From Candidatus Omnitrophota bacterium (GTDB lineage: Bacteria; Omnitrophota; Omnitrophia; Omnitrophales; Aquincolibacteriaceae): a stretch of 64,000 nucleotides of DNA. The notes beneath the pieces are model-generated. The model was given only the letters and a program-made list of their open reading frames with translations. It did not search any database and was not told the DNA's origin. Shown here one piece after another: positions 1 to 64,000 of the stretch. The translations under genes and the position numbers were made by a program. Where the stretch lies: positions 128,001 to 192,000 of the forward strand of contig JAZDJU010000037.1 of assembly GCA_043803685.1 (NCBI GenBank), given 5' to 3'. The first letter of the stretch is position 1, and each line of letters begins with the position of its first letter.

Positions 1-405
1 CCCAAGCACAACGCAAACCTTATCGTTTTTAGGATTCAACTCGAGAGCCTTCTGGAAATACGCCTGAGCCTTGGACGAATCCCCCCGCCCCAAATAGAGT
101 TCCCCAAGTACAAAAAAAGCAGCATCATTTCGGGGGGACAATTCGACTGCTTTCAAAAAAGCTTCTTCGGCCTGTTGGAATTTATTCGCCTCCTTATAAA
201 ATATCCCGAGATCGACGTAGCCTTTCCCGTTAGCGGGATCCTTGTCTATGCTCTTTTTAATTTCGCTCTCCATCAGATCATAGTCCGCTTGGGCATAGAG
301 GGGCACGAAAGCAACCGCAAAAAAAACAACCATCATTGCCAGAAACGCAACTCTCCCGCAGGACAATACCTCGCTAACCTTTAAACGTAATAGGATGTTC
401 TTCAT
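1..405 (-). CDS. Exported TPR-repeat protein (partial, runs off the window edge; not in the ORF track)
   Basis: Manual translation from ATG 405 gives MKNILLRLKVSEVLSCGRVAFLAMMVVFFAVAFVPLYAQADY (signal peptide-like), then TPR helices YVDLGIFYKEANKFQQAEEAFLKAVELSP and FFVLGELYLGRGDSSKAQAYFQKALELNP. No stop before position 1. Confidence 0.8.
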   Translation of the reverse strand, partial: MKNILLRLKVSEVLSCGRVAFLAMMVVFFAVAFVPLYAQADYDLMESEIKKSIDKDPANGKGYVDLGIFYKEANKFQQAEEAFLKAVELSPRNDAAFFVLGELYLGRGDSSKAQAYFQKALELNPKNDKVCVVLG

Positions 406-584
406 AGCCTCGGGTCTTCCTTAATTAGGTGAGCCCCCACTCCAGCACATCATGAACTCGCTCATCGCACGGACTTTTCTACGACTCCTTAATGGATTCC
501 ATGGTTTTTTCCTCTACGAGGAAACCCGTTAGCTCGTAAAAATGCACCCTAAGTCCTCAAGAGAGGCCTTCGGGCTCAGAACGA

Positions 585-1631
585 TCATTGACGGAAAATT
601 TCGGCAAGGATATCTTCCGTATTCCGGGTAATGGCCCATCCGGGATAGTGACGGGAGAACTTGGACACATCGCTAACCCACCAAATATGATCTCCGACCC
701 TGTTTTTTTCAATATAGGTCGTCTTCATTTTCCGTCCCGAGATCTTCTCACACAGCTGGATGGATTCCATCATGGAACAGTGGCTAAAACGGCTTCCGCC
801 CATATTGTAAACCTCGCCACATCGTGGGTTCTGGTAGAAATGATAAAAGCCGTTCACGAGATCATGGCTATGGATGTTGTCCCTGACCTGTTTGCCTTTG
901 TAACCGAAGATCTGGTACTCCCGGCCCAGCACCGCGCATTTCATGAGATACGCAAGGTATCCGTGCAATTCCGCCGCGGCATGGCGAGGACCGGTCAGGC
1001 ACCCGCACCGGAAACAACCGGTTTTGATCCCGAAATAGCGTCCGTATTCCTGGACCATAATATCCGCGGCAACCTTCGAAGCGCCGAAGACCGAATGCGT
1101 GCATTGATCGAGAGACAGGCTTTCATCGATCCCGTTCTTGAAGTAAGGGTGCCCGGGATCGAGCTCCCACCGTGTTTCCAGTTCTCGGAGAGGAAGACGG
1201 TTGGGATGATCTCCGTAGACTTTGTTGGTCGAGACAAAAATAAAAACGGCCTGGGGGCAGTGCTCACGCGTCGCTTCCAGAAGATTCATCGTGCCCACGG
1301 CATTAATCGCAAAATCCGTCTGCGGCTCCCGGGCGGCCCAGTCGTGGCTCGGCTGCGCCGCGCTATGGATCACCAGATCAACGTCCCGGCCATACTCCGC
1401 AAAAAGGCGGGAAACGGCTCCGACATCACGAATATCGATCTCATAGTTCCTGAAATGAGCGCATTCGTCCTCAAGTTCCCTGAGGCTCCCTCGAGTAGAA
1501 CCTTCTTCTCCGAAAAAATATTTCCGCATGTCATTGTCGATCCCGATAACACGGAACCCTTTCGCGTGAAAGAACCGCACCGATTCGGAACCGATAAGAC
1601 CGGCCGCTCCTGTGATCAATACGCTTTTCAT
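585..1631 (-). CDS. NAD-dependent NDP-sugar epimerase/dehydratase, CDP-paratose 2-epimerase (RfbE)-like
   Basis: ITGAAGLIG Rossmann motif, [27 protein letters not shown]. Start reset to ATG 1631 with AAGGA upstream. Confidence 0.85.
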
Positions 1632-1689
1632 TGATATTTCCTTTCGAACATATAATTTCGAAAATGTTTTCTTACTATCCACCGTCGCA

Positions 1690-1698
1690 ATTATAACA
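1690..1698 (-). promoter_or_regulatory. Candidate internal extended -10 promoter (TGtTATAAT) for the epimerase and downstream genes
   Basis: Exact TGnTATAAT on the minus strand about 60 nt upstream of ATG 1631, in a non-coding gap. Confidence 0.5.
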
Positions 1699-1755
1699 AA
1701 GAAAGCATCTCTGCGTGCTTTGGAAATAAAGGAACAAGGGCCCAAAGCTCTTGGG

Positions 1756-2592
1756 TCAGGGTCGCGTCCAAAAATATTTATTGGAGACCGCAAGATAAAA
1801 GCATCGCACAAGCTCGTAAGGGAGGAACAGAGCGTAGACCCGGATCTTCCCCAAGAGATCTTCGTTCTTTTGGATCATCCAATGACGGTTGCGAAAACAC
1901 AAATATTGCCGGAATTTCCCTCCTGTATCGGAGCTGTTGCCGGCATGACAACACGTCATGTCCGGACAGAATTGGGCTTGCCATCCCGCCCGACTCGCCC
2001 TCCAGGCAAGGTCCACATCCTCAACAAGAAAGAAAAAACGTTCGTCAAAATAGCCTGTTTTTTCCCGGATCGCGTTGAGCATGGCCCTTCGATAAAAAGC
2101 AGCCGCGGAACAAGGACCGATGATCTTTTTTCCCGCAAGCCCGGGTCCATCCTTGGGTTTTCCTTGATTCAGATCATGGAACCTGCGACAGGCCGACAAA
2201 TGGATCCCTTGGGAATAGACCGTTTTGCCATCCGCGCTCAGAACATTCGGCTGGATCATCCCGACATCCTCGGAAAATCCTTTCCGTATTCGCTCGAACT
2301 CCGCAAGAAAACCGTCTCCAAGCACCACGTCATTGTCCAGGGCCAGAACCCAATCCCCTGAAGAACCTTCAATCCCCTGATTCCTGGCCTTGCTAGCGCC
2401 GAAATTCTTCGGGTTTTCGATCAAGTTCACGCCGGGAAAGTGCGTCTTGATGATCTCGCGCGTTTGATCCCGGGAATCGTTGTCGACCACCACGATCTCG
2501 ATGTCCCGAGCGTCTTGGCGCATTATAGAATCCAGGCATGCCCGGATAGAAGCTTGGCTGTTGAAGGTGATCACTACGATGGAGAGTCGCAT
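1756..2592 (-). CDS. Glycosyltransferase family 2 (WbbL/rhamnosyltransferase-like)
   Basis: [23 protein letters not shown] (DxD), [14 protein letters not shown]. Paralog of 35760..36677. Confidence 0.85.
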
Positions 2593-3947
2593 TGGCCGGC
2601 GAAAACTCTATGAAGGTTCACTTTGATGTTTTCCAGATCCTCGGCGCTGAGGTCCTGGGTCCTCACAATACATTTTCTGTTGCCGTCATAGTCCTCCCAG
2701 TTGTCGGAAACCAACCATCCCTTTTCCACGGCATCGTTAAAATAGACCGTTCCGGGAAATGGCACGGCAAATGAAAACTGAACCGAGTCAGGCTCCACCG
2801 ATCGCGCAAAATCAATCGTACTCTGGATCGTCTGTCTTGTTTCTCCTGGAAGACCAACGCAGAACGTCAAATGAACTTTAATCCCCAGGCGTTTGGAGAT
2901 CCCGATCATGGAACGGGCTTTCTCTAGATCCAGATTCTTCCCGCACGACCGTCGGACCTCTTCATCCGCTGATTCGATGCCATACTTGACGGCGTAGACA
3001 CCCGCGCGGGACATAAGCTCCAACAGCGCTTCATCCATCCTATCCGCGCGGGTCATCGCTCCCCAAGGAACATTCAATTTTCGTCTGAGGATCTCCTCGC
3101 AAATATTGACAACGTGCTCGCGGTCCCCATTGAAAGTTTCGTCATCAAAATAGACCGATTTAAAATTAAAATGCCGGATCAGGTGCTCCATTTCATCAAC
3201 GACGTCCAAAAAATTCCGTTTCCTGTACCCGCTCCCTTTATAGAGCGTCTGAGGAAGAAGGCAAAAGGAACATCGAAACAAACAGCCGCGACTGGCCAGC
3301 ATCTGAACGCTCGGGCCTGGCAGTCCTGCGAAACCATCGTTGTACTTATAGATGAGAGGCGCCGTTCTCTTGGGCCATGGCAAAACATCCAGATCATTAA
3401 TGCACCCCCGGCGATCGCTCACAAAGATCTGCTCCCCTGCGCGATAAGCCAATCCGGCTACATCGTCCAGTCCATGGCCTCGCTCAAGAGCCTCCACCAA
3501 CTCGACCGCCGAACGTTCATACTCTCCGATGATCACATAATCGATGGTAGGGTGTTCCGTTAAGATCTTTGCCGCAAACTCACCGGCATGCGCCCCGCAC
3601 AACCCGATATGGACATTCTTCATCGCTTGCCGAAGTGCCGCAATGATCCTTATATCATTTTTGAATGACGGCGCAGAGGTCTCGATCAGAACAAGCCCCG
3701 GATCGAACTCCCGGATCCTTTCAAGACAAAGAGGCTCGCTGATCTGCTCAGCGATCGCATCGATCAGTTTTACGGATTTCCCTTCTTTTTCTAATAAGGC
3801 GGCGGTATAAGCGAGAAAAAACGGAAAGGGGATATAGAGAAGACGCCCGTCTACCGCAGGCTTCGAAGTGAACGGCCAACGGGATCCAGCCCTGACCCCC
3901 AAACGTCCATCCTTAAACCATGGAAGATTTACGAGGGCCGTCTTCAT
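2574..3947 (-). CDS. Cobalamin-binding radical SAM enzyme (BchE/HpnJ-like architecture)
   Basis: Start reset to MKTALVNLPW (3947). RAGSRWP, IIGEYE, SRGCLFRCSFC (CxxxCxxC), YFDDETF, YGIESA, GLPGET, VPFPGT. Confidence 0.85.
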   Translation of the reverse strand: MKTALVNLPWFKDGRLGVRAGSRWPFTSKPAVDGRLLYIPFPFFLAYTAALLEKEGKSVKLIDAIAEQISEPLCLERIREFDPGLVLIETSAPSFKNDIRIIAALRQAMKNVHIGLCGAHAGEFAAKILTEHPTIDYVIIGEYERSAVELVEALERGHGLDDVAGLAYRAGEQIFVSDRRGCINDLDVLPWPKRTAPLIYKYNDGFAGLPGPSVQMLASRGCLFRCSFCLLPQTLYKGSGYRKRNFLDVVDEMEHLIRHFNFKSVYFDDETFNGDREHVVNICEEILRRKLNVPWGAMTRADRMDEALLELMSRAGVYAVKYGIESADEEVRRSCGKNLDLEKARSMIGISKRLGIKVHLTFCVGLPGETRQTIQSTIDFARSVEPDSVQFSFAVPFPGTVYFNDAVEKGWLVSDNWEDYDGNRKCIVRTQDLSAEDLENIKVNLHRVFAGQCDSPS

Positions 3948-3948
3948 C

Positions 3949-4611
3949 TTACTTGTTGAGATCGAGATGATTCTGAATTCGCTCGAAGAACTCCTTGATC
4001 TGATGAATACCCTGACTGATGTCCTTGGAATCACAGCTGATCTGTTCCGACGCTTGATAGATACTCTCGAACTGGTCCGGCGGAACCAGCTTAAGTTTGA
4101 TCTCTTCCAACTGATCAAGCAGAACAAGTCTTTGCCTGATCTCTCCCAGCTGATCGAGCGGAACAAGCTTTTGTTTGATCTCTTCCAACCGATCAAGCGG
4201 AACAAGCTTTTGTTTGATCTCTTCCAACCGATCAAGCGCTACGAGCTTTTGCTTGATCTCTTCCAACCGATCGAGCGCCACGAGCCTTTGCTTGATCTCT
4301 TCCAACCGATCGAGCGCTACGAGCTTTTGCTTGATCTCTGCTAACCGATCGAGCTGAACAAGTTTTTGATTGACCTCCTCCATTTTTTGACCCTGATCAA
4401 ACATCATTTGCGCGAGATTGCCAAAAACCCTGATAACAACCGCGCAAAGAGAGCTTCCCACCATGATGAGGAAGCCGCTCACGAGCGACTCATGCCCGTT
4501 CGCCTTAAAAAAGATCCAATACGCGCCGACGAGAACGCCCAGTGCGGCAATCGCCCATGCATAAAGGCCCAAAACAAATACCGTAGGAATTTTTTTAGTT
4601 TTCATCGACAT
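3949..4611 (-). CDS. Two-TM membrane protein with a cytoplasmic or periplasmic helical domain of 13-aa tandem repeats
   Basis: Two hydrophobic segments at the N-terminus, then 8 copies of KLVxLDRLEEIKQ. Translationally coupled to both neighbours. Confidence 0.75.
   Translation of the reverse strand: MSMKTKKIPTVFVLGLYAWAIAALGVLVGAYWIFFKANGHESLVSGFLIMVGSSLCAVVIRVFGNLAQMMFDQGQKMEEVNQKLVQLDRLAEIKQKLVALDRLEEIKQRLVALDRLEEIKQKLVALDRLEEIKQKLVPLDRLEEIKQKLVPLDQLGEIRQRLVLLDQLEEIKLKLVPPDQFESIYQASEQISCDSKDISQGIHQIKEFFERIQNHLDLNK
4054..4365. repeat. 39-bp coding tandem repeat, about 8 copies
   Basis: Unit such as gatctcttccaaccgatcaagcggaacaagcttttgttt repeats at a 39-nt period. Confidence 0.9.
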
Positions 4612-7600
4612 TGTCCTTTTTGTTGATGTTCCGTTCGACTATAGCTTGAGAACTCTTGATCCGATCGATCAGATCGGACGATCGCATCAGATCCAACGAT
4701 CGAAACTTTCCATCATCTAACCATGCTTTGATCGTTTGAGTAAGTTTCAAAAAAAACGGGTTAAGATGCGGATGCTCCCTTTCCAGCAACCCGATCCAGT
4801 CAGGACGTTCCCTGACAAGACCCATCAGCTTTTCCAGCAAAACATCGTCGTGCGTGTTATAAACGGAGATCAGGAGATGTTTATAGAGCAATCGTTGAAA
4901 CTCCGTCTCCCCAAACCTGTCGATGATCCAGCGGTTAAGCGCAAGGATCAAAGCAAATAAATTCAGGGAAAAGCTTTCCTTCGGAGAAAGCAGGCTGGAT
5001 AGGGCGTTTCTCTTCCCGGCATAACGATAAAAGAACGTCAGATCGATCAAGGCCAGCCAGGGTGACAACCTGGGCTCCTTCTTCGCGCCACTCACATCCG
5101 TATCGCGAAACATAAAATGTTCCAGATCCATTAAAGAGTGATGTATCGCCAAAAAGAAGTCCAGATAAAGGAGTGCTTCCCGATGGTTCTCCAGATCCTC
5201 ATCAAGATAGCGGTTGGCTAAGCCCACATTGTCCTTCATTTTCAGGGAAAAATTTTCCGGATCTAAAAAGAACTTTTGTTCATCATAATATTCGCGACGC
5301 CAGTTCCAGAAGGTTTTAAAAAGCGAGAAAATATCATCTCGCTTTAAGTGATGCGCGATCGCCCCGGCTTCATATCCCAGCACTTGTCCCGTTCCCATAA
5401 GACGCCGGCTCAGATTCACGTCCTCATAATTGTTCTTGAGCGTCTCATCATAAAAGCCTACATCCAGAACTACCTGACGACGCAATACGGTGTTGGCGCC
5501 AAACAAGAACTCAGGGACTTTGTTTTCTGGTTCCCAATACTGTTTCATGTGAACTGCGCGCCACTCGTCGAATACGGAAGAAGTCTTGCTCTCCAGCAAC
5601 TTGCCTCCCATACCGCAAATGTTCGGGTCGTCAAACCTGCTCATCAAACGCGAAAGCCAGTCATGATCCGCAACGCAATCCGCATCCAGAGACGCGACAA
5701 ACTCTGTGTTCATATTCTTAAGAGCCGTATTTCTGGCAGCAGCGAGACCCTTGTTAGTCTCATGGCGGAACAATCGCACGCCATAAGAGGACGCAATGTC
5801 ACAAGTTCTGTCCGTCGACCCGTCATCCACCACGGCCACCTCTACCACAGGATACGTTTGCCTGAAAACAGCCTCCAGACAGGCCGAGAGTGTTTTTTCT
5901 GCATTGTAGCAGGGGATATACAACCCCACTCGTTTTAGCGGCAGAGCCATGCCCGAGAAAACCCATTTGCCGTCTCGATTGATCGCCACGCCGTTGCAAC
6001 CCTCGAGGGATCCGCCGGACTGAAGACGGAAAAGCACATTCAATAATATTTGCTCGCCTTCTCCGGTGATAATAAAGTCCGCGAATTTCTGCAACCCATG
6101 CGGCAATAGAAGGTCACGATCATCCTGGGTTAAATTGTAACAACAGGTTCCTCCCAGAAGAATCTTCACCTCAGGATATCTGCTCTTTACTCTCTTGATG
6201 ATCTCCAGAGTAAATAATGCGGAGGTTTTTTGGACTGAAAAACAGATCACATCGGGAGTTACCGCAAGGATCCGATCCACACATTGCTCATAGACCTGTT
6301 CCGTGATGAACGGTAATTGATAAAAGCTGTCCTCTGAACACCACCGGTCTCTGTTATGGCTATCCCAATAAGTCTTATGATCGCCAGCCACCTCATGATA
6401 GACCATGATGTTTAAGTCAAGAACGCTCGCCTCACACCCATTGGCGTTGAGATAGGCCAGCCCCAAGGAAGGCCTTTCAACGCCGAAAGGACAAGGGCAT
6501 TGGACGAGAGCTATTTTCATTATGCCGGGCCTCGCATTCTCGAGCCCTGCGTCAACAATGGAACTGCTGAAAAGTTTTCTCTTTTGCGAATAGTTGCTCT
6601 CAAGGTCGAAGTCGTCCCGATAAGAACACCACTGCAGACAAGGTTTGCTGCATTGGCGTATCAACTTTCGAAGATCCCTCGCGTTCGCCGAATACCAGAG
6701 ATCTTTCAGGCTGTCTTTTTTCACATCCCCGAACGTCGCCTCATGGCTATTCTGGTTCACGCAAAAATAAAGCTTCCCCTCCTGAACCACTTGAATGCGA
6801 TTGTATCCGGCATAACAAGGCCTCCCGGTGATCTTTGTCCGCCCCTGAAAATACTTTTTGATCGATTCCAGATTTTCGATCGCATTGGCAACAAGATCAA
6901 AATTGCACTCGTTCATTTTCTTAAATTGAATGATAGCATCGATGGAATCCTCCAGGAGCTTCAGCCTTGCTGGCGGTATACAGACCCCCGAATTCATTTC
7001 CGCCTTTTCCTGGTCCGTATTATCTCCCACCACGGGTTGAAAGATCACGCTGGATATCTTTAAGCTTCGGCATAATTCGATGACATCCATAAGTTCGCCA
7101 GCATTTTGATCCATGATCGTACAGACGCAACAGATCGAGGGCGAATACCTCCCTCTTTTCTCTTTCATTGCATTGATCAACTTCACATTGGCGATGATCT
7201 TTTCCAGATAATTCTGGCCCCGGATCTTCGAAAAAGATTCCTCCGTCGCCGCATCGATCGACACGCTCAAGTTGCTCAGATTCGCTTCGAACATTTTTTC
7301 AACGATCTTTTCGGACATGATCGTGCCGTTCGTTACCACCGTAATGGAGGAGAATCCGCAATCCGCCGCAAAAGAGACCATCTCGAATAACCGCGGTTCC
7401 AGAAAAGGCTCCCCCCCGATCAAGATCAGCGCAGGGACCTTCATTTCCGCGCCTTCTTTAATAAGTTTCTTGATCGTCGAAATATCCAGATCCACCGGGC
7501 GATTCTGGGCCTTGAAAGACTCCTCCCTTTCGTGCATGCTGCACATCGTGCACCTTAAATTACAACGGAAGGTGAAATTGATCTGAAGGGCATCTGCGGG

Positions 7601-7681
7601 AACAAGGGGATAATCGATCTTCCGGGAAAGCCGGAAAAATGAATTCCTTTCAAGCAATCGTTCAAACCTCTCCTTATCCAT
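4595..7681 (-). CDS. Fusion of radical SAM/SPASM-like, cobalamin-binding, GT2 and unknown helical C-terminal domains
   Basis: CNLRCTMC and tail CSKPCLQWC. Internal MKIALVQCP...ITGEGE B12-binding domain from 6520. GT2 from about 5935 (YIPCYN, VVDDGSTD, SLDAD, YEDV). Confidence 0.85.
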   Translation of the reverse strand: MDKERFERLLERNSFFRLSRKIDYPLVPADALQINFTFRCNLRCTMCSMHEREESFKAQNRPVDLDISTIKKLIKEGAEMKVPALILIGGEPFLEPRLFEMVSFAADCGFSSITVVTNGTIMSEKIVEKMFEANLSNLSVSIDAATEESFSKIRGQNYLEKIIANVKLINAMKEKRGRYSPSICCVCTIMDQNAGELMDVIELCRSLKISSVIFQPVVGDNTDQEKAEMNSGVCIPPARLKLLEDSIDAIIQFKKMNECNFDLVANAIENLESIKKYFQGRTKITGRPCYAGYNRIQVVQEGKLYFCVNQNSHEATFGDVKKDSLKDLWYSANARDLRKLIRQCSKPCLQWCSYRDDFDLESNYSQKRKLFSSSIVDAGLENARPGIMKIALVQCPCPFGVERPSLGLAYLNANGCEASVLDLNIMVYHEVAGDHKTYWDSHNRDRWCSEDSFYQLPFITEQVYEQCVDRILAVTPDVICFSVQKTSALFTLEIIKRVKSRYPEVKILLGGTCCYNLTQDDRDLLLPHGLQKFADFIITGEGEQILLNVLFRLQSGGSLEGCNGVAINRDGKWVFSGMALPLKRVGLYIPCYNAEKTLSACLEAVFRQTYPVVEVAVVDDGSTDRTCDIASSYGVRLFRHETNKGLAAARNTALKNMNTEFVASLDADCVADHDWLSRLMSRFDDPNICGMGGKLLESKTSSVFDEWRAVHMKQYWEPENKVPEFLFGANTVLRRQVVLDVGFYDETLKNNYEDVNLSRRLMGTGQVLGYEAGAIAHHLKRDDIFSLFKTFWNWRREYYDEQKFFLDPENFSLKMKDNVGLANRYLDEDLENHREALLYLDFFLAIHHSLMDLEHFMFRDTDVSGAKKEPRLSPWLALIDLTFFYRYAGKRNALSSLLSPKESFSLNLFALILALNRWIIDRFGETEFQRLLYKHLLISVYNTHDDVLLEKLMGLVRERPDWIGLLEREHPHLNPFFLKLTQTIKAWLDDGKFRSLDLMRSSDLIDRIKSSQAIVERNINKKDNVDEN

Positions 7682-7733
7682 TTTTCCTTTTTGAGCCTGT
7701 TGTATCGCCGCTGGATTCCCGGATGACGATCCT
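6566..7733. repeat. Copy B of a ~1.17-kb segmental duplication (copy A at 10488..11655)
   Basis: Long near-identical DNA stretches at a constant offset of 3922 nt, including about 50 nt upstream of the ATG. Confidence 0.9.
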
Positions 7734-7887
7734 CAGCTGCAGTAGACGACGAATTATTCGTCCTCCCTATCGTAAAACCTTTGCACACAAGACCCGGGGC
7801 CTTGCGCTCTTGAGCCCTAGGCTCATCCCCACCCGTGCGGTGAGAAATTCCCGCCAAGTACAATTCTTTGGCTGATCCGCAACACAC

Positions 7888-9225
7888 TCATTTTTCTCTA
7901 AAAACGGGTCCGGCAACTCCGTTCTTTGAGCTTCGCCCAACACGGCCCCTTGAGATCATTTGTTCGAATCCTCTAAGACTCTCTGAGATCCTCGCGATCT
8001 CAAGGTCCAGGCTCTCATCTGCAGGATCATGAACCAGGCCCAGCATCCGCCCGAAGCGGGCCTTACACTTCTTCCAAAGGATCAAGGCCCTGTAGCTTTT
8101 GAACATTCCGCACAATCTTCGCAAATACTCTTTTTTCTCTCGCTCATCAGCAATGCCCGCAACAAATCTGTCACATGCGGGATAAATATCGGAAAGTTCT
8201 TCCATGTGGACACAACTCTGAAGACAAGGGGTCCGGCACTGGACAACTTTTTTTCGTATCGCTCCGGCCCGCTTTGAGAACCAATATTGCTTCAGGGTGC
8301 CCGTTTTAAGCTCTCCATACATTCCCTGACACGTCCAAAGTCCCCCGGTAAAAGAAATGACGATCCTCGCGAAACCTTCGTAGCACTTGAGGTCCTTGTT
8401 CAAAAGGGTTCCGGAAAAATAATCCGGGATCAACTTCAAAACCTTTTCGTTCACATGGACGCTCAAATCCGAAGATGTTCTTTTTAATTCCAGAACCTGG
8501 CCAATCACTGCTCGCAGTTTTTCAAGATTTCTCTCCGAAACCCACAGCTCATTTTTTACCCGATCCTGCATTTCTGTATTATCAGAAAGCATCGGTTGTA
8601 TCACGATAATGTTACATTTCTTACTGCGCGCCACCTCAATCATGGGCACAATGTCGTCAATATTACAATCCATAATGGTGAAATTGATCCCGACCGTAGG
8701 AAGCGTGCGGTCCCCACGGATTCGATTGATCATATCGATGGCACCCACCGCCCGCTTGAATGCTCCCTCCCCACGCACAAAGTCATGCGCCTCCTCCCGA
8801 CCATCGATCGAAATAGTGATATGAGTCAATCCCGCATTAACAAGTGTCCTCCCGATAGCTTCGGTGAGCATAAGTCCGTTACTGATGAGATCAACCATTT
8901 TAATCTTTTTCAAAACGGCATAGTGAACCAGCTCCTCAATATCACGCCGCAAAAGAGGTTCTCCTCCGGAAAATATCAGATGATCCACGCCTAGATCCGC
9001 GATCTGATCAATGATCCTCTTGCATTGTTCAAGGGATAGTTCCTCTTCGCTCCGCGCCCCTTCCCCGGGGATACTGCACATTTTGCACTTCAAATTGCAC
9101 CGATTCGTTAGCGAAAAATAAACATGCTCGGGGGGACACAAAGGACGCCCGACCACTCTGGAGAAATAGAACCCCAGATTCCTCTTGAGCTTATTCCAGC
9201 TATAATCCGATGGATTATTTTCCAT
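7888..9225 (-). CDS. Radical SAM enzyme with SPASM/twitch-like C-terminus
   Basis: CNLKCKMC, FSGGEPLL, ISNG, SIDG, CYEG...WTC, CRTPCLQSC. Confidence 0.88.
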   Translation of the reverse strand: MENNPSDYSWNKLKRNLGFYFSRVVGRPLCPPEHVYFSLTNRCNLKCKMCSIPGEGARSEEELSLEQCKRIIDQIADLGVDHLIFSGGEPLLRRDIEELVHYAVLKKIKMVDLISNGLMLTEAIGRTLVNAGLTHITISIDGREEAHDFVRGEGAFKRAVGAIDMINRIRGDRTLPTVGINFTIMDCNIDDIVPMIEVARSKKCNIIVIQPMLSDNTEMQDRVKNELWVSERNLEKLRAVIGQVLELKRTSSDLSVHVNEKVLKLIPDYFSGTLLNKDLKCYEGFARIVISFTGGLWTCQGMYGELKTGTLKQYWFSKRAGAIRKKVVQCRTPCLQSCVHMEELSDIYPACDRFVAGIADEREKKEYLRRLCGMFKSYRALILWKKCKARFGRMLGLVHDPADESLDLEIARISESLRGFEQMISRGRVGRSSKNGVAGPVFREK

Positions 9226-10261
9226 AACTATTGCGTCCTATGGCCCATAGGGATCTTGATCTCTCCCGAGAATAGCAAGACTGCAAACAGAGATCCCTAC
9301 ATCGCTTAACAGACTTTCTAAGCTTCGCGGCTTCTCGGGACGCCCAACATTCGCGAAGCGACTTCTCTGAAAGATCCCCGCAGATGCCATGGCACGTATA
9401 AACCAAAGGAGTTCCCGTATCTCCGATACAAACAAACAGGGTCTTATAGCCTCCAAAGCATTTCCAGTCTGAACGGGACAAACTCCGCCGGTAATATTTC
9501 TTTAACAATCTCAGATCCGGTTCCTCATACAGCTGGAGGTGCCGTGCTTTGAAATGTTTGATCTGTTCTATCGTCTCGTCTAAGACATGCCACCTCTCGT
9601 CAGGGATCCAAAACTTACTGACGCGACGATCCGGTGTGTTCGCATTGTCCTTAAGAAGAGGCTGAAAGTTGATAGCATCCACGTTCAGGGCATCCGCATA
9701 CGCCATTAACTGAGGCAGATCTTCCAGGTTGTGGTCCATGACCGTACAAGCGATCCCGACCGAAAGAGGATTTTTCGAGATCTTGCGGAGGGCGTCCACC
9801 TTTTTAATGCCTTCGATAGTTTTCTTAAAGCTGCCTTTTCCACGAACGAGATCATTAGCCTCTTCAAGCCCGTCCAACGAGAAATGGATGTGACTCAACC
9901 CCGATGAGACAATCGCTTGCGCCAACCCTTCATCCACGAGAGTTCCGTTCGTGGTCAGGATCGATCTAAGCCCCCTGTCCTTGCAATGACCACAAATTTC
10001 AAAAAAATCCTTCCTCAATAAAGGCTCTCCGCCGGTCAGCACGGCCTCTTGAATCCCCATGTTGGCGGCTTGATCGAGAATATCGAAAATCGTCGCCAGG
10101 GACAGTCGATTACTGCCATCCCCCCGGATGGAACACATCGCACACTTCAAATTACAGGCATCCGTCATCGGGATCTGGATCACTTCCGGAGAGACTAAAG
10201 AGTGATCGAAAAACCTAGAAGCCCAGAACAGAAAATCCTTACCCCTCTCCTTCAGAGACAT
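9215..10261 (-). CDS. Radical SAM enzyme with SPASM/twitch-like C-terminus
   Basis: CNLKCAMC, LTGGEPLL, TTNGT, SLDG, CFGG...YTC, CRDLCLQSC. AGGAGG RBS upstream. Confidence 0.88.
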   Translation of the reverse strand: MSLKERGKDFLFWASRFFDHSLVSPEVIQIPMTDACNLKCAMCSIRGDGSNRLSLATIFDILDQAANMGIQEAVLTGGEPLLRKDFFEICGHCKDRGLRSILTTNGTLVDEGLAQAIVSSGLSHIHFSLDGLEEANDLVRGKGSFKKTIEGIKKVDALRKISKNPLSVGIACTVMDHNLEDLPQLMAYADALNVDAINFQPLLKDNANTPDRRVSKFWIPDERWHVLDETIEQIKHFKARHLQLYEEPDLRLLKKYYRRSLSRSDWKCFGGYKTLFVCIGDTGTPLVYTCHGICGDLSEKSLRECWASREAAKLRKSVKRCRDLCLQSCYSRERSRSLWAIGRNSYGK

Positions 10262-10483
10262 GACGAATCCTCCTGCTTAAGCACGCGAGCCGCCCTCTCA
10301 TTACATTCCTTCAGGATCGTACAACAGGCCTGAAAGCAAGGGACGTGTTCGTTGAGCGTTTGCCGCAATTTCAAATACTCACTAGCCCGAAAATCCTTGA
10401 GACGCACCCCTTTTTATATTCATCCAAGACATAGTCTTCTGGAGCTGCGGACATTGCAGAGCATCACCGTTCGCATCAACGAA
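10254..10483 (-). pseudogene. Frameshifted 3' relic of a radical SAM/SPASM gene
   Basis: FVDANGDALQCPQL...MNIK, then after a 1-nt shift GVRLKDFRASEYLKLRQTLNEHVPCFQACC...EDSSCL*. The stop overlaps the next gene's start. Confidence 0.45.
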
Positions 10484-10484
10484 C

Positions 10485-11603
10485 TTATTTAAAAAGCCTC
10501 GTTTTCTGCCAATGGCTGGTCACAAGGTCGAAGTCGTCCCGCCAAGAACACCTCTGCATACAGGGTTTCCGGCATTGGCGTATCAACTTGCGCAGTTCCC
10601 TCGCCTTCTCCGAATACCAGAGATCTTTCAAACTGTCATTTTTCACATCCCCGAACGTTGCCTCATGGCTATTCTGGTCCACGCAAAAATAAAGCTTTCC
10701 CTCCTGAACCACTTGAATGCGATTGTACCCGGAATAACAAGGCTTTCTGTTGATCTTTGTCCGTCCCTGAAAATACTTTTTGATCGTCTCCAGATTTTCG
10801 ATCGTATTGATGATAAAATCGAAATTGTGCTCGTTCATTTTTTTAAATTGAATGATCGCGTCAATGGAATCCTCCAACAGCTTCAGCCTTGCTGGCGGTA
10901 TGCGAACCCCCGAATTTATTTCCGCCTTTTCCTGATCCGTGTTATCTCCCACCACCGGCTGAAAAGCCACATGAGCTATCTTCAAACTGCGGCATAATTC
11001 GATCACATCCATCAGCTCCTCGATATTCTGGTCCATGATCGTACAGGAGCAACAGATCAAGGGGGAATGGCTCCCGATTCTTTCTTTCACTTTGTTGATC
11101 AGCTTCACATTGGCGATGATCTTGTTCAGATAGGCCTGTCCTCTGATCCTGGAAAATGTTTCTTCACTGGCCCCATCGATCGACAAGGTTAAATTGCTCC
11201 CTGTCGCTTCGGACATTTTCTCCACGATCTTTTCGGACATGATCGTGCCGTTCGTTACCACGATAATAGAGGAGAATCCGCAATCCACCGCAAAAGAGAC
11301 CATCTCGAACAACCGCGGATCCAGAAAAGGCTCCCCCCCGATCAAGAGAAGCGAAGGGATCTTCATCTCCGCGCCCTCTTTGATAAGTTTCTTGATCGTC
11401 GAAATATCCAGATCGACCGGGCGATTCTGGGCCTTGAAAGACTCCTCCCTTTCGTGCATGTTACACATCGTGCACCTTAAATTACAACGGAAGGTGAAAT
11501 TGATCTGAAGAGTATCCGGGGGAACCAGGGGATAATCTTTCTTACGCGAAAGCCGGAACAATACATTCCTGTCAAGCAATCGCTGAAGCTTCTTGTTATC
11601 CAT
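10485..11603 (-). CDS. Radical SAM enzyme with SPASM/twitch-like C-terminus (standalone paralog of the N-terminal domain of 4595..7681)
   Basis: Start reset to MDNKK (11603), overlapping the wzt stop. CNLRCTMC, IGGEPF, CYSG...YFC, CRKPCMQRC. Confidence 0.88.
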   Translation of the reverse strand: MDNKKLQRLLDRNVLFRLSRKKDYPLVPPDTLQINFTFRCNLRCTMCNMHEREESFKAQNRPVDLDISTIKKLIKEGAEMKIPSLLLIGGEPFLDPRLFEMVSFAVDCGFSSIIVVTNGTIMSEKIVEKMSEATGSNLTLSIDGASEETFSRIRGQAYLNKIIANVKLINKVKERIGSHSPLICCSCTIMDQNIEELMDVIELCRSLKIAHVAFQPVVGDNTDQEKAEINSGVRIPPARLKLLEDSIDAIIQFKKMNEHNFDFIINTIENLETIKKYFQGRTKINRKPCYSGYNRIQVVQEGKLYFCVDQNSHEATFGDVKNDSLKDLWYSEKARELRKLIRQCRKPCMQRCSWRDDFDLVTSHWQKTRLFK

Positions 11604-11655
11604 TTTTCCTTTCTGAGCCTTTTGTATCGCCGCTGGATTCCTGGATAACGATTCT
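10488..11655. repeat. Copy A of the ~1.17-kb segmental duplication
   Basis: Matches 6566..7733 and includes the last codons of wzt. Confidence 0.9.
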
Positions 11656-14352
11656 CGCCATAAGATCGATCTTTTCCTCCGGGCGAAGCTTTCCCGGATT
11701 CCTTTCAAGATACTGCAAAACTCTGCCGCGATGATAAAGATCCGAGTTCACAATATTCAGGGTCTTGGTAATGCTAGGCCCGCATGGCCCTATGCGGACT
11801 TCCGGCAATCCCGCTGCCGATACAGCCACCCATCCGTCAGGAACCCCTTCTTTATTGTCTGTAGAGTAAACAACCTCCCAATCATCGTCAATATTCGCTT
11901 TGAACGGGGGGAGGATGCCGCTCACGCCATGCGCCCGCCACGCATCATACCTTTCTGAAAGCATGATATTGGTCTGTATACGATCCATTTCTATATCCTC
12001 GTTGACGATCATTGAGGCGCGAAGTTCGACCGTATGGCTGTCGGTGATCTTGATCTCCCAGGATTGAATCAAGGGTAACTGAAGCCAGTTTCCGTGAGCC
12101 ATGAGCGTGTGATCATCGACATTTTCGACCCTCCAGAACGCCGAAGAAACCGAGGAATGCCAACGCCCCTGACAACGCAAGGCGGTATAGAAACCGAGTT
12201 CTTTGGTTAACTCTTTCCCTTTCCAATACAAACGCCCTTGCCCTCGGTCGAAACAAAAACTCAATTCACCGCGATCGATCTTGCTCACGACTTTACTTTC
12301 AACCGTGGCCCTTTTCTTTCCAAATGAGATCTCGGCATCAAAGCAAGATCGCTCTCCCGGGAGAAGCAGCTCCTGGCCTTCGCCTCCGATCCTGTAAATA
12401 CGTATTTCACGCGATCGGGAAAAAATGTCGGCGTTGAATATTTTCACAAAGCTATCATCAGCCTGGGCGACCTTCATGACCGCGGCCGGGACGCCCTCGG
12501 CCCTGCTCGCCACTCCGAGCTCAGGCTGCCGGATACACTTCTGAAGAACATCCACTTCATGCTCCAGAAACTCTTCCGGGAAATCATGCTCCACGGCCCC
12601 ATAAAACCAGGACGTATATTCCTTGCTGAGCGTCCAATTCAGCATCTGTTGTTCCACGCAAACTTCTTCACTGACCCGCAAGAAAACGTTGAGGCGAAAA
12701 GCGTCTTCTCCGACCGCCTCGATCTCCCAGATCTGGATGAACGGCGCATCCGGCCAGATCACCTGAGCGATCATTTTATGGGGCCCGGCCTTTTCGGGCT
12801 TCCATTTTGCCAAAGTCGAAAAGTATCTTCGCCCGCCCGCATGGACCGATGACGCGATGGACTGGATCGCGGACGGACCAAACTTTTTACAGGTGATATC
12901 GCATCGCCCATGTTCAAAAACCAGCTTTGTGGTGTTGAGCTCTATCGCATAACCCGCCTGCAGATCATTCAAATATTGTTCCGGGTCGGAAACGTCCAGG
13001 AGGATCCTGCCTGAAAACCAATACGCTTGGTCTGCACGCGAAACATTACTATGCTGCCTACGGAGGATCGTGTATTGAAGGACTCTGCAATCGGCCAGAG
13101 AGTCCGAATTAAAGACCTGCCCCTGGGCTCCCAACGAAGAGTCCCGGGATTCAAAGATCAGCCCGGGCAATCCCGCGTCCGCCGCCTCTTGGGGCATCAC
13201 ACCCATACATTCATGAGCGGCTCTCTTTTCAGTGAGCGGTTGCCAGTCATGACTGTTTTCATCAATGACCGGAAAATGACCTTTCTCAGAAGGAGTGAAC
13301 CAGTCGGCATATTCTTTTTGAAGTAAAAGATTAAGATAGCCCTCCTGAATGTCCAAGGGCTCGTCCGCCTGGATCTCCACATCCCATTTCACTTCAGAGT
13401 TCTCATGGATCTCCATCTTCCAGATCTGGGTCAGTCCCAGTTGGAAGAGCCTCCCCCGGGCCACGAACCGTGTCTCGCTCTCTTTTTGAACTTCCCAATC
13501 CGCCTGAAAAGAATGATAGCTCTTCCCGTCGACAAAAAAACGGGTGTATCCTCCGGCATTCGAAGTCACCGGCTTATCTTTCCAGTTAAGGAACAGCCTT
13601 CCGTTATTAAAAATAACGGAAAAAGGTCCTTGCGTCAGGATCGCGATCGTATCTTTGGCTCCGATCATCTGCGCATAAAAAGGAATGACCTTCTCTGCCA
13701 GGTCATCTTTGATGACCCTTCCTTCCCTGATGAAAAGAACCCGCTTGCAAAGCTTTCGGAGCATATGCATATCATGCGTCACGCAAACGATCGTCGCGCC
13801 GGAATCCCTGAGTTCAAAGATCCTTTTAATGCATTTCCTTTGAAAATACTCATCCCCCACGGCCAGAATATCATCAATGACCAATATCTCAGGCTCCACA
13901 TGGATCGCGGCGGAAAAGGCCAGGCGGACAAACATGCCCTGGGAATAACACTTCACCGGCGCATCAATAAATTTCCCGATATCGGCAAAGCTGATGATCT
14001 TTTCGCAGGCGACCTCGAGCTTCGCGGGGTCCATTCCCGATAGACTCAGATTCAAGTGGATGTTATCTCTCCCGGTCAGCTCCGGCTGAAAGCCAGCTCC
14101 CATCTCCAAAAGCCCGGCCACTCTGCCGTCCACCTTGACTTCGCCCCGATCCGGTTTTAAGAGCCCCGCAATGATCTTCAGGATCGTCGTTTTTCCGGAC
14201 CCATTTTCCCCGATGATCCCTATCGTTTCGGAAGGCTCGATCTTGAAGCTGATCCCCTTTAAAGCCCAGTAATTCTCCCAGGAAACTTTGCCGGCGAGCA
14301 CGAACTTGATCCGGTACATTTCCCAAACATCATGAAAATTTATGATAGCCAT
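11596..14352 (-). CDS. wzt: Polysaccharide ABC exporter ATP-binding subunit with a ~690-aa C-terminal extension of three repeats
   Basis: WALKGISF, GENGSGKT (Walker A), GAGFQPELTGRDN, YSQGMFVRLAFS, ILVIDDILAVGD, VTHD, all typical of the Wzt/TagH family. Confidence 0.88.
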   Translation of the reverse strand: MAIINFHDVWEMYRIKFVLAGKVSWENYWALKGISFKIEPSETIGIIGENGSGKTTILKIIAGLLKPDRGEVKVDGRVAGLLEMGAGFQPELTGRDNIHLNLSLSGMDPAKLEVACEKIISFADIGKFIDAPVKCYSQGMFVRLAFSAAIHVEPEILVIDDILAVGDEYFQRKCIKRIFELRDSGATIVCVTHDMHMLRKLCKRVLFIREGRVIKDDLAEKVIPFYAQMIGAKDTIAILTQGPFSVIFNNGRLFLNWKDKPVTSNAGGYTRFFVDGKSYHSFQADWEVQKESETRFVARGRLFQLGLTQIWKMEIHENSEVKWDVEIQADEPLDIQEGYLNLLLQKEYADWFTPSEKGHFPVIDENSHDWQPLTEKRAAHECMGVMPQEAADAGLPGLIFESRDSSLGAQGQVFNSDSLADCRVLQYTILRRQHSNVSRADQAYWFSGRILLDVSDPEQYLNDLQAGYAIELNTTKLVFEHGRCDITCKKFGPSAIQSIASSVHAGGRRYFSTLAKWKPEKAGPHKMIAQVIWPDAPFIQIWEIEAVGEDAFRLNVFLRVSEEVCVEQQMLNWTLSKEYTSWFYGAVEHDFPEEFLEHEVDVLQKCIRQPELGVASRAEGVPAAVMKVAQADDSFVKIFNADIFSRSREIRIYRIGGEGQELLLPGERSCFDAEISFGKKRATVESKVVSKIDRGELSFCFDRGQGRLYWKGKELTKELGFYTALRCQGRWHSSVSSAFWRVENVDDHTLMAHGNWLQLPLIQSWEIKITDSHTVELRASMIVNEDIEMDRIQTNIMLSERYDAWRAHGVSGILPPFKANIDDDWEVVYSTDNKEGVPDGWVAVSAAGLPEVRIGPCGPSITKTLNIVNSDLYHRGRVLQYLERNPGKLRPEEKIDLMARIVIQESSGDTKGSERKNG

Positions 14353-14400
14353 TCATCACCTTATGCCCGTTCAGATTCTCATTAAATCCATAACATTATT

Positions 14401-15831
14401 TTAACGGCTAAAAGCCTCTTCAGATACGGGAATCCCTAAAATATCCCGAAGGATCACCTTGGCGATATTCCCGGCCAGGATCGTATTGCCCAAATCGGTG
14501 CAGTGACCAAAGTCCGCAGCAAACCTGTCCCTGAAGATCTCTTCGAATCGGTATTTCTTGAGCGCATCCTTAAATAGCTTTTCATTATCGACAAAACTGA
14601 CGTTTTGACCGTGGTCCGCAGAAAAAATCCTCCTTAAGGGTTCTATGTCCCGCATAGGATACTGCACGCAAACAAGACGTATCCCGTGTTCATCGAGCAG
14701 TTTCTTTATCTTACGATAATTTTCCACTGTCATCGATTCGTAACCTTGAGGAGCCAGGGCATGGCCCTGAGCAAGATAATCATCGCTCAGCTTGGATTTC
14801 CCCAAAGCGCGGTAAACATAAGCCAGGCCAAAATAGGGTCTATAATCCGACTGATGGCTAAGCTCAATGGATTCTTTATAATTCGCTATAGCTTCCTCGT
14901 ACCGGCCCTGTGCCGCAGCTATTTCTCCAGAATAGTAACTGATCCATCCGGCGTGGCAGTGGCTTCTGAGAACCTTCAGCAAGGATTCCGCTTCGACATT
15001 TTTATGTACAGTGTTCAACTGACCCAGCAAATATCCCGCATACGGATTCTCTTCCGGACATGCCGTGAATATTTTCTTGAACTTCTCGACCATTGCTTGG
15101 AGCATTGCTTCCTGCTCCTTGGGCTTGCATTGAAACATCCACCTGAAAAATGCGTCCGTATTCAAGGGATTGAGCGTGACAGCCTGACAGAATGTGGATC
15201 TGGCCTCATGCTCCTTCCCCTGAGCCTGCAACCGCATGCCAAGCTTTAGATAATAAACATCATCTCTGGACGCAGCGACAGGCGCTTCAGATCGAGGCTT
15301 ACCCATAACCATGCGTTTTATTTCCTCAAACTTGGCCTGAATGTGCGCGCAAAGTAACTGCATGAGCCTATGCGTTTTAAAAGACTGGGCAAAACTTCGG
15401 TTGCAGGTGGCAAATCCGGCGGGCATATGCTTGGCACCCGCATCATTAATGCCGATCATGGCCACCACCATATCGGGCTTGTATTTCCTGATATTGCTTT
15501 CCATTTTCTCGAAAATAACATCGGTATTGGTCGCGATCAGACCTTCATCGGTCACACTAAATCGCGTTTGGGTCTGACGGGCATTCAGTATCTTTTCAAG
15601 GAACCGTGGGTATTGCGCCTGAGTCGTCGACTCTCCAACGCACAGGATCCGATAGGAACCCCCGGTTTTCAGGGTGGCCCAATTTTTATATTGCTGCACA
15701 GCCCTGATGAAAAAACCCGATGCCTGGAGGCCCATCTCAAGCATAGCGAGAGCAAGCAACACTCCGAACAATACCAGCGCCACTCTTTGCCCGAAAGAGC
15801 TCGCTTTAGAAATTTTTTGCTTCTTTTTCAC
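14401..15831 (-). CDS. Membrane-anchored SGNH-like protein with inserted TPR repeats
   Basis: N-terminal TM, YRILCVGESTT, GIND, TPR block (YYSGEIAAAQGRYEEAIANYKESIEL), C-terminal DFGH (DxxH). Confidence 0.7.
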   Translation of the reverse strand: MKKKQKISKASSFGQRVALVLFGVLLALAMLEMGLQASGFFIRAVQQYKNWATLKTGGSYRILCVGESTTQAQYPRFLEKILNARQTQTRFSVTDEGLIATNTDVIFEKMESNIRKYKPDMVVAMIGINDAGAKHMPAGFATCNRSFAQSFKTHRLMQLLCAHIQAKFEEIKRMVMGKPRSEAPVAASRDDVYYLKLGMRLQAQGKEHEARSTFCQAVTLNPLNTDAFFRWMFQCKPKEQEAMLQAMVEKFKKIFTACPEENPYAGYLLGQLNTVHKNVEAESLLKVLRSHCHAGWISYYSGEIAAAQGRYEEAIANYKESIELSHQSDYRPYFGLAYVYRALGKSKLSDDYLAQGHALAPQGYESMTVENYRKIKKLLDEHGIRLVCVQYPMRDIEPLRRIFSADHGQNVSFVDNEKLFKDALKKYRFEEIFRDRFAADFGHCTDLGNTILAGNIAKVILRDILGIPVSEEAFSR

Positions 15832-15865
15832 AAAATCGTCCCTTAGAATAAAGAGCGTCCGGGAC

Positions 15866-17401
15866 TTATTTCATCCCCAAAACTTCCTTTAAAACCACAT
15901 CCGCTATTTGTTCCGCTAAGAGCTTATTCCCTAGCTTGGTGCAATGTCCGAAATCACCGCCGAACATATCGAAGAAATATTCATGAAGACGCCCCCCCGC
16001 CACTGCGGTCTTGAACGGCTTCTCATTATCCACAAAAAAAACTCCGTCCCGGTCCGCAAAAATCTCCTTAAGCACAGAGATGTTCCTCATGGGGTATTGC
16101 GCGCAGACCAGTTTGATCTTTCTGGAGTCAAGGATGGCCTTCAGACGGCGATAGTTCGTCACAGTAACGACATTGTAAAAATCCTTGTCCAGGGACCTTT
16201 CTTTATTTTCGCAGGCCGCGGCCTCTTCGTGCCTTCCCGTTTCATGATAGAACAATATCAATCTTCGATGGCAAAGGTCATTCGTTGGGTTTGCCGCGAG
16301 AAACTTTTTCAAGGCCTGCTCGGCATCAGCGTACCGCTTCTGGGCCATATAAATATGCACCAGAGCCATGGTCACAATCCCCATATCTCCGGAACTTTCT
16401 TTATTTTTATTACCGAGAAGCTCAGCTTTTTTATAAGCGGCTTCTGCCTGTTCATATTTTTTTTCGGACAAATACTGATCTCCTAGAGAACGATACCCCG
16501 CAACATCATAGGGCATTAATTCTATCACTTTCAATAACAAGCCCTCTATCTGATCCTCATGGGTGCCATTTCTATGAACCCAAGACAACCCGTAATAGGC
16601 CTGGGCATTCTTTGGATTTTTCGCTAAAACCTTATTGAACGCCTTTTCTGATCCGCCCAGATCCCCATCCGAAAGAGCCTTCCATCCATCAGACAAACAC
16701 TTTAGTTCATCGACGGAATAAGGCCCCCCTGAAACGCCAAGGAGCTCCTGAGTGCCTCTAAGACCGAAATCCTTTAATTTTTCCCGCGGCACCTCCACGG
16801 CCGGTTCTTGAGAGGCTGGAGTTTGCACAACTGGAGGCTTTACCTCATTCGTCTTTTTTATTTTTTCCGTTAGATGAAGCCCCAGGGATCGTACTAATTT
16901 AACAACGCGCAACGAGAACAGCCACCGCACAAACCTTGATGAGCTCTTGACCTCCGGGGGCATATGTTTACCCTGATCATTGATCCCCATCATCGTCACG
17001 ACGAGATCCGGCTTATACTTATCCAGATTGGCTTCCAGTTGTGCCAGGATCACATCGGTGTTGGTGGAGGGTATTCCTTTATCAATAACACTGAATGGGA
17101 TGCCCTGCCCGCGCCGATTGAGCTCCTCCTCAAGAAAGGAAGGATATGTGCCTGCCGTGGTGGACTCCCCCAAACACAGAATGCGATAACCATGCGCTCT
17201 CAAAGAACGCAGATTTTGGGATTCCTGGAAAAACAAAAATGCAGATCCCCCTATGCGCAGTCCTGCCTCCAAAAGAACTAACCCTAGGAGTATTCCGAAA
17301 AGAACCAGTCCCGCTTTTTGCAATAAAGTCGTGGGGGTACGAACGAGCGGTCCCTTCCTAGCGAAAGCAGCCGTTCGTTGTTCGATCTCTTTTTTATTCA
17401 A
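15866..17401 (-). CDS. Membrane-anchored SGNH-like protein with inserted TPR repeats (paralog of 14401..15831)
   Basis: TM, YRILCLGESTT, MGIND, several TPRs, QYPMR, DFGHCTKLGN. Confidence 0.7.
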   Translation of the reverse strand: MNKKEIEQRTAAFARKGPLVRTPTTLLQKAGLVLFGILLGLVLLEAGLRIGGSAFLFFQESQNLRSLRAHGYRILCLGESTTAGTYPSFLEEELNRRGQGIPFSVIDKGIPSTNTDVILAQLEANLDKYKPDLVVTMMGINDQGKHMPPEVKSSSRFVRWLFSLRVVKLVRSLGLHLTEKIKKTNEVKPPVVQTPASQEPAVEVPREKLKDFGLRGTQELLGVSGGPYSVDELKCLSDGWKALSDGDLGGSEKAFNKVLAKNPKNAQAYYGLSWVHRNGTHEDQIEGLLLKVIELMPYDVAGYRSLGDQYLSEKKYEQAEAAYKKAELLGNKNKESSGDMGIVTMALVHIYMAQKRYADAEQALKKFLAANPTNDLCHRRLILFYHETGRHEEAAACENKERSLDKDFYNVVTVTNYRRLKAILDSRKIKLVCAQYPMRNISVLKEIFADRDGVFFVDNEKPFKTAVAGGRLHEYFFDMFGGDFGHCTKLGNKLLAEQIADVVLKEVLGMK

Positions 17402-18581
17402 AGCTTTTCAACTTCTTCTTCAGAATCTCTTTGGATGCCTTTATTTCTTTCAACAACTCGCCGGTCTTCGACTTGTCTGCACTTTGCCGCACCAGGAACC
17501 AGATCCTGATCTTATTGGCTACTTTCCCCAGGAGATATTTGGTGTTCTGGTAGACCCGGTTATACATTCTCCTGTAAAAACCGGGCTTCGTGAGCTTCTG
17601 CACCTTTAAGGAGATCAGCTCCTCGGTCTTCTGCTTTCCAAAGTTTTGATCATAACAACTCATCATGCATCCGCCGCAACCCTTGGTTTCAATCTCCCGG
17701 CGCAACCGGTCATGTTTCCGGGAACCCCAGATCTCGGATAGCTTTTTTTTCTTAACATTGCCGATAACCTTGTCGTCCAGGACCCAGCAAGGGTAAACAT
17801 TCCCTTCCGAGGATACGGGACAGGAGCTCCAGAGGGCCGAACAACCTTTTTGCTCCGCGTTGATCACGGTCTCGCCGCACAAATAGGCAGGGATCCTGTG
17901 AAGATACTCTTGCGGGTTGGTCATAATCTTGTATTCCTGCGCAAGCCGGATCACTTCCACAAGGCTTTTTTCGATATCCGGCTGTGATCCCCTCGGCGCA
18001 AAAAAATCTCCCCGGAGCCCCTTATCTTTCAGAAAGATATCGCTGAACGGTTGAAATTTGACGGTCGTCACTCCGAATTGATACGCTAGCTCCATCACCT
18101 TGGGCAAGGCCTCGTAATTCTGCCTGCTAACGATCGTGGCAATGGTGGTTTCGATGTTGTGCTTTGAAAGATTTTTTAGCGCTTCAACCGCTTTGACATA
18201 GTTCCCTTTCCCCCGCAAGGCGTCATGAGTGGCTTCATCCCCCTCAACGGAGATGTTCACGACCCCGATCCCCGCTGCGACAAGCTTGCGCGCGACCTCC
18301 TCGGTCAGAAGCGTGCCGTTCGAAGCCAGGCAGGTATTGATCCTGTGTCGATTGACAAAAGCGATCAGATCAAAGATATCTTCGCGCAATAAGGGTTCGC
18401 CCCCGCTAAAAACAATACTGCGCGGACAAAAATGAACCGCATCAGCGACCAGCCTCTGCATCTCCTCACCGCTCAGCTCGGTCTGGCGGCCCCCTGCGGG
18501 GATCTGACACATCGAACAGCGCAGGTTGCACCTGTTCGTCACAGAAATGATCACTTCATTGAGCCGGTGTTCCATGGTCAA
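17394..18581 (-). CDS. Radical SAM/SPASM enzyme
   Basis: CNLRCSMC, FSGGEPLL, ASNGT, CSALW...GNVYPC...IGNV, CGGCMMSC. Confidence 0.88.
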   Translation of the reverse strand: MTMEHRLNEVIISVTNRCNLRCSMCQIPAGGRQTELSGEEMQRLVADAVHFCPRSIVFSGGEPLLREDIFDLIAFVNRHRINTCLASNGTLLTEEVARKLVAAGIGVVNISVEGDEATHDALRGKGNYVKAVEALKNLSKHNIETTIATIVSRQNYEALPKVMELAYQFGVTTVKFQPFSDIFLKDKGLRGDFFAPRGSQPDIEKSLVEVIRLAQEYKIMTNPQEYLHRIPAYLCGETVINAEQKGCSALWSSCPVSSEGNVYPCWVLDDKVIGNVKKKKLSEIWGSRKHDRLRREIETKGCGGCMMSCYDQNFGKQKTEELISLKVQKLTKPGFYRRMYNRVYQNTKYLLGKVANKIRIWFLVRQSADKSKTGELLKEIKASKEILKKKLKSFE

Positions 18582-19732
18582 TCGTCACCCAAAACAAGGT
18601 CTTCGTAGGCATCCACCCACTGGAGCCCTGTTTCCAAAGCCTTTTTTTTTCCCGCCTTCGTCATCGCGGACCCCTCCAGAGCTGCCGTAAAATCATTCAC
18701 GACCCTTTTCAAGGACTCCGTTCCCGGACGCGCCCAGCAGGTCTGGAGACACGGCTTATCGCAGACCCCCATTTTCGTTCTGGCCATCCGGGCGGCCTCC
18801 GTATTCAAACAATCGCTCAAAGACATATCCTTGATATTCCCGAAAGAAGGCCCGCAACTGCGCACGGAGCCGTCCGGGCCTACATCCACAAAAACAAAGG
18901 GATTGCACTTCCAATCGCGTCGCGTCAGCGAACCCTGAAAATAGCCCAGCCATTGATAAGGGTCATGCAGGAAAGCGATGAGACCCGACTTGTCCTTATA
19001 AGCCACAAGCTTGTCGATCTGCTCCTTAAGGACGCCCTGCCATTCCGGCGTGATCCAAAGATGCCCCTCCTTGACCGTATTCTGCATATCCGCCTGCGCC
19101 ACGATGACCGGATGATAGACAAGACATTCCACTCCTATTTCTTTGACCAAAGCAATCATGTCATACAGTTCATGGACATTTTCTTTCATGATGGTGACCC
19201 AGGCCGAGATCTGCGGACCATGACCTTTCCGTTTTTTTTCTTCGGCCAAAAGGCGCAGAGCTCTGATCGCTTTCGCGTAAGCCCCGTCCACGCCACGAAT
19301 GGAGTCATGCGTCTTGGCGCTTGCGCCGTCCAGAGAAATCGCGATATTGCTAAGTCCTGAATCCATGATCCTGGCCGCAAATTGAGCGTTATCGATCAGG
19401 CTACCATTCGTGACCGCTTCGGTCTTCAGCCCCAAGGAAACGGAATGGCGGATGATCTCGAAAACGTCCTTCCTTAAAAAAACCTCGCCCCCGGTGAACA
19501 AAACCGTGCAGTCCGCTCCCCAGCCCGCCACTTCGTCGAGGCTCTTCTTCAGCAGATCGATATCCAGTTCCTGGTCCTGTAGTACATGTCTTACGCCGCA
19601 CATTTGACAATTAAAATTGCAGCGATGCAGCAAGCTGAAAAAGACCCAATAGGGCTTGGCAAAAGGCTGATTTAAAGCCTCGGAAAAATAAAAATCGAGA
19701 TTGGTTTTAAACTCAGAAAGAATTTTCTGCAT
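18578..19732 (-). CDS. Radical SAM enzyme with SPASM/twitch-like C-terminus
   Basis: Start reset to ATG 19732. CNFNCQMC, FTGGEVF, VTNG, SLDG, CNP...DGSVRSC, CDKPCLQTC. Confidence 0.88.
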   Translation of the reverse strand: MQKILSEFKTNLDFYFSEALNQPFAKPYWVFFSLLHRCNFNCQMCGVRHVLQDQELDIDLLKKSLDEVAGWGADCTVLFTGGEVFLRKDVFEIIRHSVSLGLKTEAVTNGSLIDNAQFAARIMDSGLSNIAISLDGASAKTHDSIRGVDGAYAKAIRALRLLAEEKKRKGHGPQISAWVTIMKENVHELYDMIALVKEIGVECLVYHPVIVAQADMQNTVKEGHLWITPEWQGVLKEQIDKLVAYKDKSGLIAFLHDPYQWLGYFQGSLTRRDWKCNPFVFVDVGPDGSVRSCGPSFGNIKDMSLSDCLNTEAARMARTKMGVCDKPCLQTCWARPGTESLKRVVNDFTAALEGSAMTKAGKKKALETGLQWVDAYEDLVLGDD

Positions 19733-20597
19733 GGTTTTTTGAGTGACTCCCTTCAAAGCGACTTCGAAAATCCGGTCGCATCATTTCATGGTATTCCTGT
19801 TCCCAGTGATAACGCCAGTGCGGGTATCGTTTTGACAATTCATGCTCCGAAATGGCCGGATGAAAACTGAACTCCCAACTGCCGCTCTTTCTTGTCTTTT
19901 GGAACCTTTGGAGGACCTCTCCCAGAGGGCCCCCCGCGTTCGACGCGTTGCAATAATGGTCAGGATGTATCATCCGATATTTCTTCAACAATCGTCCCTG
20001 GTATAAACACAGACCATTGAGCAACATATTACCTAAAAACTTGTCCGGATGCGCTGAAAATTGCAGGGCATTGAACCTCAGCGGCGTATAGGGATATCGG
20101 ATCCTCGCAACATGATATTTCAAAGCATGCTTAATAACGATGTCCAGAATGCCCGGCACCATATGCAACTGCTGGTGGCTGTCGATGCGAGTGATCCGGA
20201 CCCCCTGTCGCTGGACTTTTTCGAACTGAGCTCCGATCTCCTGATCGATCTCCCTCAGACGGATCTTTCCCAAAATGTAAGCTCTCAGAAACTGAGAATA
20301 ATCAGCGTAAAAAAAACCGTTTTTATCCACCAAGGAAGGAACTTCCCTCCCGGAAAGAAGGGGCGTGAGCTCCACAAGGGTTAGATGCAACCCCACATCC
20401 AGATCAGGATGTTGTTTGATAAGGCTGACCGCATCATCAAAGGCTTCCCCGTTCGCCATAAGAGAAACGCCGTCCAGATTCCCCTTTTGATGGATCCCGA
20501 TCATGCCGGCATTGATCTCCCGGGATAGTCCGAAATCATCTCCGGTGATGAAAAAACTCTTCGCTCTATTATTTCCGGAGGATATGATCAAGAACAC
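19713..20597 (-). CDS. YdjC/ChbG/HpnK-family carbohydrate deacetylase
   Basis: ITGDDFG, VGLHLTL, IDSHQQLH, WEFSFHP. Start uncertain. Confidence 0.8.
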   Translation of the reverse strand: MFLIISSGNNRAKSFFITGDDFGLSREINAGMIGIHQKGNLDGVSLMANGEAFDDAVSLIKQHPDLDVGLHLTLVELTPLLSGREVPSLVDKNGFFYADYSQFLRAYILGKIRLREIDQEIGAQFEKVQRQGVRITRIDSHQQLHMVPGILDIVIKHALKYHVARIRYPYTPLRFNALQFSAHPDKFLGNMLLNGLCLYQGRLLKKYRMIHPDHYCNASNAGGPLGEVLQRFQKTRKSGSWEFSFHPAISEHELSKRYPHWRYHWEQEYHEMMRPDFRSRFEGSHSKNHAENSF

Positions 20598-21984
20598 TCC
20601 AGGCGCTTTTTATCATTATTTTGAGTTGCTGGAATGAACGGATCCTGCGCACATACGAGGCCATAATGGCCGGTCGAAGGTAGAATTCGCGTAATAGCTT
20701 TTTCCGGTATGCGATCAAAGATTCCTTCGTCATCCCATGGGGCACAAACACAATATCAAAGCAGGTCATTTTATCATAATCGTTCTCAAACCGGCCGAAC
20801 CCCTTGATCGCATGAAACAGCGCGGCGCCAGGGTACGGAGTAAAGAACGTTACGCTGACATCATCCAGCGGTTGGCTTTTAATAAAATCGATCGTTTCCT
20901 GAACCGTTTCCGGAGTTTCCAGCGGATTCCCCAATAGAAGAAAACCTTTTGTCAGGATCCCTGCCTCCCGGGTTTCCCTGAGAGCTCTTTTGATGACCTC
21001 AAGGCTGATCCCCTTCTGGTAAACATCCAGGATCTGCTGATTGGCGCTTTCGATCCCGTAAGATAACTGCCAGCATCCGCTGTCTTTCGCCATCCGCAGA
21101 CTTTCCTGATCAACGCTATCAACACGAACAGAAGCCGCCCAAGTCATATTCAGCCGGGCCTCTTTGAGAAGACGGCAAAAGTCAATCAGTCGTCGCTTGA
21201 GTGAAAAAAACTCGTCGTCCTGGAACATGACATGCCGGATCCCGTAATCTCTTTTTAATGTTTTCAGCATAGCAACCATATATTCAGCGCTGTGAAAACT
21301 CATGCGATTGCCGAATACAGAGCGATCGCAGAAAGTGCACTGTCCCGGGCAACCGCGAGAGGTCATGAGCGATACAGCAGGCAGACGGTAAACATGCTGG
21401 ATCGGCAAGGAATAATGCTTGTCCAGCGCCGGCAAGAGATCAAATGCGGGTTGAGGAAGCGCGTCAAGGTCTTTGATCCTGGAACGCGTGCCGGACAACA
21501 AAACCTTGGGAGGATCTCTGAAAACAAGCCCTTTAACCTGAGCGATATCTGTCTTTTCCTCTAACGCCTGGATCACCTCGCGTAGCGTTTCTTCCCCTTC
21601 TCCAACAACCCCTATATCAAAGGGCGCATGCTCTTGAAGCGTTTCGATGGGCAGCGCGCTGACATGAGCTCCTCCGATAAAAATGATCACGGACGGTTCC
21701 AGGGATTTAATTTTACCGGCAAGAGTCGCCACTCCTCGTATCTGGGACGTGGTGGCGCTCAGCGCGACATATCCGGGCTTTTCGAGTTTGACCTGGGCCA
21801 GGATCTCTGGATCGTCATAATGGAGGGCCTGGGCATCGATAATACCCACAGGTATTCCTTCATTTCGTAAAAAAGCAGCCAGGGAGCACAACCCCGTCGG
21901 GATCTCCACTCCCCCGGCAGGAGAAAGAAACCCGTAACGCTGATCCAGGGTGGAAGGGGAATTGATCAAAAGGACTTTTTTCAT
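20569..21984 (-). CDS. Cobalamin-binding radical SAM enzyme
   Basis: KVLLINSP, GGAH, VGEGEET, SRGCPGQCTFC, FQDDEF, YGIESA, TPYPG. Start taken at MKKVLL. Confidence 0.85.
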   Translation of the reverse strand: MKKVLLINSPSTLDQRYGFLSPAGGVEIPTGLCSLAAFLRNEGIPVGIIDAQALHYDDPEILAQVKLEKPGYVALSATTSQIRGVATLAGKIKSLEPSVIIFIGGAHVSALPIETLQEHAPFDIGVVGEGEETLREVIQALEEKTDIAQVKGLVFRDPPKVLLSGTRSRIKDLDALPQPAFDLLPALDKHYSLPIQHVYRLPAVSLMTSRGCPGQCTFCDRSVFGNRMSFHSAEYMVAMLKTLKRDYGIRHVMFQDDEFFSLKRRLIDFCRLLKEARLNMTWAASVRVDSVDQESLRMAKDSGCWQLSYGIESANQQILDVYQKGISLEVIKRALRETREAGILTKGFLLLGNPLETPETVQETIDFIKSQPLDDVSVTFFTPYPGAALFHAIKGFGRFENDYDKMTCFDIVFVPHGMTKESLIAYRKKLLREFYLRPAIMASYVRRIRSFQQLKIMIKSAWSVLDHILRK

Positions 21985-21986
21985 AG

Positions 21987-22173
21987 TTTTACGCATCAGC
22001 ACATGATGAGCGGATACAAATAACCCCTATCAAATAAATTGGTTCGATTAAGAGGCTCGTGTCCCGACGCCGAGATCCTATCCACACCCCGGGTCTAGGA
22101 GCTTCTCATTTTTTGAATATGCGTCTTCTCTGGCCTTAGCGCATTCGGCAAGGCAACCCTTCAAAGACGCCCT
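21987..22173 (-). pseudogene. Possible decayed class I SAM-dependent methyltransferase relic
   Basis: Frame continuing past the GT2 stop reads ...AYSKNEKLLDPGCG* (motif I-like LLDxGCG), followed by broken fragments DRGYLYP and HVLMRK. Confidence 0.35.
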
Positions 22174-22938
22174 CTACGTTCTCATTTCCTGTTTCTCCCG
22201 CCGCCAGAAAAAGAAACGCGTAAGCTCGTCTAATATCTTAACGATCACTTTAAAACTCGAAAGCGTCGAGCGCCCTCTCGTCCTGGGATGATAGTCGCAG
22301 GGAAATTGCACGATCTTACGCCCCGACATTCTCACCCGGGCCAACATCTCCACATTGATAAAAGACCCTTCAGAAGACAACCGGATCTCATTCAGAAAAC
22401 TTCTCTTGAAAAGCTTAAATGAAAAATTTACGTCTTTTACACCCAAACGAAAAAGAAGTTCGATGAGACCATTGTAAATATAAGAATAAAAAAAACGCCG
22501 AACCCCCTCACCGCCCCGACTGGTCCTGTAGGCAGAAAAATAATCCGCGTCTTCGGCGTCGAGCATCGCGATCGCCTTAGCGATCTCTTTCAAGTCAAAC
22601 GGCAAATCCGCGTCAAAATACAAGATCAGGTCTTTCGTCGCGGCATTGAACCCTGTCCTCAAAGAACCCCCTAAGGTTCTATTCCTTTCATGATGAAGAA
22701 CCTTGACCCTCCGGTCCGTTCCAGCTACCGCATCAAGCATTTCGCCCGAGCTGTCCGTGCTCGCATCATCCACCAAAATGATCTCATAGTCAGCACAGAT
22801 CGACGGCACTGTTCTATTAATCGCCTTCAGAAGTGGCGCTATATTCTCCTCTTCGTTGAAGACGGGGATCACGATGGAAAGGCTATAGGGGTATAACAAA
22901 GCTTTGTCTCTCCCGACGGGATCCCTCAAAGGGATCAT
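22174..22938 (-). CDS. GT2 polyprenyl-phosphate glycosyltransferase (DPM synthase/ArnC-like)
   Basis: SIVIPVFNEEEN, VDDASTD, YFDAD, KDVNFSFKLF, PRTRGRS. Confidence 0.85.
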   Translation of the reverse strand: MIPLRDPVGRDKALLYPYSLSIVIPVFNEEENIAPLLKAINRTVPSICADYEIILVDDASTDSSGEMLDAVAGTDRRVKVLHHERNRTLGGSLRTGFNAATKDLILYFDADLPFDLKEIAKAIAMLDAEDADYFSAYRTSRGGEGVRRFFYSYIYNGLIELLFRLGVKDVNFSFKLFKRSFLNEIRLSSEGSFINVEMLARVRMSGRKIVQFPCDYHPRTRGRSTLSSFKVIVKILDELTRFFFWRREKQEMRT

Positions 22939-22954
22939 CCGCCTGTTTTGCCTG

Positions 22955-23212
22955 CTATTTCTGAGCCATTGACCATTTAAACAAATGCGGGGTTTTCTTC
23001 GATCGCCCTTTAAGTTTTTTTGCTAGTAAGGTCACGGCCGGCCCATTCTCAGTGTTTTCTTTGATGAGGACCTCCACGTCTGAAAATCCCGCATTATGGA
23101 ATATTCGAGGGACGGCGTCCTCTAAAGCGCGGAACGCTTGACCTTCCATCCCATCTAAACAATAGCGGACATTTTCCAAAAACGTGTTCCCCCCGGTTTT
23201 TTCCCGCGACAT
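22955..23212 (-). pseudogene. Short ORF, possibly the C-terminal remnant of a class I methyltransferase
   Basis: FHNAGFSDVEV...LLAKK resembles a methyltransferase C-terminus. No SAM-binding motif I is present. Confidence 0.3.
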
Positions 23213-23246
23213 TCGACGTCACCCAAGCTAAGGATACAGCTCCTTT

Positions 23247-24740
23247 CTAAAGCAAAACGTCTTTCCCCTTTTTTTCACCCAAAGACAACGCGGACTCCAC
23301 ATCCAATGTCCCGCCAACTCGATCTCGGGCAAATTTATCGGGTAGCTGCTCCTGGAGCAACTTCAATCGCTGGACTCTGTGTCCGTAGGTATCACTATTA
23401 TCTTTCGCACTCCAATCATGGAGATTATTTAACTGGATCCCATAGCGATCCTTCATCTCATAAAGCGGCGTATGAGGCTTTACCGTGCAAATGGCGGCAT
23501 CGATCCCTGCCATGCACTCAGAATTCTTTTTAATAAAATCCAGAGTCTCCTGGAAATCACGTGATGATTCCATGGGATGCCCCACAACCCAGTTTGTGAG
23601 CGCGGAAATTCCCGCCGCGTGAGCATCCATAATATTCTTTTCCGCGTCTTGGATGTGGAACCCCTTATTCATAGCCTGCAGAACCTTGGGAGACGCGCTT
23701 TCTATCCCGAAACTCAGATACTCGCATCCCGCCTGCTTCATCCTTTCAAAGATATCCCTGGTCAATACGGAATTGACGGACGCGCTCCCCCCCCACCGCA
23801 CACGGAGCTTCTTTTCAATAAGAAGCTGGCATAATTTTGTCAAGAAAGAGACGTTCAAAGTGATACTCGAATCATTGAAATGAAAAAAATCCGTCTTGTA
23901 ACGCGCGATTTGGCGCTCCATCTCCTCCACAACACACGAGGCTTTTCTAGCTCTAAAGGTATACCGATCCATATAGGGATAATCACAAAAAGAACACCGA
24001 GAGGGGCAACCTCGGCTTGCCAGTATCGGTAAAAAATTCTTTTCCGTGTAGGCGAACTCTTTTAAAACTGAAAAATCCGGAAAAGGTAACGCGTCCAGAT
24101 CGCAAATCAAAGGTCTTAGTTCATTGATTGTTAAATTCCCGTTCTCCTTGGCGATAACTCCCCGGCATCCCTCCAGGGAAGATCCCGAGGAAACCCGATT
24201 CACAACATCCAACATAATGTCCTCGCCTTCCCCGACGGCGACCATGTCGATGACATCTAAAACGCGATGAATGGGGCTGTGGATATTGGCCACAGCATCA
24301 TCACAGACATCGATATAAGACAGGACAAAGGGTCCTCCAAAAATGATCTTTCTCGTCGCATCCAATTGCTTTATTTTTTTCGCCAAAATAACGCTTACGT
24401 CGACTGAGGTGTGATAGACCGTAAATCCAATAACCTGAGCGTTGCTTTTTAAAATTTCTTGGGCCCAGTCATTCAGAAGAGACTCACTCAAGAATTCAAG
24501 GTGGCTCAATAACCCGGCATCTTGCCATCCACTATTAATACCTCTGCTTGACCATAGCAAAGAAAAAGCATAGTCCCAATATTTCCTCATATCGAGAGGG
24601 ACCTGATGAAAAAGACGTATGTTGAGGTCAAACGAATCAACGCTATGGCCGTTTTTTTCAAGCACCGCCCTCAGGTAAGCAGGCCCCAGCATGGGCATAC
24701 GCACATTAAACATGGGGCATTCAACAAGAGCTATTTTCAT
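23247..24740 (-). CDS. Cobalamin-binding radical SAM enzyme (class B methyltransferase-like)
   Basis: MKIALVECP, FGGP, VGEGE, LPFPDF, SRGCPSRCSFC, FGIESAS, VVGHPME. Confidence 0.87.
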   Translation of the reverse strand: MKIALVECPMFNVRMPMLGPAYLRAVLEKNGHSVDSFDLNIRLFHQVPLDMRKYWDYAFSLLWSSRGINSGWQDAGLLSHLEFLSESLLNDWAQEILKSNAQVIGFTVYHTSVDVSVILAKKIKQLDATRKIIFGGPFVLSYIDVCDDAVANIHSPIHRVLDVIDMVAVGEGEDIMLDVVNRVSSGSSLEGCRGVIAKENGNLTINELRPLICDLDALPFPDFSVLKEFAYTEKNFLPILASRGCPSRCSFCDYPYMDRYTFRARKASCVVEEMERQIARYKTDFFHFNDSSITLNVSFLTKLCQLLIEKKLRVRWGGSASVNSVLTRDIFERMKQAGCEYLSFGIESASPKVLQAMNKGFHIQDAEKNIMDAHAAGISALTNWVVGHPMESSRDFQETLDFIKKNSECMAGIDAAICTVKPHTPLYEMKDRYGIQLNNLHDWSAKDNSDTYGHRVQRLKLLQEQLPDKFARDRVGGTLDVESALSLGEKKGKDVLL

Positions 24741-24887
24741 GGTTGCTCACAATTTTTCATCAATTAAAGGAACGAACTATGGCGCTTCACACCTTCACGT
24801 CTATAGCCTCATAACTGCAAGGCCCTCACATTCGTAACGCGCTTGATGAGGGCATTACACCCTTCTTCCCCGCATTGTTTCTGCTCT

Positions 24888-26300
24888 TCATTGCTGCCCT
24901 TGAAAAGTTTTGTGCTTGGGCTTATCTCCTAAACGCTCGATCGTCGCAAGGAACTCATCGTAACGGCGTTTCCTCACCTCGACGGTATTAGCTCCATCCT
25001 GAGACACCCAATTCCACCCATCCCCGGCAACAACACCGAATTTCTCCTTATGCCGGGCAAGAAGGCTTGCGTCTTTCAAGATAAAAGAATTCACCATGAG
25101 ATTTTTTCTAAGGAGTTTGAAAAACCTGGTAATAAACTGCAGCGTCTGCTGAAAATCCTCTTCTCTTTCCGTCGGGAATCCCACGATCCAATTGGTGCAG
25201 ACATCCATCCCCGCCCTATGGGCTTCCGTGATGACCCGCTGAACCTCAGAGATCGTAAAAGATTTATTCATGTCTTTTAAAATTTTAGGCGAGGCGCTCT
25301 CAATGCCAAAGTTCAAATAACAACATCCTGCCTGTTTGAGTTTTTTTAACATTTCCCGGTCAAGATTCCTGCCGACGCAGGCGCTCCCCCCCCACGTCAA
25401 TCCGAGCTTCCCGCCGATCAGAAGATTGCAAAGCTTTAAAAGTTCCGATGAATTACCGTTGATCAACAGGTCATTGAATTCAAGAAATTCGGCCCCTTGT
25501 TCTTTGCGTAATTTCATCTCCTGAAAGATATTTGCGGCAGACCGGTAGCGGTAACGCCGCCACATCAGCGCATCATCACAGAAAACGCACCTGTTAACGC
25601 AGCCCCTGCTGCCCAAGATGGGCCATCGCCTATCATATTTATAGACGGACGGAAAATCATGAAAATCCGGAAACGGCAAAATGTCCAGATTTTCTATTAA
25701 AGACCTCGGGCCGTTGCGAAGGATCTTGCCGTCTTCTGCCCTGATCACGGTGCCGGGACAGCCCCTGAGGGACTCTTTGGCCTCCAGCCGTCTGGCAATG
25801 TCCAGTAATGTCTCCTCGCCTTCTCCCAACACGACGACATCGACCAACTGTCTCCCGACGTCATCTTTCATCTGTAATAAATGATCCGCATGCTCAATGC
25901 TATAACTCAAATGCAACGGCCCCCCGAAAACAATGGCCGGAGCAGTAGCTCTCTTTCTTATTTCACGGGCCAACTTAAGGCTGCATATCAAAGACGAACT
26001 CTGCACCGAAAATCCAAGAATATCCGGATCGTCTCGAAGAAGCATCTCAGCCCATTGGGCATAATGGCTTTCCGAAAGCACCTTCTGCTGGGAAAAATAA
26101 TCTTGATTCATCCATTGAAAAACATAGCTGAACTCCCAAAATCGCTTGTGGGCTTCTTCGGCATGGGCATAAAGATCGGCGTTAAAGTCAAAAACACGGA
26201 CAGCCTGACCCTGCTCCCTAAGAAATGCGGCCAAATATCCTAACGCCAAAGGAGGCCTATCAATCCCAAAAGCAGGGCACTGGACAAGAGTAATTTTCAT
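24888..26300 (-). CDS. Cobalamin-binding radical SAM enzyme (paralog of 23247..24740)
   Basis: MKITLVQCP, FGGP, LGEGEE, LPFPDF, SRGCVNRCVFC, FGIESAS, IVGFPTE. Confidence 0.87.
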   Translation of the reverse strand: MKITLVQCPAFGIDRPPLALGYLAAFLREQGQAVRVFDFNADLYAHAEEAHKRFWEFSYVFQWMNQDYFSQQKVLSESHYAQWAEMLLRDDPDILGFSVQSSSLICSLKLAREIRKRATAPAIVFGGPLHLSYSIEHADHLLQMKDDVGRQLVDVVVLGEGEETLLDIARRLEAKESLRGCPGTVIRAEDGKILRNGPRSLIENLDILPFPDFHDFPSVYKYDRRWPILGSRGCVNRCVFCDDALMWRRYRYRSAANIFQEMKLRKEQGAEFLEFNDLLINGNSSELLKLCNLLIGGKLGLTWGGSACVGRNLDREMLKKLKQAGCCYLNFGIESASPKILKDMNKSFTISEVQRVITEAHRAGMDVCTNWIVGFPTEREEDFQQTLQFITRFFKLLRKNLMVNSFILKDASLLARHKEKFGVVAGDGWNWVSQDGANTVEVRKRRYDEFLATIERLGDKPKHKTFQGQQ

Positions 26301-26405
26301 AGGACCTTCCCCAGTTTAGTGGACGGTTTGTTCAGATAATATCGTCTGTCTTTCGTACTCAAAAGGACTCGGATTCCCGATTGTTGAATGAGCCCCTTCA
26401 GAAAA

Positions 26406-28979
26406 TCATTCGCCTATCTTACTCGCGTTGGGATCCGGAGAACATAGCTCCAGACCCGCAAGCGCGCCTTTAAGTGTTTCATAATCAGCATCCGAAAACG
26501 CAGTGATTGCCTTGGTGAAGTATTCCTTGGCCTTGGCCGGGTCCTTCATCCCCAGATAACAATAACCGATGTTCGTAAGAAGATCCCCGTACTCTTTCAA
26601 ACGATCTTCCTTCGAGTAATCCGCGAGCCCCTGATTTAAATATGAAAGGGCCCGGCCATAAGAACGTTTGCTCAGATAAAGATACCCCAACCCCGAATAG
26701 GCCGCAGACGCTAGTGGGTCTGAAGCATCCATCGCTTTCAATGCTTCATTAAAATAATGCTCCGCCTTAGAAAAACAATCTTTGGAAACTGTTGCGTCAC
26801 GAACCATAAGCTCAACATAACTACTGGCTAAACCAACGCATGCCGTAGCATAGGTATGGCCCCTGGCCTCTTTGCCCGCCAAGAACTCCTCCAATAATTT
26901 CGTTGAAACGCCATAGCGTCCCTCCCTAAAGGCAGCCTGAGCTCTCTGCATCCGCACATCACCAGACGCTTCTTTTATCCATTGGCTCTCAACGGCTGCC
27001 GCTGAACCGGGCTTTTTGTTCTTGGCGTAAATATAAATTTTGCTCCCATCCGACGGAACGACAAGAGTCGCCATCCGATCGTAAAAACGGCTTACTTGAG
27101 GATAAAACTCGCTCAGAGGAAGCGCCATCACAAGGAAGTCGCAATCCGAAATCCCTTCCGAGGCATAATAATCGGGCTTATTTCCCAATGTACGGACAGT
27201 CAATGGAAGTTGACGCCGCGAGATGAAGCTTTTCATCCCCGGCTCATTGACAATAACAAAATTATCCGCGCGCTCAAACTCGCTCGGATTCATCTGCTCC
27301 TTTGGAAATGCGAAAAACCCGGTATTGCCAATATGGTAGATCCTGTTCGGAATGATATGGGCTTGCAATGCTCTAAAGATTTCTTCATAGACCTTATCAA
27401 AACGCGGTCTCTTTTTCGAATAAACATATATTCTGCTTTTATCCGAGGGAACGACAAGAGTGGCCGCCAGATCATAGAAAAGACACGCTTCCGGATAAAA
27501 CTCTTCCAGAGGAAGCACCGTCACAAGAAGGTCGCACTGCAAAACTCCATCCGAAGCGTCGTAATCAGGGATTTTCTTCAATGTACGGACCATCAATGGA
27601 AGCTGATGTTGCAAAATGTAGCTTTTCATCCCCCACTCATTGACTACAATGAAATTATCCGTGAATCGAAACGTGGCCGGAGTGATCAATCCGTTCGGAT
27701 ACAAATCATGGCCGGTAATGCCCACATGATGAATACCCCCCGAAGGGCAAGCGGCTCGCAACACTTTGAAAAGCTCGCCCTGAACCTTGTCCAAATGATT
27801 GTTCTTGGGTTTATGCGCATATTCCAGGTAAGGCGCCAGATCCAGGCGCATCCCCTTCCCCGTCAACGGATTCACGGGAAGTCGAATATCCCACAGTAAC
27901 GCATAATGCACAAAGACACCAAAGCCCAGAATAACGCTTAAACACGCATATCGCACGACCGGCTTTTTGACGATCGCATACAACCCCCCGGAAGAAATGA
28001 GAGCGATCACAGCAAGGAGCGGCAGGCTGTACTTGCTACTCTTCAAAGGAGCGCACGTCAAAATGATCAGGGGCGTTAGCAGCCATACCAGAACGAACGC
28101 TCTGTCCTTGGTCTTTGTGAAAACATACCCAGCAAGGCCGGCAATAAATACAACGAGACTAAGCATGTTGATCTGATCAGGTAACAACAGAACGTAATAG
28201 AACGCTCGGGTCCAGGGGTTCCCGGGAGCATAAAGTTGGGCATCATTAAAATGATTTTTGAAGAGAGTGATCGTCCCCGGATTGAATGAAAGGATCGCCG
28301 GCAACACGACCCCAACGCAAACCAAAAGAATGACTTTCTTGAACGCGTCGCGTCGAAACGCGGCCTTCGCTATCGTGAACGCGAGCGGCCCCGCGACATA
28401 AATAAGGAACGATTGTTTTGTCAGCATTCCCAAAAGGCACACTAAGGCCGCGGCAACAGTAAAACGGGTCTTGCGAAGCTCTTCGGAATAAAGCAAGAAA
28501 CACACGCAAAGCGCCGCCAGCGAGCACAAAGCACCCTCAATCACAAAGATCCGGGTCGATCCATAAATGTAGGGATATATCGACAGGATCAGGCATGCGG
28601 TAATGCCCTCTCGCACGCCGAACAGTTTTTTACCGGACGCATAAACGGCAACCAGAAGGATCACGTAAAACAGGAGGTTAAAAGGTATATAGAGATAATC
28701 CGCATCTCCAAAGAACAGGGCGGCCAATACGGGCAAAAAATAATAAAGCGGTGCATAGAGGAATCTTTCTTTGTAGTCGCCCATCTGCTGCGCGCTCAGC
28801 GAACCATCCAGGCTATGAAGGATCACTCGATAATTCGTGAGATGATGCGCTGAGTCGTTATAAGGAGGGACAGAATTGAGGGCAAGCCAGGCGATGTTAT
28901 TCAGAAAGTAAAATCCCACCAGAAAAACCAGGATCCCCAGGGGCACGAAGGGTTTAATTTTGGCGGCAGAAAAACTCAT
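26406..28979 (-). CDS. GT-C (ArnT/PMT_2-like) membrane glycosyltransferase with a duplicated periplasmic domain and C-terminal TPRs
   Basis: PPYNDSAHH and YAPLYY after TM1, multiple TM helices, LGMLTK, KYSLPLL, a 131-aa internal repeat, TPR-like tail. Confidence 0.7.
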   Translation of the reverse strand: MSFSAAKIKPFVPLGILVFLVGFYFLNNIAWLALNSVPPYNDSAHHLTNYRVILHSLDGSLSAQQMGDYKERFLYAPLYYFLPVLAALFFGDADYLYIPFNLLFYVILLVAVYASGKKLFGVREGITACLILSIYPYIYGSTRIFVIEGALCSLAALCVCFLLYSEELRKTRFTVAAALVCLLGMLTKQSFLIYVAGPLAFTIAKAAFRRDAFKKVILLVCVGVVLPAILSFNPGTITLFKNHFNDAQLYAPGNPWTRAFYYVLLLPDQINMLSLVVFIAGLAGYVFTKTKDRAFVLVWLLTPLIILTCAPLKSSKYSLPLLAVIALISSGGLYAIVKKPVVRYACLSVILGFGVFVHYALLWDIRLPVNPLTGKGMRLDLAPYLEYAHKPKNNHLDKVQGELFKVLRAACPSGGIHHVGITGHDLYPNGLITPATFRFTDNFIVVNEWGMKSYILQHQLPLMVRTLKKIPDYDASDGVLQCDLLVTVLPLEEFYPEACLFYDLAATLVVPSDKSRIYVYSKKRPRFDKVYEEIFRALQAHIIPNRIYHIGNTGFFAFPKEQMNPSEFERADNFVIVNEPGMKSFISRRQLPLTVRTLGNKPDYYASEGISDCDFLVMALPLSEFYPQVSRFYDRMATLVVPSDGSKIYIYAKNKKPGSAAAVESQWIKEASGDVRMQRAQAAFREGRYGVSTKLLEEFLAGKEARGHTYATACVGLASSYVELMVRDATVSKDCFSKAEHYFNEALKAMDASDPLASAAYSGLGYLYLSKRSYGRALSYLNQGLADYSKEDRLKEYGDLLTNIGYCYLGMKDPAKAKEYFTKAITAFSDADYETLKGALAGLELCSPDPNASKIGE
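27009..27794. repeat. Internal tandem duplication, 2 x 393 bp (131 aa)
   Basis: DNFIVVNEWGMKSYI/DNFIVVNEPGMKSFI and ATLVVPSDKSRIYVY/ATLVVPSDGSKIYIY at a 393-nt offset. Confidence 0.9.
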
Positions 28980-29003
28980 GGGCTTTTTTTTCCTATTCCT
29001 TCG

Positions 29004-30914
29004 TTAATCACAAAAACACGGCAACAGACAGGGCCTATGACATTTCTCAACCGCTTTTTGGGCCCGGACGATCTCAGGACCCGTAAGGATCTCTCTAAGT
29101 GTGTGTTTCCTGATATCTCCATAAACAGAGAAACATGTGGCACACGTCCCCTGGTTAGAAACCAGGACCGTCTTACCGGCAGAGCGGCAGGGGGCATCTC
29201 CGGAATTCAATGTGCCTCGATAGTATTTTTTCATCAGCGCAAGATTCCGGACCGAATTCTTGATGAACCCAGGATTTTCCTCCTTCAACCTGATGAGATG
29301 GTCCAAAACTTCATCCAACACGATGAGCCTGTCTTCCCTCACCCAGAAAGGTGAGGATTTTCTTTCCGCCATCATCAAATTATTAGGCAGCAATGCCTGG
29401 AACTGAAGCGAGTTAGCGCCGAGGGACCTGGCAAAATCGACCAAAGCGGGCAATTCCTCTAAATTATCATTATAGATGATCGCGATCAGATGAAAGCTGA
29501 CTTGAAAGTGTTCTTTTTTGAGCGCGCTAAGGGCCCGTAGCCCTTCGACCGTTTCTTGCCAGGCCGTATCGGAATTCCTCAGATGGTTATGCCTGTTTTC
29601 TTGCAACGAATCCAAAGAGACGACCGGGGAGATCGTTTTGTCCAATAAATACGGCTTCAACTTGCTCATATTTTTATGGATCAAGATGCCATTGGATAGG
29701 ATCCCGAGGTCCTTGATCTTGAGGGCTCTTGCATGATCGAGAATTTCAAAAATATCCGCCCTTGAGAGCACTTCGCCTCCGGATAAAGCAATATTGCCAA
29801 TGCCCAATTCTTTCGCCTGGGAAAGCATCTTCTTGACGCTATCAAGATCCATCTCCTTTTCGTCCCGGGATGTTTTCCAAATATCACAGATCCGGCAACT
29901 CAAATTACAGGCATGTGTAATGTCGAGGATTAGCAGTTCCGGGAGATCGCGTTTGCCCGGACGCGGGCTTTTTGCCAGGTCCGACCTGACTCTGAAAAAC
30001 TCCACAATATTTCCTGCGATATAACAAACCTTATGCAGCGAAAAGAGAGCGTACACAGCGGCTTTCTTGAGCGGGCTCGTGATCTTATGTTCCCGGATCA
30101 CCGCCGTCCCGAGGATGTAGCTGAACCGAGGGATCTTGAGCGTGTTGATCAATGTCGCCATCCAAAATCGGACATTTCCTGTTCTCAATTCCTTCAACAA
30201 AGGATGGTCCCCATGCAAGGACTGAACAAGAAAATTTCCCCTGCCGTATTTATACGCCTGGCCCATGCAACTTTGCAGCGTATCGTTGCGATAGTGGGTC
30301 ACTTGAATATCTTTTTTCCAAAGAAACCGGTGCCCTTTTTTATAAAGACGCCATGACAGTTCCAGGTCTTCGCCTCCGGGCAAGGGAAAAGCCTCGTTAA
30401 ACTTTTCCGCTTCCAGCACATGCCGCTTAAAGGAAACATTGCATGTGGGAAAGAAAATCGTCTCCCGATTCCCGTTGATCCCAGTCTCAATGCTGCCGTT
30501 CGCCAGAAACTGGCCCAACAAAACAGCCGTTTTATCGGTCGCCGTGAGCGTCAGGCCACCGATCGCCGCGATAAGAGGCTGATCACGGTGGGAAGATACC
30601 ATCCCCGTGACCCAGCTTTTCGCGGCAACGCAATCGTCATCGATAAAACAGATAATGTCTCCCCTCGAGGCCGTTACCCCAAGATTCCTGGCCGCAGCGG
30701 GGCCCTGATGGTCCTGGCTCAACATGCGCAGATGGGGATGATGGAGCCTGAGCTCATGGATCAGATGGGCTGTCGGAGCGCTGCCGCCATCATCGATTAC
30801 GATGATCTCGATAAGCTCCTGCGGATAGTCCTGGGCAAATACAGAATCCAAACATTGCGCCAGAAGAACCTCGCGCCGAAAAGTAGGAATGATCACTGAG
30901 ACCTGAACTTCCAT
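29004..30914 (-). CDS. Fusion of a GT2 glycosyltransferase and a radical SAM enzyme with SPASM/twitch-like tail
   Basis: SVIIPT, VIDDGG, FIDDDC, GGEDLE, then CNLSCRIC, LSGGE, LSNG, CRSA...CATC, CHRPCLLPC. Confidence 0.87.
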   Translation of the reverse strand: MEVQVSVIIPTFRREVLLAQCLDSVFAQDYPQELIEIIVIDDGGSAPTAHLIHELRLHHPHLRMLSQDHQGPAAARNLGVTASRGDIICFIDDDCVAAKSWVTGMVSSHRDQPLIAAIGGLTLTATDKTAVLLGQFLANGSIETGINGNRETIFFPTCNVSFKRHVLEAEKFNEAFPLPGGEDLELSWRLYKKGHRFLWKKDIQVTHYRNDTLQSCMGQAYKYGRGNFLVQSLHGDHPLLKELRTGNVRFWMATLINTLKIPRFSYILGTAVIREHKITSPLKKAAVYALFSLHKVCYIAGNIVEFFRVRSDLAKSPRPGKRDLPELLILDITHACNLSCRICDIWKTSRDEKEMDLDSVKKMLSQAKELGIGNIALSGGEVLSRADIFEILDHARALKIKDLGILSNGILIHKNMSKLKPYLLDKTISPVVSLDSLQENRHNHLRNSDTAWQETVEGLRALSALKKEHFQVSFHLIAIIYNDNLEELPALVDFARSLGANSLQFQALLPNNLMMAERKSSPFWVREDRLIVLDEVLDHLIRLKEENPGFIKNSVRNLALMKKYYRGTLNSGDAPCRSAGKTVLVSNQGTCATCFSVYGDIRKHTLREILTGPEIVRAQKAVEKCHRPCLLPCFCD

Positions 30915-30932
30915 CGCCTGGTGTCCTTAAAT

Positions 30933-31700
30933 TTAGAGCTTCTTCAAGATCCCGGGTTCAAATTTAATAAATACCGCCAGCCCTGCGCACACGCTGACCA
31001 GCGCATAGGTGAAGGTCTGTGCAAATAGCACCGGCCCCGGAAGCACCCCTTCAAAAATGATCTTTTGATAAAAAATGATGAATGGCGCCATGGGATTGAT
31101 GTCATACATCCAGAGAAACTGGGCCGGAACCATTTCGATCGTATAAAAAACAGGCGTGACCCAGAACCAGAACATGAGGACCATCCCTAAAAGCTGCCCG
31201 ACGTCCCGGAAAAAAACATTGAGAACGGACAGCGCAAGGCAGAAACCTGCCGCAAGACAAAGGTGCAGAAAAAAGATCAGGGGCAGAAGATGCGCTAAAA
31301 ATATTATTTTAGGATTCGCGATCAAGAAGAGGGGGTACATTGCAACCCAACCGATAAGAAAATTAAAAAAATGAGTCATCACCGACGCGAGGGGGAGAAC
31401 GGCGACGGGGAAACTGAACTGCCGCATCATATTCTGCTGATTGAGTATCGAATTCGTCGCCTCTGACAATGCGCTGGAAAAGAACATCCACGGGATAATT
31501 CCCGAAAGGATAAAGAACGAGAAATGCTCTTGGCCCGACTTAAAGACTTGCGTAAAAACAAAGCTGATCGCGAACATCATCAAAAGCGGGTTGATGATCG
31601 TCCAATAGATCCCAAGGACTGTGCCCGCATATCGGGATTTTAACTGCGCCATGGACAAGCTCCAGAGAGCATGCCGGTAATGAATAATGTTTTTTATCAT
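30933..31700 (-). CDS. wzm: Polysaccharide ABC exporter permease (ABC-2)
   Basis: LKSRYAGTVLGIYWTIINPL, GIIPWMFFS, FFRDV, FWVTPVFY, NPM. About six TM helices. Confidence 0.9.
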   Translation of the reverse strand: MIKNIIHYRHALWSLSMAQLKSRYAGTVLGIYWTIINPLLMMFAISFVFTQVFKSGQEHFSFFILSGIIPWMFFSSALSEATNSILNQQNMMRQFSFPVAVLPLASVMTHFFNFLIGWVAMYPLFLIANPKIIFLAHLLPLIFFLHLCLAAGFCLALSVLNVFFRDVGQLLGMVLMFWFWVTPVFYTIEMVPAQFLWMYDINPMAPFIIFYQKIIFEGVLPGPVLFAQTFTYALVSVCAGLAVFIKFEPGILKKL

Positions 31701-31777
31701 ATTTTATCCCTCAGACCCTGCACCTTTTCAAACTTGCTTCTCTTGAAAGGGCATCGAAAAATCTCCCCCGTCAATAA

Positions 31778-31984
31778 TCACGGGCTCGTTTTACGCGCGC
31801 AAAGAACGAAAAAATCTGCCAGATTCGAAAACCGCATCAACGCTCAAGCGTGGAGCAGAACGCCGTCTACTAGCACCCGCGGGAATACCGCCAGCGGTTT
31901 CCCTGCCCCCGCTCCAGACCGGTGAATTATATTCCTGAATGAGTCTATTGAACAGCCTTCCCAAAAGGCGCCACCGCTCTTCAT
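31778..31984 (-). pseudogene. Possible internally deleted gene relic (methyltransferase-like ends)
   Basis: ATG overlaps the GT4 stop. Reads MKSGGAFWE...LLHA*ALMRFSNLADFFVLCARKTSP* with one in-frame TGA at 31844-31846. Confidence 0.25.
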
Positions 31985-33078
31985 ATCTTCCTTAGAATAT
32001 CCGCCAGTTTTTTTCCAAGAACCCCGAGCGAATAGGCCCTTTCGACTTCCAGTCGAGCTCGCTTTCCGACCTCGCCGCGCAATGTCGGATCTTCGGCAAG
32101 ACGCTCCATTGCGGCAATGAACTCTTTTGGGCCTCTGGCCAAAAATCCCGTTTCACGGTCCCGGAGGATATTTTTCGCTTCACCCCTTTCGCTAGCGACC
32201 GTAGGTTGTGCCATACTCATGTACTCGAAGAGCTTGGTCGGACTTTTCGCCTTATTGAATTTCGTGTCCTGAATCAACGGCAACAGCCCGACATCCATCC
32301 CGGAAAGATGGCTGGGGATCCTGTCAGGATGGATCCAGTCGTGGGCCGTTACCTTATTCCTGTGTTTGTATCCAGAAAGGATCCGCTTCATCTCATCGAA
32401 ATATCTTCCCTCTCCGGCCAGATCGAGCAAGACATGATCGTGCCGGTCGGCCACTTCGGAAAAACAATCCAGCAAAAAACGGATATTGGCACCCATCTCT
32501 TCATGATAGGCCGTTCCGATCCAGGAAAAAACAACGTTTTTCCTGGAAGCGACCCCTTGGGGACAAAAAAAGTCCGTGTCCACGCCGGTCGGAAGATAGT
32601 GGACCGAGGGATTAAATTCCGCGAGGTAATGTTCTAGAAATTTGCTCGCGGCAATGCACGTCGTAGCTCGCCGGGCGACCTGTCGCGTGACATATTCCAT
32701 CTTAGAGCTCGGATAAAAACCCAGGTGGTATGCCGGATTCTCCCGGATATTCCAATCATCACAGTCCAACACCACCCGGTTCCGCTTGGACCAGGAAACA
32801 AGAAGAGGCGCCAGAGCGTGGTAATTCAATCGTTGAAGGATAAAAACCGTGTCAGAAGATTCTTGTGCGAGTCGTTGCAGGGCCTTCATGTTCAGCCCGA
32901 GCTTTTTGAGCCCCGACATTTCCAGTTCTTTTTCGCCGCACTTCGCGCCCAGATCATCGGCGAATGAAAAAACCCGGGCATCGAAACCCTGCCTTTTCAA
33001 TTCCCGGCAAAAATTATAACAACGGACCCTTGCGCCGGACAATCCGTAACCTTCCCGTGTAATAAAAAGGATCTTCAT
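31981..33078 (-). CDS. Glycosyltransferase family 4
   Basis: MKILFIT, LDCDDW, PTGVDT, KSPTKLFEYMS, TGFLA. Confidence 0.87.
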   Translation of the reverse strand: MKILFITREGYGLSGARVRCYNFCRELKRQGFDARVFSFADDLGAKCGEKELEMSGLKKLGLNMKALQRLAQESSDTVFILQRLNYHALAPLLVSWSKRNRVVLDCDDWNIRENPAYHLGFYPSSKMEYVTRQVARRATTCIAASKFLEHYLAEFNPSVHYLPTGVDTDFFCPQGVASRKNVVFSWIGTAYHEEMGANIRFLLDCFSEVADRHDHVLLDLAGEGRYFDEMKRILSGYKHRNKVTAHDWIHPDRIPSHLSGMDVGLLPLIQDTKFNKAKSPTKLFEYMSMAQPTVASERGEAKNILRDRETGFLARGPKEFIAAMERLAEDPTLRGEVGKRARLEVERAYSLGVLGKKLADILRKI

Positions 33079-33995
33079 CGAGAAATTTTCTTTTCTGCGC
33101 CTTCAACAAATCGATTCCTGAGAATACAGTCATAAATGTTTTTCGCCATAAGCTCATAACCGGCATCGTTGGGATGCCAGGAGTCCTTGGGCCAAAGATA
33201 CGCTTGCGGGTCCTGCAACTTCTGAAAAGCCTCGTAATGGTCTACGAGGGGTACGTCAAATTGACGGGCCAAATCTTGCTGGCTGCGCCGAAGCCCTATC
33301 GTCGTATGCATCGGATAGGTGCAAAGGATCACCGGAATGTGGCTCGCTTTGCATAACTTGATCATTTCTTCGATGTCATGCTCCGCAAGATCGTCAAAAA
33401 TACTACCCGCCTCCTCTTTCTTTCTCTCGAGCTCTTCCCTAGCCTCGCCTGAGGGCGGGACGAAGAAATCCCAATGCTCTTTGGGAAAACCATACGCAAA
33501 AGCAAGGCTCTTGAACAATTTCCAGACCCTGAACTGATCAAGAAAGATCAAGACTTGTAAGGTCGCCCGAGACACCGTCGTGTTCTTGCTAAAAAGCAGG
33601 ATATTGCTCCGGTCCATGTTCCACCGGTTATTGACGCCCACAAGAAGAACAATCAATTGCGGCCGGTATTTCATGATATGGCGCGGAAGCTTGGCCAGGA
33701 TCTCAGAGGTGTTCTGGCCGATGGTCTGGTCGAAAAGACATTGGACGTTCGCGCTCGGGTATTGTTTGTTCAACATCTCTTCCAGCTGACGGGGATAGTT
33801 CTTCGAGGCACGGTCACTCGCCCCGACACCCCACGTCGTCGATTCTCCCACGCAATAGATCCTGTATCCTTCGCCGGCGCGCGGGGACGTCTTATGAACG
33901 AGATCATACCCGAACCCCAGAAGCCTCAAGAAAAGCTCCAGTCCGGCAAACGCCAAAAAGATCCCTAATAGAATGCAAACGATCTTATCTTTCAT
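33075..33995 (-). CDS. Membrane-anchored SGNH/GDSL hydrolase or acyltransferase
   Basis: N-terminal TM, YCVGESTTWG, VGVNN, DSWHPNDAGY. Confidence 0.8.
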   Translation of the reverse strand: MKDKIVCILLGIFLAFAGLELFLRLLGFGYDLVHKTSPRAGEGYRIYCVGESTTWGVGASDRASKNYPRQLEEMLNKQYPSANVQCLFDQTIGQNTSEILAKLPRHIMKYRPQLIVLLVGVNNRWNMDRSNILLFSKNTTVSRATLQVLIFLDQFRVWKLFKSLAFAYGFPKEHWDFFVPPSGEAREELERKKEEAGSIFDDLAEHDIEEMIKLCKASHIPVILCTYPMHTTIGLRRSQQDLARQFDVPLVDHYEAFQKLQDPQAYLWPKDSWHPNDAGYELMAKNIYDCILRNRFVEGAEKKISR

Positions 33996-34074
33996 AAACG
34001 CGCCTCATGATCCGATCGGAATGAGATCCCCTTCTCTAGGGTGTCCCATGGATTCGTTCCAACCTGCGAGTGTT

Positions 34075-35763
34075 TCAAGCCTTGAAAAATTGATAGAGTC
34101 CAAACTCTTTAAGTCCCTGGGTCATATCCAGTAAATTCTGATGATTGTCACAGTGGTTGCAATGCTCATCGTAAAGCTTCACGCCGTTCAAACACCTGAC
34201 CTCGGTATTCTTCGACAGGAATTTTGCCTCGATGCGTTTTTGACGGTAATAATCGGACTGCCAGAGTTCCTTCAGGCGGGACTGCTTCAGATCTCCCAGG
34301 GTCCTCAAATGACAGCACATACTCAGATCGCCAAGCGCGGGGATCAAACAAAAGGTCCATCCGATCGTGCACCCCTCTTTTAAAAAAACATCCTTGGACC
34401 ATGCCCCGCTCTCTTCATCGTAATGCTCGAACTGGAACTTGAGACTGCGGATAAAATCAATGCCCGCCTTCTTGAGGACCTCCTCAGCCTTCGGCAGATC
34501 CCTCTTCATTATGGCAAGCTGCTCCTTGGTCAGCCGTAAGTGCCCGTTGTTCTCATCGATCCGGATCATATAGAAACGAGCGGCATCGGTCCCGATATGA
34601 ACATCCATTTCCGCCATGGAGATGAGTTCGTGAAAATTCATGGAGTGAATGACATGCGTCATGATCACGCGAGGGAACGATTTGCCGGATCTTTTCTTCA
34701 ACTCCATCAGGGTCCTCATGTTCTCAACAGTTCTCTCAAAAAGATCGTTCGATCCGGACTCCAGGCAAACCTTGGAATAGGTCTCTGCCGTCCCTGCCGG
34801 AAGAGAGCAATAGATCTCGCGCACTTCAAGCGCCAGGATCCTTTCCGCGATCTCGCGTGTTAAAAGGGCCCCGTTCGTAAAAAAAACAGGCTTGATCCCT
34901 TGGGCCCGCACATAGGCAACCATCTCAAGAAAATCCGGATGCATCAGGGGCTCGCCGTCCCCCTGAAGAATGATCCGGTCAGTCCCGAGCTCCGCAGCGT
35001 CATCCACGATCTCCTTGAATTTTTGAAGATCGATCTTCCGGTCTAAAAACTCCTCCGGATGATGAATGAGCGGATTATGAACGAAACAATGCGCGCACTT
35101 GATATTGCACCGGTGATAAGGGTCCAGAACAATGACCTGGGGCCCCATGATCGCTTCTTCAAAAATAACTCCGAGCATGCGCGCCAGATCATCTTTCCGG
35201 AACGGGTAAAGACGGGCGTTCATTTCGGCTGTCTCAAAAATCTCGGGCAGTTCCTGATCATACCACCCGATCCTGATAGCGGGATGGATCTTGTTGAGTT
35301 CTTCAATGGTCGCGGATAGTTCCTTCGCCAAGTTTTCCACTGGGAAAAACTTGAAGGGCTCCGTGAACACCCGGCCGTCCTCGACACCGCCCCTCAGAGA
35401 CTCAAGGCATAGTCTGTACATCTGCCTGATCCGGAAAAAATTATACCGCGACAAGCCGATCTCGATTATTTTTTGGCTCTGAGCGCGTTCGCGAATATGC
35501 GCGACCACGGCGTCAAAATTTTTCTTTCCGCTGACGCGCTCGTGCAATGCGGCTCGATCACCCAGAAGAACTTTTTCGGGGTTCAGGACCTTCGGAATAT
35601 CGATCATTCCCGCAACACCCTTCACGTCCTGTGCTGCCCGGAAAAAATCCTTCGCCTTCGCAACCGCACGGGCAGGATCAGCCCCGAACAACTTCGCGAC
35701 TTTCCGCAGAAAATCCATACGGCATCTTACGGATAAGAAGTGAACGAGCGTTCGGATCTTCAT
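34075..35763 (-). CDS. Radical SAM/SPASM enzyme with a ~200-aa N-terminal extension
   Basis: Start at the ATGA overlap 35763. CNIKCAHC, QGDGEPLMHP, FTNG, CTIGW...MCCH...HCNHCDNH. Confidence 0.85.
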   Translation of the reverse strand: MKIRTLVHFLSVRCRMDFLRKVAKLFGADPARAVAKAKDFFRAAQDVKGVAGMIDIPKVLNPEKVLLGDRAALHERVSGKKNFDAVVAHIRERAQSQKIIEIGLSRYNFFRIRQMYRLCLESLRGGVEDGRVFTEPFKFFPVENLAKELSATIEELNKIHPAIRIGWYDQELPEIFETAEMNARLYPFRKDDLARMLGVIFEEAIMGPQVIVLDPYHRCNIKCAHCFVHNPLIHHPEEFLDRKIDLQKFKEIVDDAAELGTDRIILQGDGEPLMHPDFLEMVAYVRAQGIKPVFFTNGALLTREIAERILALEVREIYCSLPAGTAETYSKVCLESGSNDLFERTVENMRTLMELKKRSGKSFPRVIMTHVIHSMNFHELISMAEMDVHIGTDAARFYMIRIDENNGHLRLTKEQLAIMKRDLPKAEEVLKKAGIDFIRSLKFQFEHYDEESGAWSKDVFLKEGCTIGWTFCLIPALGDLSMCCHLRTLGDLKQSRLKELWQSDYYRQKRIEAKFLSKNTEVRCLNGVKLYDEHCNHCDNHQNLLDMTQGLKEFGLYQFFKA

Positions 35764-36677
35764 TTTTCGCTCTTGGACAACCTTGCTAAGCGTGAAAAGA
35801 AGATCCCTATCACTCTCGGTCTGAAAAATAGAACGTGACACCACGCGAAGATATCATAAAAAAGCATCGGTATCAGATGAAGGCAAAATCCCAAGATGGA
35901 TTCATTTTTCACAATGGTCCGATAGCGATTTTGGATCAGATCCATGTAGAATTCATCGCTGAGATAACGGCGCGCCAGGGGCTTCCCCTGCCCGGATTCG
36001 CGGCGCACGGATCCTCCCCGAACATGACATGCCACCGCCGTAGGCACATAATAGGCCTTCCACCCGCGATGATGCGCTCTCCACGAAAGATCCAGATCTT
36101 CATAGAACATGCGAAAAGCGGGATCGAAAAAACTCGCGCCTTCTTTGATCTCCTCGAGCATCTTCCGGCGATAGAAAGCCACGGCCCCGCCGACTCCGAA
36201 AATGAACCCTTCCTTTTCAAACTGGCCACGATCCAAACAGCCATACCCTCTTTCACGAGCCGTTCGCGAAACGCTCAAAAATAATCCCGTCGTGTCCAGT
36301 GTCCGATGGTCCGGACGCAAGATCTTTCCGCTCACCATTCCGACGGTTTCACTGACCGCAAACCCATTCAGGGCTTTGCTGATAAAATCATCTGCGAGCG
36401 TTGCGTCATCGTTCAAACATAAGACGAGCTCGCCCTGGCTCAGGGCGATCCCGCGGTTCAAGGATTCCCCGTAGTAAAGATTTTTTTCAGGGATAACTAT
36501 TTTTACCGAAGGATAAGCCTCTCTCGCCTTTGGCTCCACGGTCGCGTCCATCGCATTATTAACGAGAATCACTTCCGCGGGAGGACAGGTTTGCCGGCGC
36601 AGGGATTCCAGACATGCCACAAAAAAATCATTACGTCCGCGCGTCGGAACAATAACGCTAACCGAAGGATTATGCAT
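35760..36677 (-). CDS. Glycosyltransferase family 2 (WbbL-like)
   Basis: SVIVPT, CLNDDA, AVAFYRR, FYEDLDLSWR. Start taken at MHNPSV. Confidence 0.85.
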   Translation of the reverse strand: MHNPSVSVIVPTRGRNDFFVACLESLRRQTCPPAEVILVNNAMDATVEPKAREAYPSVKIVIPEKNLYYGESLNRGIALSQGELVLCLNDDATLADDFISKALNGFAVSETVGMVSGKILRPDHRTLDTTGLFLSVSRTARERGYGCLDRGQFEKEGFIFGVGGAVAFYRRKMLEEIKEGASFFDPAFRMFYEDLDLSWRAHHRGWKAYYVPTAVACHVRGGSVRRESGQGKPLARRYLSDEFYMDLIQNRYRTIVKNESILGFCLHLIPMLFYDIFAWCHVLFFRPRVIGIFFSRLARLSKSEK

Positions 36678-36772
36678 GCTCGATGTCCGCCACACGCGAT
36701 CGCTCCCTGAGATCTTGAAAAGTCTTCATATCCCTATCAAAACGATCTGCGCATCATGCGGATGTTGATCTT

Positions 36773-38089
36773 TCATTCCTGAAGCAGCTTTTGAGCGACT
36801 TGCCTGCCGTCCAGGATCGCGTCTTCCATCGACATGTATTTCCAGGCGCCATACCGCCCGCAGGGGAAAATATCCTTGGCGCGCAAGAAATCAAAGATCA
36901 CGCTTTTCGCCCGGGCATGATCATGATCATAAATAGGATAACCATACTCGACATCGTTGATATCTTCCGCGAGGACCCTGTTGCCGGGAGACAGGAATCC
37001 TGTCTTAGCAAGGTCCCGGGTAATACGAAGCAGGATCTTCTGCTTATCGATGGGCTTGCGTTTGGAATACGAAACCTCAGCGTAAAGGGAACCTTTTCCC
37101 GAGGGTGCGACGCGGGAAGAAAAGTGATGCGGAAAACCAACGCGAAAAAAGCTTTTCTCTTTCTGCGGGAAATAGATCCAGTGCCATCCCGCGGAGGCTT
37201 CGCTAAAACGGGTCCCAAGGTTCAGGTTGAAAATGGAATTCCACCTTAACCGGTCAAAAGCATTCCGCACGGCTTGAGGAAGGTCCGGGATCATGGAGGA
37301 CAGTTCGGGAAGCGGCACGGTCGAGATCAGGCGATCAAATTTTTCTTTTCGCCCTGCGAAGGTTTCGATCTCTTTCCTTCCAAGATGGATCCTGAAAACG
37401 CCGTTTCCGGTGCGAAGGGACTGCAGGGATCCCGCGAACGCCTGCGGCAATTGTTCGATCCCGCCCGCCCTCGGATACCAGAAGTAAGCGTTATACCCCA
37501 ACTGATCCGTGCTTTTCCTGCGGGCCCCATGCCGCACTTGCTCCAGGGACGGAACAGGCACCATTCCTTCGAGCCATTCACAGGTCATCTCTTTGGGCGG
37601 AACCGTCCAGAATTTGGCGTTGTAAGGGTCCATAAAATGCCGGGCGATACCGCTCCCGAAGGTCTGGCGGGTCCATTGAAAAAAATTCTCGGGTCTTTGC
37701 CGGAAGGGCTCTTTCCCTTGTTTCTGGGCGCGCACAAAACCCTCCAGGCATTCTTTAACGATCTTCGGTGGAAGACCGAAAAGATTCGCCTGAAAAGGAT
37801 ACCGTGTATAACGGCCGCACACGGAGACCCACGCGCTCCTCTCGTGTTTGACAAGACGGCCTTTCAATAATTTCCGGACGAGATCGAAAACATAGGGGCT
37901 CTTGAAATGCAGCAAATGCCCGCTGTAATCAAAGACAAAACCGTTGACGTTCTTGGAGCGGCATAATCCGCCGATCTCATCTTCTTTTTCAAGGATGAGA
38001 CACGGAACGCCTTCTTTTTCCAGATGCCATGCGGCACTGAGCCCCGCGATCCCGGCGCCGAGAATAAGGATCTTCTTGGAGGATCTCAA
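36773..38089 (-). CDS. FAD-dependent oxidoreductase, UDP-galactopyranose mutase/protoporphyrinogen oxidase-like
   Basis: ILGAGIAGLS, GGLCRS, FDYSGHLLH, YPFQ, FWYP..GG, YGYP, GRYGAWKY. Start taken at a TTG overlapping the upstream stop. Confidence 0.75.
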   Translation of the reverse strand: MRSSKKILILGAGIAGLSAAWHLEKEGVPCLILEKEDEIGGLCRSKNVNGFVFDYSGHLLHFKSPYVFDLVRKLLKGRLVKHERSAWVSVCGRYTRYPFQANLFGLPPKIVKECLEGFVRAQKQGKEPFRQRPENFFQWTRQTFGSGIARHFMDPYNAKFWTVPPKEMTCEWLEGMVPVPSLEQVRHGARRKSTDQLGYNAYFWYPRAGGIEQLPQAFAGSLQSLRTGNGVFRIHLGRKEIETFAGRKEKFDRLISTVPLPELSSMIPDLPQAVRNAFDRLRWNSIFNLNLGTRFSEASAGWHWIYFPQKEKSFFRVGFPHHFSSRVAPSGKGSLYAEVSYSKRKPIDKQKILLRITRDLAKTGFLSPGNRVLAEDINDVEYGYPIYDHDHARAKSVIFDFLRAKDIFPCGRYGAWKYMSMEDAILDGRQVAQKLLQE

Positions 38090-39069
38090 ATTTTCACGCG
38101 TTCCATATCTTTGATCAAAAACAGACTCCCCAGTCCCGCAAGAACAAGCGCCAGGACGGCAAAAGGATGGGAGCCTCTTCCCAAAACCATACCCGTCAGA
38201 ACAAAAAACAAGGTCCAGCCCATCATCACGACCAGGGTCTTCCGTTTCGAATATCCTTTTTTGAGAAATCTCAACGCCATATGATCTTCGCTTTTGTTGA
38301 ACGCCGATCGACCTTTTCGAACACGCACCCATATAAGGAACAGCGTGTCCAGGATGGGGAACCCTAGCACAAGAACGGGTGTGAGAAGCGCCACCGCCCT
38401 GTCCGGCGTGGCATAGCGGCCTGTTAAACTGATCGCGGCCAGGACAAGCCCGAGAAAATGGCTCCCACTGTTGCCCATGTAAACTTGGGCCGGCGGCACG
38501 TTAAAGATCCAAAAGCCCAGCACGCTTCCTGCCAACACGCAGGAAAATCCCAAGGTCAAACTGTCCCCGCTCATACATGAAAGAACACAGAACCCGGAAA
38601 GGATCACAAGGGCGACACCGCCCGCCAAGCCGTCCATGACATCCAAAAGATTCATAGCGTTCGTGATCCCGATGATCCACAGAACAGAGATCACAAGATT
38701 CAGCGGTTCGCCCACATTGAAAAAATTCGTTCTAACGCCAAATGCTATCAGGATCGCCGCCGCGAACAGTTGCACCCAGAATTTCTGAGCCACGGACAAC
38801 TCCTTATGGTCATCAAAAATGCCGGCAACGAGCATGACGGCCGAAGCGATCAAAAGACCCATGGCTTCCCGGGAAAGACTGGAAAAAAAAGGCCCCGTTA
38901 GCAAGAGCCCCATAAGGAGCGCCAGTCCCATACTGATTCCACCGATCGAAGGAACCTCTTTGGAGGTCAAAAAAGACCAGCGCCTGGCGGCCGGCCGGAT
39001 CAACAGCAGAAACAACACGGAAAATAAAAACCCGATCCCCGCAGCCACTGCCGGACTACTCATGAGCAT
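38086..39069 (-). CDS. wecA: Polyprenyl-phosphate HexNAc-1-phosphate transferase (WecA/TagO/MraY family)
   Basis: PSIGG, GIFDD, TNAMNLLDVMDGLA, FNVPPAQVYMGNSGS, PILDT. About 10 TM helices. Confidence 0.8.
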   Translation of the reverse strand: MLMSSPAVAAGIGFLFSVLFLLLIRPAARRWSFLTSKEVPSIGGISMGLALLMGLLLTGPFFSSLSREAMGLLIASAVMLVAGIFDDHKELSVAQKFWVQLFAAAILIAFGVRTNFFNVGEPLNLVISVLWIIGITNAMNLLDVMDGLAGGVALVILSGFCVLSCMSGDSLTLGFSCVLAGSVLGFWIFNVPPAQVYMGNSGSHFLGLVLAAISLTGRYATPDRAVALLTPVLVLGFPILDTLFLIWVRVRKGRSAFNKSEDHMALRFLKKGYSKRKTLVVMMGWTLFFVLTGMVLGRGSHPFAVLALVLAGLGSLFLIKDMERVKI

Positions 39070-40222
39070 GCACTCTCCCCCCATTCCCGGTCAGTTCCTG
39101 ATAGAGCCCGGCGTGAGCTTTTATCATGGTTTGCGTGTCAAAAGTGTCGTCTATACGCCGCTTCGCGCACTGAACCATTCGCTCTCTGCGAGCAGCATCT
39201 TCTAAAAAAATGCTCGCATTTTTTAGCATAGAAGCCATGTTATGGCAAGGAACAAGAAATCCCGTTTCCCCCTCTACGATCACTTCGGAGATCCCTCCCG
39301 TATGGGTCGCCACCACCGGCACTTGACTCGCCATCGCCTCCAGGACCGCGATCGGCAATCCCTCCCAGAGGGAGGTCAGTACAAAAACATCCATCGCGGA
39401 CAAAACCCTGGGAATATCCCTTCGCCAACCCGTCAAAATGAACCGGGACCTCAAATCGAGTTCATCGATCGACCGTTCCATCTTCTCCCGGAGCACGCCA
39501 TCACCCACCCATAAGAACCAGGCGTGCGGCAAGGCCTCTTTTGCGTAGGAAGCCAATTTTATAAAATCTTCCGGAGACTTTTGGGGTTTAAAACAGGCGA
39601 TCGTTCCGATCACGACCGCATCCTCAGGGATCCCCAACTCCTTTCGAATATAAAGATCCCTTTTCTCAAACCGGGCCCGGTCAATGCCATAACGTATCAA
39701 AGCATAATGCTTCTCTGAACCGATCCCGCAACCCAGGCCCTTTTGCCTGTCGTGCTCCGAAACGACAATGATCTTGTCGGTAAATTTCGCGGTGAATTTC
39801 TCGAGTCCTCGATAAAGATTTCTGATAAACGGTTTTTGAAAATCATGGAAGGCCCAGCCGTGGACCGTGTGAAGAATGATCCTGGCGCGGACCAGGGCCC
39901 CGGCGAATCTTCCAAGAATGCCGGCTTTGGAGCTATGCGTGTGAACGATATCGATCTTGTTCCTTCGGATGAACCGGATCATTTCGATCAGAGAGAGAAT
40001 GTCTTTCAGCGGATCGATCGGCCGTTTCAAATACCGGGACCTGTGAACGACAAGACCGTCCATAGACAAAGCTTCTTCGACAAGCGGTCCTTCTTGACCG
40101 GTGAAGAGAAAAAGAGCGTAACGATCCTTGTCGATCCCCCGGATCAGGCTTAGCAACTGGGTCTGCGCACCGCCGAGTTCCAACTGGGTGATCACATAAA
40201 GGATCCGGACCTTTTGCATCAA
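39056..40222 (-). CDS. Glycosyltransferase family 4
   Basis: LGGAQ, HTHSSKAG, HTVHG, SLWEGLPIAVLEAMA. Confidence 0.9.
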   Translation of the reverse strand: MMQKVRILYVITQLELGGAQTQLLSLIRGIDKDRYALFLFTGQEGPLVEEALSMDGLVVHRSRYLKRPIDPLKDILSLIEMIRFIRRNKIDIVHTHSSKAGILGRFAGALVRARIILHTVHGWAFHDFQKPFIRNLYRGLEKFTAKFTDKIIVVSEHDRQKGLGCGIGSEKHYALIRYGIDRARFEKRDLYIRKELGIPEDAVVIGTIACFKPQKSPEDFIKLASYAKEALPHAWFLWVGDGVLREKMERSIDELDLRSRFILTGWRRDIPRVLSAMDVFVLTSLWEGLPIAVLEAMASQVPVVATHTGGISEVIVEGETGFLVPCHNMASMLKNASIFLEDAARRERMVQCAKRRIDDTFDTQTMIKAHAGLYQELTGNGGRVHAHE

Positions 40223-40299
40223 AAAACCTCTCGGAATATTGTTTCCAGAACAGTTTTCTTCAAGCGCGCCCGAGCTCGGAGGGGCGCCGTATCGGCTGG

Positions 40300-42069
40300 T
40301 TATTTACTTTCCACGCAAACGCGATTTTTTCCGGACTCTTTCGCTTTGTAGAGAGCCGCATCGGCCCGGTGCACCATGGAGTCCGGCATATTCTCGCCCG
40401 GACGAAGGGTCGCCACGCCAAGGCTCACGGTCACCGAAATTAATTTTCCTTCCCATTCGAACCTGGCTTCTTCGATCTTTTTCCGGATACGCTCCGCTAC
40501 GCTTTCGGCGGGCATAAGTCCGGCCTGGCGAAGCATGATAATGAATTCCTCTCCTCCGTAACGGGCCGCGAAATCGATCTCGCGGAAAGGCCGCCGTTTC
40601 CGGATAAAGGCAACAAGGATCGCGGCGGTCTTCTTGAGGACCATGTCACCCGCGGGATGGCCATAGGTATCGTTGATCTTTTTAAAGTTGTCGATATCGA
40701 ACAGAATGATCGATAATGCTTTTTTCCGGACATTCGCTTCGCGGGCGACCTGATTCATGATCAGGCGGAAATGACGGATCACATACAGCTCGGTCAGGCC
40801 GTCGCGCGTAGCGAGGTGAAAAAGGTGGGATTTTTCACGGGTCGCCGTAGCCTGAACATAGATCGCCGAAAAAATGAAGAGGCAGAGCATGAGAAGCGCC
40901 GGATAAACCACCGAGAACGCCAAATGCCACTTGGCGAACACCCCCAGACAGAAAACGAACCATCCCGCGACCAGCAAAAGCGCCGCGACAAGCGACCAGG
41001 CCCCGCTCAACATCACAAATAAGATCGTCGCCAAGCCGCCGATCCCCAAGAGACAAAGGACATTCCCCCAGAGGGAAACGGGACGCACCCAGTTCCCGGT
41101 CAACGCCGCGTTCAATACTTGCGCGTAGACACCGATCTTCGGGTACGCGGTGCTCAGAGGCGTGACTCCGAATTCCGCCACGCCAGGGGCGGTCACTCCG
41201 ACAAGGCAGATCTTTCCGGCGATCAGACCCGGATCGATGACCGGACGCTGTCCCTTCTGGATCGCATAAAAGCTGTGAACCAGGTCCGAATACTGGTACC
41301 GTGGAAATCCTTGGTCCCAGGCCACGCTCCAGGGAATAAGCATCTTCCCGTTGGGATCCGCGAAAGCGGCCCAATCCTGGGGTAAAGAAAGCGATCGTTT
41401 CATTTGGTCCAAGACCGCACGAACGGGAAGAAAAAGATGGCTCTCCTTCCCTTCCTTAATAAAAAGGTCAAATCTTCTCAAGGTGCCGTCTGGATCGGGG
41501 GCAAGGAAAGTGTGCCCCGTGGCCCGCGCATTTTTCTCGAACTCGGGCATCGCATGGACCCAGTCTTTCTTGCCAACCCCGGTGTCCAAAACAACGGGCA
41601 TCCCATGGATCCAGAACTTTTTTTCTTTTCGCGGCTTCAGATCGACCGGTAAATAATAAGGGGTCTCGATTTTTCCTAAAGACTGCGCCAGATCCTCATC
41701 ATTCTTGGGATCGGTGGGTTCGGACAGATCGACGTCCAGAATGATGGCCGCCGCCTTCCATTCGCTTAAAAGACGCGCGATGATCGCATGATAACTCCTG
41801 GGCCACGGCCAGGCCCCGACTTCTTCGAGAGATGTCCGCGAGATCTCGATCAGAACAATTCCCGGATGCACCTGCCCCCAGGCCACCCGCTTGAGAAAAC
41901 TATCGCGGAGAAGATCGTCAAAGCGGTCCAGCTTATGAGTGGCCAACAGGAACGCAAAAACTCCGATGATCAGGAAATAGCTTCCGAACCGGATCCAATC
42001 CTGAAACCCCCTGGACCGGGTACGCGAAAAAAGCTCCTCGGTCGCTTCAATGGGTTCATGCGGGGTCAT
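40300..42069 (-). CDS. CHASE2-sensor diguanylate cyclase
   Basis: WPWPR, DPDGTLRR, GKICLVG (CHASE2), three TM helices, DIDNFKKINDTYGH, RxxD I-site (REID) and GGEEF. Confidence 0.9.
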   Translation of the reverse strand: MTPHEPIEATEELFSRTRSRGFQDWIRFGSYFLIIGVFAFLLATHKLDRFDDLLRDSFLKRVAWGQVHPGIVLIEISRTSLEEVGAWPWPRSYHAIIARLLSEWKAAAIILDVDLSEPTDPKNDEDLAQSLGKIETPYYLPVDLKPRKEKKFWIHGMPVVLDTGVGKKDWVHAMPEFEKNARATGHTFLAPDPDGTLRRFDLFIKEGKESHLFLPVRAVLDQMKRSLSLPQDWAAFADPNGKMLIPWSVAWDQGFPRYQYSDLVHSFYAIQKGQRPVIDPGLIAGKICLVGVTAPGVAEFGVTPLSTAYPKIGVYAQVLNAALTGNWVRPVSLWGNVLCLLGIGGLATILFVMLSGAWSLVAALLLVAGWFVFCLGVFAKWHLAFSVVYPALLMLCLFIFSAIYVQATATREKSHLFHLATRDGLTELYVIRHFRLIMNQVAREANVRKKALSIILFDIDNFKKINDTYGHPAGDMVLKKTAAILVAFIRKRRPFREIDFAARYGGEEFIIMLRQAGLMPAESVAERIRKKIEEARFEWEGKLISVTVSLGVATLRPGENMPDSMVHRADAALYKAKESGKNRVCVESK

Positions 42070-42183
42070 AAGGCGGGAAATTCCCCTGCGGAAGAAAGCT
42101 GATATTTGTTACAGATGGACATCATGGAGGAAAATTCTATCGTATTTTCATCCAAAGAGCCAGCAAAGGCCGTGCCTGGGTAA

Positions 42184-42250
42184 GGCGTACAGAGTACGGC
42201 GTTGCGGCAAAAATATTTTCGCCGTACGCAACGCGCCTTGCGCCGTACAG
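42184..42250. repeat. Heptamer-repeat hairpin (GCGTACG-type arms) downstream of nrdJ
   Basis: gcgtaca gagtacg gcgttgc ... gccgtac gcaacgc gccttgc gccgtac. 7-nt period with inverted arms. Confidence 0.75.
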
Positions 42251-42252
42251 CG

Positions 42253-45200
42253 TTAGGAGCACCCCATGCTGTTGCCACAATTCAGGCATTTATAACAGGA
42301 TCCGCTTCGCACGGTGACGTGCCCGCAGTTCGTGCAAAAAGGAGCGTCGCCCATCATGTTCGAAAGATGTTCATTGGCCCCTGCGGCGGCCAGCGACGTG
42401 TTCTTTTTGACCGTACTCACCTGCGGCACCGGGTCCTTCGCGGGAGCGGACACTTCGATCGCCGGAGCCTGCGCGACGACCGAAACCGTCTTTTTATTGA
42501 CCTGGAGATCTTCCGGCGCCGGCGGGATCTGGACGAATTCGGTCATCCCGAGATATTCCATACCAAGCACGCGGAAAAGATAATCCACGATCGAGGTAGA
42601 GAGCTTGATATTCGGATGATCCACAAGTCCCTGCGGCTCAAAACGCGTGAATGTGAAAACATTCACAAATTCCTCGAGCGGCACGCCGTATTGCAGACCC
42701 AGAGAAACGGCGATCGCGAAACAATTCATCATGGAGCGGAACGCGGCGCCTTCCTTGTGCATATCAACAAAGATCTCGCCGATCGACCCGTCCGGATATT
42801 CGCCGGTCCGGAGATAGATCTTTTGTCCTCCGACGCGGGACTCCACCGTGATCCCCGCGCGTTTTTTGGGAAGACGCCTGCGCTGAAGCGCCGGAGGATG
42901 CGCGCTCTGGAGTTCGGTCTTTTTCTCACTTTTTTTGTCCGAAGCTGAATCTCCGGATTTCGTGTTGAGCGGCTGAGACAGCTTGGAACCATCCCGGTAA
43001 AGCGCCACAGCCTTCAGCCCCATTTTCCAGGCCTCGACATAGATCCTCTCGATCTCCTCAACGGTGCTTTCGTGCGGAAGGTTCACCGTTTTCGAGATGG
43101 CCCCGGAAATAAAAGGCTGCGCCGCTGCCATCATCCGGACGTGCGTCATGGGTTCGATAAAACGTTTACCGTGTTTACCGCACCGGTTCGCGCAGTCAAA
43201 CACAGGAAGATGTTCCGCCTTGAGATGCGGCGCACCTTCGACCGTCATCGTGCCACAAACCACGTTATTGGCTTCTTCGATCTCGGTCTTTGAGAATCCA
43301 AGCGCTTCGAGGACGTTGAAACGAAGATGGTTGTAATCTTCCGGCTTGAAGCCGAGCCTTTTAAGCGTATCTTCTCCGAGCGTCCATTTGGTGAAGGCGA
43401 AACTCAGATCGAAGACCGAAGGAAGCATGGCGTCGATCTTGTCCAGTTCAGGGCTTGTAAAACCTTTGGTCCCCAGGGTCGCGCGATTGATCCACGGAGT
43501 CCCTTCGAGACGCGAAGTGCCCTGGATATACTCGATGATGTCCTGGATCTCACTTTCAGAATATCCGAGCTTGTGCAGAGCTGCGGGAACACCCTGATTG
43601 ATGATCTTGAAATAACCACCGCCAGCGAGCTTTTTGAATTTCACGAGCGCAAAATCCGGCTCGATCCCGGTGGTGTCACAATCCATCAGAAGCCCGATCG
43701 TCCCGGTCGGAGCGATCACAGACACTTGCGCGTTCCGATAGCCATAAAGTTTCCCGATCTCCAGAGCCTCCTCCCAATCCTCGTGTGCCGCCACGAGAAT
43801 ATCCTGCCAGCAATGCTCCGAAGGGATCTTGTGCGCCGCCGCGCGATGCTTTTCGATCACGCGCATCATGGAGCTCGTATTCCTGGGATAATCGGAGAAC
43901 GGACTCTTCGAGGCCGCGATCTCGGCGGAAGTCCTGTACGCGTGTCCGGTCAAAACGGCCGTGAGCGCACTGCAGATCGCAGAAGCCTGCGGACTGTCGT
44001 ACGGGATTCCGCTCACCATCAGAAGACTTCCGAGATTGGCGTATCCGATTCCAAGAGGCCGGTAGACGTGACTGTTCCCGGCGATCTGTTCCGTTGGATA
44101 CGAAGCGTAATCCACCAGGATATCCATGGCCGTAATAAAAACGCGTGTCGTGTGGCGGAACCCCTCGACATCAAAGGTCCCGTCCGGCCGCAAATACTTC
44201 ATGACATTGATCGAGGCGAGATTGCATGCCGAGTCATCCAGGAACATATACTCCGAACACGGATTGGAAGCGTGGATGCGGTCGGTGTCAGCACAGGTGT
44301 GCCAGTCGTTGATCGTCGTGTCGAACTGAACACCCGGATCCGCGCACGCCCATGCGGCAAAAGCGATCTGGTCCATCATGTCCTTGGCCTGGAATGTTTC
44401 ACACACATCCCCGTTCGTCCGGAAACGCGTCTGCCATTTTCCGTCGCTGAGATAAGCGTGCATGAATTCGTCCGAAATTCTGACCGAATTATTCGAATTC
44501 TGTCCGGCAACCGTTTTATAGGCTTCTCCATTAAAGTCTGAGGGATACCCAGCAGCGATCAAGGCCGCCACTTTCTTTTCTTCGCGGACTTTCCAGTTAA
44601 TGAAATCCAGGATCTCAGGATGATCGAGGTCCAGACACACCATCTTGGCCGCCCGGCGCGTCGTCCCTCCGGATTTTGTCGCGCCCGCCCCGCGATCCAG
44701 AACTTCCAGGAACGACATGAGCCCCGAAGAAGTGCCGCCACTCGAAAGTTTTTCCTGCCGGCCACGAAGTTTTGAGAAATTCGTCCCGGTCCCGGAACCA
44801 TATTTGAAAAGGCGCGCTTCGTTCTTGAGCAGATCGAAAATGGACATCAGATTATCATCCACGGACTGGATGAAACAGGCCGAACATTGCGGATTCGAAT
44901 AAGAATCCGTAGATTCCAGGATCGTGTCCGTCGCAGAATCCCAATGGAAGTTGCCGCCACTCCCCTTGATCCCGTAAAGATCCATCCCGCAATTGAACCA
45001 TACCGGAGAATTAAAGGCGCACTTTTGATGGATCAGCAAATGAAGCATTTCTTCTTCAAAAACCTGGGCATCCGCCGGGGTCTTGAAATAGCCGCCGAGT
45101 TTTTCTCCCGCGACGCGGATCGAATGAGCGATGCGATAGACCACTTGCCGCGCGCTGACCTCGGTACCCGTTTCAGGAACACCTGCCTTCCGGAAATATT

Positions 45201-45426
45201 TGGAAACAATGATGTCGGTCGCCAGTTGGCTCCAGCTTTCAGGAACTTCCACATTTTCCATTTTAAAAACCACGGACCCATCGGGATTGGTAATAACGGA
45301 GGTGCGTTTGGCGTACTTGATCTCATCCAGCGGGGATACTCCGGCCTTCGTAAAAAACCTTCCGAATACAAGCCCTTGGCCTAGACTTTGTCCTTCCCGC
45401 AGGGATGGCAACTTTTCTGTTTTCAT
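42253..45426 (-). CDS. nrdJ: Adenosylcobalamin-dependent (class II) ribonucleotide reductase
   Basis: FNSPVWFN, QCSACFI, GGTTRRAAKM, SNPCSEY, IAPTGTI, SGAISKTVN, YRDGSK, C-terminal CTNCG...CLNCG...GCS. AAGGAG RBS. Confidence 0.95.
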   Translation of the reverse strand: MKTEKLPSLREGQSLGQGLVFGRFFTKAGVSPLDEIKYAKRTSVITNPDGSVVFKMENVEVPESWSQLATDIIVSKYFRKAGVPETGTEVSARQVVYRIAHSIRVAGEKLGGYFKTPADAQVFEEEMLHLLIHQKCAFNSPVWFNCGMDLYGIKGSGGNFHWDSATDTILESTDSYSNPQCSACFIQSVDDNLMSIFDLLKNEARLFKYGSGTGTNFSKLRGRQEKLSSGGTSSGLMSFLEVLDRGAGATKSGGTTRRAAKMVCLDLDHPEILDFINWKVREEKKVAALIAAGYPSDFNGEAYKTVAGQNSNNSVRISDEFMHAYLSDGKWQTRFRTNGDVCETFQAKDMMDQIAFAAWACADPGVQFDTTINDWHTCADTDRIHASNPCSEYMFLDDSACNLASINVMKYLRPDGTFDVEGFRHTTRVFITAMDILVDYASYPTEQIAGNSHVYRPLGIGYANLGSLLMVSGIPYDSPQASAICSALTAVLTGHAYRTSAEIAASKSPFSDYPRNTSSMMRVIEKHRAAAHKIPSEHCWQDILVAAHEDWEEALEIGKLYGYRNAQVSVIAPTGTIGLLMDCDTTGIEPDFALVKFKKLAGGGYFKIINQGVPAALHKLGYSESEIQDIIEYIQGTSRLEGTPWINRATLGTKGFTSPELDKIDAMLPSVFDLSFAFTKWTLGEDTLKRLGFKPEDYNHLRFNVLEALGFSKTEIEEANNVVCGTMTVEGAPHLKAEHLPVFDCANRCGKHGKRFIEPMTHVRMMAAAQPFISGAISKTVNLPHESTVEEIERIYVEAWKMGLKAVALYRDGSKLSQPLNTKSGDSASDKKSEKKTELQSAHPPALQRRRLPKKRAGITVESRVGGQKIYLRTGEYPDGSIGEIFVDMHKEGAAFRSMMNCFAIAVSLGLQYGVPLEEFVNVFTFTRFEPQGLVDHPNIKLSTSIVDYLFRVLGMEYLGMTEFVQIPPAPEDLQVNKKTVSVVAQAPAIEVSAPAKDPVPQVSTVKKNTSLAAAGANEHLSNMMGDAPFCTNCGHVTVRSGSCYKCLNCGNSMGCS

Positions 45427-45469
45427 AGATCTTTGCTTCTCCTTAAACTTTTTAAAAGCTTATTAAACA

Positions 45470-45516
45470 ATACTAGGTATGGTGCTTTCTGAAAGAGATG
45501 ACACTATATGTAGTGA
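45470..45516. promoter_or_regulatory. Tandem NrdR boxes upstream of nrdJ
   Basis: acactatatgtagtga (45501-45516) closely matches the consensus acaCwAtATaTwGtg. A weaker box atactaggtatggtgc (45470-45485) lies 31 nt away. Confidence 0.8.
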
Positions 45517-45783
45517 CGAGTTTGAATTTTATGGCAGGCAAGCTTTTGATACTGGGATCCTCTCGCGCGATGGAATCTCTGTTTCCCGGCTCTCTCATTT
45601 GACCGTTACAACTCACATCATCAACGGTGCGACTTGCCGGAGTCTGAAACAAAAGAAATTATTTCAAATCTTTTTTAAAAATTTTCGTCTGATCTTTAAT
45701 TTTGCGGTCAGCGAATGGGATTCTAACAAAGAAATTTTTGAAGTCAAACGCTTATTCGAATTTTTTTTAGAATTTTTTTGATT

Positions 45784-47175
45784 TTATTTGCCAATGCAGA
45801 ATTCCGCGAAGATCACGTCCAAAAGATCCTCGGAATAAACCTCTCCGGTCAATTCTTTCATGGATTCCAAGGCGGCGCGAAGGTCCGGCGTCACGCATTC
45901 CAACGACATCTCCGTTTGAAATGAACGCTCCGCGCGCTGCAGTGACTCCAGGGAGATCTCTAACGCCTTTTTATGACGAAGCTTCGTGATCTGTTCCCCG
46001 ATCTCGGAAGTGCCGCATTCCAAACAGCCCGCGATCGTTTCTTCAAGCACCTCAAACCCTTCGCGCGTCTTTGCGGAGAGCTTGATGCAGGGCCGGCCCC
46101 CCAAAAGAACCGCCATCTCCTCGGCTCCCACCTTCGAGGAAAGATCGGACTTGTTCACAAGCGCGATCACCGGCTTGTTTTGAGGGATTTGTCGCAGAAT
46201 ATGGCGATCGACCGTCTCGAGAGGCGCGGAACCATCGATCACATAAAGCACGACATGACTTTCTTGCAACGTTCCAAGCGTACGATCCATGCCCATTTGA
46301 TCCAGGGGATTTCCAGGCGCGGACGTCAACCCCGCCGTGTCCCGAAGCCGGACATAAAAACCGCGGATCTCAAGAGCTTCTTCCAAATGATCGCGCGTCG
46401 TGTGTGGAAGATCAGAAACAAGCGCGCGGTCACGCTCAAGCAGCGCGTTAAAAAGCGAGGACTTCCCGACATTAGGTTTTCCCGCGAGCGTCACGAGCAG
46501 TCCTTCGCGGATCAACTGATTGCGCTCAAAGCCCGTAATGAGCGACCGGATCTTCGCTTGAACGTTCGCGAATTGCTCCCGGAAGCTCGCTTTCGTCTGA
46601 GCTTCAAGATCTTCCTCCGGGAAATCAAGATGCGCTTCCATGTGGGCCAAAAGCCGCACTAGAGCATCTTTTAATTCTTTAAGCGTACGGGAAAGAGATC
46701 CGGAGAGTTGACGAATGGCGACATCCAGTGACCGTTCGCTTCTGGCATGGATCAGATCCAGCACCGCCTCAGCCTGCGTCAGATCGAGTTTTCCATTCAG
46801 GAAAGCGCGGCGTGTGAATTCTCCGGGCTCCGCGTGGCGAACGCCTTTCCCGAGAAAAACTCCCAGGATCTTTCGGGTGACCGCAAGCCCGCCGTGACAG
46901 CTGATCTCGATCACGTCCTGTCCGGTATAGGACCGCGGAGCGCGAAAACAACTCACAAGCACCTGATCCACAAGATGTCCGGAGGGATCGGTGAATTTTC
47001 CCCAACGGATCGTGTTAGCGGGCATCTCTTTCAAGGTTCCGCGTTCTGAAGAAACAAAGAACGGCTCGACCGCTTCCATCGCCCCGGGACCGCTCACGCG
47101 GATCACCGCAAGCCCGCCTTCTCCGGCCGGTGTTGCAACCGCCGCGATCGTGTCATCTAATTCGAATTTAGACAT
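45784..47175 (-). CDS. mnmE: tRNA modification GTPase MnmE/TrmE
   Basis: DTIAAVAT, SYTGQDVIEISCHG, GEFTRRAFLNGK, GKPNVGKSS, DTAG, NKSD, C-terminal FCIGK. Confidence 0.96.
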   Translation of the reverse strand: MSKFELDDTIAAVATPAGEGGLAVIRVSGPGAMEAVEPFFVSSERGTLKEMPANTIRWGKFTDPSGHLVDQVLVSCFRAPRSYTGQDVIEISCHGGLAVTRKILGVFLGKGVRHAEPGEFTRRAFLNGKLDLTQAEAVLDLIHARSERSLDVAIRQLSGSLSRTLKELKDALVRLLAHMEAHLDFPEEDLEAQTKASFREQFANVQAKIRSLITGFERNQLIREGLLVTLAGKPNVGKSSLFNALLERDRALVSDLPHTTRDHLEEALEIRGFYVRLRDTAGLTSAPGNPLDQMGMDRTLGTLQESHVVLYVIDGSAPLETVDRHILRQIPQNKPVIALVNKSDLSSKVGAEEMAVLLGGRPCIKLSAKTREGFEVLEETIAGCLECGTSEIGEQITKLRHKKALEISLESLQRAERSFQTEMSLECVTPDLRAALESMKELTGEVYSEDLLDVIFAEFCIGK

Positions 47176-47185
47176 ATTTTAAAAA

Positions 47186-47251
47186 CCGTACCACACACCA
47201 CGAACCACGGGCAATGTAAAAGCGTGGCTCGTGGCCCTTGGACCGTGGCCC
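47186..47251. repeat. Heptamer-repeat hairpin (CCACG/CGTGG arms) between folC and mnmE
   Basis: ccacaca ccacgaa ccacggg ... gtggctc gtggccc ttggacc gtggccc. Confidence 0.8.
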
Positions 47252-48495
47252 TATTTTAGAATTTTCCTCGCTTCCCCGACTAAATAGAATGATCCGGTGA
47301 TAACAGCGGTCTCTTTCGCCGCCGCAGATCTCTTTAAAAGCCCCAAAGCCTCTTCTATATCATGAGCCGTGAGAATACAATTAAAAAGCCCCTTGGCTTC
47401 CTCGACCAGCATGGCCGCGGACTTCGCTCGATTCCCCGCGATCTCCGTCAGGATCACTTTCGAGAAAAATCCGCTCAATATCTTCAGCATCCCTTGGCTG
47501 TTTTTATCACGCATTGCGCCAAAGACAAGCCAGGGATCCCGGATCTTCATGGCCTTCAAAGAACTTATCAGCTCTTTTACGGAAAGGGGATTATGCGCGC
47601 CGTCCAGGATCAATCGGCTGCCGCCCCGGTAAAAACTTTCCATCCTCCCTTGCCAGTTCCGACATTGTAACCCTTTTCCAGAACGCTCAGGATCGATCGG
47701 AAAGTGAAACCGTTTCGCCAGGATCTCCGCGGCTTTCAGCGCGGTTCCGGCATTCATCTTTTGAAAATTTCCGGCAAGTCCGAGCGGAAGACCGGAAACA
47801 GGTTTTGCCGTCCACAAGGATCCCCGGTTCGCTCTCACGGCACGGCGGATCACTTCGAACGCTTCCGGGAATTGTTTCCCGGTCACTACATGGGTTTGTG
47901 GTTTGATGATCCCGGCTTTTTCGGCGGCGATCTTGGCAATCGTGTTTCCCAGGAACGCCTCATGATCGAGATGGATCGGCGTCAGGATCACAAGCGACGC
48001 CTTCAGAACATTGGTCGCATCAAGCCGCCCGCCAAGCCCGATCTCGAAGATCCCGACCGCCACACCCCTTTGCGCGAAGACCCAGATCGCAAGAAAAGTC
48101 AGGATCTCAAAATAAGTCAGAATGCCGAGCCGTTCCGGGACGGAATTCTTCCGAAGAAGTTTTTGGATCCAAGAAAGACCTTCTGCCCAGACCTTGGGCG
48201 AAGTCATAGCCCCGCGGACGCGGATACGTTCCCGAGGATCCTCGACATGTGGCGAATGATAGTAGCCGGTCGAAATCCCGTTGGCCTCGAGGATCGACTC
48301 GAGGAAAAATCCCGTGGAGCCTTTGCCCGTGGTTCCGGCGATCAGAACAGGGAAAAACTTTTTCTCCGGATGCCCGCCGATCCGAAGCAGATGCTCCATC
48401 CGCTTGAGATTGAAAAAGGAGTTCTTCGGAAATTGCGCGAGTTTTTCGAGATCGGTGAACGTATTGAGATAACGAAGGGCTTGGGAATAGTTCAT
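47251..48495 (-). CDS. folC: Folylpolyglutamate synthase/dihydrofolate synthase
   Basis: AGTTGKGST, SPH, ERIR, TYFE, EIGLGGRLDATN, EKAGI, LDGAHN, TGSFYLVG. Start reset to MNYSQ. Confidence 0.92.
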   Translation of the reverse strand: MNYSQALRYLNTFTDLEKLAQFPKNSFFNLKRMEHLLRIGGHPEKKFFPVLIAGTTGKGSTGFFLESILEANGISTGYYHSPHVEDPRERIRVRGAMTSPKVWAEGLSWIQKLLRKNSVPERLGILTYFEILTFLAIWVFAQRGVAVGIFEIGLGGRLDATNVLKASLVILTPIHLDHEAFLGNTIAKIAAEKAGIIKPQTHVVTGKQFPEAFEVIRRAVRANRGSLWTAKPVSGLPLGLAGNFQKMNAGTALKAAEILAKRFHFPIDPERSGKGLQCRNWQGRMESFYRGGSRLILDGAHNPLSVKELISSLKAMKIRDPWLVFGAMRDKNSQGMLKILSGFFSKVILTEIAGNRAKSAAMLVEEAKGLFNCILTAHDIEEALGLLKRSAAAKETAVITGSFYLVGEARKILK

Positions 48496-48501
48496 GGGTA
48501 A

Positions 48502-48568
48502 GCCGTACCACGCACCACGATCCACGGGCCACGTAAAAACGTGGCTCGTGGCCCTTGGCTCGTGGCCC
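48502..48568. repeat. Heptamer-repeat hairpin (CCACG/CGTGG arms) between purH and folC
   Basis: cacgcac cacgatc cacgggc cacg-taaaaa-cgtg gctcgtg gcccttg gctcgtg. Close relative of 47186..47251. Confidence 0.8.
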
Positions 48569-48570
48569 TC

Positions 48571-50148
48571 TTAGTGTTTAAAATGCCGCTCGCCGGTGAA
48601 GGCCATGGCGATACCCGCCTGGTCGCACGCCGCGATCACGTCCGCGTCACGGATCGAACCGCCCGGCTGAATGATGGCCTTGATCTTATGCTTGGCCGCG
48701 AACTCGATCGAGTCCGGCATTGGAAAGAACGCGTCGCTTCCGAGCATCGCGCCTTCAGAAAGATACCCGGCCTTTTGCATCGCGATCTGCACCGAATCCA
48801 CGCGCGACATCTGTCCCGCTCCGATACCGACCGTGTGCTTGCCTTGCGTCAGCACAATGGCGTTCGACTTCACGACCTTCGAACACTGGAAAGCGAAGAT
48901 CAGATCCTCAGTCTCCGCGTCGGAAAGCTTGGCTTTTGTCAAAAATCGGAGTTTCTTTTTGAGCTCTTTGATGTGCTCCTTGATGGGGCGATTCTTTTCC
49001 TGCACAAGGATCCCCGTACGCAGGAACTTCACGTCATAAAGGTTCTCATCGCGGAACTGATGGACCTCGATCAGCCGGAGGTTCTTCCGGGCCTTGAGAA
49101 GCTTGAGCGCCCCGGCCTTAAAAGACGGCGCGACCAGCACTTCGAAGAACGCGAGTTTTTCAAGGACCTTTTGAGCGATCTTTGCGTCGCAACAACGATT
49201 CACTCCGACGATCCCGCCGAAGGCCGACAGGATGTCGCCCTCGATCGCTTTTTCGACCGCGACCAGCGCTTGCGAGTCCTGCGCGATCCCGCACGGATTG
49301 TTGTGCTTGATCACGCACGCCGCCGGCGCGTTGAATTCCGCGAGAACGTCCAGCGTCGCGTCCACGTCCATGAGATTATTGAAGGAAAGTTCCTTGCCGT
49401 GAAGCTGGGTCCACGAAGCCTCGGCCTTGTGCGTGGTCGGCACGTAATAAGCGGCCTTCTGATGCGGGTTCTCCCCGTACCGGAGGTCCTGCGCTTTCTT
49501 GAAATGGAAAACGAATTGCGGCGGAAGCACGGCTTCTTCAGTAGACTTTTTCTTGTGTTTGGCCATGTACTGGCTGATCACGGCGTCATAAGCCGAAGTT
49601 TTCTCGAAAACTTTTTGAGAAAGGGCAAAGCGCGTTTCGTCCGTCACGCTTCCTTTGTGCTCATCGAGTTCTTTCGCGACACGTTCATAATCCTGCACGT
49701 CCGTGATCACGGTCACGGCTTCATAATTTTTCGCCGCCGAGCGCAGCATCGAAGGCCCGCCGATATCGATGAACTCTTTGGCCTCGTCCATGCTCAAATT
49801 CCCCTTGCTCGTCGCCTCTTCGAAAGGATAAAGGTTCACGACCACGAGATCGATAGGCTTGATACCGTGCGCCTTGACCTGTTGCTGATGGCTTTTCTTG
49901 TGGCGGAGAAAAAGAAGGCCTCCGTGGATCTTCGGATGGAGGGTCTTCACGCGCCCGTCGAGCATTTCGGGAAATCCAGTGTAATCCTCCACCGCCATCG
50001 CCGGAACCTTGGCTTCTTTGAGAGATTTCAACGTGCCCCCGGTAGAAAGAATTTCCACGCCGTGCTTGCGCAGGGTTTTGGCGAAAGGGATTAGGCCGGT
50101 TTTATCGGAAACGCTAATGAGCGCGCGGCGAACGGTATGACGTGACAT
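48571..50148 (-). CDS. purH: Bifunctional AICAR transformylase/IMP cyclohydrolase
   Basis: RALISVSDK, GRVKTLHP, IDIGGP, LRYGENPHQ, KHNNPCG, GQMSRVDS, SDAFFP, RHFKH. Confidence 0.97.
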   Translation of the reverse strand: MSRHTVRRALISVSDKTGLIPFAKTLRKHGVEILSTGGTLKSLKEAKVPAMAVEDYTGFPEMLDGRVKTLHPKIHGGLLFLRHKKSHQQQVKAHGIKPIDLVVVNLYPFEEATSKGNLSMDEAKEFIDIGGPSMLRSAAKNYEAVTVITDVQDYERVAKELDEHKGSVTDETRFALSQKVFEKTSAYDAVISQYMAKHKKKSTEEAVLPPQFVFHFKKAQDLRYGENPHQKAAYYVPTTHKAEASWTQLHGKELSFNNLMDVDATLDVLAEFNAPAACVIKHNNPCGIAQDSQALVAVEKAIEGDILSAFGGIVGVNRCCDAKIAQKVLEKLAFFEVLVAPSFKAGALKLLKARKNLRLIEVHQFRDENLYDVKFLRTGILVQEKNRPIKEHIKELKKKLRFLTKAKLSDAETEDLIFAFQCSKVVKSNAIVLTQGKHTVGIGAGQMSRVDSVQIAMQKAGYLSEGAMLGSDAFFPMPDSIEFAAKHKIKAIIQPGGSIRDADVIAACDQAGIAMAFTGERHFKH

Positions 50149-51001
50149 CGTGTTGGATCCTCCTTTTAAAAAAACGGTGCAGTTTTAACGTAACAGGACC
50201 GGGTTTTCCGTTGCCGATCGCGCGACCGTCAAGCTCGCGAACCGGTAGAACTTCCCAGGAAGTATTGCAAAGAAAAGCTTCATCCGCGTTGAAAAATTCG
50301 TGCCGGGTGAGCGGGACTTCCCGGACCTTCATCCCGAGCGCGAGGGCGCAGTTTATCACAATCTTCCGGGTCACTCCATTCAAGATTAGGTGTTCCGGTG
50401 GTGTCAGAAGGATCGCTTCACCCCTTTTCACACCCCGGGGGTGTACCGTTTCACACCTCCGGGGTGCGGAACGGTATTTTACGATGAAAAAGTTCCCGAC
50501 CCGGGTTTCTGTGAGCCCGCCTCCCTGCTCCAGAAAGATCCACTCATAGATCTTGTCCGGATGCGGCTCGGTCGTAGCCAGGATCGCCTGCTGATAGACC
50601 GACGCTTTGGCCTGCCAGGGAAAGGTGTTCGGCCCTCCGCGCGGAAAAGAGGCCATCTTGAGCGCCACACCCTTTTCGTAAAGCTCTTTCGAGTGCTCTC
50701 GTGAACCGAGGATCACGAAAGTGCTTCCCTCCCACAAAGTCAGCCGGACATAACATTCTCTTTCGCCGGAAGCCTTGAACGCCGCTCTCATTTCCCGTCG
50801 AAGTTTCGCGGCATCCGGAAAGGGCTTGTAGCCCACGGTCCTTGCGGACTCCAAAAGCCGGGAAAGATGTTCTTCCACGTGAAGGACTTTGCCGCCATAA
50901 GCGCGCATGCTTTCAAAAATACCAACAGCCTCCGTTCGCATGAGCGCGAACGGCATCTTTCCTGTCACTTCTTTTCCGTCTTGATAGATCTTGTAGTTCA
51001 T
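50114..51001 (-). CDS. PLP-dependent class IV aminotransferase family protein (PabC/IlvE/Dat-like)
   Basis: GIFESMR, HLSRL, ILNGVTR, ADEAFLCNT, PGPVT. Start reset to MNYKIY. Adjacent to the pabB-like gene. Confidence 0.8.
   Translation of the reverse strand: MNYKIYQDGKEVTGKMPFALMRTEAVGIFESMRAYGGKVLHVEEHLSRLLESARTVGYKPFPDAAKLRREMRAAFKASGERECYVRLTLWEGSTFVILGSREHSKELYEKGVALKMASFPRGGPNTFPWQAKASVYQQAILATTEPHPDKIYEWIFLEQGGGLTETRVGNFFIVKYRSAPRRCETVHPRGVKRGEAILLTPPEHLILNGVTRKIVINCALALGMKVREVPLTRHEFFNADEAFLCNTSWEVLPVRELDGRAIGNGKPGPVTLKLHRFFKRRIQHDVTSYRSPRAH
50427..50470. repeat. Tandem REP-like palindromes inside the aminotransferase gene
   Basis: ttcacaccccgggggtgt followed by ttcacacctccggggtgc. 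Confidence 0.65.
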
Positions 51002-51009
51002 AATTTCGC

Positions 51010-52491
51010 TCAACGTTCTACGGGCAACGCACAACGCGAAAAACGGGCTTGGTTCTTTTCGTTGAGCGTTGCGCTTTGCTCGTTGCGCCTAGTGTCAGCT
51101 TCCCGAAGCGCCTGGATCAACGCTTCCGCCTTGTGAAGCGTCTCTTCATATTCTTTCTCAGGATCCGAATCGTGCACGATCCCTGCGCCTACCTGAAGAT
51201 GACCTTTCCCGTTCTTTAAAAGAAGGGTCCGGATCACAATGTTCAGGTCCATATCGCCGTAACGATCGATATATCCCAAAGAGCCGGTATAAAGGCCACG
51301 CCGCACAGGTTCGAGCTCATCAATGATCTCCATGCAACGGATCTTGGGACATCCCGTGATCGTCCCGCCCGGGAACACCGCGCGGATCAGATCCAGCACG
51401 TCCTTGCCTTTTTTGAGTCGTCCCGTGACCCTGGAAACCAGGTGCACCACGTGGGAATACTTCTCAAGCGTCATGAACTCTTCGACCTTCACGGAACGGT
51501 AACCGCAAACGCGCCCGAGATCATTGCGCTCAAGGTCCACGAGCATCAAATGCTCGGCCCTTTCTTTTTCATTTCGAAGAAGTCTCTTGCGCCATTCAGA
51601 AAGCTTGCCTGAGGAGCCGCGAGCCGGACACGTTCCCGCGATCGGACGCGTCTCGCAAAGATCGCCTTTTTTCCGGATCAATCGCTCCGGAGACGAACTG
51701 ACGACCTCGAGCTCCCGTGTTTTCAGAAAACAGGAAAAAGGAGACGGGTTGATCGCTCGAAGTTTTCCGTACAGCGCGAGAGAGGACCCGCCATATCCAA
51801 AAGAAAAACGCTGGGACAGATTCGCCTGATAAATATCCCCGGCCGCAATGTACTCCTTGGCTTTTCTCACCATGCGCGTGAACCGCCCTTGGGTCATTTC
51901 CGCCGCAAACTTTTTCAGTTTAAAAGGACGCGCCGACCGCGCCGAAGATTCCGCAAAATAACTTTTGAGTTTTTTTACTCCCCGCTCCACACTCTGCGCT
52001 CCATGCCCGTTTATCACAAGGTGATAAACGCGTTTCTGCTGGTCGTACACGATCACGTTCCGGAAAAGCCCGAAATAAAGACGCGGCATGTCCGGCGCGA
52101 GCTTGGCTCTGAATTGGATTTTGTCGCAAAGATCCGCGGTCTCATAACCGAAATAGCCGATGAACCCTCCGGTGAAAAAGGGGTGCGGATTCCGTCCGCG
52201 AATCTGATGCTTTTTGAGGATGTTTTTGAACGCGGGGAAAAATTTTTCGGCAGGATATTTTTCGCGCCGCTCGCCTTCCACAAGAACGGTCTTCTCATCC
52301 AGCCGGATCTCAAGATCGGGATCCATTCCGATGTACGAATAAAGATTCGAACGGCCCTGCCCCTTGAGATACCGCGTTCGATCCGAGTCAGGACTGTCTA
52401 AAAAAAAACAGGCCTTGGAATTCGCGTGGACCGCTTGAAAAATTTCCCAGGGAGTCTTGGAAGAACGGAGACTTTCGATCACAAAAGACAT
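51010..52491 (-). CDS. pabB: Chorismate-binding MST enzyme, aminodeoxychorismate/anthranilate synthase component I
   Basis: FFLDS, GGFIGYFGYE, GDIYQANLS, SSSPE, RPIAGT, EHLMLVDLERNDL, FPGGTITGCPK. Folate-gene context favours pabB over trpE. Confidence 0.7.
   Translation of the reverse strand: MSFVIESLRSSKTPWEIFQAVHANSKACFFLDSPDSDRTRYLKGQGRSNLYSYIGMDPDLEIRLDEKTVLVEGERREKYPAEKFFPAFKNILKKHQIRGRNPHPFFTGGFIGYFGYETADLCDKIQFRAKLAPDMPRLYFGLFRNVIVYDQQKRVYHLVINGHGAQSVERGVKKLKSYFAESSARSARPFKLKKFAAEMTQGRFTRMVRKAKEYIAAGDIYQANLSQRFSFGYGGSSLALYGKLRAINPSPFSCFLKTRELEVVSSSPERLIRKKGDLCETRPIAGTCPARGSSGKLSEWRKRLLRNEKERAEHLMLVDLERNDLGRVCGYRSVKVEEFMTLEKYSHVVHLVSRVTGRLKKGKDVLDLIRAVFPGGTITGCPKIRCMEIIDELEPVRRGLYTGSLGYIDRYGDMDLNIVIRTLLLKNGKGHLQVGAGIVHDSDPEKEYEETLHKAEALIQALREADTRRNEQSATLNEKNQARFSRCALPVER
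51011..51088. repeat. Heptamer-repeat hairpin (CAACG/CGTTG arms) occupying the 3' end of pabB
   Basis: caacgtt ctacggg caacgca caacgcg ... gttgagc gttgcgc tttgctc gttgcgc. Confidence 0.75.
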
Positions 52492-52533
52492 AAGGCCCCC
52501 GAAAAAGGGCTGAGGACTTCGCGCGTTTTGGAA

Positions 52534-53868
52534 TTATTCCTGATGCGAATAAAAAACAAGCCCTGTCGCGAGCTTGGGATAGAAATAGGTGGACTTTTGC
52601 GGCATCCGCTCGTTCACAGCGCCCATTTTTTCGAGCATGTCGACCCTGGGAGGTTGTAAAAGAAAAACGGCCTGGGCTTCGCCTGTCTTGAGAGGTGCGA
52701 CGGCCCCTTCGACCGTATGTTCGAACTTAAGCACCGACTCCCACTGTTCTTCCTTAAGACCCAACAGTTCGGAAAAGATCAAGTGGGCTAGCACATTCAC
52801 GTTCAGATCGTACCAAACCTCGGGCTTGCCCTGCACCATCCGGGCCTTCGCCTTTTCCTTGTCGATCATGGTCAGAAGAAAACAACCTTCCTCAAGGACT
52901 AACCCGAAGATCTTTCCTTCTTGATCATAGGAAAGCGTCATCTCTTTGAGCTTCGCGAGAGAAACCTCTTCCACCTTGAAATATTCTCCGAGACGACGGA
53001 TCACGTCACCGCCCGTCATGCCAAGCTTTGTCACGATCCGGTGCGTTGGCAGCACGATGAACCCCGGATCATCAAAACTCACAAGTGCCATATACATATA
53101 ATCGAAGGGAAAAAGCACGAGATCCGACGAGCGGTGCTCTTCCCGCTGTTGTTTGGCATATTCAAGCGCGGTCTCGTAACGATGGTGACCGTCCGCGATA
53201 TAAACCTTTTTATTCCGCAGGATCTTATGAAGCTTCGTGAGAATGTCCTGGTCCTCGATCGCCCAAAGGGTGTGCCCGATCTTATCTTCATCCTCGGCCT
53301 CGAAGATGGGATTCGAGTTCATAGGATCCTGGATGATGCTCCGGATCTCGTACCCGTTATCTTTGTAAAGACCGAAAGCGGGAGAAAAATTGGTCTTGAC
53401 CGTCCGGAGGAGCTTCATGCGATCTTCTTTAGGTCCACGGAGCGTCTTCTCGTGAGGAACGATGATCCCTTTTTCGAAAGGCTCAAGCCGTACACGGCCC
53501 AGCAACGCGAACCGGTTCTTGACCGCCTCGGTCACGGGATCTTTGAAGGTCTGCCGGTACACGTAATAACAAGGTTCCTGCTCCTGAACAAGAATGCCTT
53601 TCCGTTGCCACTCGAGGAACACGTCGCGCGCCCGCGTATAGGCATTGTTCTGCTCCGTATCCGCGGGATCCTTCTTGTTAAGGATGAGACGGATGCTGTT
53701 GAACGGCGAATTCTCGTAAAGTTTATATTGCTTTTCAACGGAGATGACGTCGTAGGGAGGCGCTAAAACCGCGGCCATTTTCACGCGTTCGGGGTCGTAA
53801 CGCCAAGCCCGGAACGGCTGAAAATCAAGATGCTTTGTGGAATGACGAGAGCCGCGGAAGTCGTTCAT
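52534..53868 (-). CDS. DUF1015 family protein
   Basis: PFRAWRY, APPYDVI, PHEKT, YIADGHHRYETA, LPTHR, MPQKSTYFYPK. Start reset to MNDFRG. Confidence 0.88.
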   Translation of the reverse strand: MNDFRGSRHSTKHLDFQPFRAWRYDPERVKMAAVLAPPYDVISVEKQYKLYENSPFNSIRLILNKKDPADTEQNNAYTRARDVFLEWQRKGILVQEQEPCYYVYRQTFKDPVTEAVKNRFALLGRVRLEPFEKGIIVPHEKTLRGPKEDRMKLLRTVKTNFSPAFGLYKDNGYEIRSIIQDPMNSNPIFEAEDEDKIGHTLWAIEDQDILTKLHKILRNKKVYIADGHHRYETALEYAKQQREEHRSSDLVLFPFDYMYMALVSFDDPGFIVLPTHRIVTKLGMTGGDVIRRLGEYFKVEEVSLAKLKEMTLSYDQEGKIFGLVLEEGCFLLTMIDKEKAKARMVQGKPEVWYDLNVNVLAHLIFSELLGLKEEQWESVLKFEHTVEGAVAPLKTGEAQAVFLLQPPRVDMLEKMGAVNERMPQKSTYFYPKLATGLVFYSHQE

Positions 53869-53877
53869 AGGGGCAGA

Positions 53878-53906
53878 ATGGTAACACAGGGCCTGTTCTT
53901 TGACAA
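53878..53906 (-). promoter_or_regulatory. Sigma70-type promoter TTGTCA-17-TACCAT (with TG extension) directly before the DUF1015 start
   Basis: -35 at 53906-53901, 17-nt spacer, -10 at 53883-53878, ATG 9 nt downstream, no SD sequence. Confidence 0.6.
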
Positions 53907-53922
53907 GAATATCACCGCGCAA

Positions 53923-53976
53923 GGCGTACGGAGTACGGTGTACGGCGAAAAAAATTTCGCGTAACGCCGTACGCAC
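53923..53976. repeat. Heptamer-repeat hairpin (GCGTACG-type)
   Basis: gcgtacg gagtacg gtgtacg gcg ... gccgtac gcac. Same family as 42184..42250. Confidence 0.75.
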
Positions 53977-54006
53977 TGAACAACCGATAAAGCTTCAATG
54001 AAGTTT

Positions 54007-54134
54007 AGTGCTGCCCAAGTCTTTATTTCTTTTCCTTAATGGCGACTTGGACTGCACTGATTTCCGATCCATTTTAATAAAAATCAGGTGCTGTCCCAAT
54101 CAACTCAAAAAAATACGGGAAGATTGGGACGCCT
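54007..54134. repeat. Two REP-like palindromes (CCAAGTC..GACTTGG and GTCCCAATC..GATTGGGAC)
   Basis: Inverted arms at 54007-54058 and 54086-54134. The first is nearly identical to 56467-56507. Confidence 0.7.
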
Positions 54135-54149
54135 TCCGCCGTACAAATT

Positions 54150-54470
54150 TTATTTAACTTTCGCCCCGTCGGAAATGGGACGTTCGGGAACGACCAGGGT
54201 CAACAGAGTAGCATCCGAAGCCGCAAGAAGCATCCCTTGAGATTCGACGCCACGGATGACGGCGGGGTCCAGATTGTCGATAATGACGATCTTCTTCCCC
54301 TTCAACTGCTCCTCGGTATAGTGAGCCCGGATCCCGGCCACGATCTGCTTGCGCACTTCGCCCACCTTAATCCCTAGCACATAGAGACGATCCGCGTTGG
54401 GGTGAGGGGTCACGCTTTCGATCTCGGCCACTTTGATGTCTAATTTCTGGAAATCTTCATAGGAAGCCAT
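54150..54470 (-). CDS. Standalone tRNA-binding OB-fold protein (Trbp111/CsaA/MetRS C-terminal domain)
   Basis: DFQKLDIKV, HPNADRL, QIVAGI, NLDPAVIRGVESQGMLLAA. AAGGAG RBS. Confidence 0.9.
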   Translation of the reverse strand: MASYEDFQKLDIKVAEIESVTPHPNADRLYVLGIKVGEVRKQIVAGIRAHYTEEQLKGKKIVIIDNLDPAVIRGVESQGMLLAASDATLLTLVVPERPISDGAKVK

Positions 54471-54654
54471 CGTTCATCACTCCTTTTTAATGGAAATACA
54501 CTCAGCTCTTGAACAAACTGTCCCAAGCGCTCTTTGAGAAAGGCGGTATTTTATCACAAAAGAAAACCATGCAAAGAACAAACCCTTTAAGGGTTATCGG
54601 ACGCATCCTTCGTAACTTCCGCTACCCATAATGCTTAGGAACACCTTGTTTCCC

Positions 54655-54682
54655 TTGATTTTCGAAGGCTTACTGCTATGAT
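54655..54682 (+). promoter_or_regulatory. Candidate promoter for the ino1 operon (TTGATT-16-TATGAT, extended -10)
   Basis: Located in the divergent intergenic gap. GGGAGG RBS before ATG 54741. Confidence 0.5.
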
Positions 54683-54740
54683 ATCTCGCCGTCATCTAAA
54701 AAACCCATCGTCTTCATATTAAATCAACCGGGAGGAATTC

Positions 54741-55856
54741 ATGGGAAAGATCAAGATCGCTATCGCCGGCGTCGGTAATTGCGCGGCTTCGCTTGTGCAA
54801 GGGATCGAGCATTATCGAGCCATTGCCAGCCGGAAACCTGAGAAGAATAAACCCATCGAGCACCTGGGTCTCATGAATTATGACATGGGCGGTTATCTCC
54901 CCCAGGACATCGAGGTCGTAGCGGCCTTCGACATCGACAAGCGCAAAGTGGGCGAACGCCTGGATATCGCGCTTGCCGCAAAACCGAATTGCGTCTGGTC
55001 TATCGGCCCTCTCCCGAAAAGCAAGATCAAGGTCGAGATGGGCAACATTCTGGATGGAGTCTCTGAGCACATGAGCGGTTATAAAGATGACCGCACCTTC
55101 CTCCCTTCCGACAAAAAACCCTGCAACGTCGAAAAGGTTTTGAGAGAGAGCGGCGCGGAGATCCTGATCAACTATCTTCCGGTCGGTTCCCAGAAAGCCA
55201 CCGAATTTTATGCCGAGGCGTGCCTGAAAACAGGCGTGAGCCTCATCAATTGCATGCCGGTCTTCATCGTCTCGAATCCGGCCTGGGCGAAGCGTTTCGA
55301 GGCCAAGCGTATTCCTTGCGTCGGCGATGATATCAAGGCCCAGATTGGCGCGACAGTCACGCACCGCACGCTCGCGAAGCTTTTCATGGACCGCGGCGTC
55401 AAGATCGACCGCACCTATCAGCTGAACACCGGCGGCAACACGGACTTCCTCAACATGCTCAATCGCGCGCGTCTGGAATCCAAGAAGATCTCCAAGACCT
55501 CTGCCGTCCAGAGCCAGCTCGACATTCCACTCGATGAGGACAACATCCACATCGGCCCTTCGGATTATGTTCCCTGGCAAAACGACAACAAGGTCTGTTA
55601 TCTCAGGATCGAGGGCCGCGGCTTTGGCGGTTTTCCTGTCACCGCCGAGATGCGCCTTTCTGTTGAGGACTCTCCCAATAGCGCGGGCTGTTCGATCGAT
55701 GCGATACGCGCCTGCAGGATCGCGCGCGACCGTAAGATCGGCGGACCGCTCATCTCCATGTCGGCCTATACCATGAAGCATCCGCCCAAACAGATCGTGG
55801 ATTACGAAGCCAAGGAGCTTGTCCGCAAGTTCATCCAGGGCACCTGCCCCCGGTAA
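54741..55856 (+). CDS. ino1: myo-inositol-1(3)-phosphate synthase
   Basis: IAGVGNCAASLVQG, NYLPVGS, GDDIKAQIGAT, QLNTGGNTDFLNM, SKKISKT, EDSPNSAG. Confidence 0.93.
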   Translation: MGKIKIAIAGVGNCAASLVQGIEHYRAIASRKPEKNKPIEHLGLMNYDMGGYLPQDIEVVAAFDIDKRKVGERLDIALAAKPNCVWSIGPLPKSKIKVEMGNILDGVSEHMSGYKDDRTFLPSDKKPCNVEKVLRESGAEILINYLPVGSQKATEFYAEACLKTGVSLINCMPVFIVSNPAWAKRFEAKRIPCVGDDIKAQIGATVTHRTLAKLFMDRGVKIDRTYQLNTGGNTDFLNMLNRARLESKKISKTSAVQSQLDIPLDEDNIHIGPSDYVPWQNDNKVCYLRIEGRGFGGFPVTAEMRLSVEDSPNSAGCSIDAIRACRIARDRKIGGPLISMSAYTMKHPPKQIVDYEAKELVRKFIQGTCPR

Positions 55857-55862
55857 CTAGCC

Positions 55863-56459
55863 ATGTCCCTGCGCGAAACCCTTTATCCAAAGGTCGAGCC
55901 GCTCGCCAAACGGATCGTTGCCTTTTTGATCGCGCAAAACATTTCCCCGATGCAGTTGACGCTCGGAGGAGCGGCCCTGAGTCTCCTCACCGGTGTCATC
56001 TACGCCAAAGGATATCTTTTCCTCGGAGGAATCATGCTTTTCATCGCCGGGGCCGCAGATCTCCTCGATGGCCTCCTGGCGCGCTCGACGGGAAAAACCA
56101 GCACCTTCGGCGCGTTCCTGGATTCGGCCGTGGACCGCTACTCCGATTTCTTCGTATTTGCGGGCCTCGCGGCTTACTTTGTTCGTAACGGCGAGATCTT
56201 CTGGTTCTTCGTCACGCTCGGCATCCTTCTCGGATGCTTCGTGGTCAGCTATACCAAGGCGCGCGCCGAAAACTTCATTAAAAATTGCGGCATCGGCATC
56301 TTCGGAAGATCGGAGAGGGTCCTTCTCCTGATCGCGGGTACGCTTGTGGCGCCGCTCCTGAAACTCGTGTTGCTGGTTCTGCTCGTGGGAACACACGTCA
56401 CCGCGATCCAGCGCATTCTCCACACAAAAAAGACCCTCGCCGAAACCCCACAGGGTTAA
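55863..56459 (+). CDS. CDP-alcohol phosphatidyltransferase, likely phosphatidylinositol-phosphate synthase
   Basis: DLLDGLLAR...FGAFLDSAVDRYSD signature, SYTKARAE, GRSER. Directly follows ino1. Confidence 0.85.
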   Translation: MSLRETLYPKVEPLAKRIVAFLIAQNISPMQLTLGGAALSLLTGVIYAKGYLFLGGIMLFIAGAADLLDGLLARSTGKTSTFGAFLDSAVDRYSDFFVFAGLAAYFVRNGEIFWFFVTLGILLGCFVVSYTKARAENFIKNCGIGIFGRSERVLLLIAGTLVAPLLKLVLLVLLVGTHVTAIQRILHTKKTLAETPQG

Positions 56460-57791
56460 ATGGCACGCCCAAGTCTTTGCTTTCCCTTCCTTAAGGGCGA
56501 CTTGGACAGCCCCAATCTCAGAAAATCTTCGATTGATAGGTATTGGGACCGCCTAGGTCTTTGTTTTCCTTGTAGGTCTTGGGACCGCGCGTCGCGTTCC
56601 TTTTTCTGGGCCTTCCTCCTTGTCTCCTTTCTAGGCTTCGTCCCTATTTCCTTGGCGGAAACAGCATCGAGCGCGGAGCTGGAAGGCGTTCTCCGGAAGA
56701 TCGAGTCCCGGCATTACCGCTGGATCGCGATCCGCGCGGATGTACTCCTCTTTTTCGCGAAAGCCGGAGATCCAAACGCCATGTGCGGCGGCGAGCTTTT
56801 GTACCAACGTCTTGACGAGCGCATGTTCCTGACCTGCGTCGACGCGAAACAGGAGCTGCTTTTCGTCTTTCGCACGTCTGACCGCCGCTTTGATCTTTAT
56901 CTTCCAGGCCAAAACAAGGTCTATCACGGATCGATCTTCGACATGGAAGACTCTCCGGACATTGAAAGCCATCTAAAAGCCCGCGACCTTTACCGGGCGC
57001 TCAAACCGACCGCCGTCGACCCCCGCCGCACACAGATCGAGCGAACCAATTCCGCGATCACGAGTTTGGACGTTTATGGCCGTAACGACAGCGAGAAACT
57101 CCTGGTAAGAAAACTGTACCTGACGCCCGAAGGGGACGTGCGCGGCGAGCTTTTTTACGATCCCAAAGGCCGTCCTGTCACCGAAATCCAGCGCTATGAT
57201 TTTCGCGAACTCCGGGGCCGTAGCGGTCTTTATGATTCCGTGATCTTCCCGAAAAAGATCACGATCTTGTCTCCCGAAACAAAAAAAGGAAGCGCGATCT
57301 TCTTTACCAACGTCACGGCCTTGGATACGGCCGACCCGTTGGATTTCATTCTAAGGGTCCCTCCCGGAACGCAGGAGATCTTCCTGGATGAAAAAGATCC
57401 GCGTTTTCAACGCTCAAAATCATCGGAAAGTGAGGTCCGCCTCGCCCCCAAAGTGGGACGCTTTACTCCCTTGACGCCTGAAAAGGCTCCCAAGAAAGCC
57501 GGAACTGCTCCGCTCTCGCCGCAAAGCGCAAAGATCGCTCCTTTGCCTGCGACCGGAACCAAACCTGTTAAAGAGAACCTTCCCGCTTCCACGAAGGAAA
57601 AACCCACTGAGTTCGAGAGCCCCTCTCCTCAGAGGGAATCCATGAAGCCCTCAACCAAAGCGACGCCGCCCGAAAACCCGGATGCGGACATCGCGCCGGA
57701 AGGCCCGCCTCCGACGGAACCGTCCGCCGCCAACCCTCAAACCACCCTTGATCCGTCTGTACAACCTTCGTTAGAAATGGCCCTTTCTTAA
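56460..57791 (+). CDS. Exported hypothetical protein (beta-rich, possibly LolA-like) with a Pro-rich tail
   Basis: Hydrophobic signal-like segment FFWAFLLVSFLGFVPISLA, globular core, P/T/E-rich C-terminus. The N-terminus overlaps palindromic repeats, so the start is uncertain. Confidence 0.65.
   Translation: MARPSLCFPFLKGDLDSPNLRKSSIDRYWDRLGLCFPCRSWDRASRSFFWAFLLVSFLGFVPISLAETASSAELEGVLRKIESRHYRWIAIRADVLLFFAKAGDPNAMCGGELLYQRLDERMFLTCVDAKQELLFVFRTSDRRFDLYLPGQNKVYHGSIFDMEDSPDIESHLKARDLYRALKPTAVDPRRTQIERTNSAITSLDVYGRNDSEKLLVRKLYLTPEGDVRGELFYDPKGRPVTEIQRYDFRELRGRSGLYDSVIFPKKITILSPETKKGSAIFFTNVTALDTADPLDFILRVPPGTQEIFLDEKDPRFQRSKSSESEVRLAPKVGRFTPLTPEKAPKKAGTAPLSPQSAKIAPLPATGTKPVKENLPASTKEKPTEFESPSPQRESMKPSTKATPPENPDADIAPEGPPPTEPSAANPQTTLDPSVQPSLEMALS
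56467..56586. repeat. Cluster of REP-like palindromes of the same family as 54007..54134
   Basis: gcccaagtc..gacttggac, cccaat..attggg, cctagg..cttggg. Confidence 0.7.
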
Positions 57792-58057
57792 AAACTCTTT
57801 TTCAGGAAATATCCGGGCGTTGTCGAGCCTAAACCCTCATTAATAAACTCCTCGCGGTCCCTTTGTTTTAAAAACCATTCGAATCGTTCCGCCCTTTTTA
57901 TATATTTACTGCAGACCCTCGCTTATTGTGCTAGTTTGTTATCGTTTGAGCGAAAACTTTAGAGATGCGTCCATGCCCATCCGTCTTGGCCCGCGGTCTC
58001 TGATCGTGCAACCAAAAACAGCGCAAAGGGTGTTCCCTATCGAAAGGTGGGTTTAAA

Positions 58058-59299
58058 ATGATCGCTCAAAATCCAGGAAACTTTTGGCCGGTACTTGTTT
58101 TAGCTCTGTCCCTTTCGTTGTTCAGCGCCTGTGATCAAAAAATCAAGGCCGTGGGAGATCCAACCCAGACCCAGGGGATCACGGATACTGAAATATTGCT
58201 CGGAAACTCTTCCCCCCAGTCGGGACACGCCCAGCATCTCGGCACCCACTATCTTCGCGGGGCCATGGTTTTTTTTGAGGATCTGAATAGCCGCGGCGGT
58301 ATTTTGGGAAGAAAGATCCGTGTGATCAGTTACGATGACCAATACGATCCTTCCCATTGCGTTTTGAATACGCAAAAGCTCATAGGACAGGATAAGGTAT
58401 TCGCCCTTTTTAACTACGTGGGAACTCCCACGACCATAAAAATTTCTCCTATCGTCGAGGAATCGAAGATCCCTCTAGTGGGCGTGTTTTCGGGCGCGGA
58501 TGTCCTGAGAAACCCTGTCAAAAAATATATTTTTAACATTCGCAGTTCGTATTCTATGGAAGTCGATCAAACCGTAATGCATTGCGTAGATGATCTTGGA
58601 TTTAAAAAACTAGCAGTTTTTTATCAGAATGATGCTTTCGGAATCGACGTTCTCAAGGGAATCGAGACCGCATTGAAACGCTACAAACTGAAGCCGGTCG
58701 TCACGGAAAGCTACGAACGCGGGACCCTGAATGTGGAACGCGCCGCCAAGAGCATCCTGACATCGGGCGCTGACGCGGTGATCATGGCAGGCCTCTACAG
58801 CCCCTGCAGTAAATTCGTCCGGCTTATGAAAGATGCCGGCTCCTCCATGATCTTTTTCAGCAGTTCCTTTGTGGGCGCGGAGGAGTTCGCGAAAGAACTC
58901 GGAGAAAAAGACTCTACCGGCGTGATCATTTCACAAGTGGTCCCTCCGCCCAGCTTCGACGTGTTAAGCACCGTCAGAAATTATAAGAAGCTCAGCAAAC
59001 GCTATTTCCCCGAGAGCCAGCCCGACATCGTTGCTTTGGAGGGTTTTGTCAACGCAAAGGTTATCGCGGAAGGCCTCAAAAGGGCGGGAAAGGACCTGTC
59101 GCGGGAAAAATTCGTCCAAGCGCTCGAATCCCTGCATGATTACTCCGGCGGCATTGGGAACCCGATCGATTTCAGCGAGAGCAATCATAGTGGGCTTAGT
59201 TACGTTTTTTTCACGAGGATCAAAAATGGGGATCTCGTGTTTTTTGATGATTGGCAGGAAATCAAAAACGAGATGGCCCTAGTCCCGCGTGATATTTAA
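58058..59299 (+). CDS. Periplasmic substrate-binding lipoprotein (LivK/Peripla_BP_6 type)
   Basis: Lipobox LFSAC, YDDQYDP, VGTPT, FNIRSSY, FYQNDAFG, ALEGF. Confidence 0.85.
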   Translation: MIAQNPGNFWPVLVLALSLSLFSACDQKIKAVGDPTQTQGITDTEILLGNSSPQSGHAQHLGTHYLRGAMVFFEDLNSRGGILGRKIRVISYDDQYDPSHCVLNTQKLIGQDKVFALFNYVGTPTTIKISPIVEESKIPLVGVFSGADVLRNPVKKYIFNIRSSYSMEVDQTVMHCVDDLGFKKLAVFYQNDAFGIDVLKGIETALKRYKLKPVVTESYERGTLNVERAAKSILTSGADAVIMAGLYSPCSKFVRLMKDAGSSMIFFSSSFVGAEEFAKELGEKDSTGVIISQVVPPPSFDVLSTVRNYKKLSKRYFPESQPDIVALEGFVNAKVIAEGLKRAGKDLSREKFVQALESLHDYSGGIGNPIDFSESNHSGLSYVFFTRIKNGDLVFFDDWQEIKNEMALVPRDI

Positions 59300-59408
59300 A
59301 ATTAGGAGTATGCGGTAGGGCGCCCCATGGCACTCGTTTAAGTGGTTTTGGATCGCATCAAATAAGAAATAGCGCAAAGGGAATTCCCTTTCGAAAGGTG
59401 GGTGTAAA

Positions 59409-60632
59409 ATGATCGCTCAAAATCCAGGAAACTTTTGGCCGGTGCTTGTTTTGACTCTGTCCCTTTCGCTCTTCAGCGCCTGTGATCAAAAAATCAAGCC
59501 GGTGGGAGATCCGACCCAGACCCAGGGGATCACGGAAACCGAAATATTGCTCGGGAACTCTTCCCCCTTCACAGGACACGCCCAGCATCTCGGCACCCAC
59601 AACCTCCGCGGGGCCATGATTTTCTTCAATGACCTGAATAGCCGCGGCGGGATCAACGGGAGAAAGATCCGGGTGATCAGTTACGATGATCAATACGATC
59701 CGCCCCAGTGTGTTCTGAACACTCAAAAGCTCCTAGGACAGGATAAGGTATTCGCCCTCTTCAACTATTTCGGATCCCCCACCACCCTCAAAGTTATTCC
59801 GATGCTCGAGCAGACGAAAACCCCTCTGGTCGGTGTGTTTTCAGGTGCGGATTTTTTGAGAAATCCTGTAAAAAAATATATTTTTAACATCCGTGGCTCG
59901 TATCATCTGGAAACCAATCGAGCCGTGATGCATTTCGTCGAGGACCTTGGATTCAAAAAGCTCGCGGTTTTTTATCAAAATGATGCCTTTGGGATCGACG
60001 GCCTCAAAGGAACCGAGATCGCGCTTGCGCACTATGGTCTGAAACCGGTCGCCGCGGAAAGTTATGATCGTGGGGCCCTGAATGTGGAGAACGCCGCCGA
60101 GATCATCCGCCAATCAGGCGCGGAGGGGGTGGTCATGGTCGCGCTCTACGGGCCAGCCAGTAAATTCATTAAACTCTTGAAAGACGCCGGCTCCCCGATG
60201 ATCTTCTACGTAGTGTCTCCTGTGGGGACTTCTGAGCTTGTGAAACAACTGGGGGATAAATACAGCGACGGAGTGATCATCTCGCACGTAGTGCCGTCCC
60301 CCGACCTTGACGTGTTAAGCTCCGTCCGGGAGTATAAAATGCTCAATGAGCGCTATTATCCCGAAAGCCAGCCCAACGTTGTCGCTTTGGAGGGTTATGT
60401 CAATGCCAAGGTGATCGCGGAAGGCCTCACGCGGGCCGGTAAGGATCTCACACGAGAGAAGTTCGTCCAAGCGTTGGAGTCCTTGCGTGATTACTCTTGC
60501 GGCATCGGGAACCCGCTCAATTTCAGCGCGGAGAATCATGAAGGGATCAAATCCGTCTTTTTCACAAAGATCGAAAAAGGAGAACTTGTATTTATTTCGA
60601 ATTTCCGGGAAGTCATGGAAGGCAAGGTTTAG
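59409..60632 (+). CDS. Periplasmic substrate-binding lipoprotein, tandem paralog of 58058..59299
   Basis: Same motifs. 5' region and upstream DNA are near-identical at an offset of 1351 nt. Confidence 0.85.
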   Translation: MIAQNPGNFWPVLVLTLSLSLFSACDQKIKPVGDPTQTQGITETEILLGNSSPFTGHAQHLGTHNLRGAMIFFNDLNSRGGINGRKIRVISYDDQYDPPQCVLNTQKLLGQDKVFALFNYFGSPTTLKVIPMLEQTKTPLVGVFSGADFLRNPVKKYIFNIRGSYHLETNRAVMHFVEDLGFKKLAVFYQNDAFGIDGLKGTEIALAHYGLKPVAAESYDRGALNVENAAEIIRQSGAEGVVMVALYGPASKFIKLLKDAGSPMIFYVVSPVGTSELVKQLGDKYSDGVIISHVVPSPDLDVLSSVREYKMLNERYYPESQPNVVALEGYVNAKVIAEGLTRAGKDLTREKFVQALESLRDYSCGIGNPLNFSAENHEGIKSVFFTKIEKGELVFISNFREVMEGKV

Positions 60633-60742
60633 CGCCGCATGAGAATTTAAATGAAGGGGACGCGATACAGCCCTTGTGATCCTATATTTTTTTTGAGAAC
60701 AAGTGCTGTTAACCCCTAAGATCAAATGGAGAACAGGACTCA

Positions 60743-63541
60743 ATGGGGATCAGAAAAGCGCTGACGGGAGCGGTGAAAAGCAATCTCCGCGCAAAGATCA
60801 CGCTCTTCTTTGCGGCCATCGTCCTGTTCTTTGCGATCCTCAATGGGGTCGGCACCTCCTCGGTCCTCTCCTCGAGACTGACCCGGGAACTTCTCAGAGA
60901 TAACGTCCTCTTCGCGGAAAGTCTTTCCAAGCACCTCATCGAACCTTTCCTGGCCCGGGATACCGGTAAGATGACGGACAATCTTTTCGATCAGAGATAC
61001 GCCCACAGTTCCTTGGCCTATCTTTTTATCCTGGATGAAAAGAACCAATGCCTGGCTTCGACCTCCCTCGGCAGCGCTCTCGAAGAGGAACTGCGCCTTT
61101 TGAATCCGTTATCACCGGGCCAAACCGAGCATATCCTCCTGGTAACAACCTCGCTCGGCCCTGTTTATGATATCGCTGTGCCTCTAGCCTACGGGCGGGG
61201 CGTTCTGAGGATCGGACTTCTTCGCAAGAATATCGACGATGTCATCCAGGGGGTGCTCGGGATGCTCCTGCTGACCACGATACTCTCGTTCTTTTTTGCC
61301 ATGGTCTTCGTTCATTTTCTTGCCGGAGCTCTAACAAAACCTCTCGACTACTTTAAGCGTTCCGTGCAGCGCATTGGTCAGGGCGACCTGGATACCCGGG
61401 TCGACATCCATACCCGCGATGAGATCGGAGATCTGGCCAGGGCATTCAACCAAATGGCGGTGGATCTTAAAAAATCCAAGGAAGATCTGGAAAAAACAAT
61501 GGTCTCGCATGATTCTTTATTGCAGGAAATTGCGGTGCGCAAAAAAGTCGAGGAAAACCTGGATCGCGTCAGTCAGAGAAATAAGTTGGTCCTGAATTCG
61601 GCGGCGGAGGGCATCCTGGGACTGGACCTGGAAGGCCGCCACACCTTCGTGAATCCGGCTGCGGCCAGCATGCTGGGCTACAAAATGGACGAGCTTCTTG
61701 GTCAGCCAAGTCACAGTCTTTGGCACCATACCCAGCCCGACGGAAATCCGGCCCCCCCAGAAGCCTGCGCGATCCATGCCACTTTTCGGGATGGAGCAAC
61801 ACGTCACGTGTCCGCGGAGGTGTTCTGGCGAAAGGACGGCACCAGCTTCCCCGTTGAGTATACAGCCGCTCCCATTTATGACGAGGGCCAGTTGTCGGGT
61901 GCGGTCGTATTTTTTTCTGACGGCACCGAGCGCCGGCGATTCGCCGAAGCAGAGAATTCCAGGATCGCAGCGGAGTTAGCCAGTAAAGCTAAAAGCGATT
62001 TTTTGGCGGCGATGTCGCATGAGATAAGAACCCCCCTGAGCGCCGTGATCGGTTACGCGGACATTCTTTCCAAAACACCTCTCAATGAGGAGCAAAAAAA
62101 GTACGTCACGACCATGGACTCGAGCGGAAAACTTCTCCTCACCCTGATCAACGATATTCTTGATTTTTCCAAGATCGAGGCCGGTAAGATCGTTCTGGAA
62201 GATGTGTTTTTTGACCTGGAATATCTTATTAAGGACGTCTTTAAGATCGCCTCGACCAAGATCCCGCGGGGGAAGATCACGACCTACGTTGATTTTCACA
62301 AAGAAGCGCCGACCCGCGTCAAAGGCGATCCCACCCGGATGCGGCAGATCTTGCTCAATCTTCTCAATAATGCCATCAAATTCACGCGCCAGGGAGAGAT
62401 CGGACTCACGGTAGAACTCTCGACAGAGACCGCTTCTCCGGAGGAGCCTGTTGTTCTGATGACCGTTAAAGATACGGGCATCGGCATCCCCGCGGATAAG
62501 CGAACTCTTCTTTTCCAGCAGTTTTCTCAGGTGGATGTCTCCACGACGCGAAAATATGGCGGCGCCGGGCTGGGCCTATCGATCTGCAAAGCGTTGATCG
62601 AAAAAATGGGCGGCCGGATCTGGGTCGAGTCCGAGGAAAACGTAGGCAGTGCGTTCAAATTCACAGTGAAGCTCAAGAAGGGCGCGGCTCTGATCGACAG
62701 CTCGGTGTCTTTGTTAACGAAGGAAGAACTGGCGAGCAAAAAGATCCTTATTGTGGATGACAACCGGGTGTCGCAAGAGATCGTGGAGCGATACTGTCGC
62801 GATCTCGGTCTTTCAGTGACCTTTATCGCTTCTTCGGCAAAGGAAGCGATCGACCATCTCCAGGGTCTGGCTGGAACCGGCTCCTTCCCCGACATCCTCT
62901 TAAGCGATATTCGCATGGCAGACATGGACGGCTACCAGCTCGTGGAAAAACTCACGGCTTTGTTTCCGGACTGCGGCATGAAATTCATCGCGATCACATC
63001 GGACCTTTGGCCCGGGGCGTCCCCAAAATCAGAAATGAAAGGTTTCCACGGATTCATTGTTAAGCCGGTGCTCAGAGAGGATCTTGCCGGAGTGATCGGG
63101 ATCATTTTGGGGGACAGGCGACCCGAGAAAAAGATCGTGACGAAGCATACGTTCCATGAACTTGTGTGTAAAAATATGCGCGTCCTTGTCGCCGAAGACG
63201 CGAAAACGAACCGGGATCTTGTCGAGATCTTTTTGACCGGATGGGGTTGCCAGGTGGATTTCGCCGAGAACGGAGAAGAAGCGGTGGAAAAAGTCAGGAT
63301 GAACAAATACGATGTGTGCCTGATGGACCTTCAGATGCCCAAAATGGGCGGGCTAGAAGCCACCCAGATCATCCGCCGGGAGATCTCCAAGGACCTCCCC
63401 ATCATCGCACTGACCGCCGCAGCGACCGACGATATGAAAGCCGCCTGCATGAGTAGCGGCATGACGGACTATGTTCTAAAGCCGATCAATGTGGCGGAAC
63501 TGAAGGAAAAGCTGATCCAACACGGCCGTCCTAGCGCTTAA
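60743..63541 (+). CDS. Hybrid sensor histidine kinase (2 TM, HAMP, PAS, HisKA, HATPase, 2 REC)
   Basis: DEIGDLARAFNQM, FWRKDG, MSHEIRTPL, NLLNNAIKFT, DTGIGI, GAGLGL, ILIVDDN, VAED...MDLQMP. Confidence 0.93.
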   Translation: MGIRKALTGAVKSNLRAKITLFFAAIVLFFAILNGVGTSSVLSSRLTRELLRDNVLFAESLSKHLIEPFLARDTGKMTDNLFDQRYAHSSLAYLFILDEKNQCLASTSLGSALEEELRLLNPLSPGQTEHILLVTTSLGPVYDIAVPLAYGRGVLRIGLLRKNIDDVIQGVLGMLLLTTILSFFFAMVFVHFLAGALTKPLDYFKRSVQRIGQGDLDTRVDIHTRDEIGDLARAFNQMAVDLKKSKEDLEKTMVSHDSLLQEIAVRKKVEENLDRVSQRNKLVLNSAAEGILGLDLEGRHTFVNPAAASMLGYKMDELLGQPSHSLWHHTQPDGNPAPPEACAIHATFRDGATRHVSAEVFWRKDGTSFPVEYTAAPIYDEGQLSGAVVFFSDGTERRRFAEAENSRIAAELASKAKSDFLAAMSHEIRTPLSAVIGYADILSKTPLNEEQKKYVTTMDSSGKLLLTLINDILDFSKIEAGKIVLEDVFFDLEYLIKDVFKIASTKIPRGKITTYVDFHKEAPTRVKGDPTRMRQILLNLLNNAIKFTRQGEIGLTVELSTETASPEEPVVLMTVKDTGIGIPADKRTLLFQQFSQVDVSTTRKYGGAGLGLSICKALIEKMGGRIWVESEENVGSAFKFTVKLKKGAALIDSSVSLLTKEELASKKILIVDDNRVSQEIVERYCRDLGLSVTFIASSAKEAIDHLQGLAGTGSFPDILLSDIRMADMDGYQLVEKLTALFPDCGMKFIAITSDLWPGASPKSEMKGFHGFIVKPVLREDLAGVIGIILGDRRPEKKIVTKHTFHELVCKNMRVLVAEDAKTNRDLVEIFLTGWGCQVDFAENGEEAVEKVRMNKYDVCLMDLQMPKMGGLEATQIIRREISKDLPIIALTAAATDDMKAACMSSGMTDYVLKPINVAELKEKLIQHGRPSA

Positions 63542-63578
63542 GCTCTCCCGCCCTCCCGTAGGCCCGCCCCCTGAAGTG

Positions 63579-63600
63579 AAAAGGTTCTCAGCGAGAACTT
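63579..63600 (-). terminator. Possible intrinsic terminator after phoU
   Basis: Minus strand aagttctc-gct-gagaacc followed by tttt, between convergent genes. Confidence 0.35.
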
Positions 63601-64000
63601 TCAGTTCGCCTCGAAGTGATGGCGGACTTCCTTCCCCTGCTTCAAGTAGATGGTATCTTCGGCGATATTGTTCGAGAGATCCGCAATGCGCTCAAGATTG
63701 CGGCCGATCATGACAACGCTTAGAGCCCGGCGGACCGTCTGGGGGTCCTTTTCCATCAACTCGGACATATCCAGATAGAGCTTGTCGTTGTAATCATCAA
63801 TCTTGTCGTCGCTTTCCAGGACCTTGCGCGCGAGGTCGACATTCTCATTCATGAAACAATCCAAAGCATCCCGGACCATTTTTTTGACCGCTTCAGCCAT
63901 GCGTTCCAACGGAAAATCCATTTTAAGCGGCGGTTGCCCGATCAAGTATTGGCTTTTTTCCGCGATATTGACCGCGTGATCGCCCATGCGTTCCAGATCG
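63601..64000 (-). CDS. phoU: Phosphate signalling protein PhoU (partial, 5' end outside the window)
   Basis: DLERMGDHAVNIAE, DDKID, RNLERIADLSNNIAE, G.EVRH. Confidence 0.92.
   Translation of the reverse strand, partial: DLERMGDHAVNIAEKSQYLIGQPPLKMDFPLERMAEAVKKMVRDALDCFMNENVDLARKVLESDDKIDDYNDKLYLDMSELMEKDPQTVRRALSVVMIGRNLERIADLSNNIAEDTIYLKQGKEVRHHFEAN

Follow-up and report, generated by a model that had tools for sequence, protein, structure and literature searches.

A 40-kb Envelope-Sugar Gene Cluster with Twelve Radical SAM Enzymes in Omnitrophota

Introduction

The radical SAM enzymes BlsE and AprD4 modify sugars, and their substrates are small, soluble natural-product intermediates that bear sugars. 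HpnJ and HpnK are described, in the part of the work cited here, as acting on lipid-linked glucosamine (PMC12324291). In this study, a locus rich in radical SAM genes was analysed in a window of 64,000 nucleotides (the whole stretch of DNA examined) from the uncultured phylum Omnitrophota. BlsE and AprD4 are the nearest solved relatives of its radical SAM enzymes, and the likeness to BlsE, AprD4, HpnJ and HpnK is remote (44-260 bits, with all NCBIfam scores below the cut-offs). A first, sequence-only reading of this DNA had known of no described pathway with such a composition, and our literature searches likewise gave no description of the locus.

Results

Extent and Organisation of the Locus

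All genes of positions 1-40222 lie on the minus strand, where long ORFs tile the region in the ORF list; the co-orientation claimed in the sequence-only reading was thus borne out. The run consists of 29 genes after removal of a doubtful 110-aa ORF (7555-7887). The same reading had called the run largely overlap-coupled. This holds for about half of the 28 junctions, which overlap by ORF coordinates (some of them depending on the start codon), but at the remaining junctions 18-308 nt separate the genes. On its left side, the cluster is cut by the window edge in a truncated TPR gene (1-405; Pfam), and the far end lies outside the window. The CxxxCxxC motif was absent from all 16 ORFs in 40300-64000. 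The probability of finding at least 12 radical SAM genes among 29 is at most 5e-10 even at a background of 4%, where the 1-4% range is an assumption and not a measured value. Because of this probability and the motif-free flank, the clustering of the radical SAM genes is not due to chance. The 40-kb envelope-sugar gene cluster with twelve radical SAM enzymes is real.

Genes of Glycan Assembly and Export

Pfam matches confirmed the WecA-like, GT2, GT4, GT-C, Wzm and Wzt genes previously proposed for the run. Its first gene encodes the glycosyltransferase GT4b (39056-40222; Glycos_transf_1, 118.7 bits, and Glyco_transf_4). It is followed by a WecA-like polyprenyl-phosphate HexNAc-1-P transferase of the initiating type (38086-39084; PF00953, 120 bits), which scored 96.5 bits against NCBIfam ECA_wecA, below the cut-off of 326. 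The next protein is a UDP-galactopyranose-mutase-like flavoenzyme (36773-38083; Pfam Amino_oxidase), whose ORF extends to 38332 with a likely start near 38083. It matched the UDP-galactopyranose mutase of PDB entry 4dsg over nearly the full length (175 bits, E 2e-50).

Pfam placed two GT4 and three stand-alone GT2 proteins in 1-40222. Besides GT4b, these are GT4a (31981-33078; Glyco_trans_1_4, 64 bits), GT2c (35760-36695; Glycos_transf_2 and Glyco_tranf_2_3), GT2b (22174-22938) and GT2a (1756-2592; Pfam GT2, 100.6 bits), the last of which comes after the radical SAM gene B12r1 in related loci too. GT2b is a small protein of the polyprenyl-phosphate sugar synthase type, with best NCBIfam matches to ArnC (76 bits), PgfS (69), AglJ (41) and PpgS (38), all below the cut-offs. 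A membrane glycosyltransferase of the GT-C (PMT_2) type with a C-terminal TPR region is encoded at 26406-28979 (PF13231, 35.9 bits, cut-off 26.1). The SDR sugar-nucleotide epimerase/dehydratase (585-1811; PF01370, 139.6 bits) matched the NCBIfam models of dTDP-glucose 4,6-dehydratase (117 bits) and GalE (95 bits) below their cut-offs. The HpnK-like carbohydrate deacetylase of the YdjC family (19713-20597; PF04794, 184 bits) had HpnK as its best NCBIfam match (159 bits; cut-off 232.6), and its ORF overlaps the radical SAM gene B12r2 by 29 nt.

The export genes encode the ABC-2 permease Wzm (30933-31700; PF01061 (ABC2_membrane), 58.5 bits; NCBIfam galactan_ABC_perm, 55.7 bits, below cut-off) and the 918-aa ABC ATPase Wzt (11596-14352; ABC_tran). 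The nucleotide-binding domain of Wzt (residues 14-241; PDB 8dku/7k2t, 212 bits) is accompanied by three all-beta repeats of ~225 aa, which form three beta-sandwich domains in the AF2 model (pLDDT 84.7). In a fold search, the repeats resembled accessory beta-sandwich domains of carbohydrate-active enzymes, with low whole-model TM-scores, and the top 50 fold matches contained no classical Wzt carbohydrate-binding domain. This architecture was retained in 37 loci, and nearly all of 70 proteins retrieved from the database share it.

Three membrane-anchored SGNH hydrolases were recognised from Pfam matches and their N-termini. One is of the SGNH/GDSL type with a hydrophobic N-terminus (33075-33995; Lipase_GDSL_2, 63.9 bits). 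The other two carry TPR and are paralogues at 34% identity (15866-17401 and 14401-15831); the former has a 69% identical homologue in related locus L001. A 220-aa membrane protein (3949-4611) without a Pfam family combines a hydrophobic N-terminus with 13-aa coiled-coil-like tandem repeats. Its gene contains a 39-nt tandem repeat (7.8 copies, 4080-4382), and homologues of 112-301 aa occupy the same position in seven loci. No WaaL/Wzy_C-type ligase, GtrA-like flippase or recognised chain terminator was found among the ORFs scanned.

Radical SAM Proteins

Twelve proteins contain one CxxxCxxC motif apiece, each with a PF04055 Radical_SAM match (E 1e-18 to 1e-29). Pfam and motif counts agree with the earlier tally of four cobalamin-binding proteins, eight with Cys-rich tails and two fusions to GT2. 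The B12-binding family PF02310 was detected in four stand-alone proteins, B12r1 (2574-4235), B12r2 (20569-22002), B12r3 (23247-24740) and B12r4 (24888-26300). In the eight others, 5-8 Cys follow the core, the count for a 1028-aa fusion covering its radical SAM/SPASM part only. A Pfam SPASM match at E<=1e-3 was found in five of these eight and at E=0.05 in one further protein; the CxxxCxxC motif lies at residue 46 or earlier in six, with the 636-aa fusion numbered within its radical SAM domain. The curated NCBIfam cut-off was reached by none of the twelve, in line with the sequence-only reading.

Among the B12-type proteins, B12r1 and B12r2 had HpnJ as their best NCBIfam match (259.9 and 186.6 bits, respectively, against a cut-off of 577.6). 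AprD4 was the top PDB match of all three tested, namely B12r1 (101 bits), B12r2 (82 bits, followed by TokK with 55 and OxsB with 49) and B12r4 (44 bits). The best NCBIfam models of B12r4 were ApyD and rSAM_ocin_1, below the cut-offs, and B12r3 shares 38% identity with it. When the pooled radical SAM proteins were clustered by sequence, the core member B12r1 fell into a cluster of 11, including the window's own protein, and B12r2 was a singleton.

Two radical SAM/SPASM proteins of the locus core are encoded by genes overlapping by 4 nt: rSP395 (17394-18581; PF04055, 100.6 bits, and SPASM, 42.7 bits) and rSP392 (18578-19756; Pfam and motif). Their clusters contained 19 and 22 proteins, respectively, including the window's own. 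BlsE was the top PDB sequence match of rSP392 (65 bits) and the second of rSP395 (51 bits, after SkfB with 60). It was also the top match of rS348 (9215-10261; 52 bits), a radical SAM protein with a Cys-rich tail, identified by Pfam, motif and Cys count. The gene of rS348 overlaps by 11 nt that of rS445 (7888-9225; Pfam), which has a similar tail and matched SPASM at E=0.05 only. In the BlsE searches, the peptide maturases SkfB, SuiB and PqqE and the lipid enzyme GDGT-MAS scored similarly. The radical SAM/SPASM protein rSP589 (34075-35844; PF04055, 65 bits; SPASM, 32 bits) has its motif, CNIKCAHC, at residue 246. Its N-terminal extension (~230 aa, family unassigned) showed no Pfam match and no RRE, and the protein was a singleton in the clustering.

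GT2-Radical SAM Fusion Proteins

The signature protein of the locus is a 636-aa fusion (29004-30914) of GT2 (Pfam, 95 bits) followed by radical SAM (76 bits). Its full-length homologues number more than 120, with 47-83% identity, and the named ones belong to Omnitrophota with two exceptions. In an alignment of 18 fusion sequences, DxD, CxxxCxxC, GGE and five C-terminal Cys were invariant; these include the catalytic motifs of both halves. In the AF2 model (pLDDT 88.5), the radical SAM half was nearest to BlsE (7vob, TMt 0.71), the highest target-normalised TM-score among the radical SAM structures listed. BlsE was also the top radical SAM match of the fusion in the PDB sequence search.

The second fusion, of 1028 aa (4595-7681; Pfam and paralogue comparison), consists of a radical SAM-SPASM part (residues 1-371), a B12-binding fragment (388-577) and GT2 (584-1012). 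Residues 462-548 represent the fifth B12-binding stretch of the locus. Its first 371 aa are 81% identical (86% at the nucleotide level) to the radical SAM/SPASM protein rSP407 (10485-11603; Pfam and motif), whose ORF is listed to 11708 with a likely start at 11603. Other loci encode the N-terminal part of this fusion (372-383 aa) and its GT2 part (423-518 aa in whole ORFs) in separate genes. The 1028-aa protein is a lineage-specific chimera.

Related Loci

With one protein (the 636-aa fusion) and two peptide patterns, 53 related loci were collected, each with ±10 kb. The following counts refer to these fusion-selected loci and do not measure the frequency of the system within the phylum. In the 24 long loci (at least 21 kb), Wzm and Wzt adjoin the GT2-radical SAM fusion without exception, a WecA-like gene is present in 18, the mutase-like gene in 20, the rSP392/rSP395 pair in 18 and a GT4b homologue in 17. 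The linkage of the radical SAM genes to wzm, wzt and glycosyltransferase genes, which had been put forward as a check on the first reading, is thus conserved. The long loci hold 3-10 radical SAM genes per ~22 kb. The block from the fusion to rSP392 is a variable cassette between conserved flanks, with 0-9 ORFs and 0-8 radical SAM genes in the 24 loci, and the 258 pooled ORFs with the radical SAM motif fell into 49 sequence clusters. YdjC was never the best window match of any locus ORF in the 53 loci (±10 kb), and B12r2 was not seen in them. By these comparisons, the core of the locus is common to many Omnitrophota genomes.

Discussion

On balance, we favour the view that the locus encodes the form which an ABC-transporter-dependent pathway for envelope glycans takes in Omnitrophota, with radical SAM enzymes that edit the sugars of the intermediates. 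The parts of such a polyprenol-linked pathway, proposed from the sequence at the outset, are present in the locus; the chemistry, the substrates and the final acceptor we infer, and the product could be an O-antigen, an S-layer glycan or a glycolipid. Judged by family assignment, the WecA-like enzyme starts a polyprenyl-PP-linked chain, the mutase-like flavoenzyme probably provides a furanose donor, and the GT4 and GT2 enzymes lengthen the chain on the cytoplasmic face before Wzm/Wzt carries it out. The radical SAM enzymes are probably cytoplasmic, since they need SAM and a reductant and lack a signal peptide. All twelve may edit sugar residues of NDP-sugar, polyprenyl-P-sugar or polyprenyl-PP-glycan intermediates. 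The SPASM/twitch types could catalyse oxidation, decarboxylation, dehydration or epimerisation, and the B12 types C-methylation or a ring rearrangement like that of HpnJ; the sequence-only reading had named C-methylation, ring contraction, epimerisation and cross-linking as possibilities. The GT2-radical SAM fusion could combine sugar addition and modification in one protein, and the three beta-sandwich repeats of Wzt may inspect the modified glycan once it is complete and before it is exported. A putative sub-module of the ArnC-like GT2b, the YdjC deacetylase, the HpnJ-like B12r2 with B12r3/B12r4, and the GT-C/TPR protein would yield a polyprenyl-P-aminosugar, deacetylated and modified by radical chemistry, for addition on the periplasmic side. 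The membrane-anchored SGNH hydrolases would act after export.

It is unlikely that the radical SAM enzymes only build unusual NDP-sugars before transfer, through deoxygenation, decarboxylation, branching or epimerisation, and leave polymer and lipid-linked sugars unedited. The small soluble substrates of BlsE and AprD4 are in line with this explanation. Pfam found just one SDR epimerase/dehydratase and one mutase in the locus, with neither an aminotransferase nor a nucleotidyltransferase, so unusual donor sugars would need other chemistry. However, the conserved radical SAM-GT2 fusion fits transfer-coupled modification better, as does the HpnJ/HpnK-like pair beside the ArnC-like GT2, which points to a lipid-linked sugar. 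This explanation is a sub-case of the one we favour and not its opposite.

We regard it as quite unlikely that the radical SAM enzymes act on a lipid and not on the sugars. They would then modify the polyprenyl carrier or the lipid moiety of a glycolipid through C-C coupling, cyclisation or methylation, in the manner of Tes/GDGT-MAS, ladderane-type or hopanoid enzymes, and the product would be an unusual exported glycolipid. NCBIfam matches to the tetraether lipid synthase Tes (62-64 bits), a ladderane-associated lipid-biosynthesis B12 radical SAM model (80-128 bits), HpnJ and HpnR would agree with a lipid target, as would PDB matches to GDGT-MAS (7tol, 25-43 bits) and the ladderane-type gene clusters and Mss homologues reported for Omnitrophota genomes in the parts cited of two papers (PMC9902471, PMC11868695). 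Yet the lipid-model scores are far below the curated cut-offs, and no fatty-acid, isoprenoid, squalene-hopene cyclase or acyltransferase gene was found in 1-40222 by Pfam. Moreover, WecA, the mutase-like enzyme, glycosyltransferases and Wzm/Wzt make up the conserved neighbours, and one radical SAM domain is joined to a soluble GT2.

A RiPP or protein-modification system, in which SPASM types cross-link or epimerise a peptide or protein, B12 types C-methylate it, glycosyltransferases add sugars to it and the ABC transporter carries it out, is highly improbable: many best NCBIfam matches are peptide maturases (StsB, WgkB, ScmE/F, rSAM_ocin_1, ApyD), SkfB and SuiB occur among the PDB and fold matches, the GT-C/PMT_2 protein could glycosylate protein, and surveys class Omnitrophota radical SAM clusters as RiPPs in the part cited (PMC9902471), but those maturase matches are all below the cut-offs, no same-strand ORF of 25-110 aa was common to more than two of 54 sources, Pfam scans found no RRE/PqqD domain, the Wzm/Wzt-type transporter has no peptidase domain, six of the eight non-B12 proteins have CxxxCxxC at residue 46 or earlier, and conserved partners include the WecA-like and mutase-like genes.

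The locus, with its variable radical SAM cassette, is no one-off but a feature of Omnitrophota at the level of the phylum. In the envelope glycan pathway that we favour, this cassette may diversify the surface glycan between lineages. The product is probably a surface glycan altered by radical chemistry of a kind undescribed for polysaccharides.

Gene content of the cluster

Every long ORF tiling positions 1-40222 is encoded on the minus strand. As the sequence-only reading had claimed, 12 of the proteins carry the CxxxCxxC motif, exactly once each, and a Pfam scan of 30 ORFs gave a match to the radical SAM core (PF04055, Radical_SAM) in all 12. The four that had been described as cobalamin-type are predicted class B radical SAM proteins with an N-terminal B12-binding domain, namely B12r1 (2574-4235), B12r2 (20569-22002), B12r3 (23247-24740) and B12r4 (24888-26300). 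PF02310 was matched in these proteins with 31-79 bits, and the score of B12r3 (31.4 bits) lies slightly below the 32.1 cut-off. The remaining eight had been noted for Cys-rich tails, and 5-8 Cys were indeed found after the core in each of them; the count for the 1028-aa protein (4595-7681) was taken over its radical SAM/SPASM part only. The Pfam SPASM domain was detected at E<=1e-3 in five of the eight. Both fusions to GT2 domains (29004-30914 and 4595-7681) were recovered as well. The description of the run as largely overlap-coupled had to be narrowed: it holds for about half of the run, and elsewhere intergenic gaps reach 308 nt.

The cluster further encodes a WecA-like transferase, three stand-alone GT2 enzymes (GT2a at 1756-2592 and GT2b at 22174-22938 among them), two GT4 enzymes (GT4b at 39056-40222), a GT-C/PMT_2 protein with TPR repeats, Wzm (30933-31700), a 918-aa Wzt (11596-14352), three membrane-anchored SGNH hydrolases, a YdjC deacetylase (19713-20597), a flavoenzyme, an SDR epimerase/dehydratase, a 220-aa membrane protein (3949-4611) and a truncated TPR protein. 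The ORF at 7555-7887 (110 aa) was dropped as non-coding because it has no family match, is of low complexity and overlaps the start of the gene at 4595-7681. The chance of finding 12 radical SAM genes among 29 is P<=5e-10 even with an assumed radical SAM background of 4%. Past 40222 the window carries housekeeping and signalling genes, e.g. CHASE2-GGDEF, class II ribonucleotide reductase, MnmE and PurH, and none of the 16 ORFs in this part contains the CxxxCxxC motif.

The G+C content is 0.47-0.525 over the glycan locus (1-40000); in the housekeeping genes alongside (40001-58000) most values are 0.51-0.555, with one 2-kb bin at 0.494. This mild difference could reflect cassette exchange. The 308-nt gap between B12r3 and GT2b holds an 85-aa ORF (22955-23212, minus strand) without a Pfam family, and the 53 related loci yielded no homologue of it among their small ORFs. 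In the flanking region, the class II (B12-dependent) ribonucleotide reductase (42253-45426, minus strand, 1057 aa) has its barrel domain matched in two stretches and a C-terminal TSCPD domain. A myo-inositol-1-phosphate synthase gene, followed by genes for a CDP-alcohol phosphatidyltransferase and a 443-aa protein without a Pfam match (54741-57791, plus strand), may form an inositol-phospholipid or inositol-phosphate solute module. The plus-strand stretch at 58058-63541 encodes a pair of paralogous periplasmic binding proteins (Peripla_BP_6) and, after them, a 932-aa hybrid sensor kinase whose domains are sCache, HAMP, PAS, HisKA and receiver.

Relatives of the radical SAM proteins

Judged by sequence, the 12 radical SAM proteins are members of no CHARACTERISED family, and none of them reached a curated NCBIfam cut-off. 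HpnJ was the best NCBIfam match of B12r1 (259.9 bits) and B12r2 (186.6 bits), with a cut-off of 577.6; rSAM_ocin_1 and ApyD were the best matches of B12r3 and B12r4, likewise under their cut-offs. The SPASM types matched NirJ, AhbD, tungsten-cofactor-maturase, MoaA and peptide-maturase models at 60-146 bits. In the sequence search against solved structures, the cytosylglucuronate decarboxylase BlsE was the top match of rSP392 (18578-19756; 65 bits) and rS348 (9215-10261; 52 bits) and the top radical SAM match of the 636-aa fusion (48 bits). For rSP395 (17394-18581), SkfB ranked first and BlsE second. AprD4 was the top match of B12r1 (101 bits), B12r2 (82 bits) and B12r4 (44 bits). Together with BtrN, DesII, OxsB and TokK, these are the nearest solved relatives of the cluster enzymes by sequence, with a remote similarity of 25-101 bits. 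This remote resemblance to BlsE and AprD4 makes a sugar substrate plausible. Antibiotic-pathway enzymes of the BlsE type act singly on small molecules and are encoded in secondary-metabolite clusters. The window, unlike such systems as BlsE and AprD4, has an array of radical SAM enzymes within a polysaccharide export locus.

The GT2-radical SAM fusion and other fusions

The 636-aa fusion (29004-30914) has more than 120 full-length homologues with 47-83% identity, and the named ones come from Candidatus Omnitrophota/Omnitrophica, except for one labelled 'Patescibacteria group' and one labelled 'bacterium'. An alignment of 18 sequences showed that the DxD of the GT2 domain, the CxxxCxxC motif, a GGE motif and five C-terminal Cys are all invariant. 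In the AlphaFold model (pLDDT 88.5), the fold of the GT2 half matches TarP, WrtF and AvpGT. The radical SAM half matches BlsE (TMt 0.71, rmsd 4.0), SkfB (0.58) and SuiB (0.53), BlsE having the highest target-normalised TM-score among the radical SAM structures listed.

The 1028-aa triple fusion was rejected as a conserved architecture, because its parts are separate genes in other loci; its GT2 part, for one, is a gene of its own in other genomes. The protein rSP407 (10485-11603) is 81% identical to residues 1-371 of the 1028-aa protein, and the genes are 86% identical over 1155 nt. The matching stretches are 10485-11708 and 6569-7734, and the match reaches about 50 nt upstream of the ATG of the 1028-aa gene. 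To all appearances, the gene pair is a recent internal duplication. The 1028-aa ORF resembles an in-frame chimera composed of an rSP407 copy, an N-terminal B12 domain of the B12r3/B12r4 type and a GT2 domain.

Further radical SAM fusions occur in the same type of cluster in other genomes. In one related locus, two radical SAM/SPASM modules follow each other in a single 810-aa protein (L012:11998-14430); others of these fusions are singletons of 614-991 aa. Two database homologues of the GT2-radical SAM fusion (P0109 and P0113) are 963-aa proteins.

Conservation across related loci

A scan of species-representative genomes yielded 53 loci with relatives of the fusion. According to their titles, 33 belong to Omnitrophota (including Ca. 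Undivivens), 15 to uncultured Planctomycetia/Planctomycetales (all 15 being third-party assemblies), 4 are unclassified and 1 is from Paceibacterota. The best-matching locus is 73% identical, so the window's own genome is absent from the set. Most cluster proteins are 54-78% identical to their counterparts in L001, one of the related loci; lower values were found for the WecA-like protein (41%), a second epimerase ORF (28%) and one B12 ORF (31%). These identities, with one named organism among the PurH matches, are the basis for assigning the window to Omnitrophota.

Gene order, obtained by matching ORFs called in the loci to the window proteins, recurs as GT4, WecA-like, mutase-like, Wzm, Wzt, GT2-radical SAM, a variable block, rSP392, rSP395, GT2, the 220-aa membrane protein, B12r1 and GT2a. 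All 24 loci with a length of 21 kb or more contain Wzm and Wzt. Twenty have the mutase-like gene, 18 the WecA-like gene, and 18 rSP392 and rSP395. These loci have 3-10 radical SAM genes each (median 6.5), a lower bound because only 10 kb on either side of the fusion homologue was covered. In the whole set of 53, which includes many short contigs, Wzm was found in 39 loci and Wzt in 43. All these neighbourhood statistics are anchored on one protein and two peptide patterns and measure linkage, not prevalence.

The interval between the fusion and rSP392, assessed in 24 loci with both flanks, varies from 24 nt to 9.7 kb and contains 0-9 ORFs, of which 0-8 are radical SAM genes; in the window it spans 9.2 kb. 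We clustered the 258 motif-bearing ORFs from the 53 loci plus the window (ORFs >=250 aa, >=38% identity, >=70% coverage) and obtained 49 clusters, 26 of them singletons. With the window's own proteins counted, the core clusters have 44 (fusion), 36 (rSP407 and rS445, the latter at 7888-9225), 22 (rSP392), 19 (rSP395), 16 (rS348) and 11 (B12r1) members. B12r2, rSP589 (34075-35844) and the 1028-aa protein were singletons. The initial observation of a radical SAM-rich glycan cluster is confirmed in a stronger form than the original one: the system is modular and conserved, and it belongs to an entire candidate phylum.

Assembly and export proteins

In the ABC-dependent O-polysaccharide pathways of E. 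coli O9a and the Klebsiella O-antigens, Wzm acts with a Wzt bearing a C-terminal carbohydrate-binding domain for a modification at the chain end, and WbdD is the ruler. The window resembles them in WecA-type initiation, cytoplasmic GT2/GT4 extension, Wzm and a C-terminally extended Wzt. The WecA-like protein matches PF00953 with 120 bits (cut-off 27) and the NCBIfam WecA equivalog with 96.5 bits (cut-off 326). Wzm matches PF01061 (58.5 bits) and Wzt matches PF00005 (73.4 bits); the nucleotide-binding domain of the latter gave 210-212 bits with PDB 8dku, 7k2t and 6amx, and 147-171 bits with TarH/TagH.

Unlike the Wzt of E. coli O9a and Klebsiella, that of the window has a C-terminal extension of 690 aa consisting of three internal repeats of about 225 aa each, predicted beta-sandwiches for which no Pfam family was matched. 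The three-repeat architecture was found in 37 loci, and almost all of 70 proteins retrieved from the database have it too; those with an organism name are without exception from Omnitrophota. In the Wzt model (pLDDT 84.7) the repeats form three all-beta domains. The whole-model fold search with the C-terminus was noisy (TM 0.07-0.24, query-normalised), and only the probability-1.0 matches were used; these correspond to beta-sandwich portions of carbohydrate-active enzymes, and their TM-scores are low. The classical Wzt binding domain was absent from the top 50 fold matches. In the Atlas search, repeat 1 was placed near GH123_N, apionate-lactonase-N and rhamnosidase accessory domains (TM 0.71-0.78), and it reached TM 0.90 to ABC ATPases of about 695 aa, mostly from Candidatus Hydrogenedentota. 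Since those ATPases share the beta-sandwich domain, this type of Wzt extension is not confined to Omnitrophota. We read the repeats as putative glycan-binding modules.

The 220-aa membrane protein has a hydrophobic N-terminus followed by a 39-nt tandem repeat at 4080-4382 (7.8 copies, 84% match), which encodes a 13-residue heptad-like unit with the consensus LVALDRLEEIKQK. Its homologues in 7 loci keep both ends and have variable lengths of 112-301 aa. A membrane protein with a coiled-coil-like repeat of variable length in the conserved core is a further likeness to the O9a and Klebsiella pathways, where the coiled-coil of WbdD serves as a ruler; by this analogy the protein recalls a spacer or ruler. 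No WbdD-like kinase/methyltransferase terminator was detected by Pfam in the window ORFs. A WaaL/Wzy_C ligase gave no Pfam match among the 50 window ORFs scanned, and a ligase gene may lie elsewhere in the genome.

Wzm/Wzt also export Galf-containing galactans, as in the case of mycobacterial cell-wall galactan and Klebsiella D-galactan I. The window shares with these systems a WecA-like enzyme, a UDP-galactopyranose-mutase-like flavoenzyme, GT2s and Wzm/Wzt, and the NCBIfam galactan export models gave the best permease match (56 bits) and the third-ranked ATPase match (143 bits), both under the cut-offs. The flavoenzyme matched UDP-galactopyranose mutase 4dsg over residues 3-417 of 436 (175 bits, E 2e-50), and NCBIfam TIGR00031 with 53.6 bits (cut-off 303.75). 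This nearly full-length match suggests a furanose component in the glycan. Unlike the galactan systems, the window has a putative mutase of the long, eukaryote-like type, as judged by the best match (4dsg), and no GlfT equivalog, and its radical SAM complement has no counterpart there.

A window-specific sub-module

The block at 19713-28979 consists of the GT-C/TPR protein, B12r4, B12r3, GT2b, B12r2 and YdjC. The best matches of GT2b were polyprenyl-phosphate sugar synthases, i.e., ArnC (76 bits, cut-off 529), PgfS, AglJ and PpgS, and the best NCBIfam match of YdjC was HpnK (159.1 bits, cut-off 232.6). Three-component periplasmic glycosylation, exemplified by the Arn pathway and by FlmF2/NaxD/FlmK of Francisella, uses a polyprenyl-P-sugar synthase, a flippase and a GT-C enzyme. 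The window likewise combines a small ArnC-like GT2, a YdjC-family deacetylase and a GT-C protein in one 9-kb block; unlike those systems, the block holds three B12 radical SAM genes, and no GtrA-like flippase was detected in the Pfam scan of the cluster ORFs.

In the tailoring of hopanoids, GlcNAc is added by HpnI and deacetylated by HpnK, and HpnJ forms the cyclitol ether (PMC12324291). Similarly, GT2b (22174-22938), YdjC (19713-20597) and B12r2 (20569-22002) are adjacent in the window. Membership in a hopanoid pathway was rejected because the HpnJ and HpnK scores are under the cut-offs and squalene-hopene cyclase (SHC) and HpnH are absent from the window, where no SHC and only a single 37-bit HpnH match were found. 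We retain the mechanistic analogy: the HpnI/HpnK/HpnJ logic, in which a deacetylated aminosugar on a lipid is rearranged by radical chemistry, could apply here. Unlike HpnI, GT2b is ArnC-like, and the lipid in the sub-module is likely polyprenyl phosphate. By this analogy, polyprenyl-P-HexNAc would be made and deacetylated, the resulting polyprenyl-P-aminosugar would be rearranged or methylated by radical chemistry, and the GT-C enzyme would transfer the modified sugar on the periplasmic side. The lack of a detected flippase counts against this scheme, as does the finding that no ORF in the 53 loci has YdjC as its best window match.

Discussion

To our knowledge, characterised ABC-dependent glycan loci have few or no radical SAM genes, compared with 12 in the window, and the literature on such genes in these loci yielded isolated mentions only. 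Radical SAM sugar chemistry has so far come from single enzymes of antibiotic and hopanoid pathways. The new features here are a variable radical SAM complement on a known export pathway, a fusion enzyme that marks the system and the architecture of Wzt. Neither a radical-SAM-rich Wzm/Wzt glycan locus nor the GT2-radical SAM fusion family was described in the literature searched, which comprised neither subscription journals nor supplementary files. In the accessible portions of the sources, radical SAM proteins appear only in domain lists of giant proteins (10.64898/2026.06.07.730766, 10.1101/2023.11.21.568195), as gene-cluster tailoring enzymes (PMC9902471), as a term in a reference list (PMC13635244) or as lipid enzymes (PMC11868695). 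A different Omnitrophota polysaccharide cassette, with Wzc, O-antigen ligase and AlgI/J, is reported in 10.64898/2026.05.20.726742, whose accessible text does not mention radical SAM.

The best-supported reading, which we consider probable, is that the glycan is tailored by radical chemistry. Chemistry at the level of NDP-sugars only, which has a small chance of accounting for the locus, is inseparable here from editing on a lipid carrier, and lipid-linked substrates are somewhat favoured by the GT2 fusion and the ArnC/YdjC/HpnJ-like block. A slightly smaller chance is given to radical SAM enzymes that modify lipids: weak matches to Tes, ladderane-type and GDGT-MAS models speak for such a role, and against it no lipid-synthesis genes were found in the locus by Pfam. 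A RiPP system with radical SAM peptide maturases is a low-probability explanation, given that 76 small same-strand ORFs (>=25 aa, outside large genes, 54 sources) form no family in more than two sources, no PqqD/RRE match was found in 30 cluster ORFs (E<=1e-3) or in the N-terminal extension of rSP589 (E<=1), and the transporter is of the Wzm/Wzt type.

Radical tailoring of the glycan can be extended into a more speculative scheme, which we rather doubt in its full combination. A simple lipid-linked Omnitrophota glycan would be built and then rewritten on the polyprenyl-linked chain, with residues epimerised, oxidised, deoxygenated, C-methylated or ring-contracted by arrays of SPASM- and B12-type enzymes, including one joined in a single protein to the glycosyltransferase responsible for adding the sugar. 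Surface glycans would differ across the phylum mainly through the swappable cassette (49 clusters in 54 sources). Proof-reading of the edited glycan would fall to the triple-domain Wzt, and the coiled-coil membrane protein of variable length would determine the place or time at which editing ends. Such a system would be the carbohydrate counterpart of proteusin editing. In the proteusin RiPP polytheonamide, a single polymer receives many epimerisations by radical SAM enzymes as well as B12-dependent C-methylations. By analogy only, the window also has a SPASM-type and B12-type array beside linear-polymer machinery; unlike in proteusins, the polymer would be a glycan instead of a ribosomal peptide, and no precursor gene was found.

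Polysaccharide diversity is credited to nucleotide-sugar pathways and glycosyltransferases. If the reading is true, an export locus with 3-12 radical SAM enzymes and a fusion with more than 120 homologues would represent a third route to glycan diversity. Genome mining calls for caution, as these genes are likely scored as RiPP, ladderane or tetraether-lipid markers, a link we infer from PMC9902471 and PMC11868695. Dozens of unassigned radical SAM families would gain a plausible substrate class. Omnitrophota are a widespread, uncultured phylum. They are reported to be host-dependent (10.64898/2026.06.07.730766; 10.64898/2026.05.20.726742). The locus provides a concrete handle on the Omnitrophota cell envelope.
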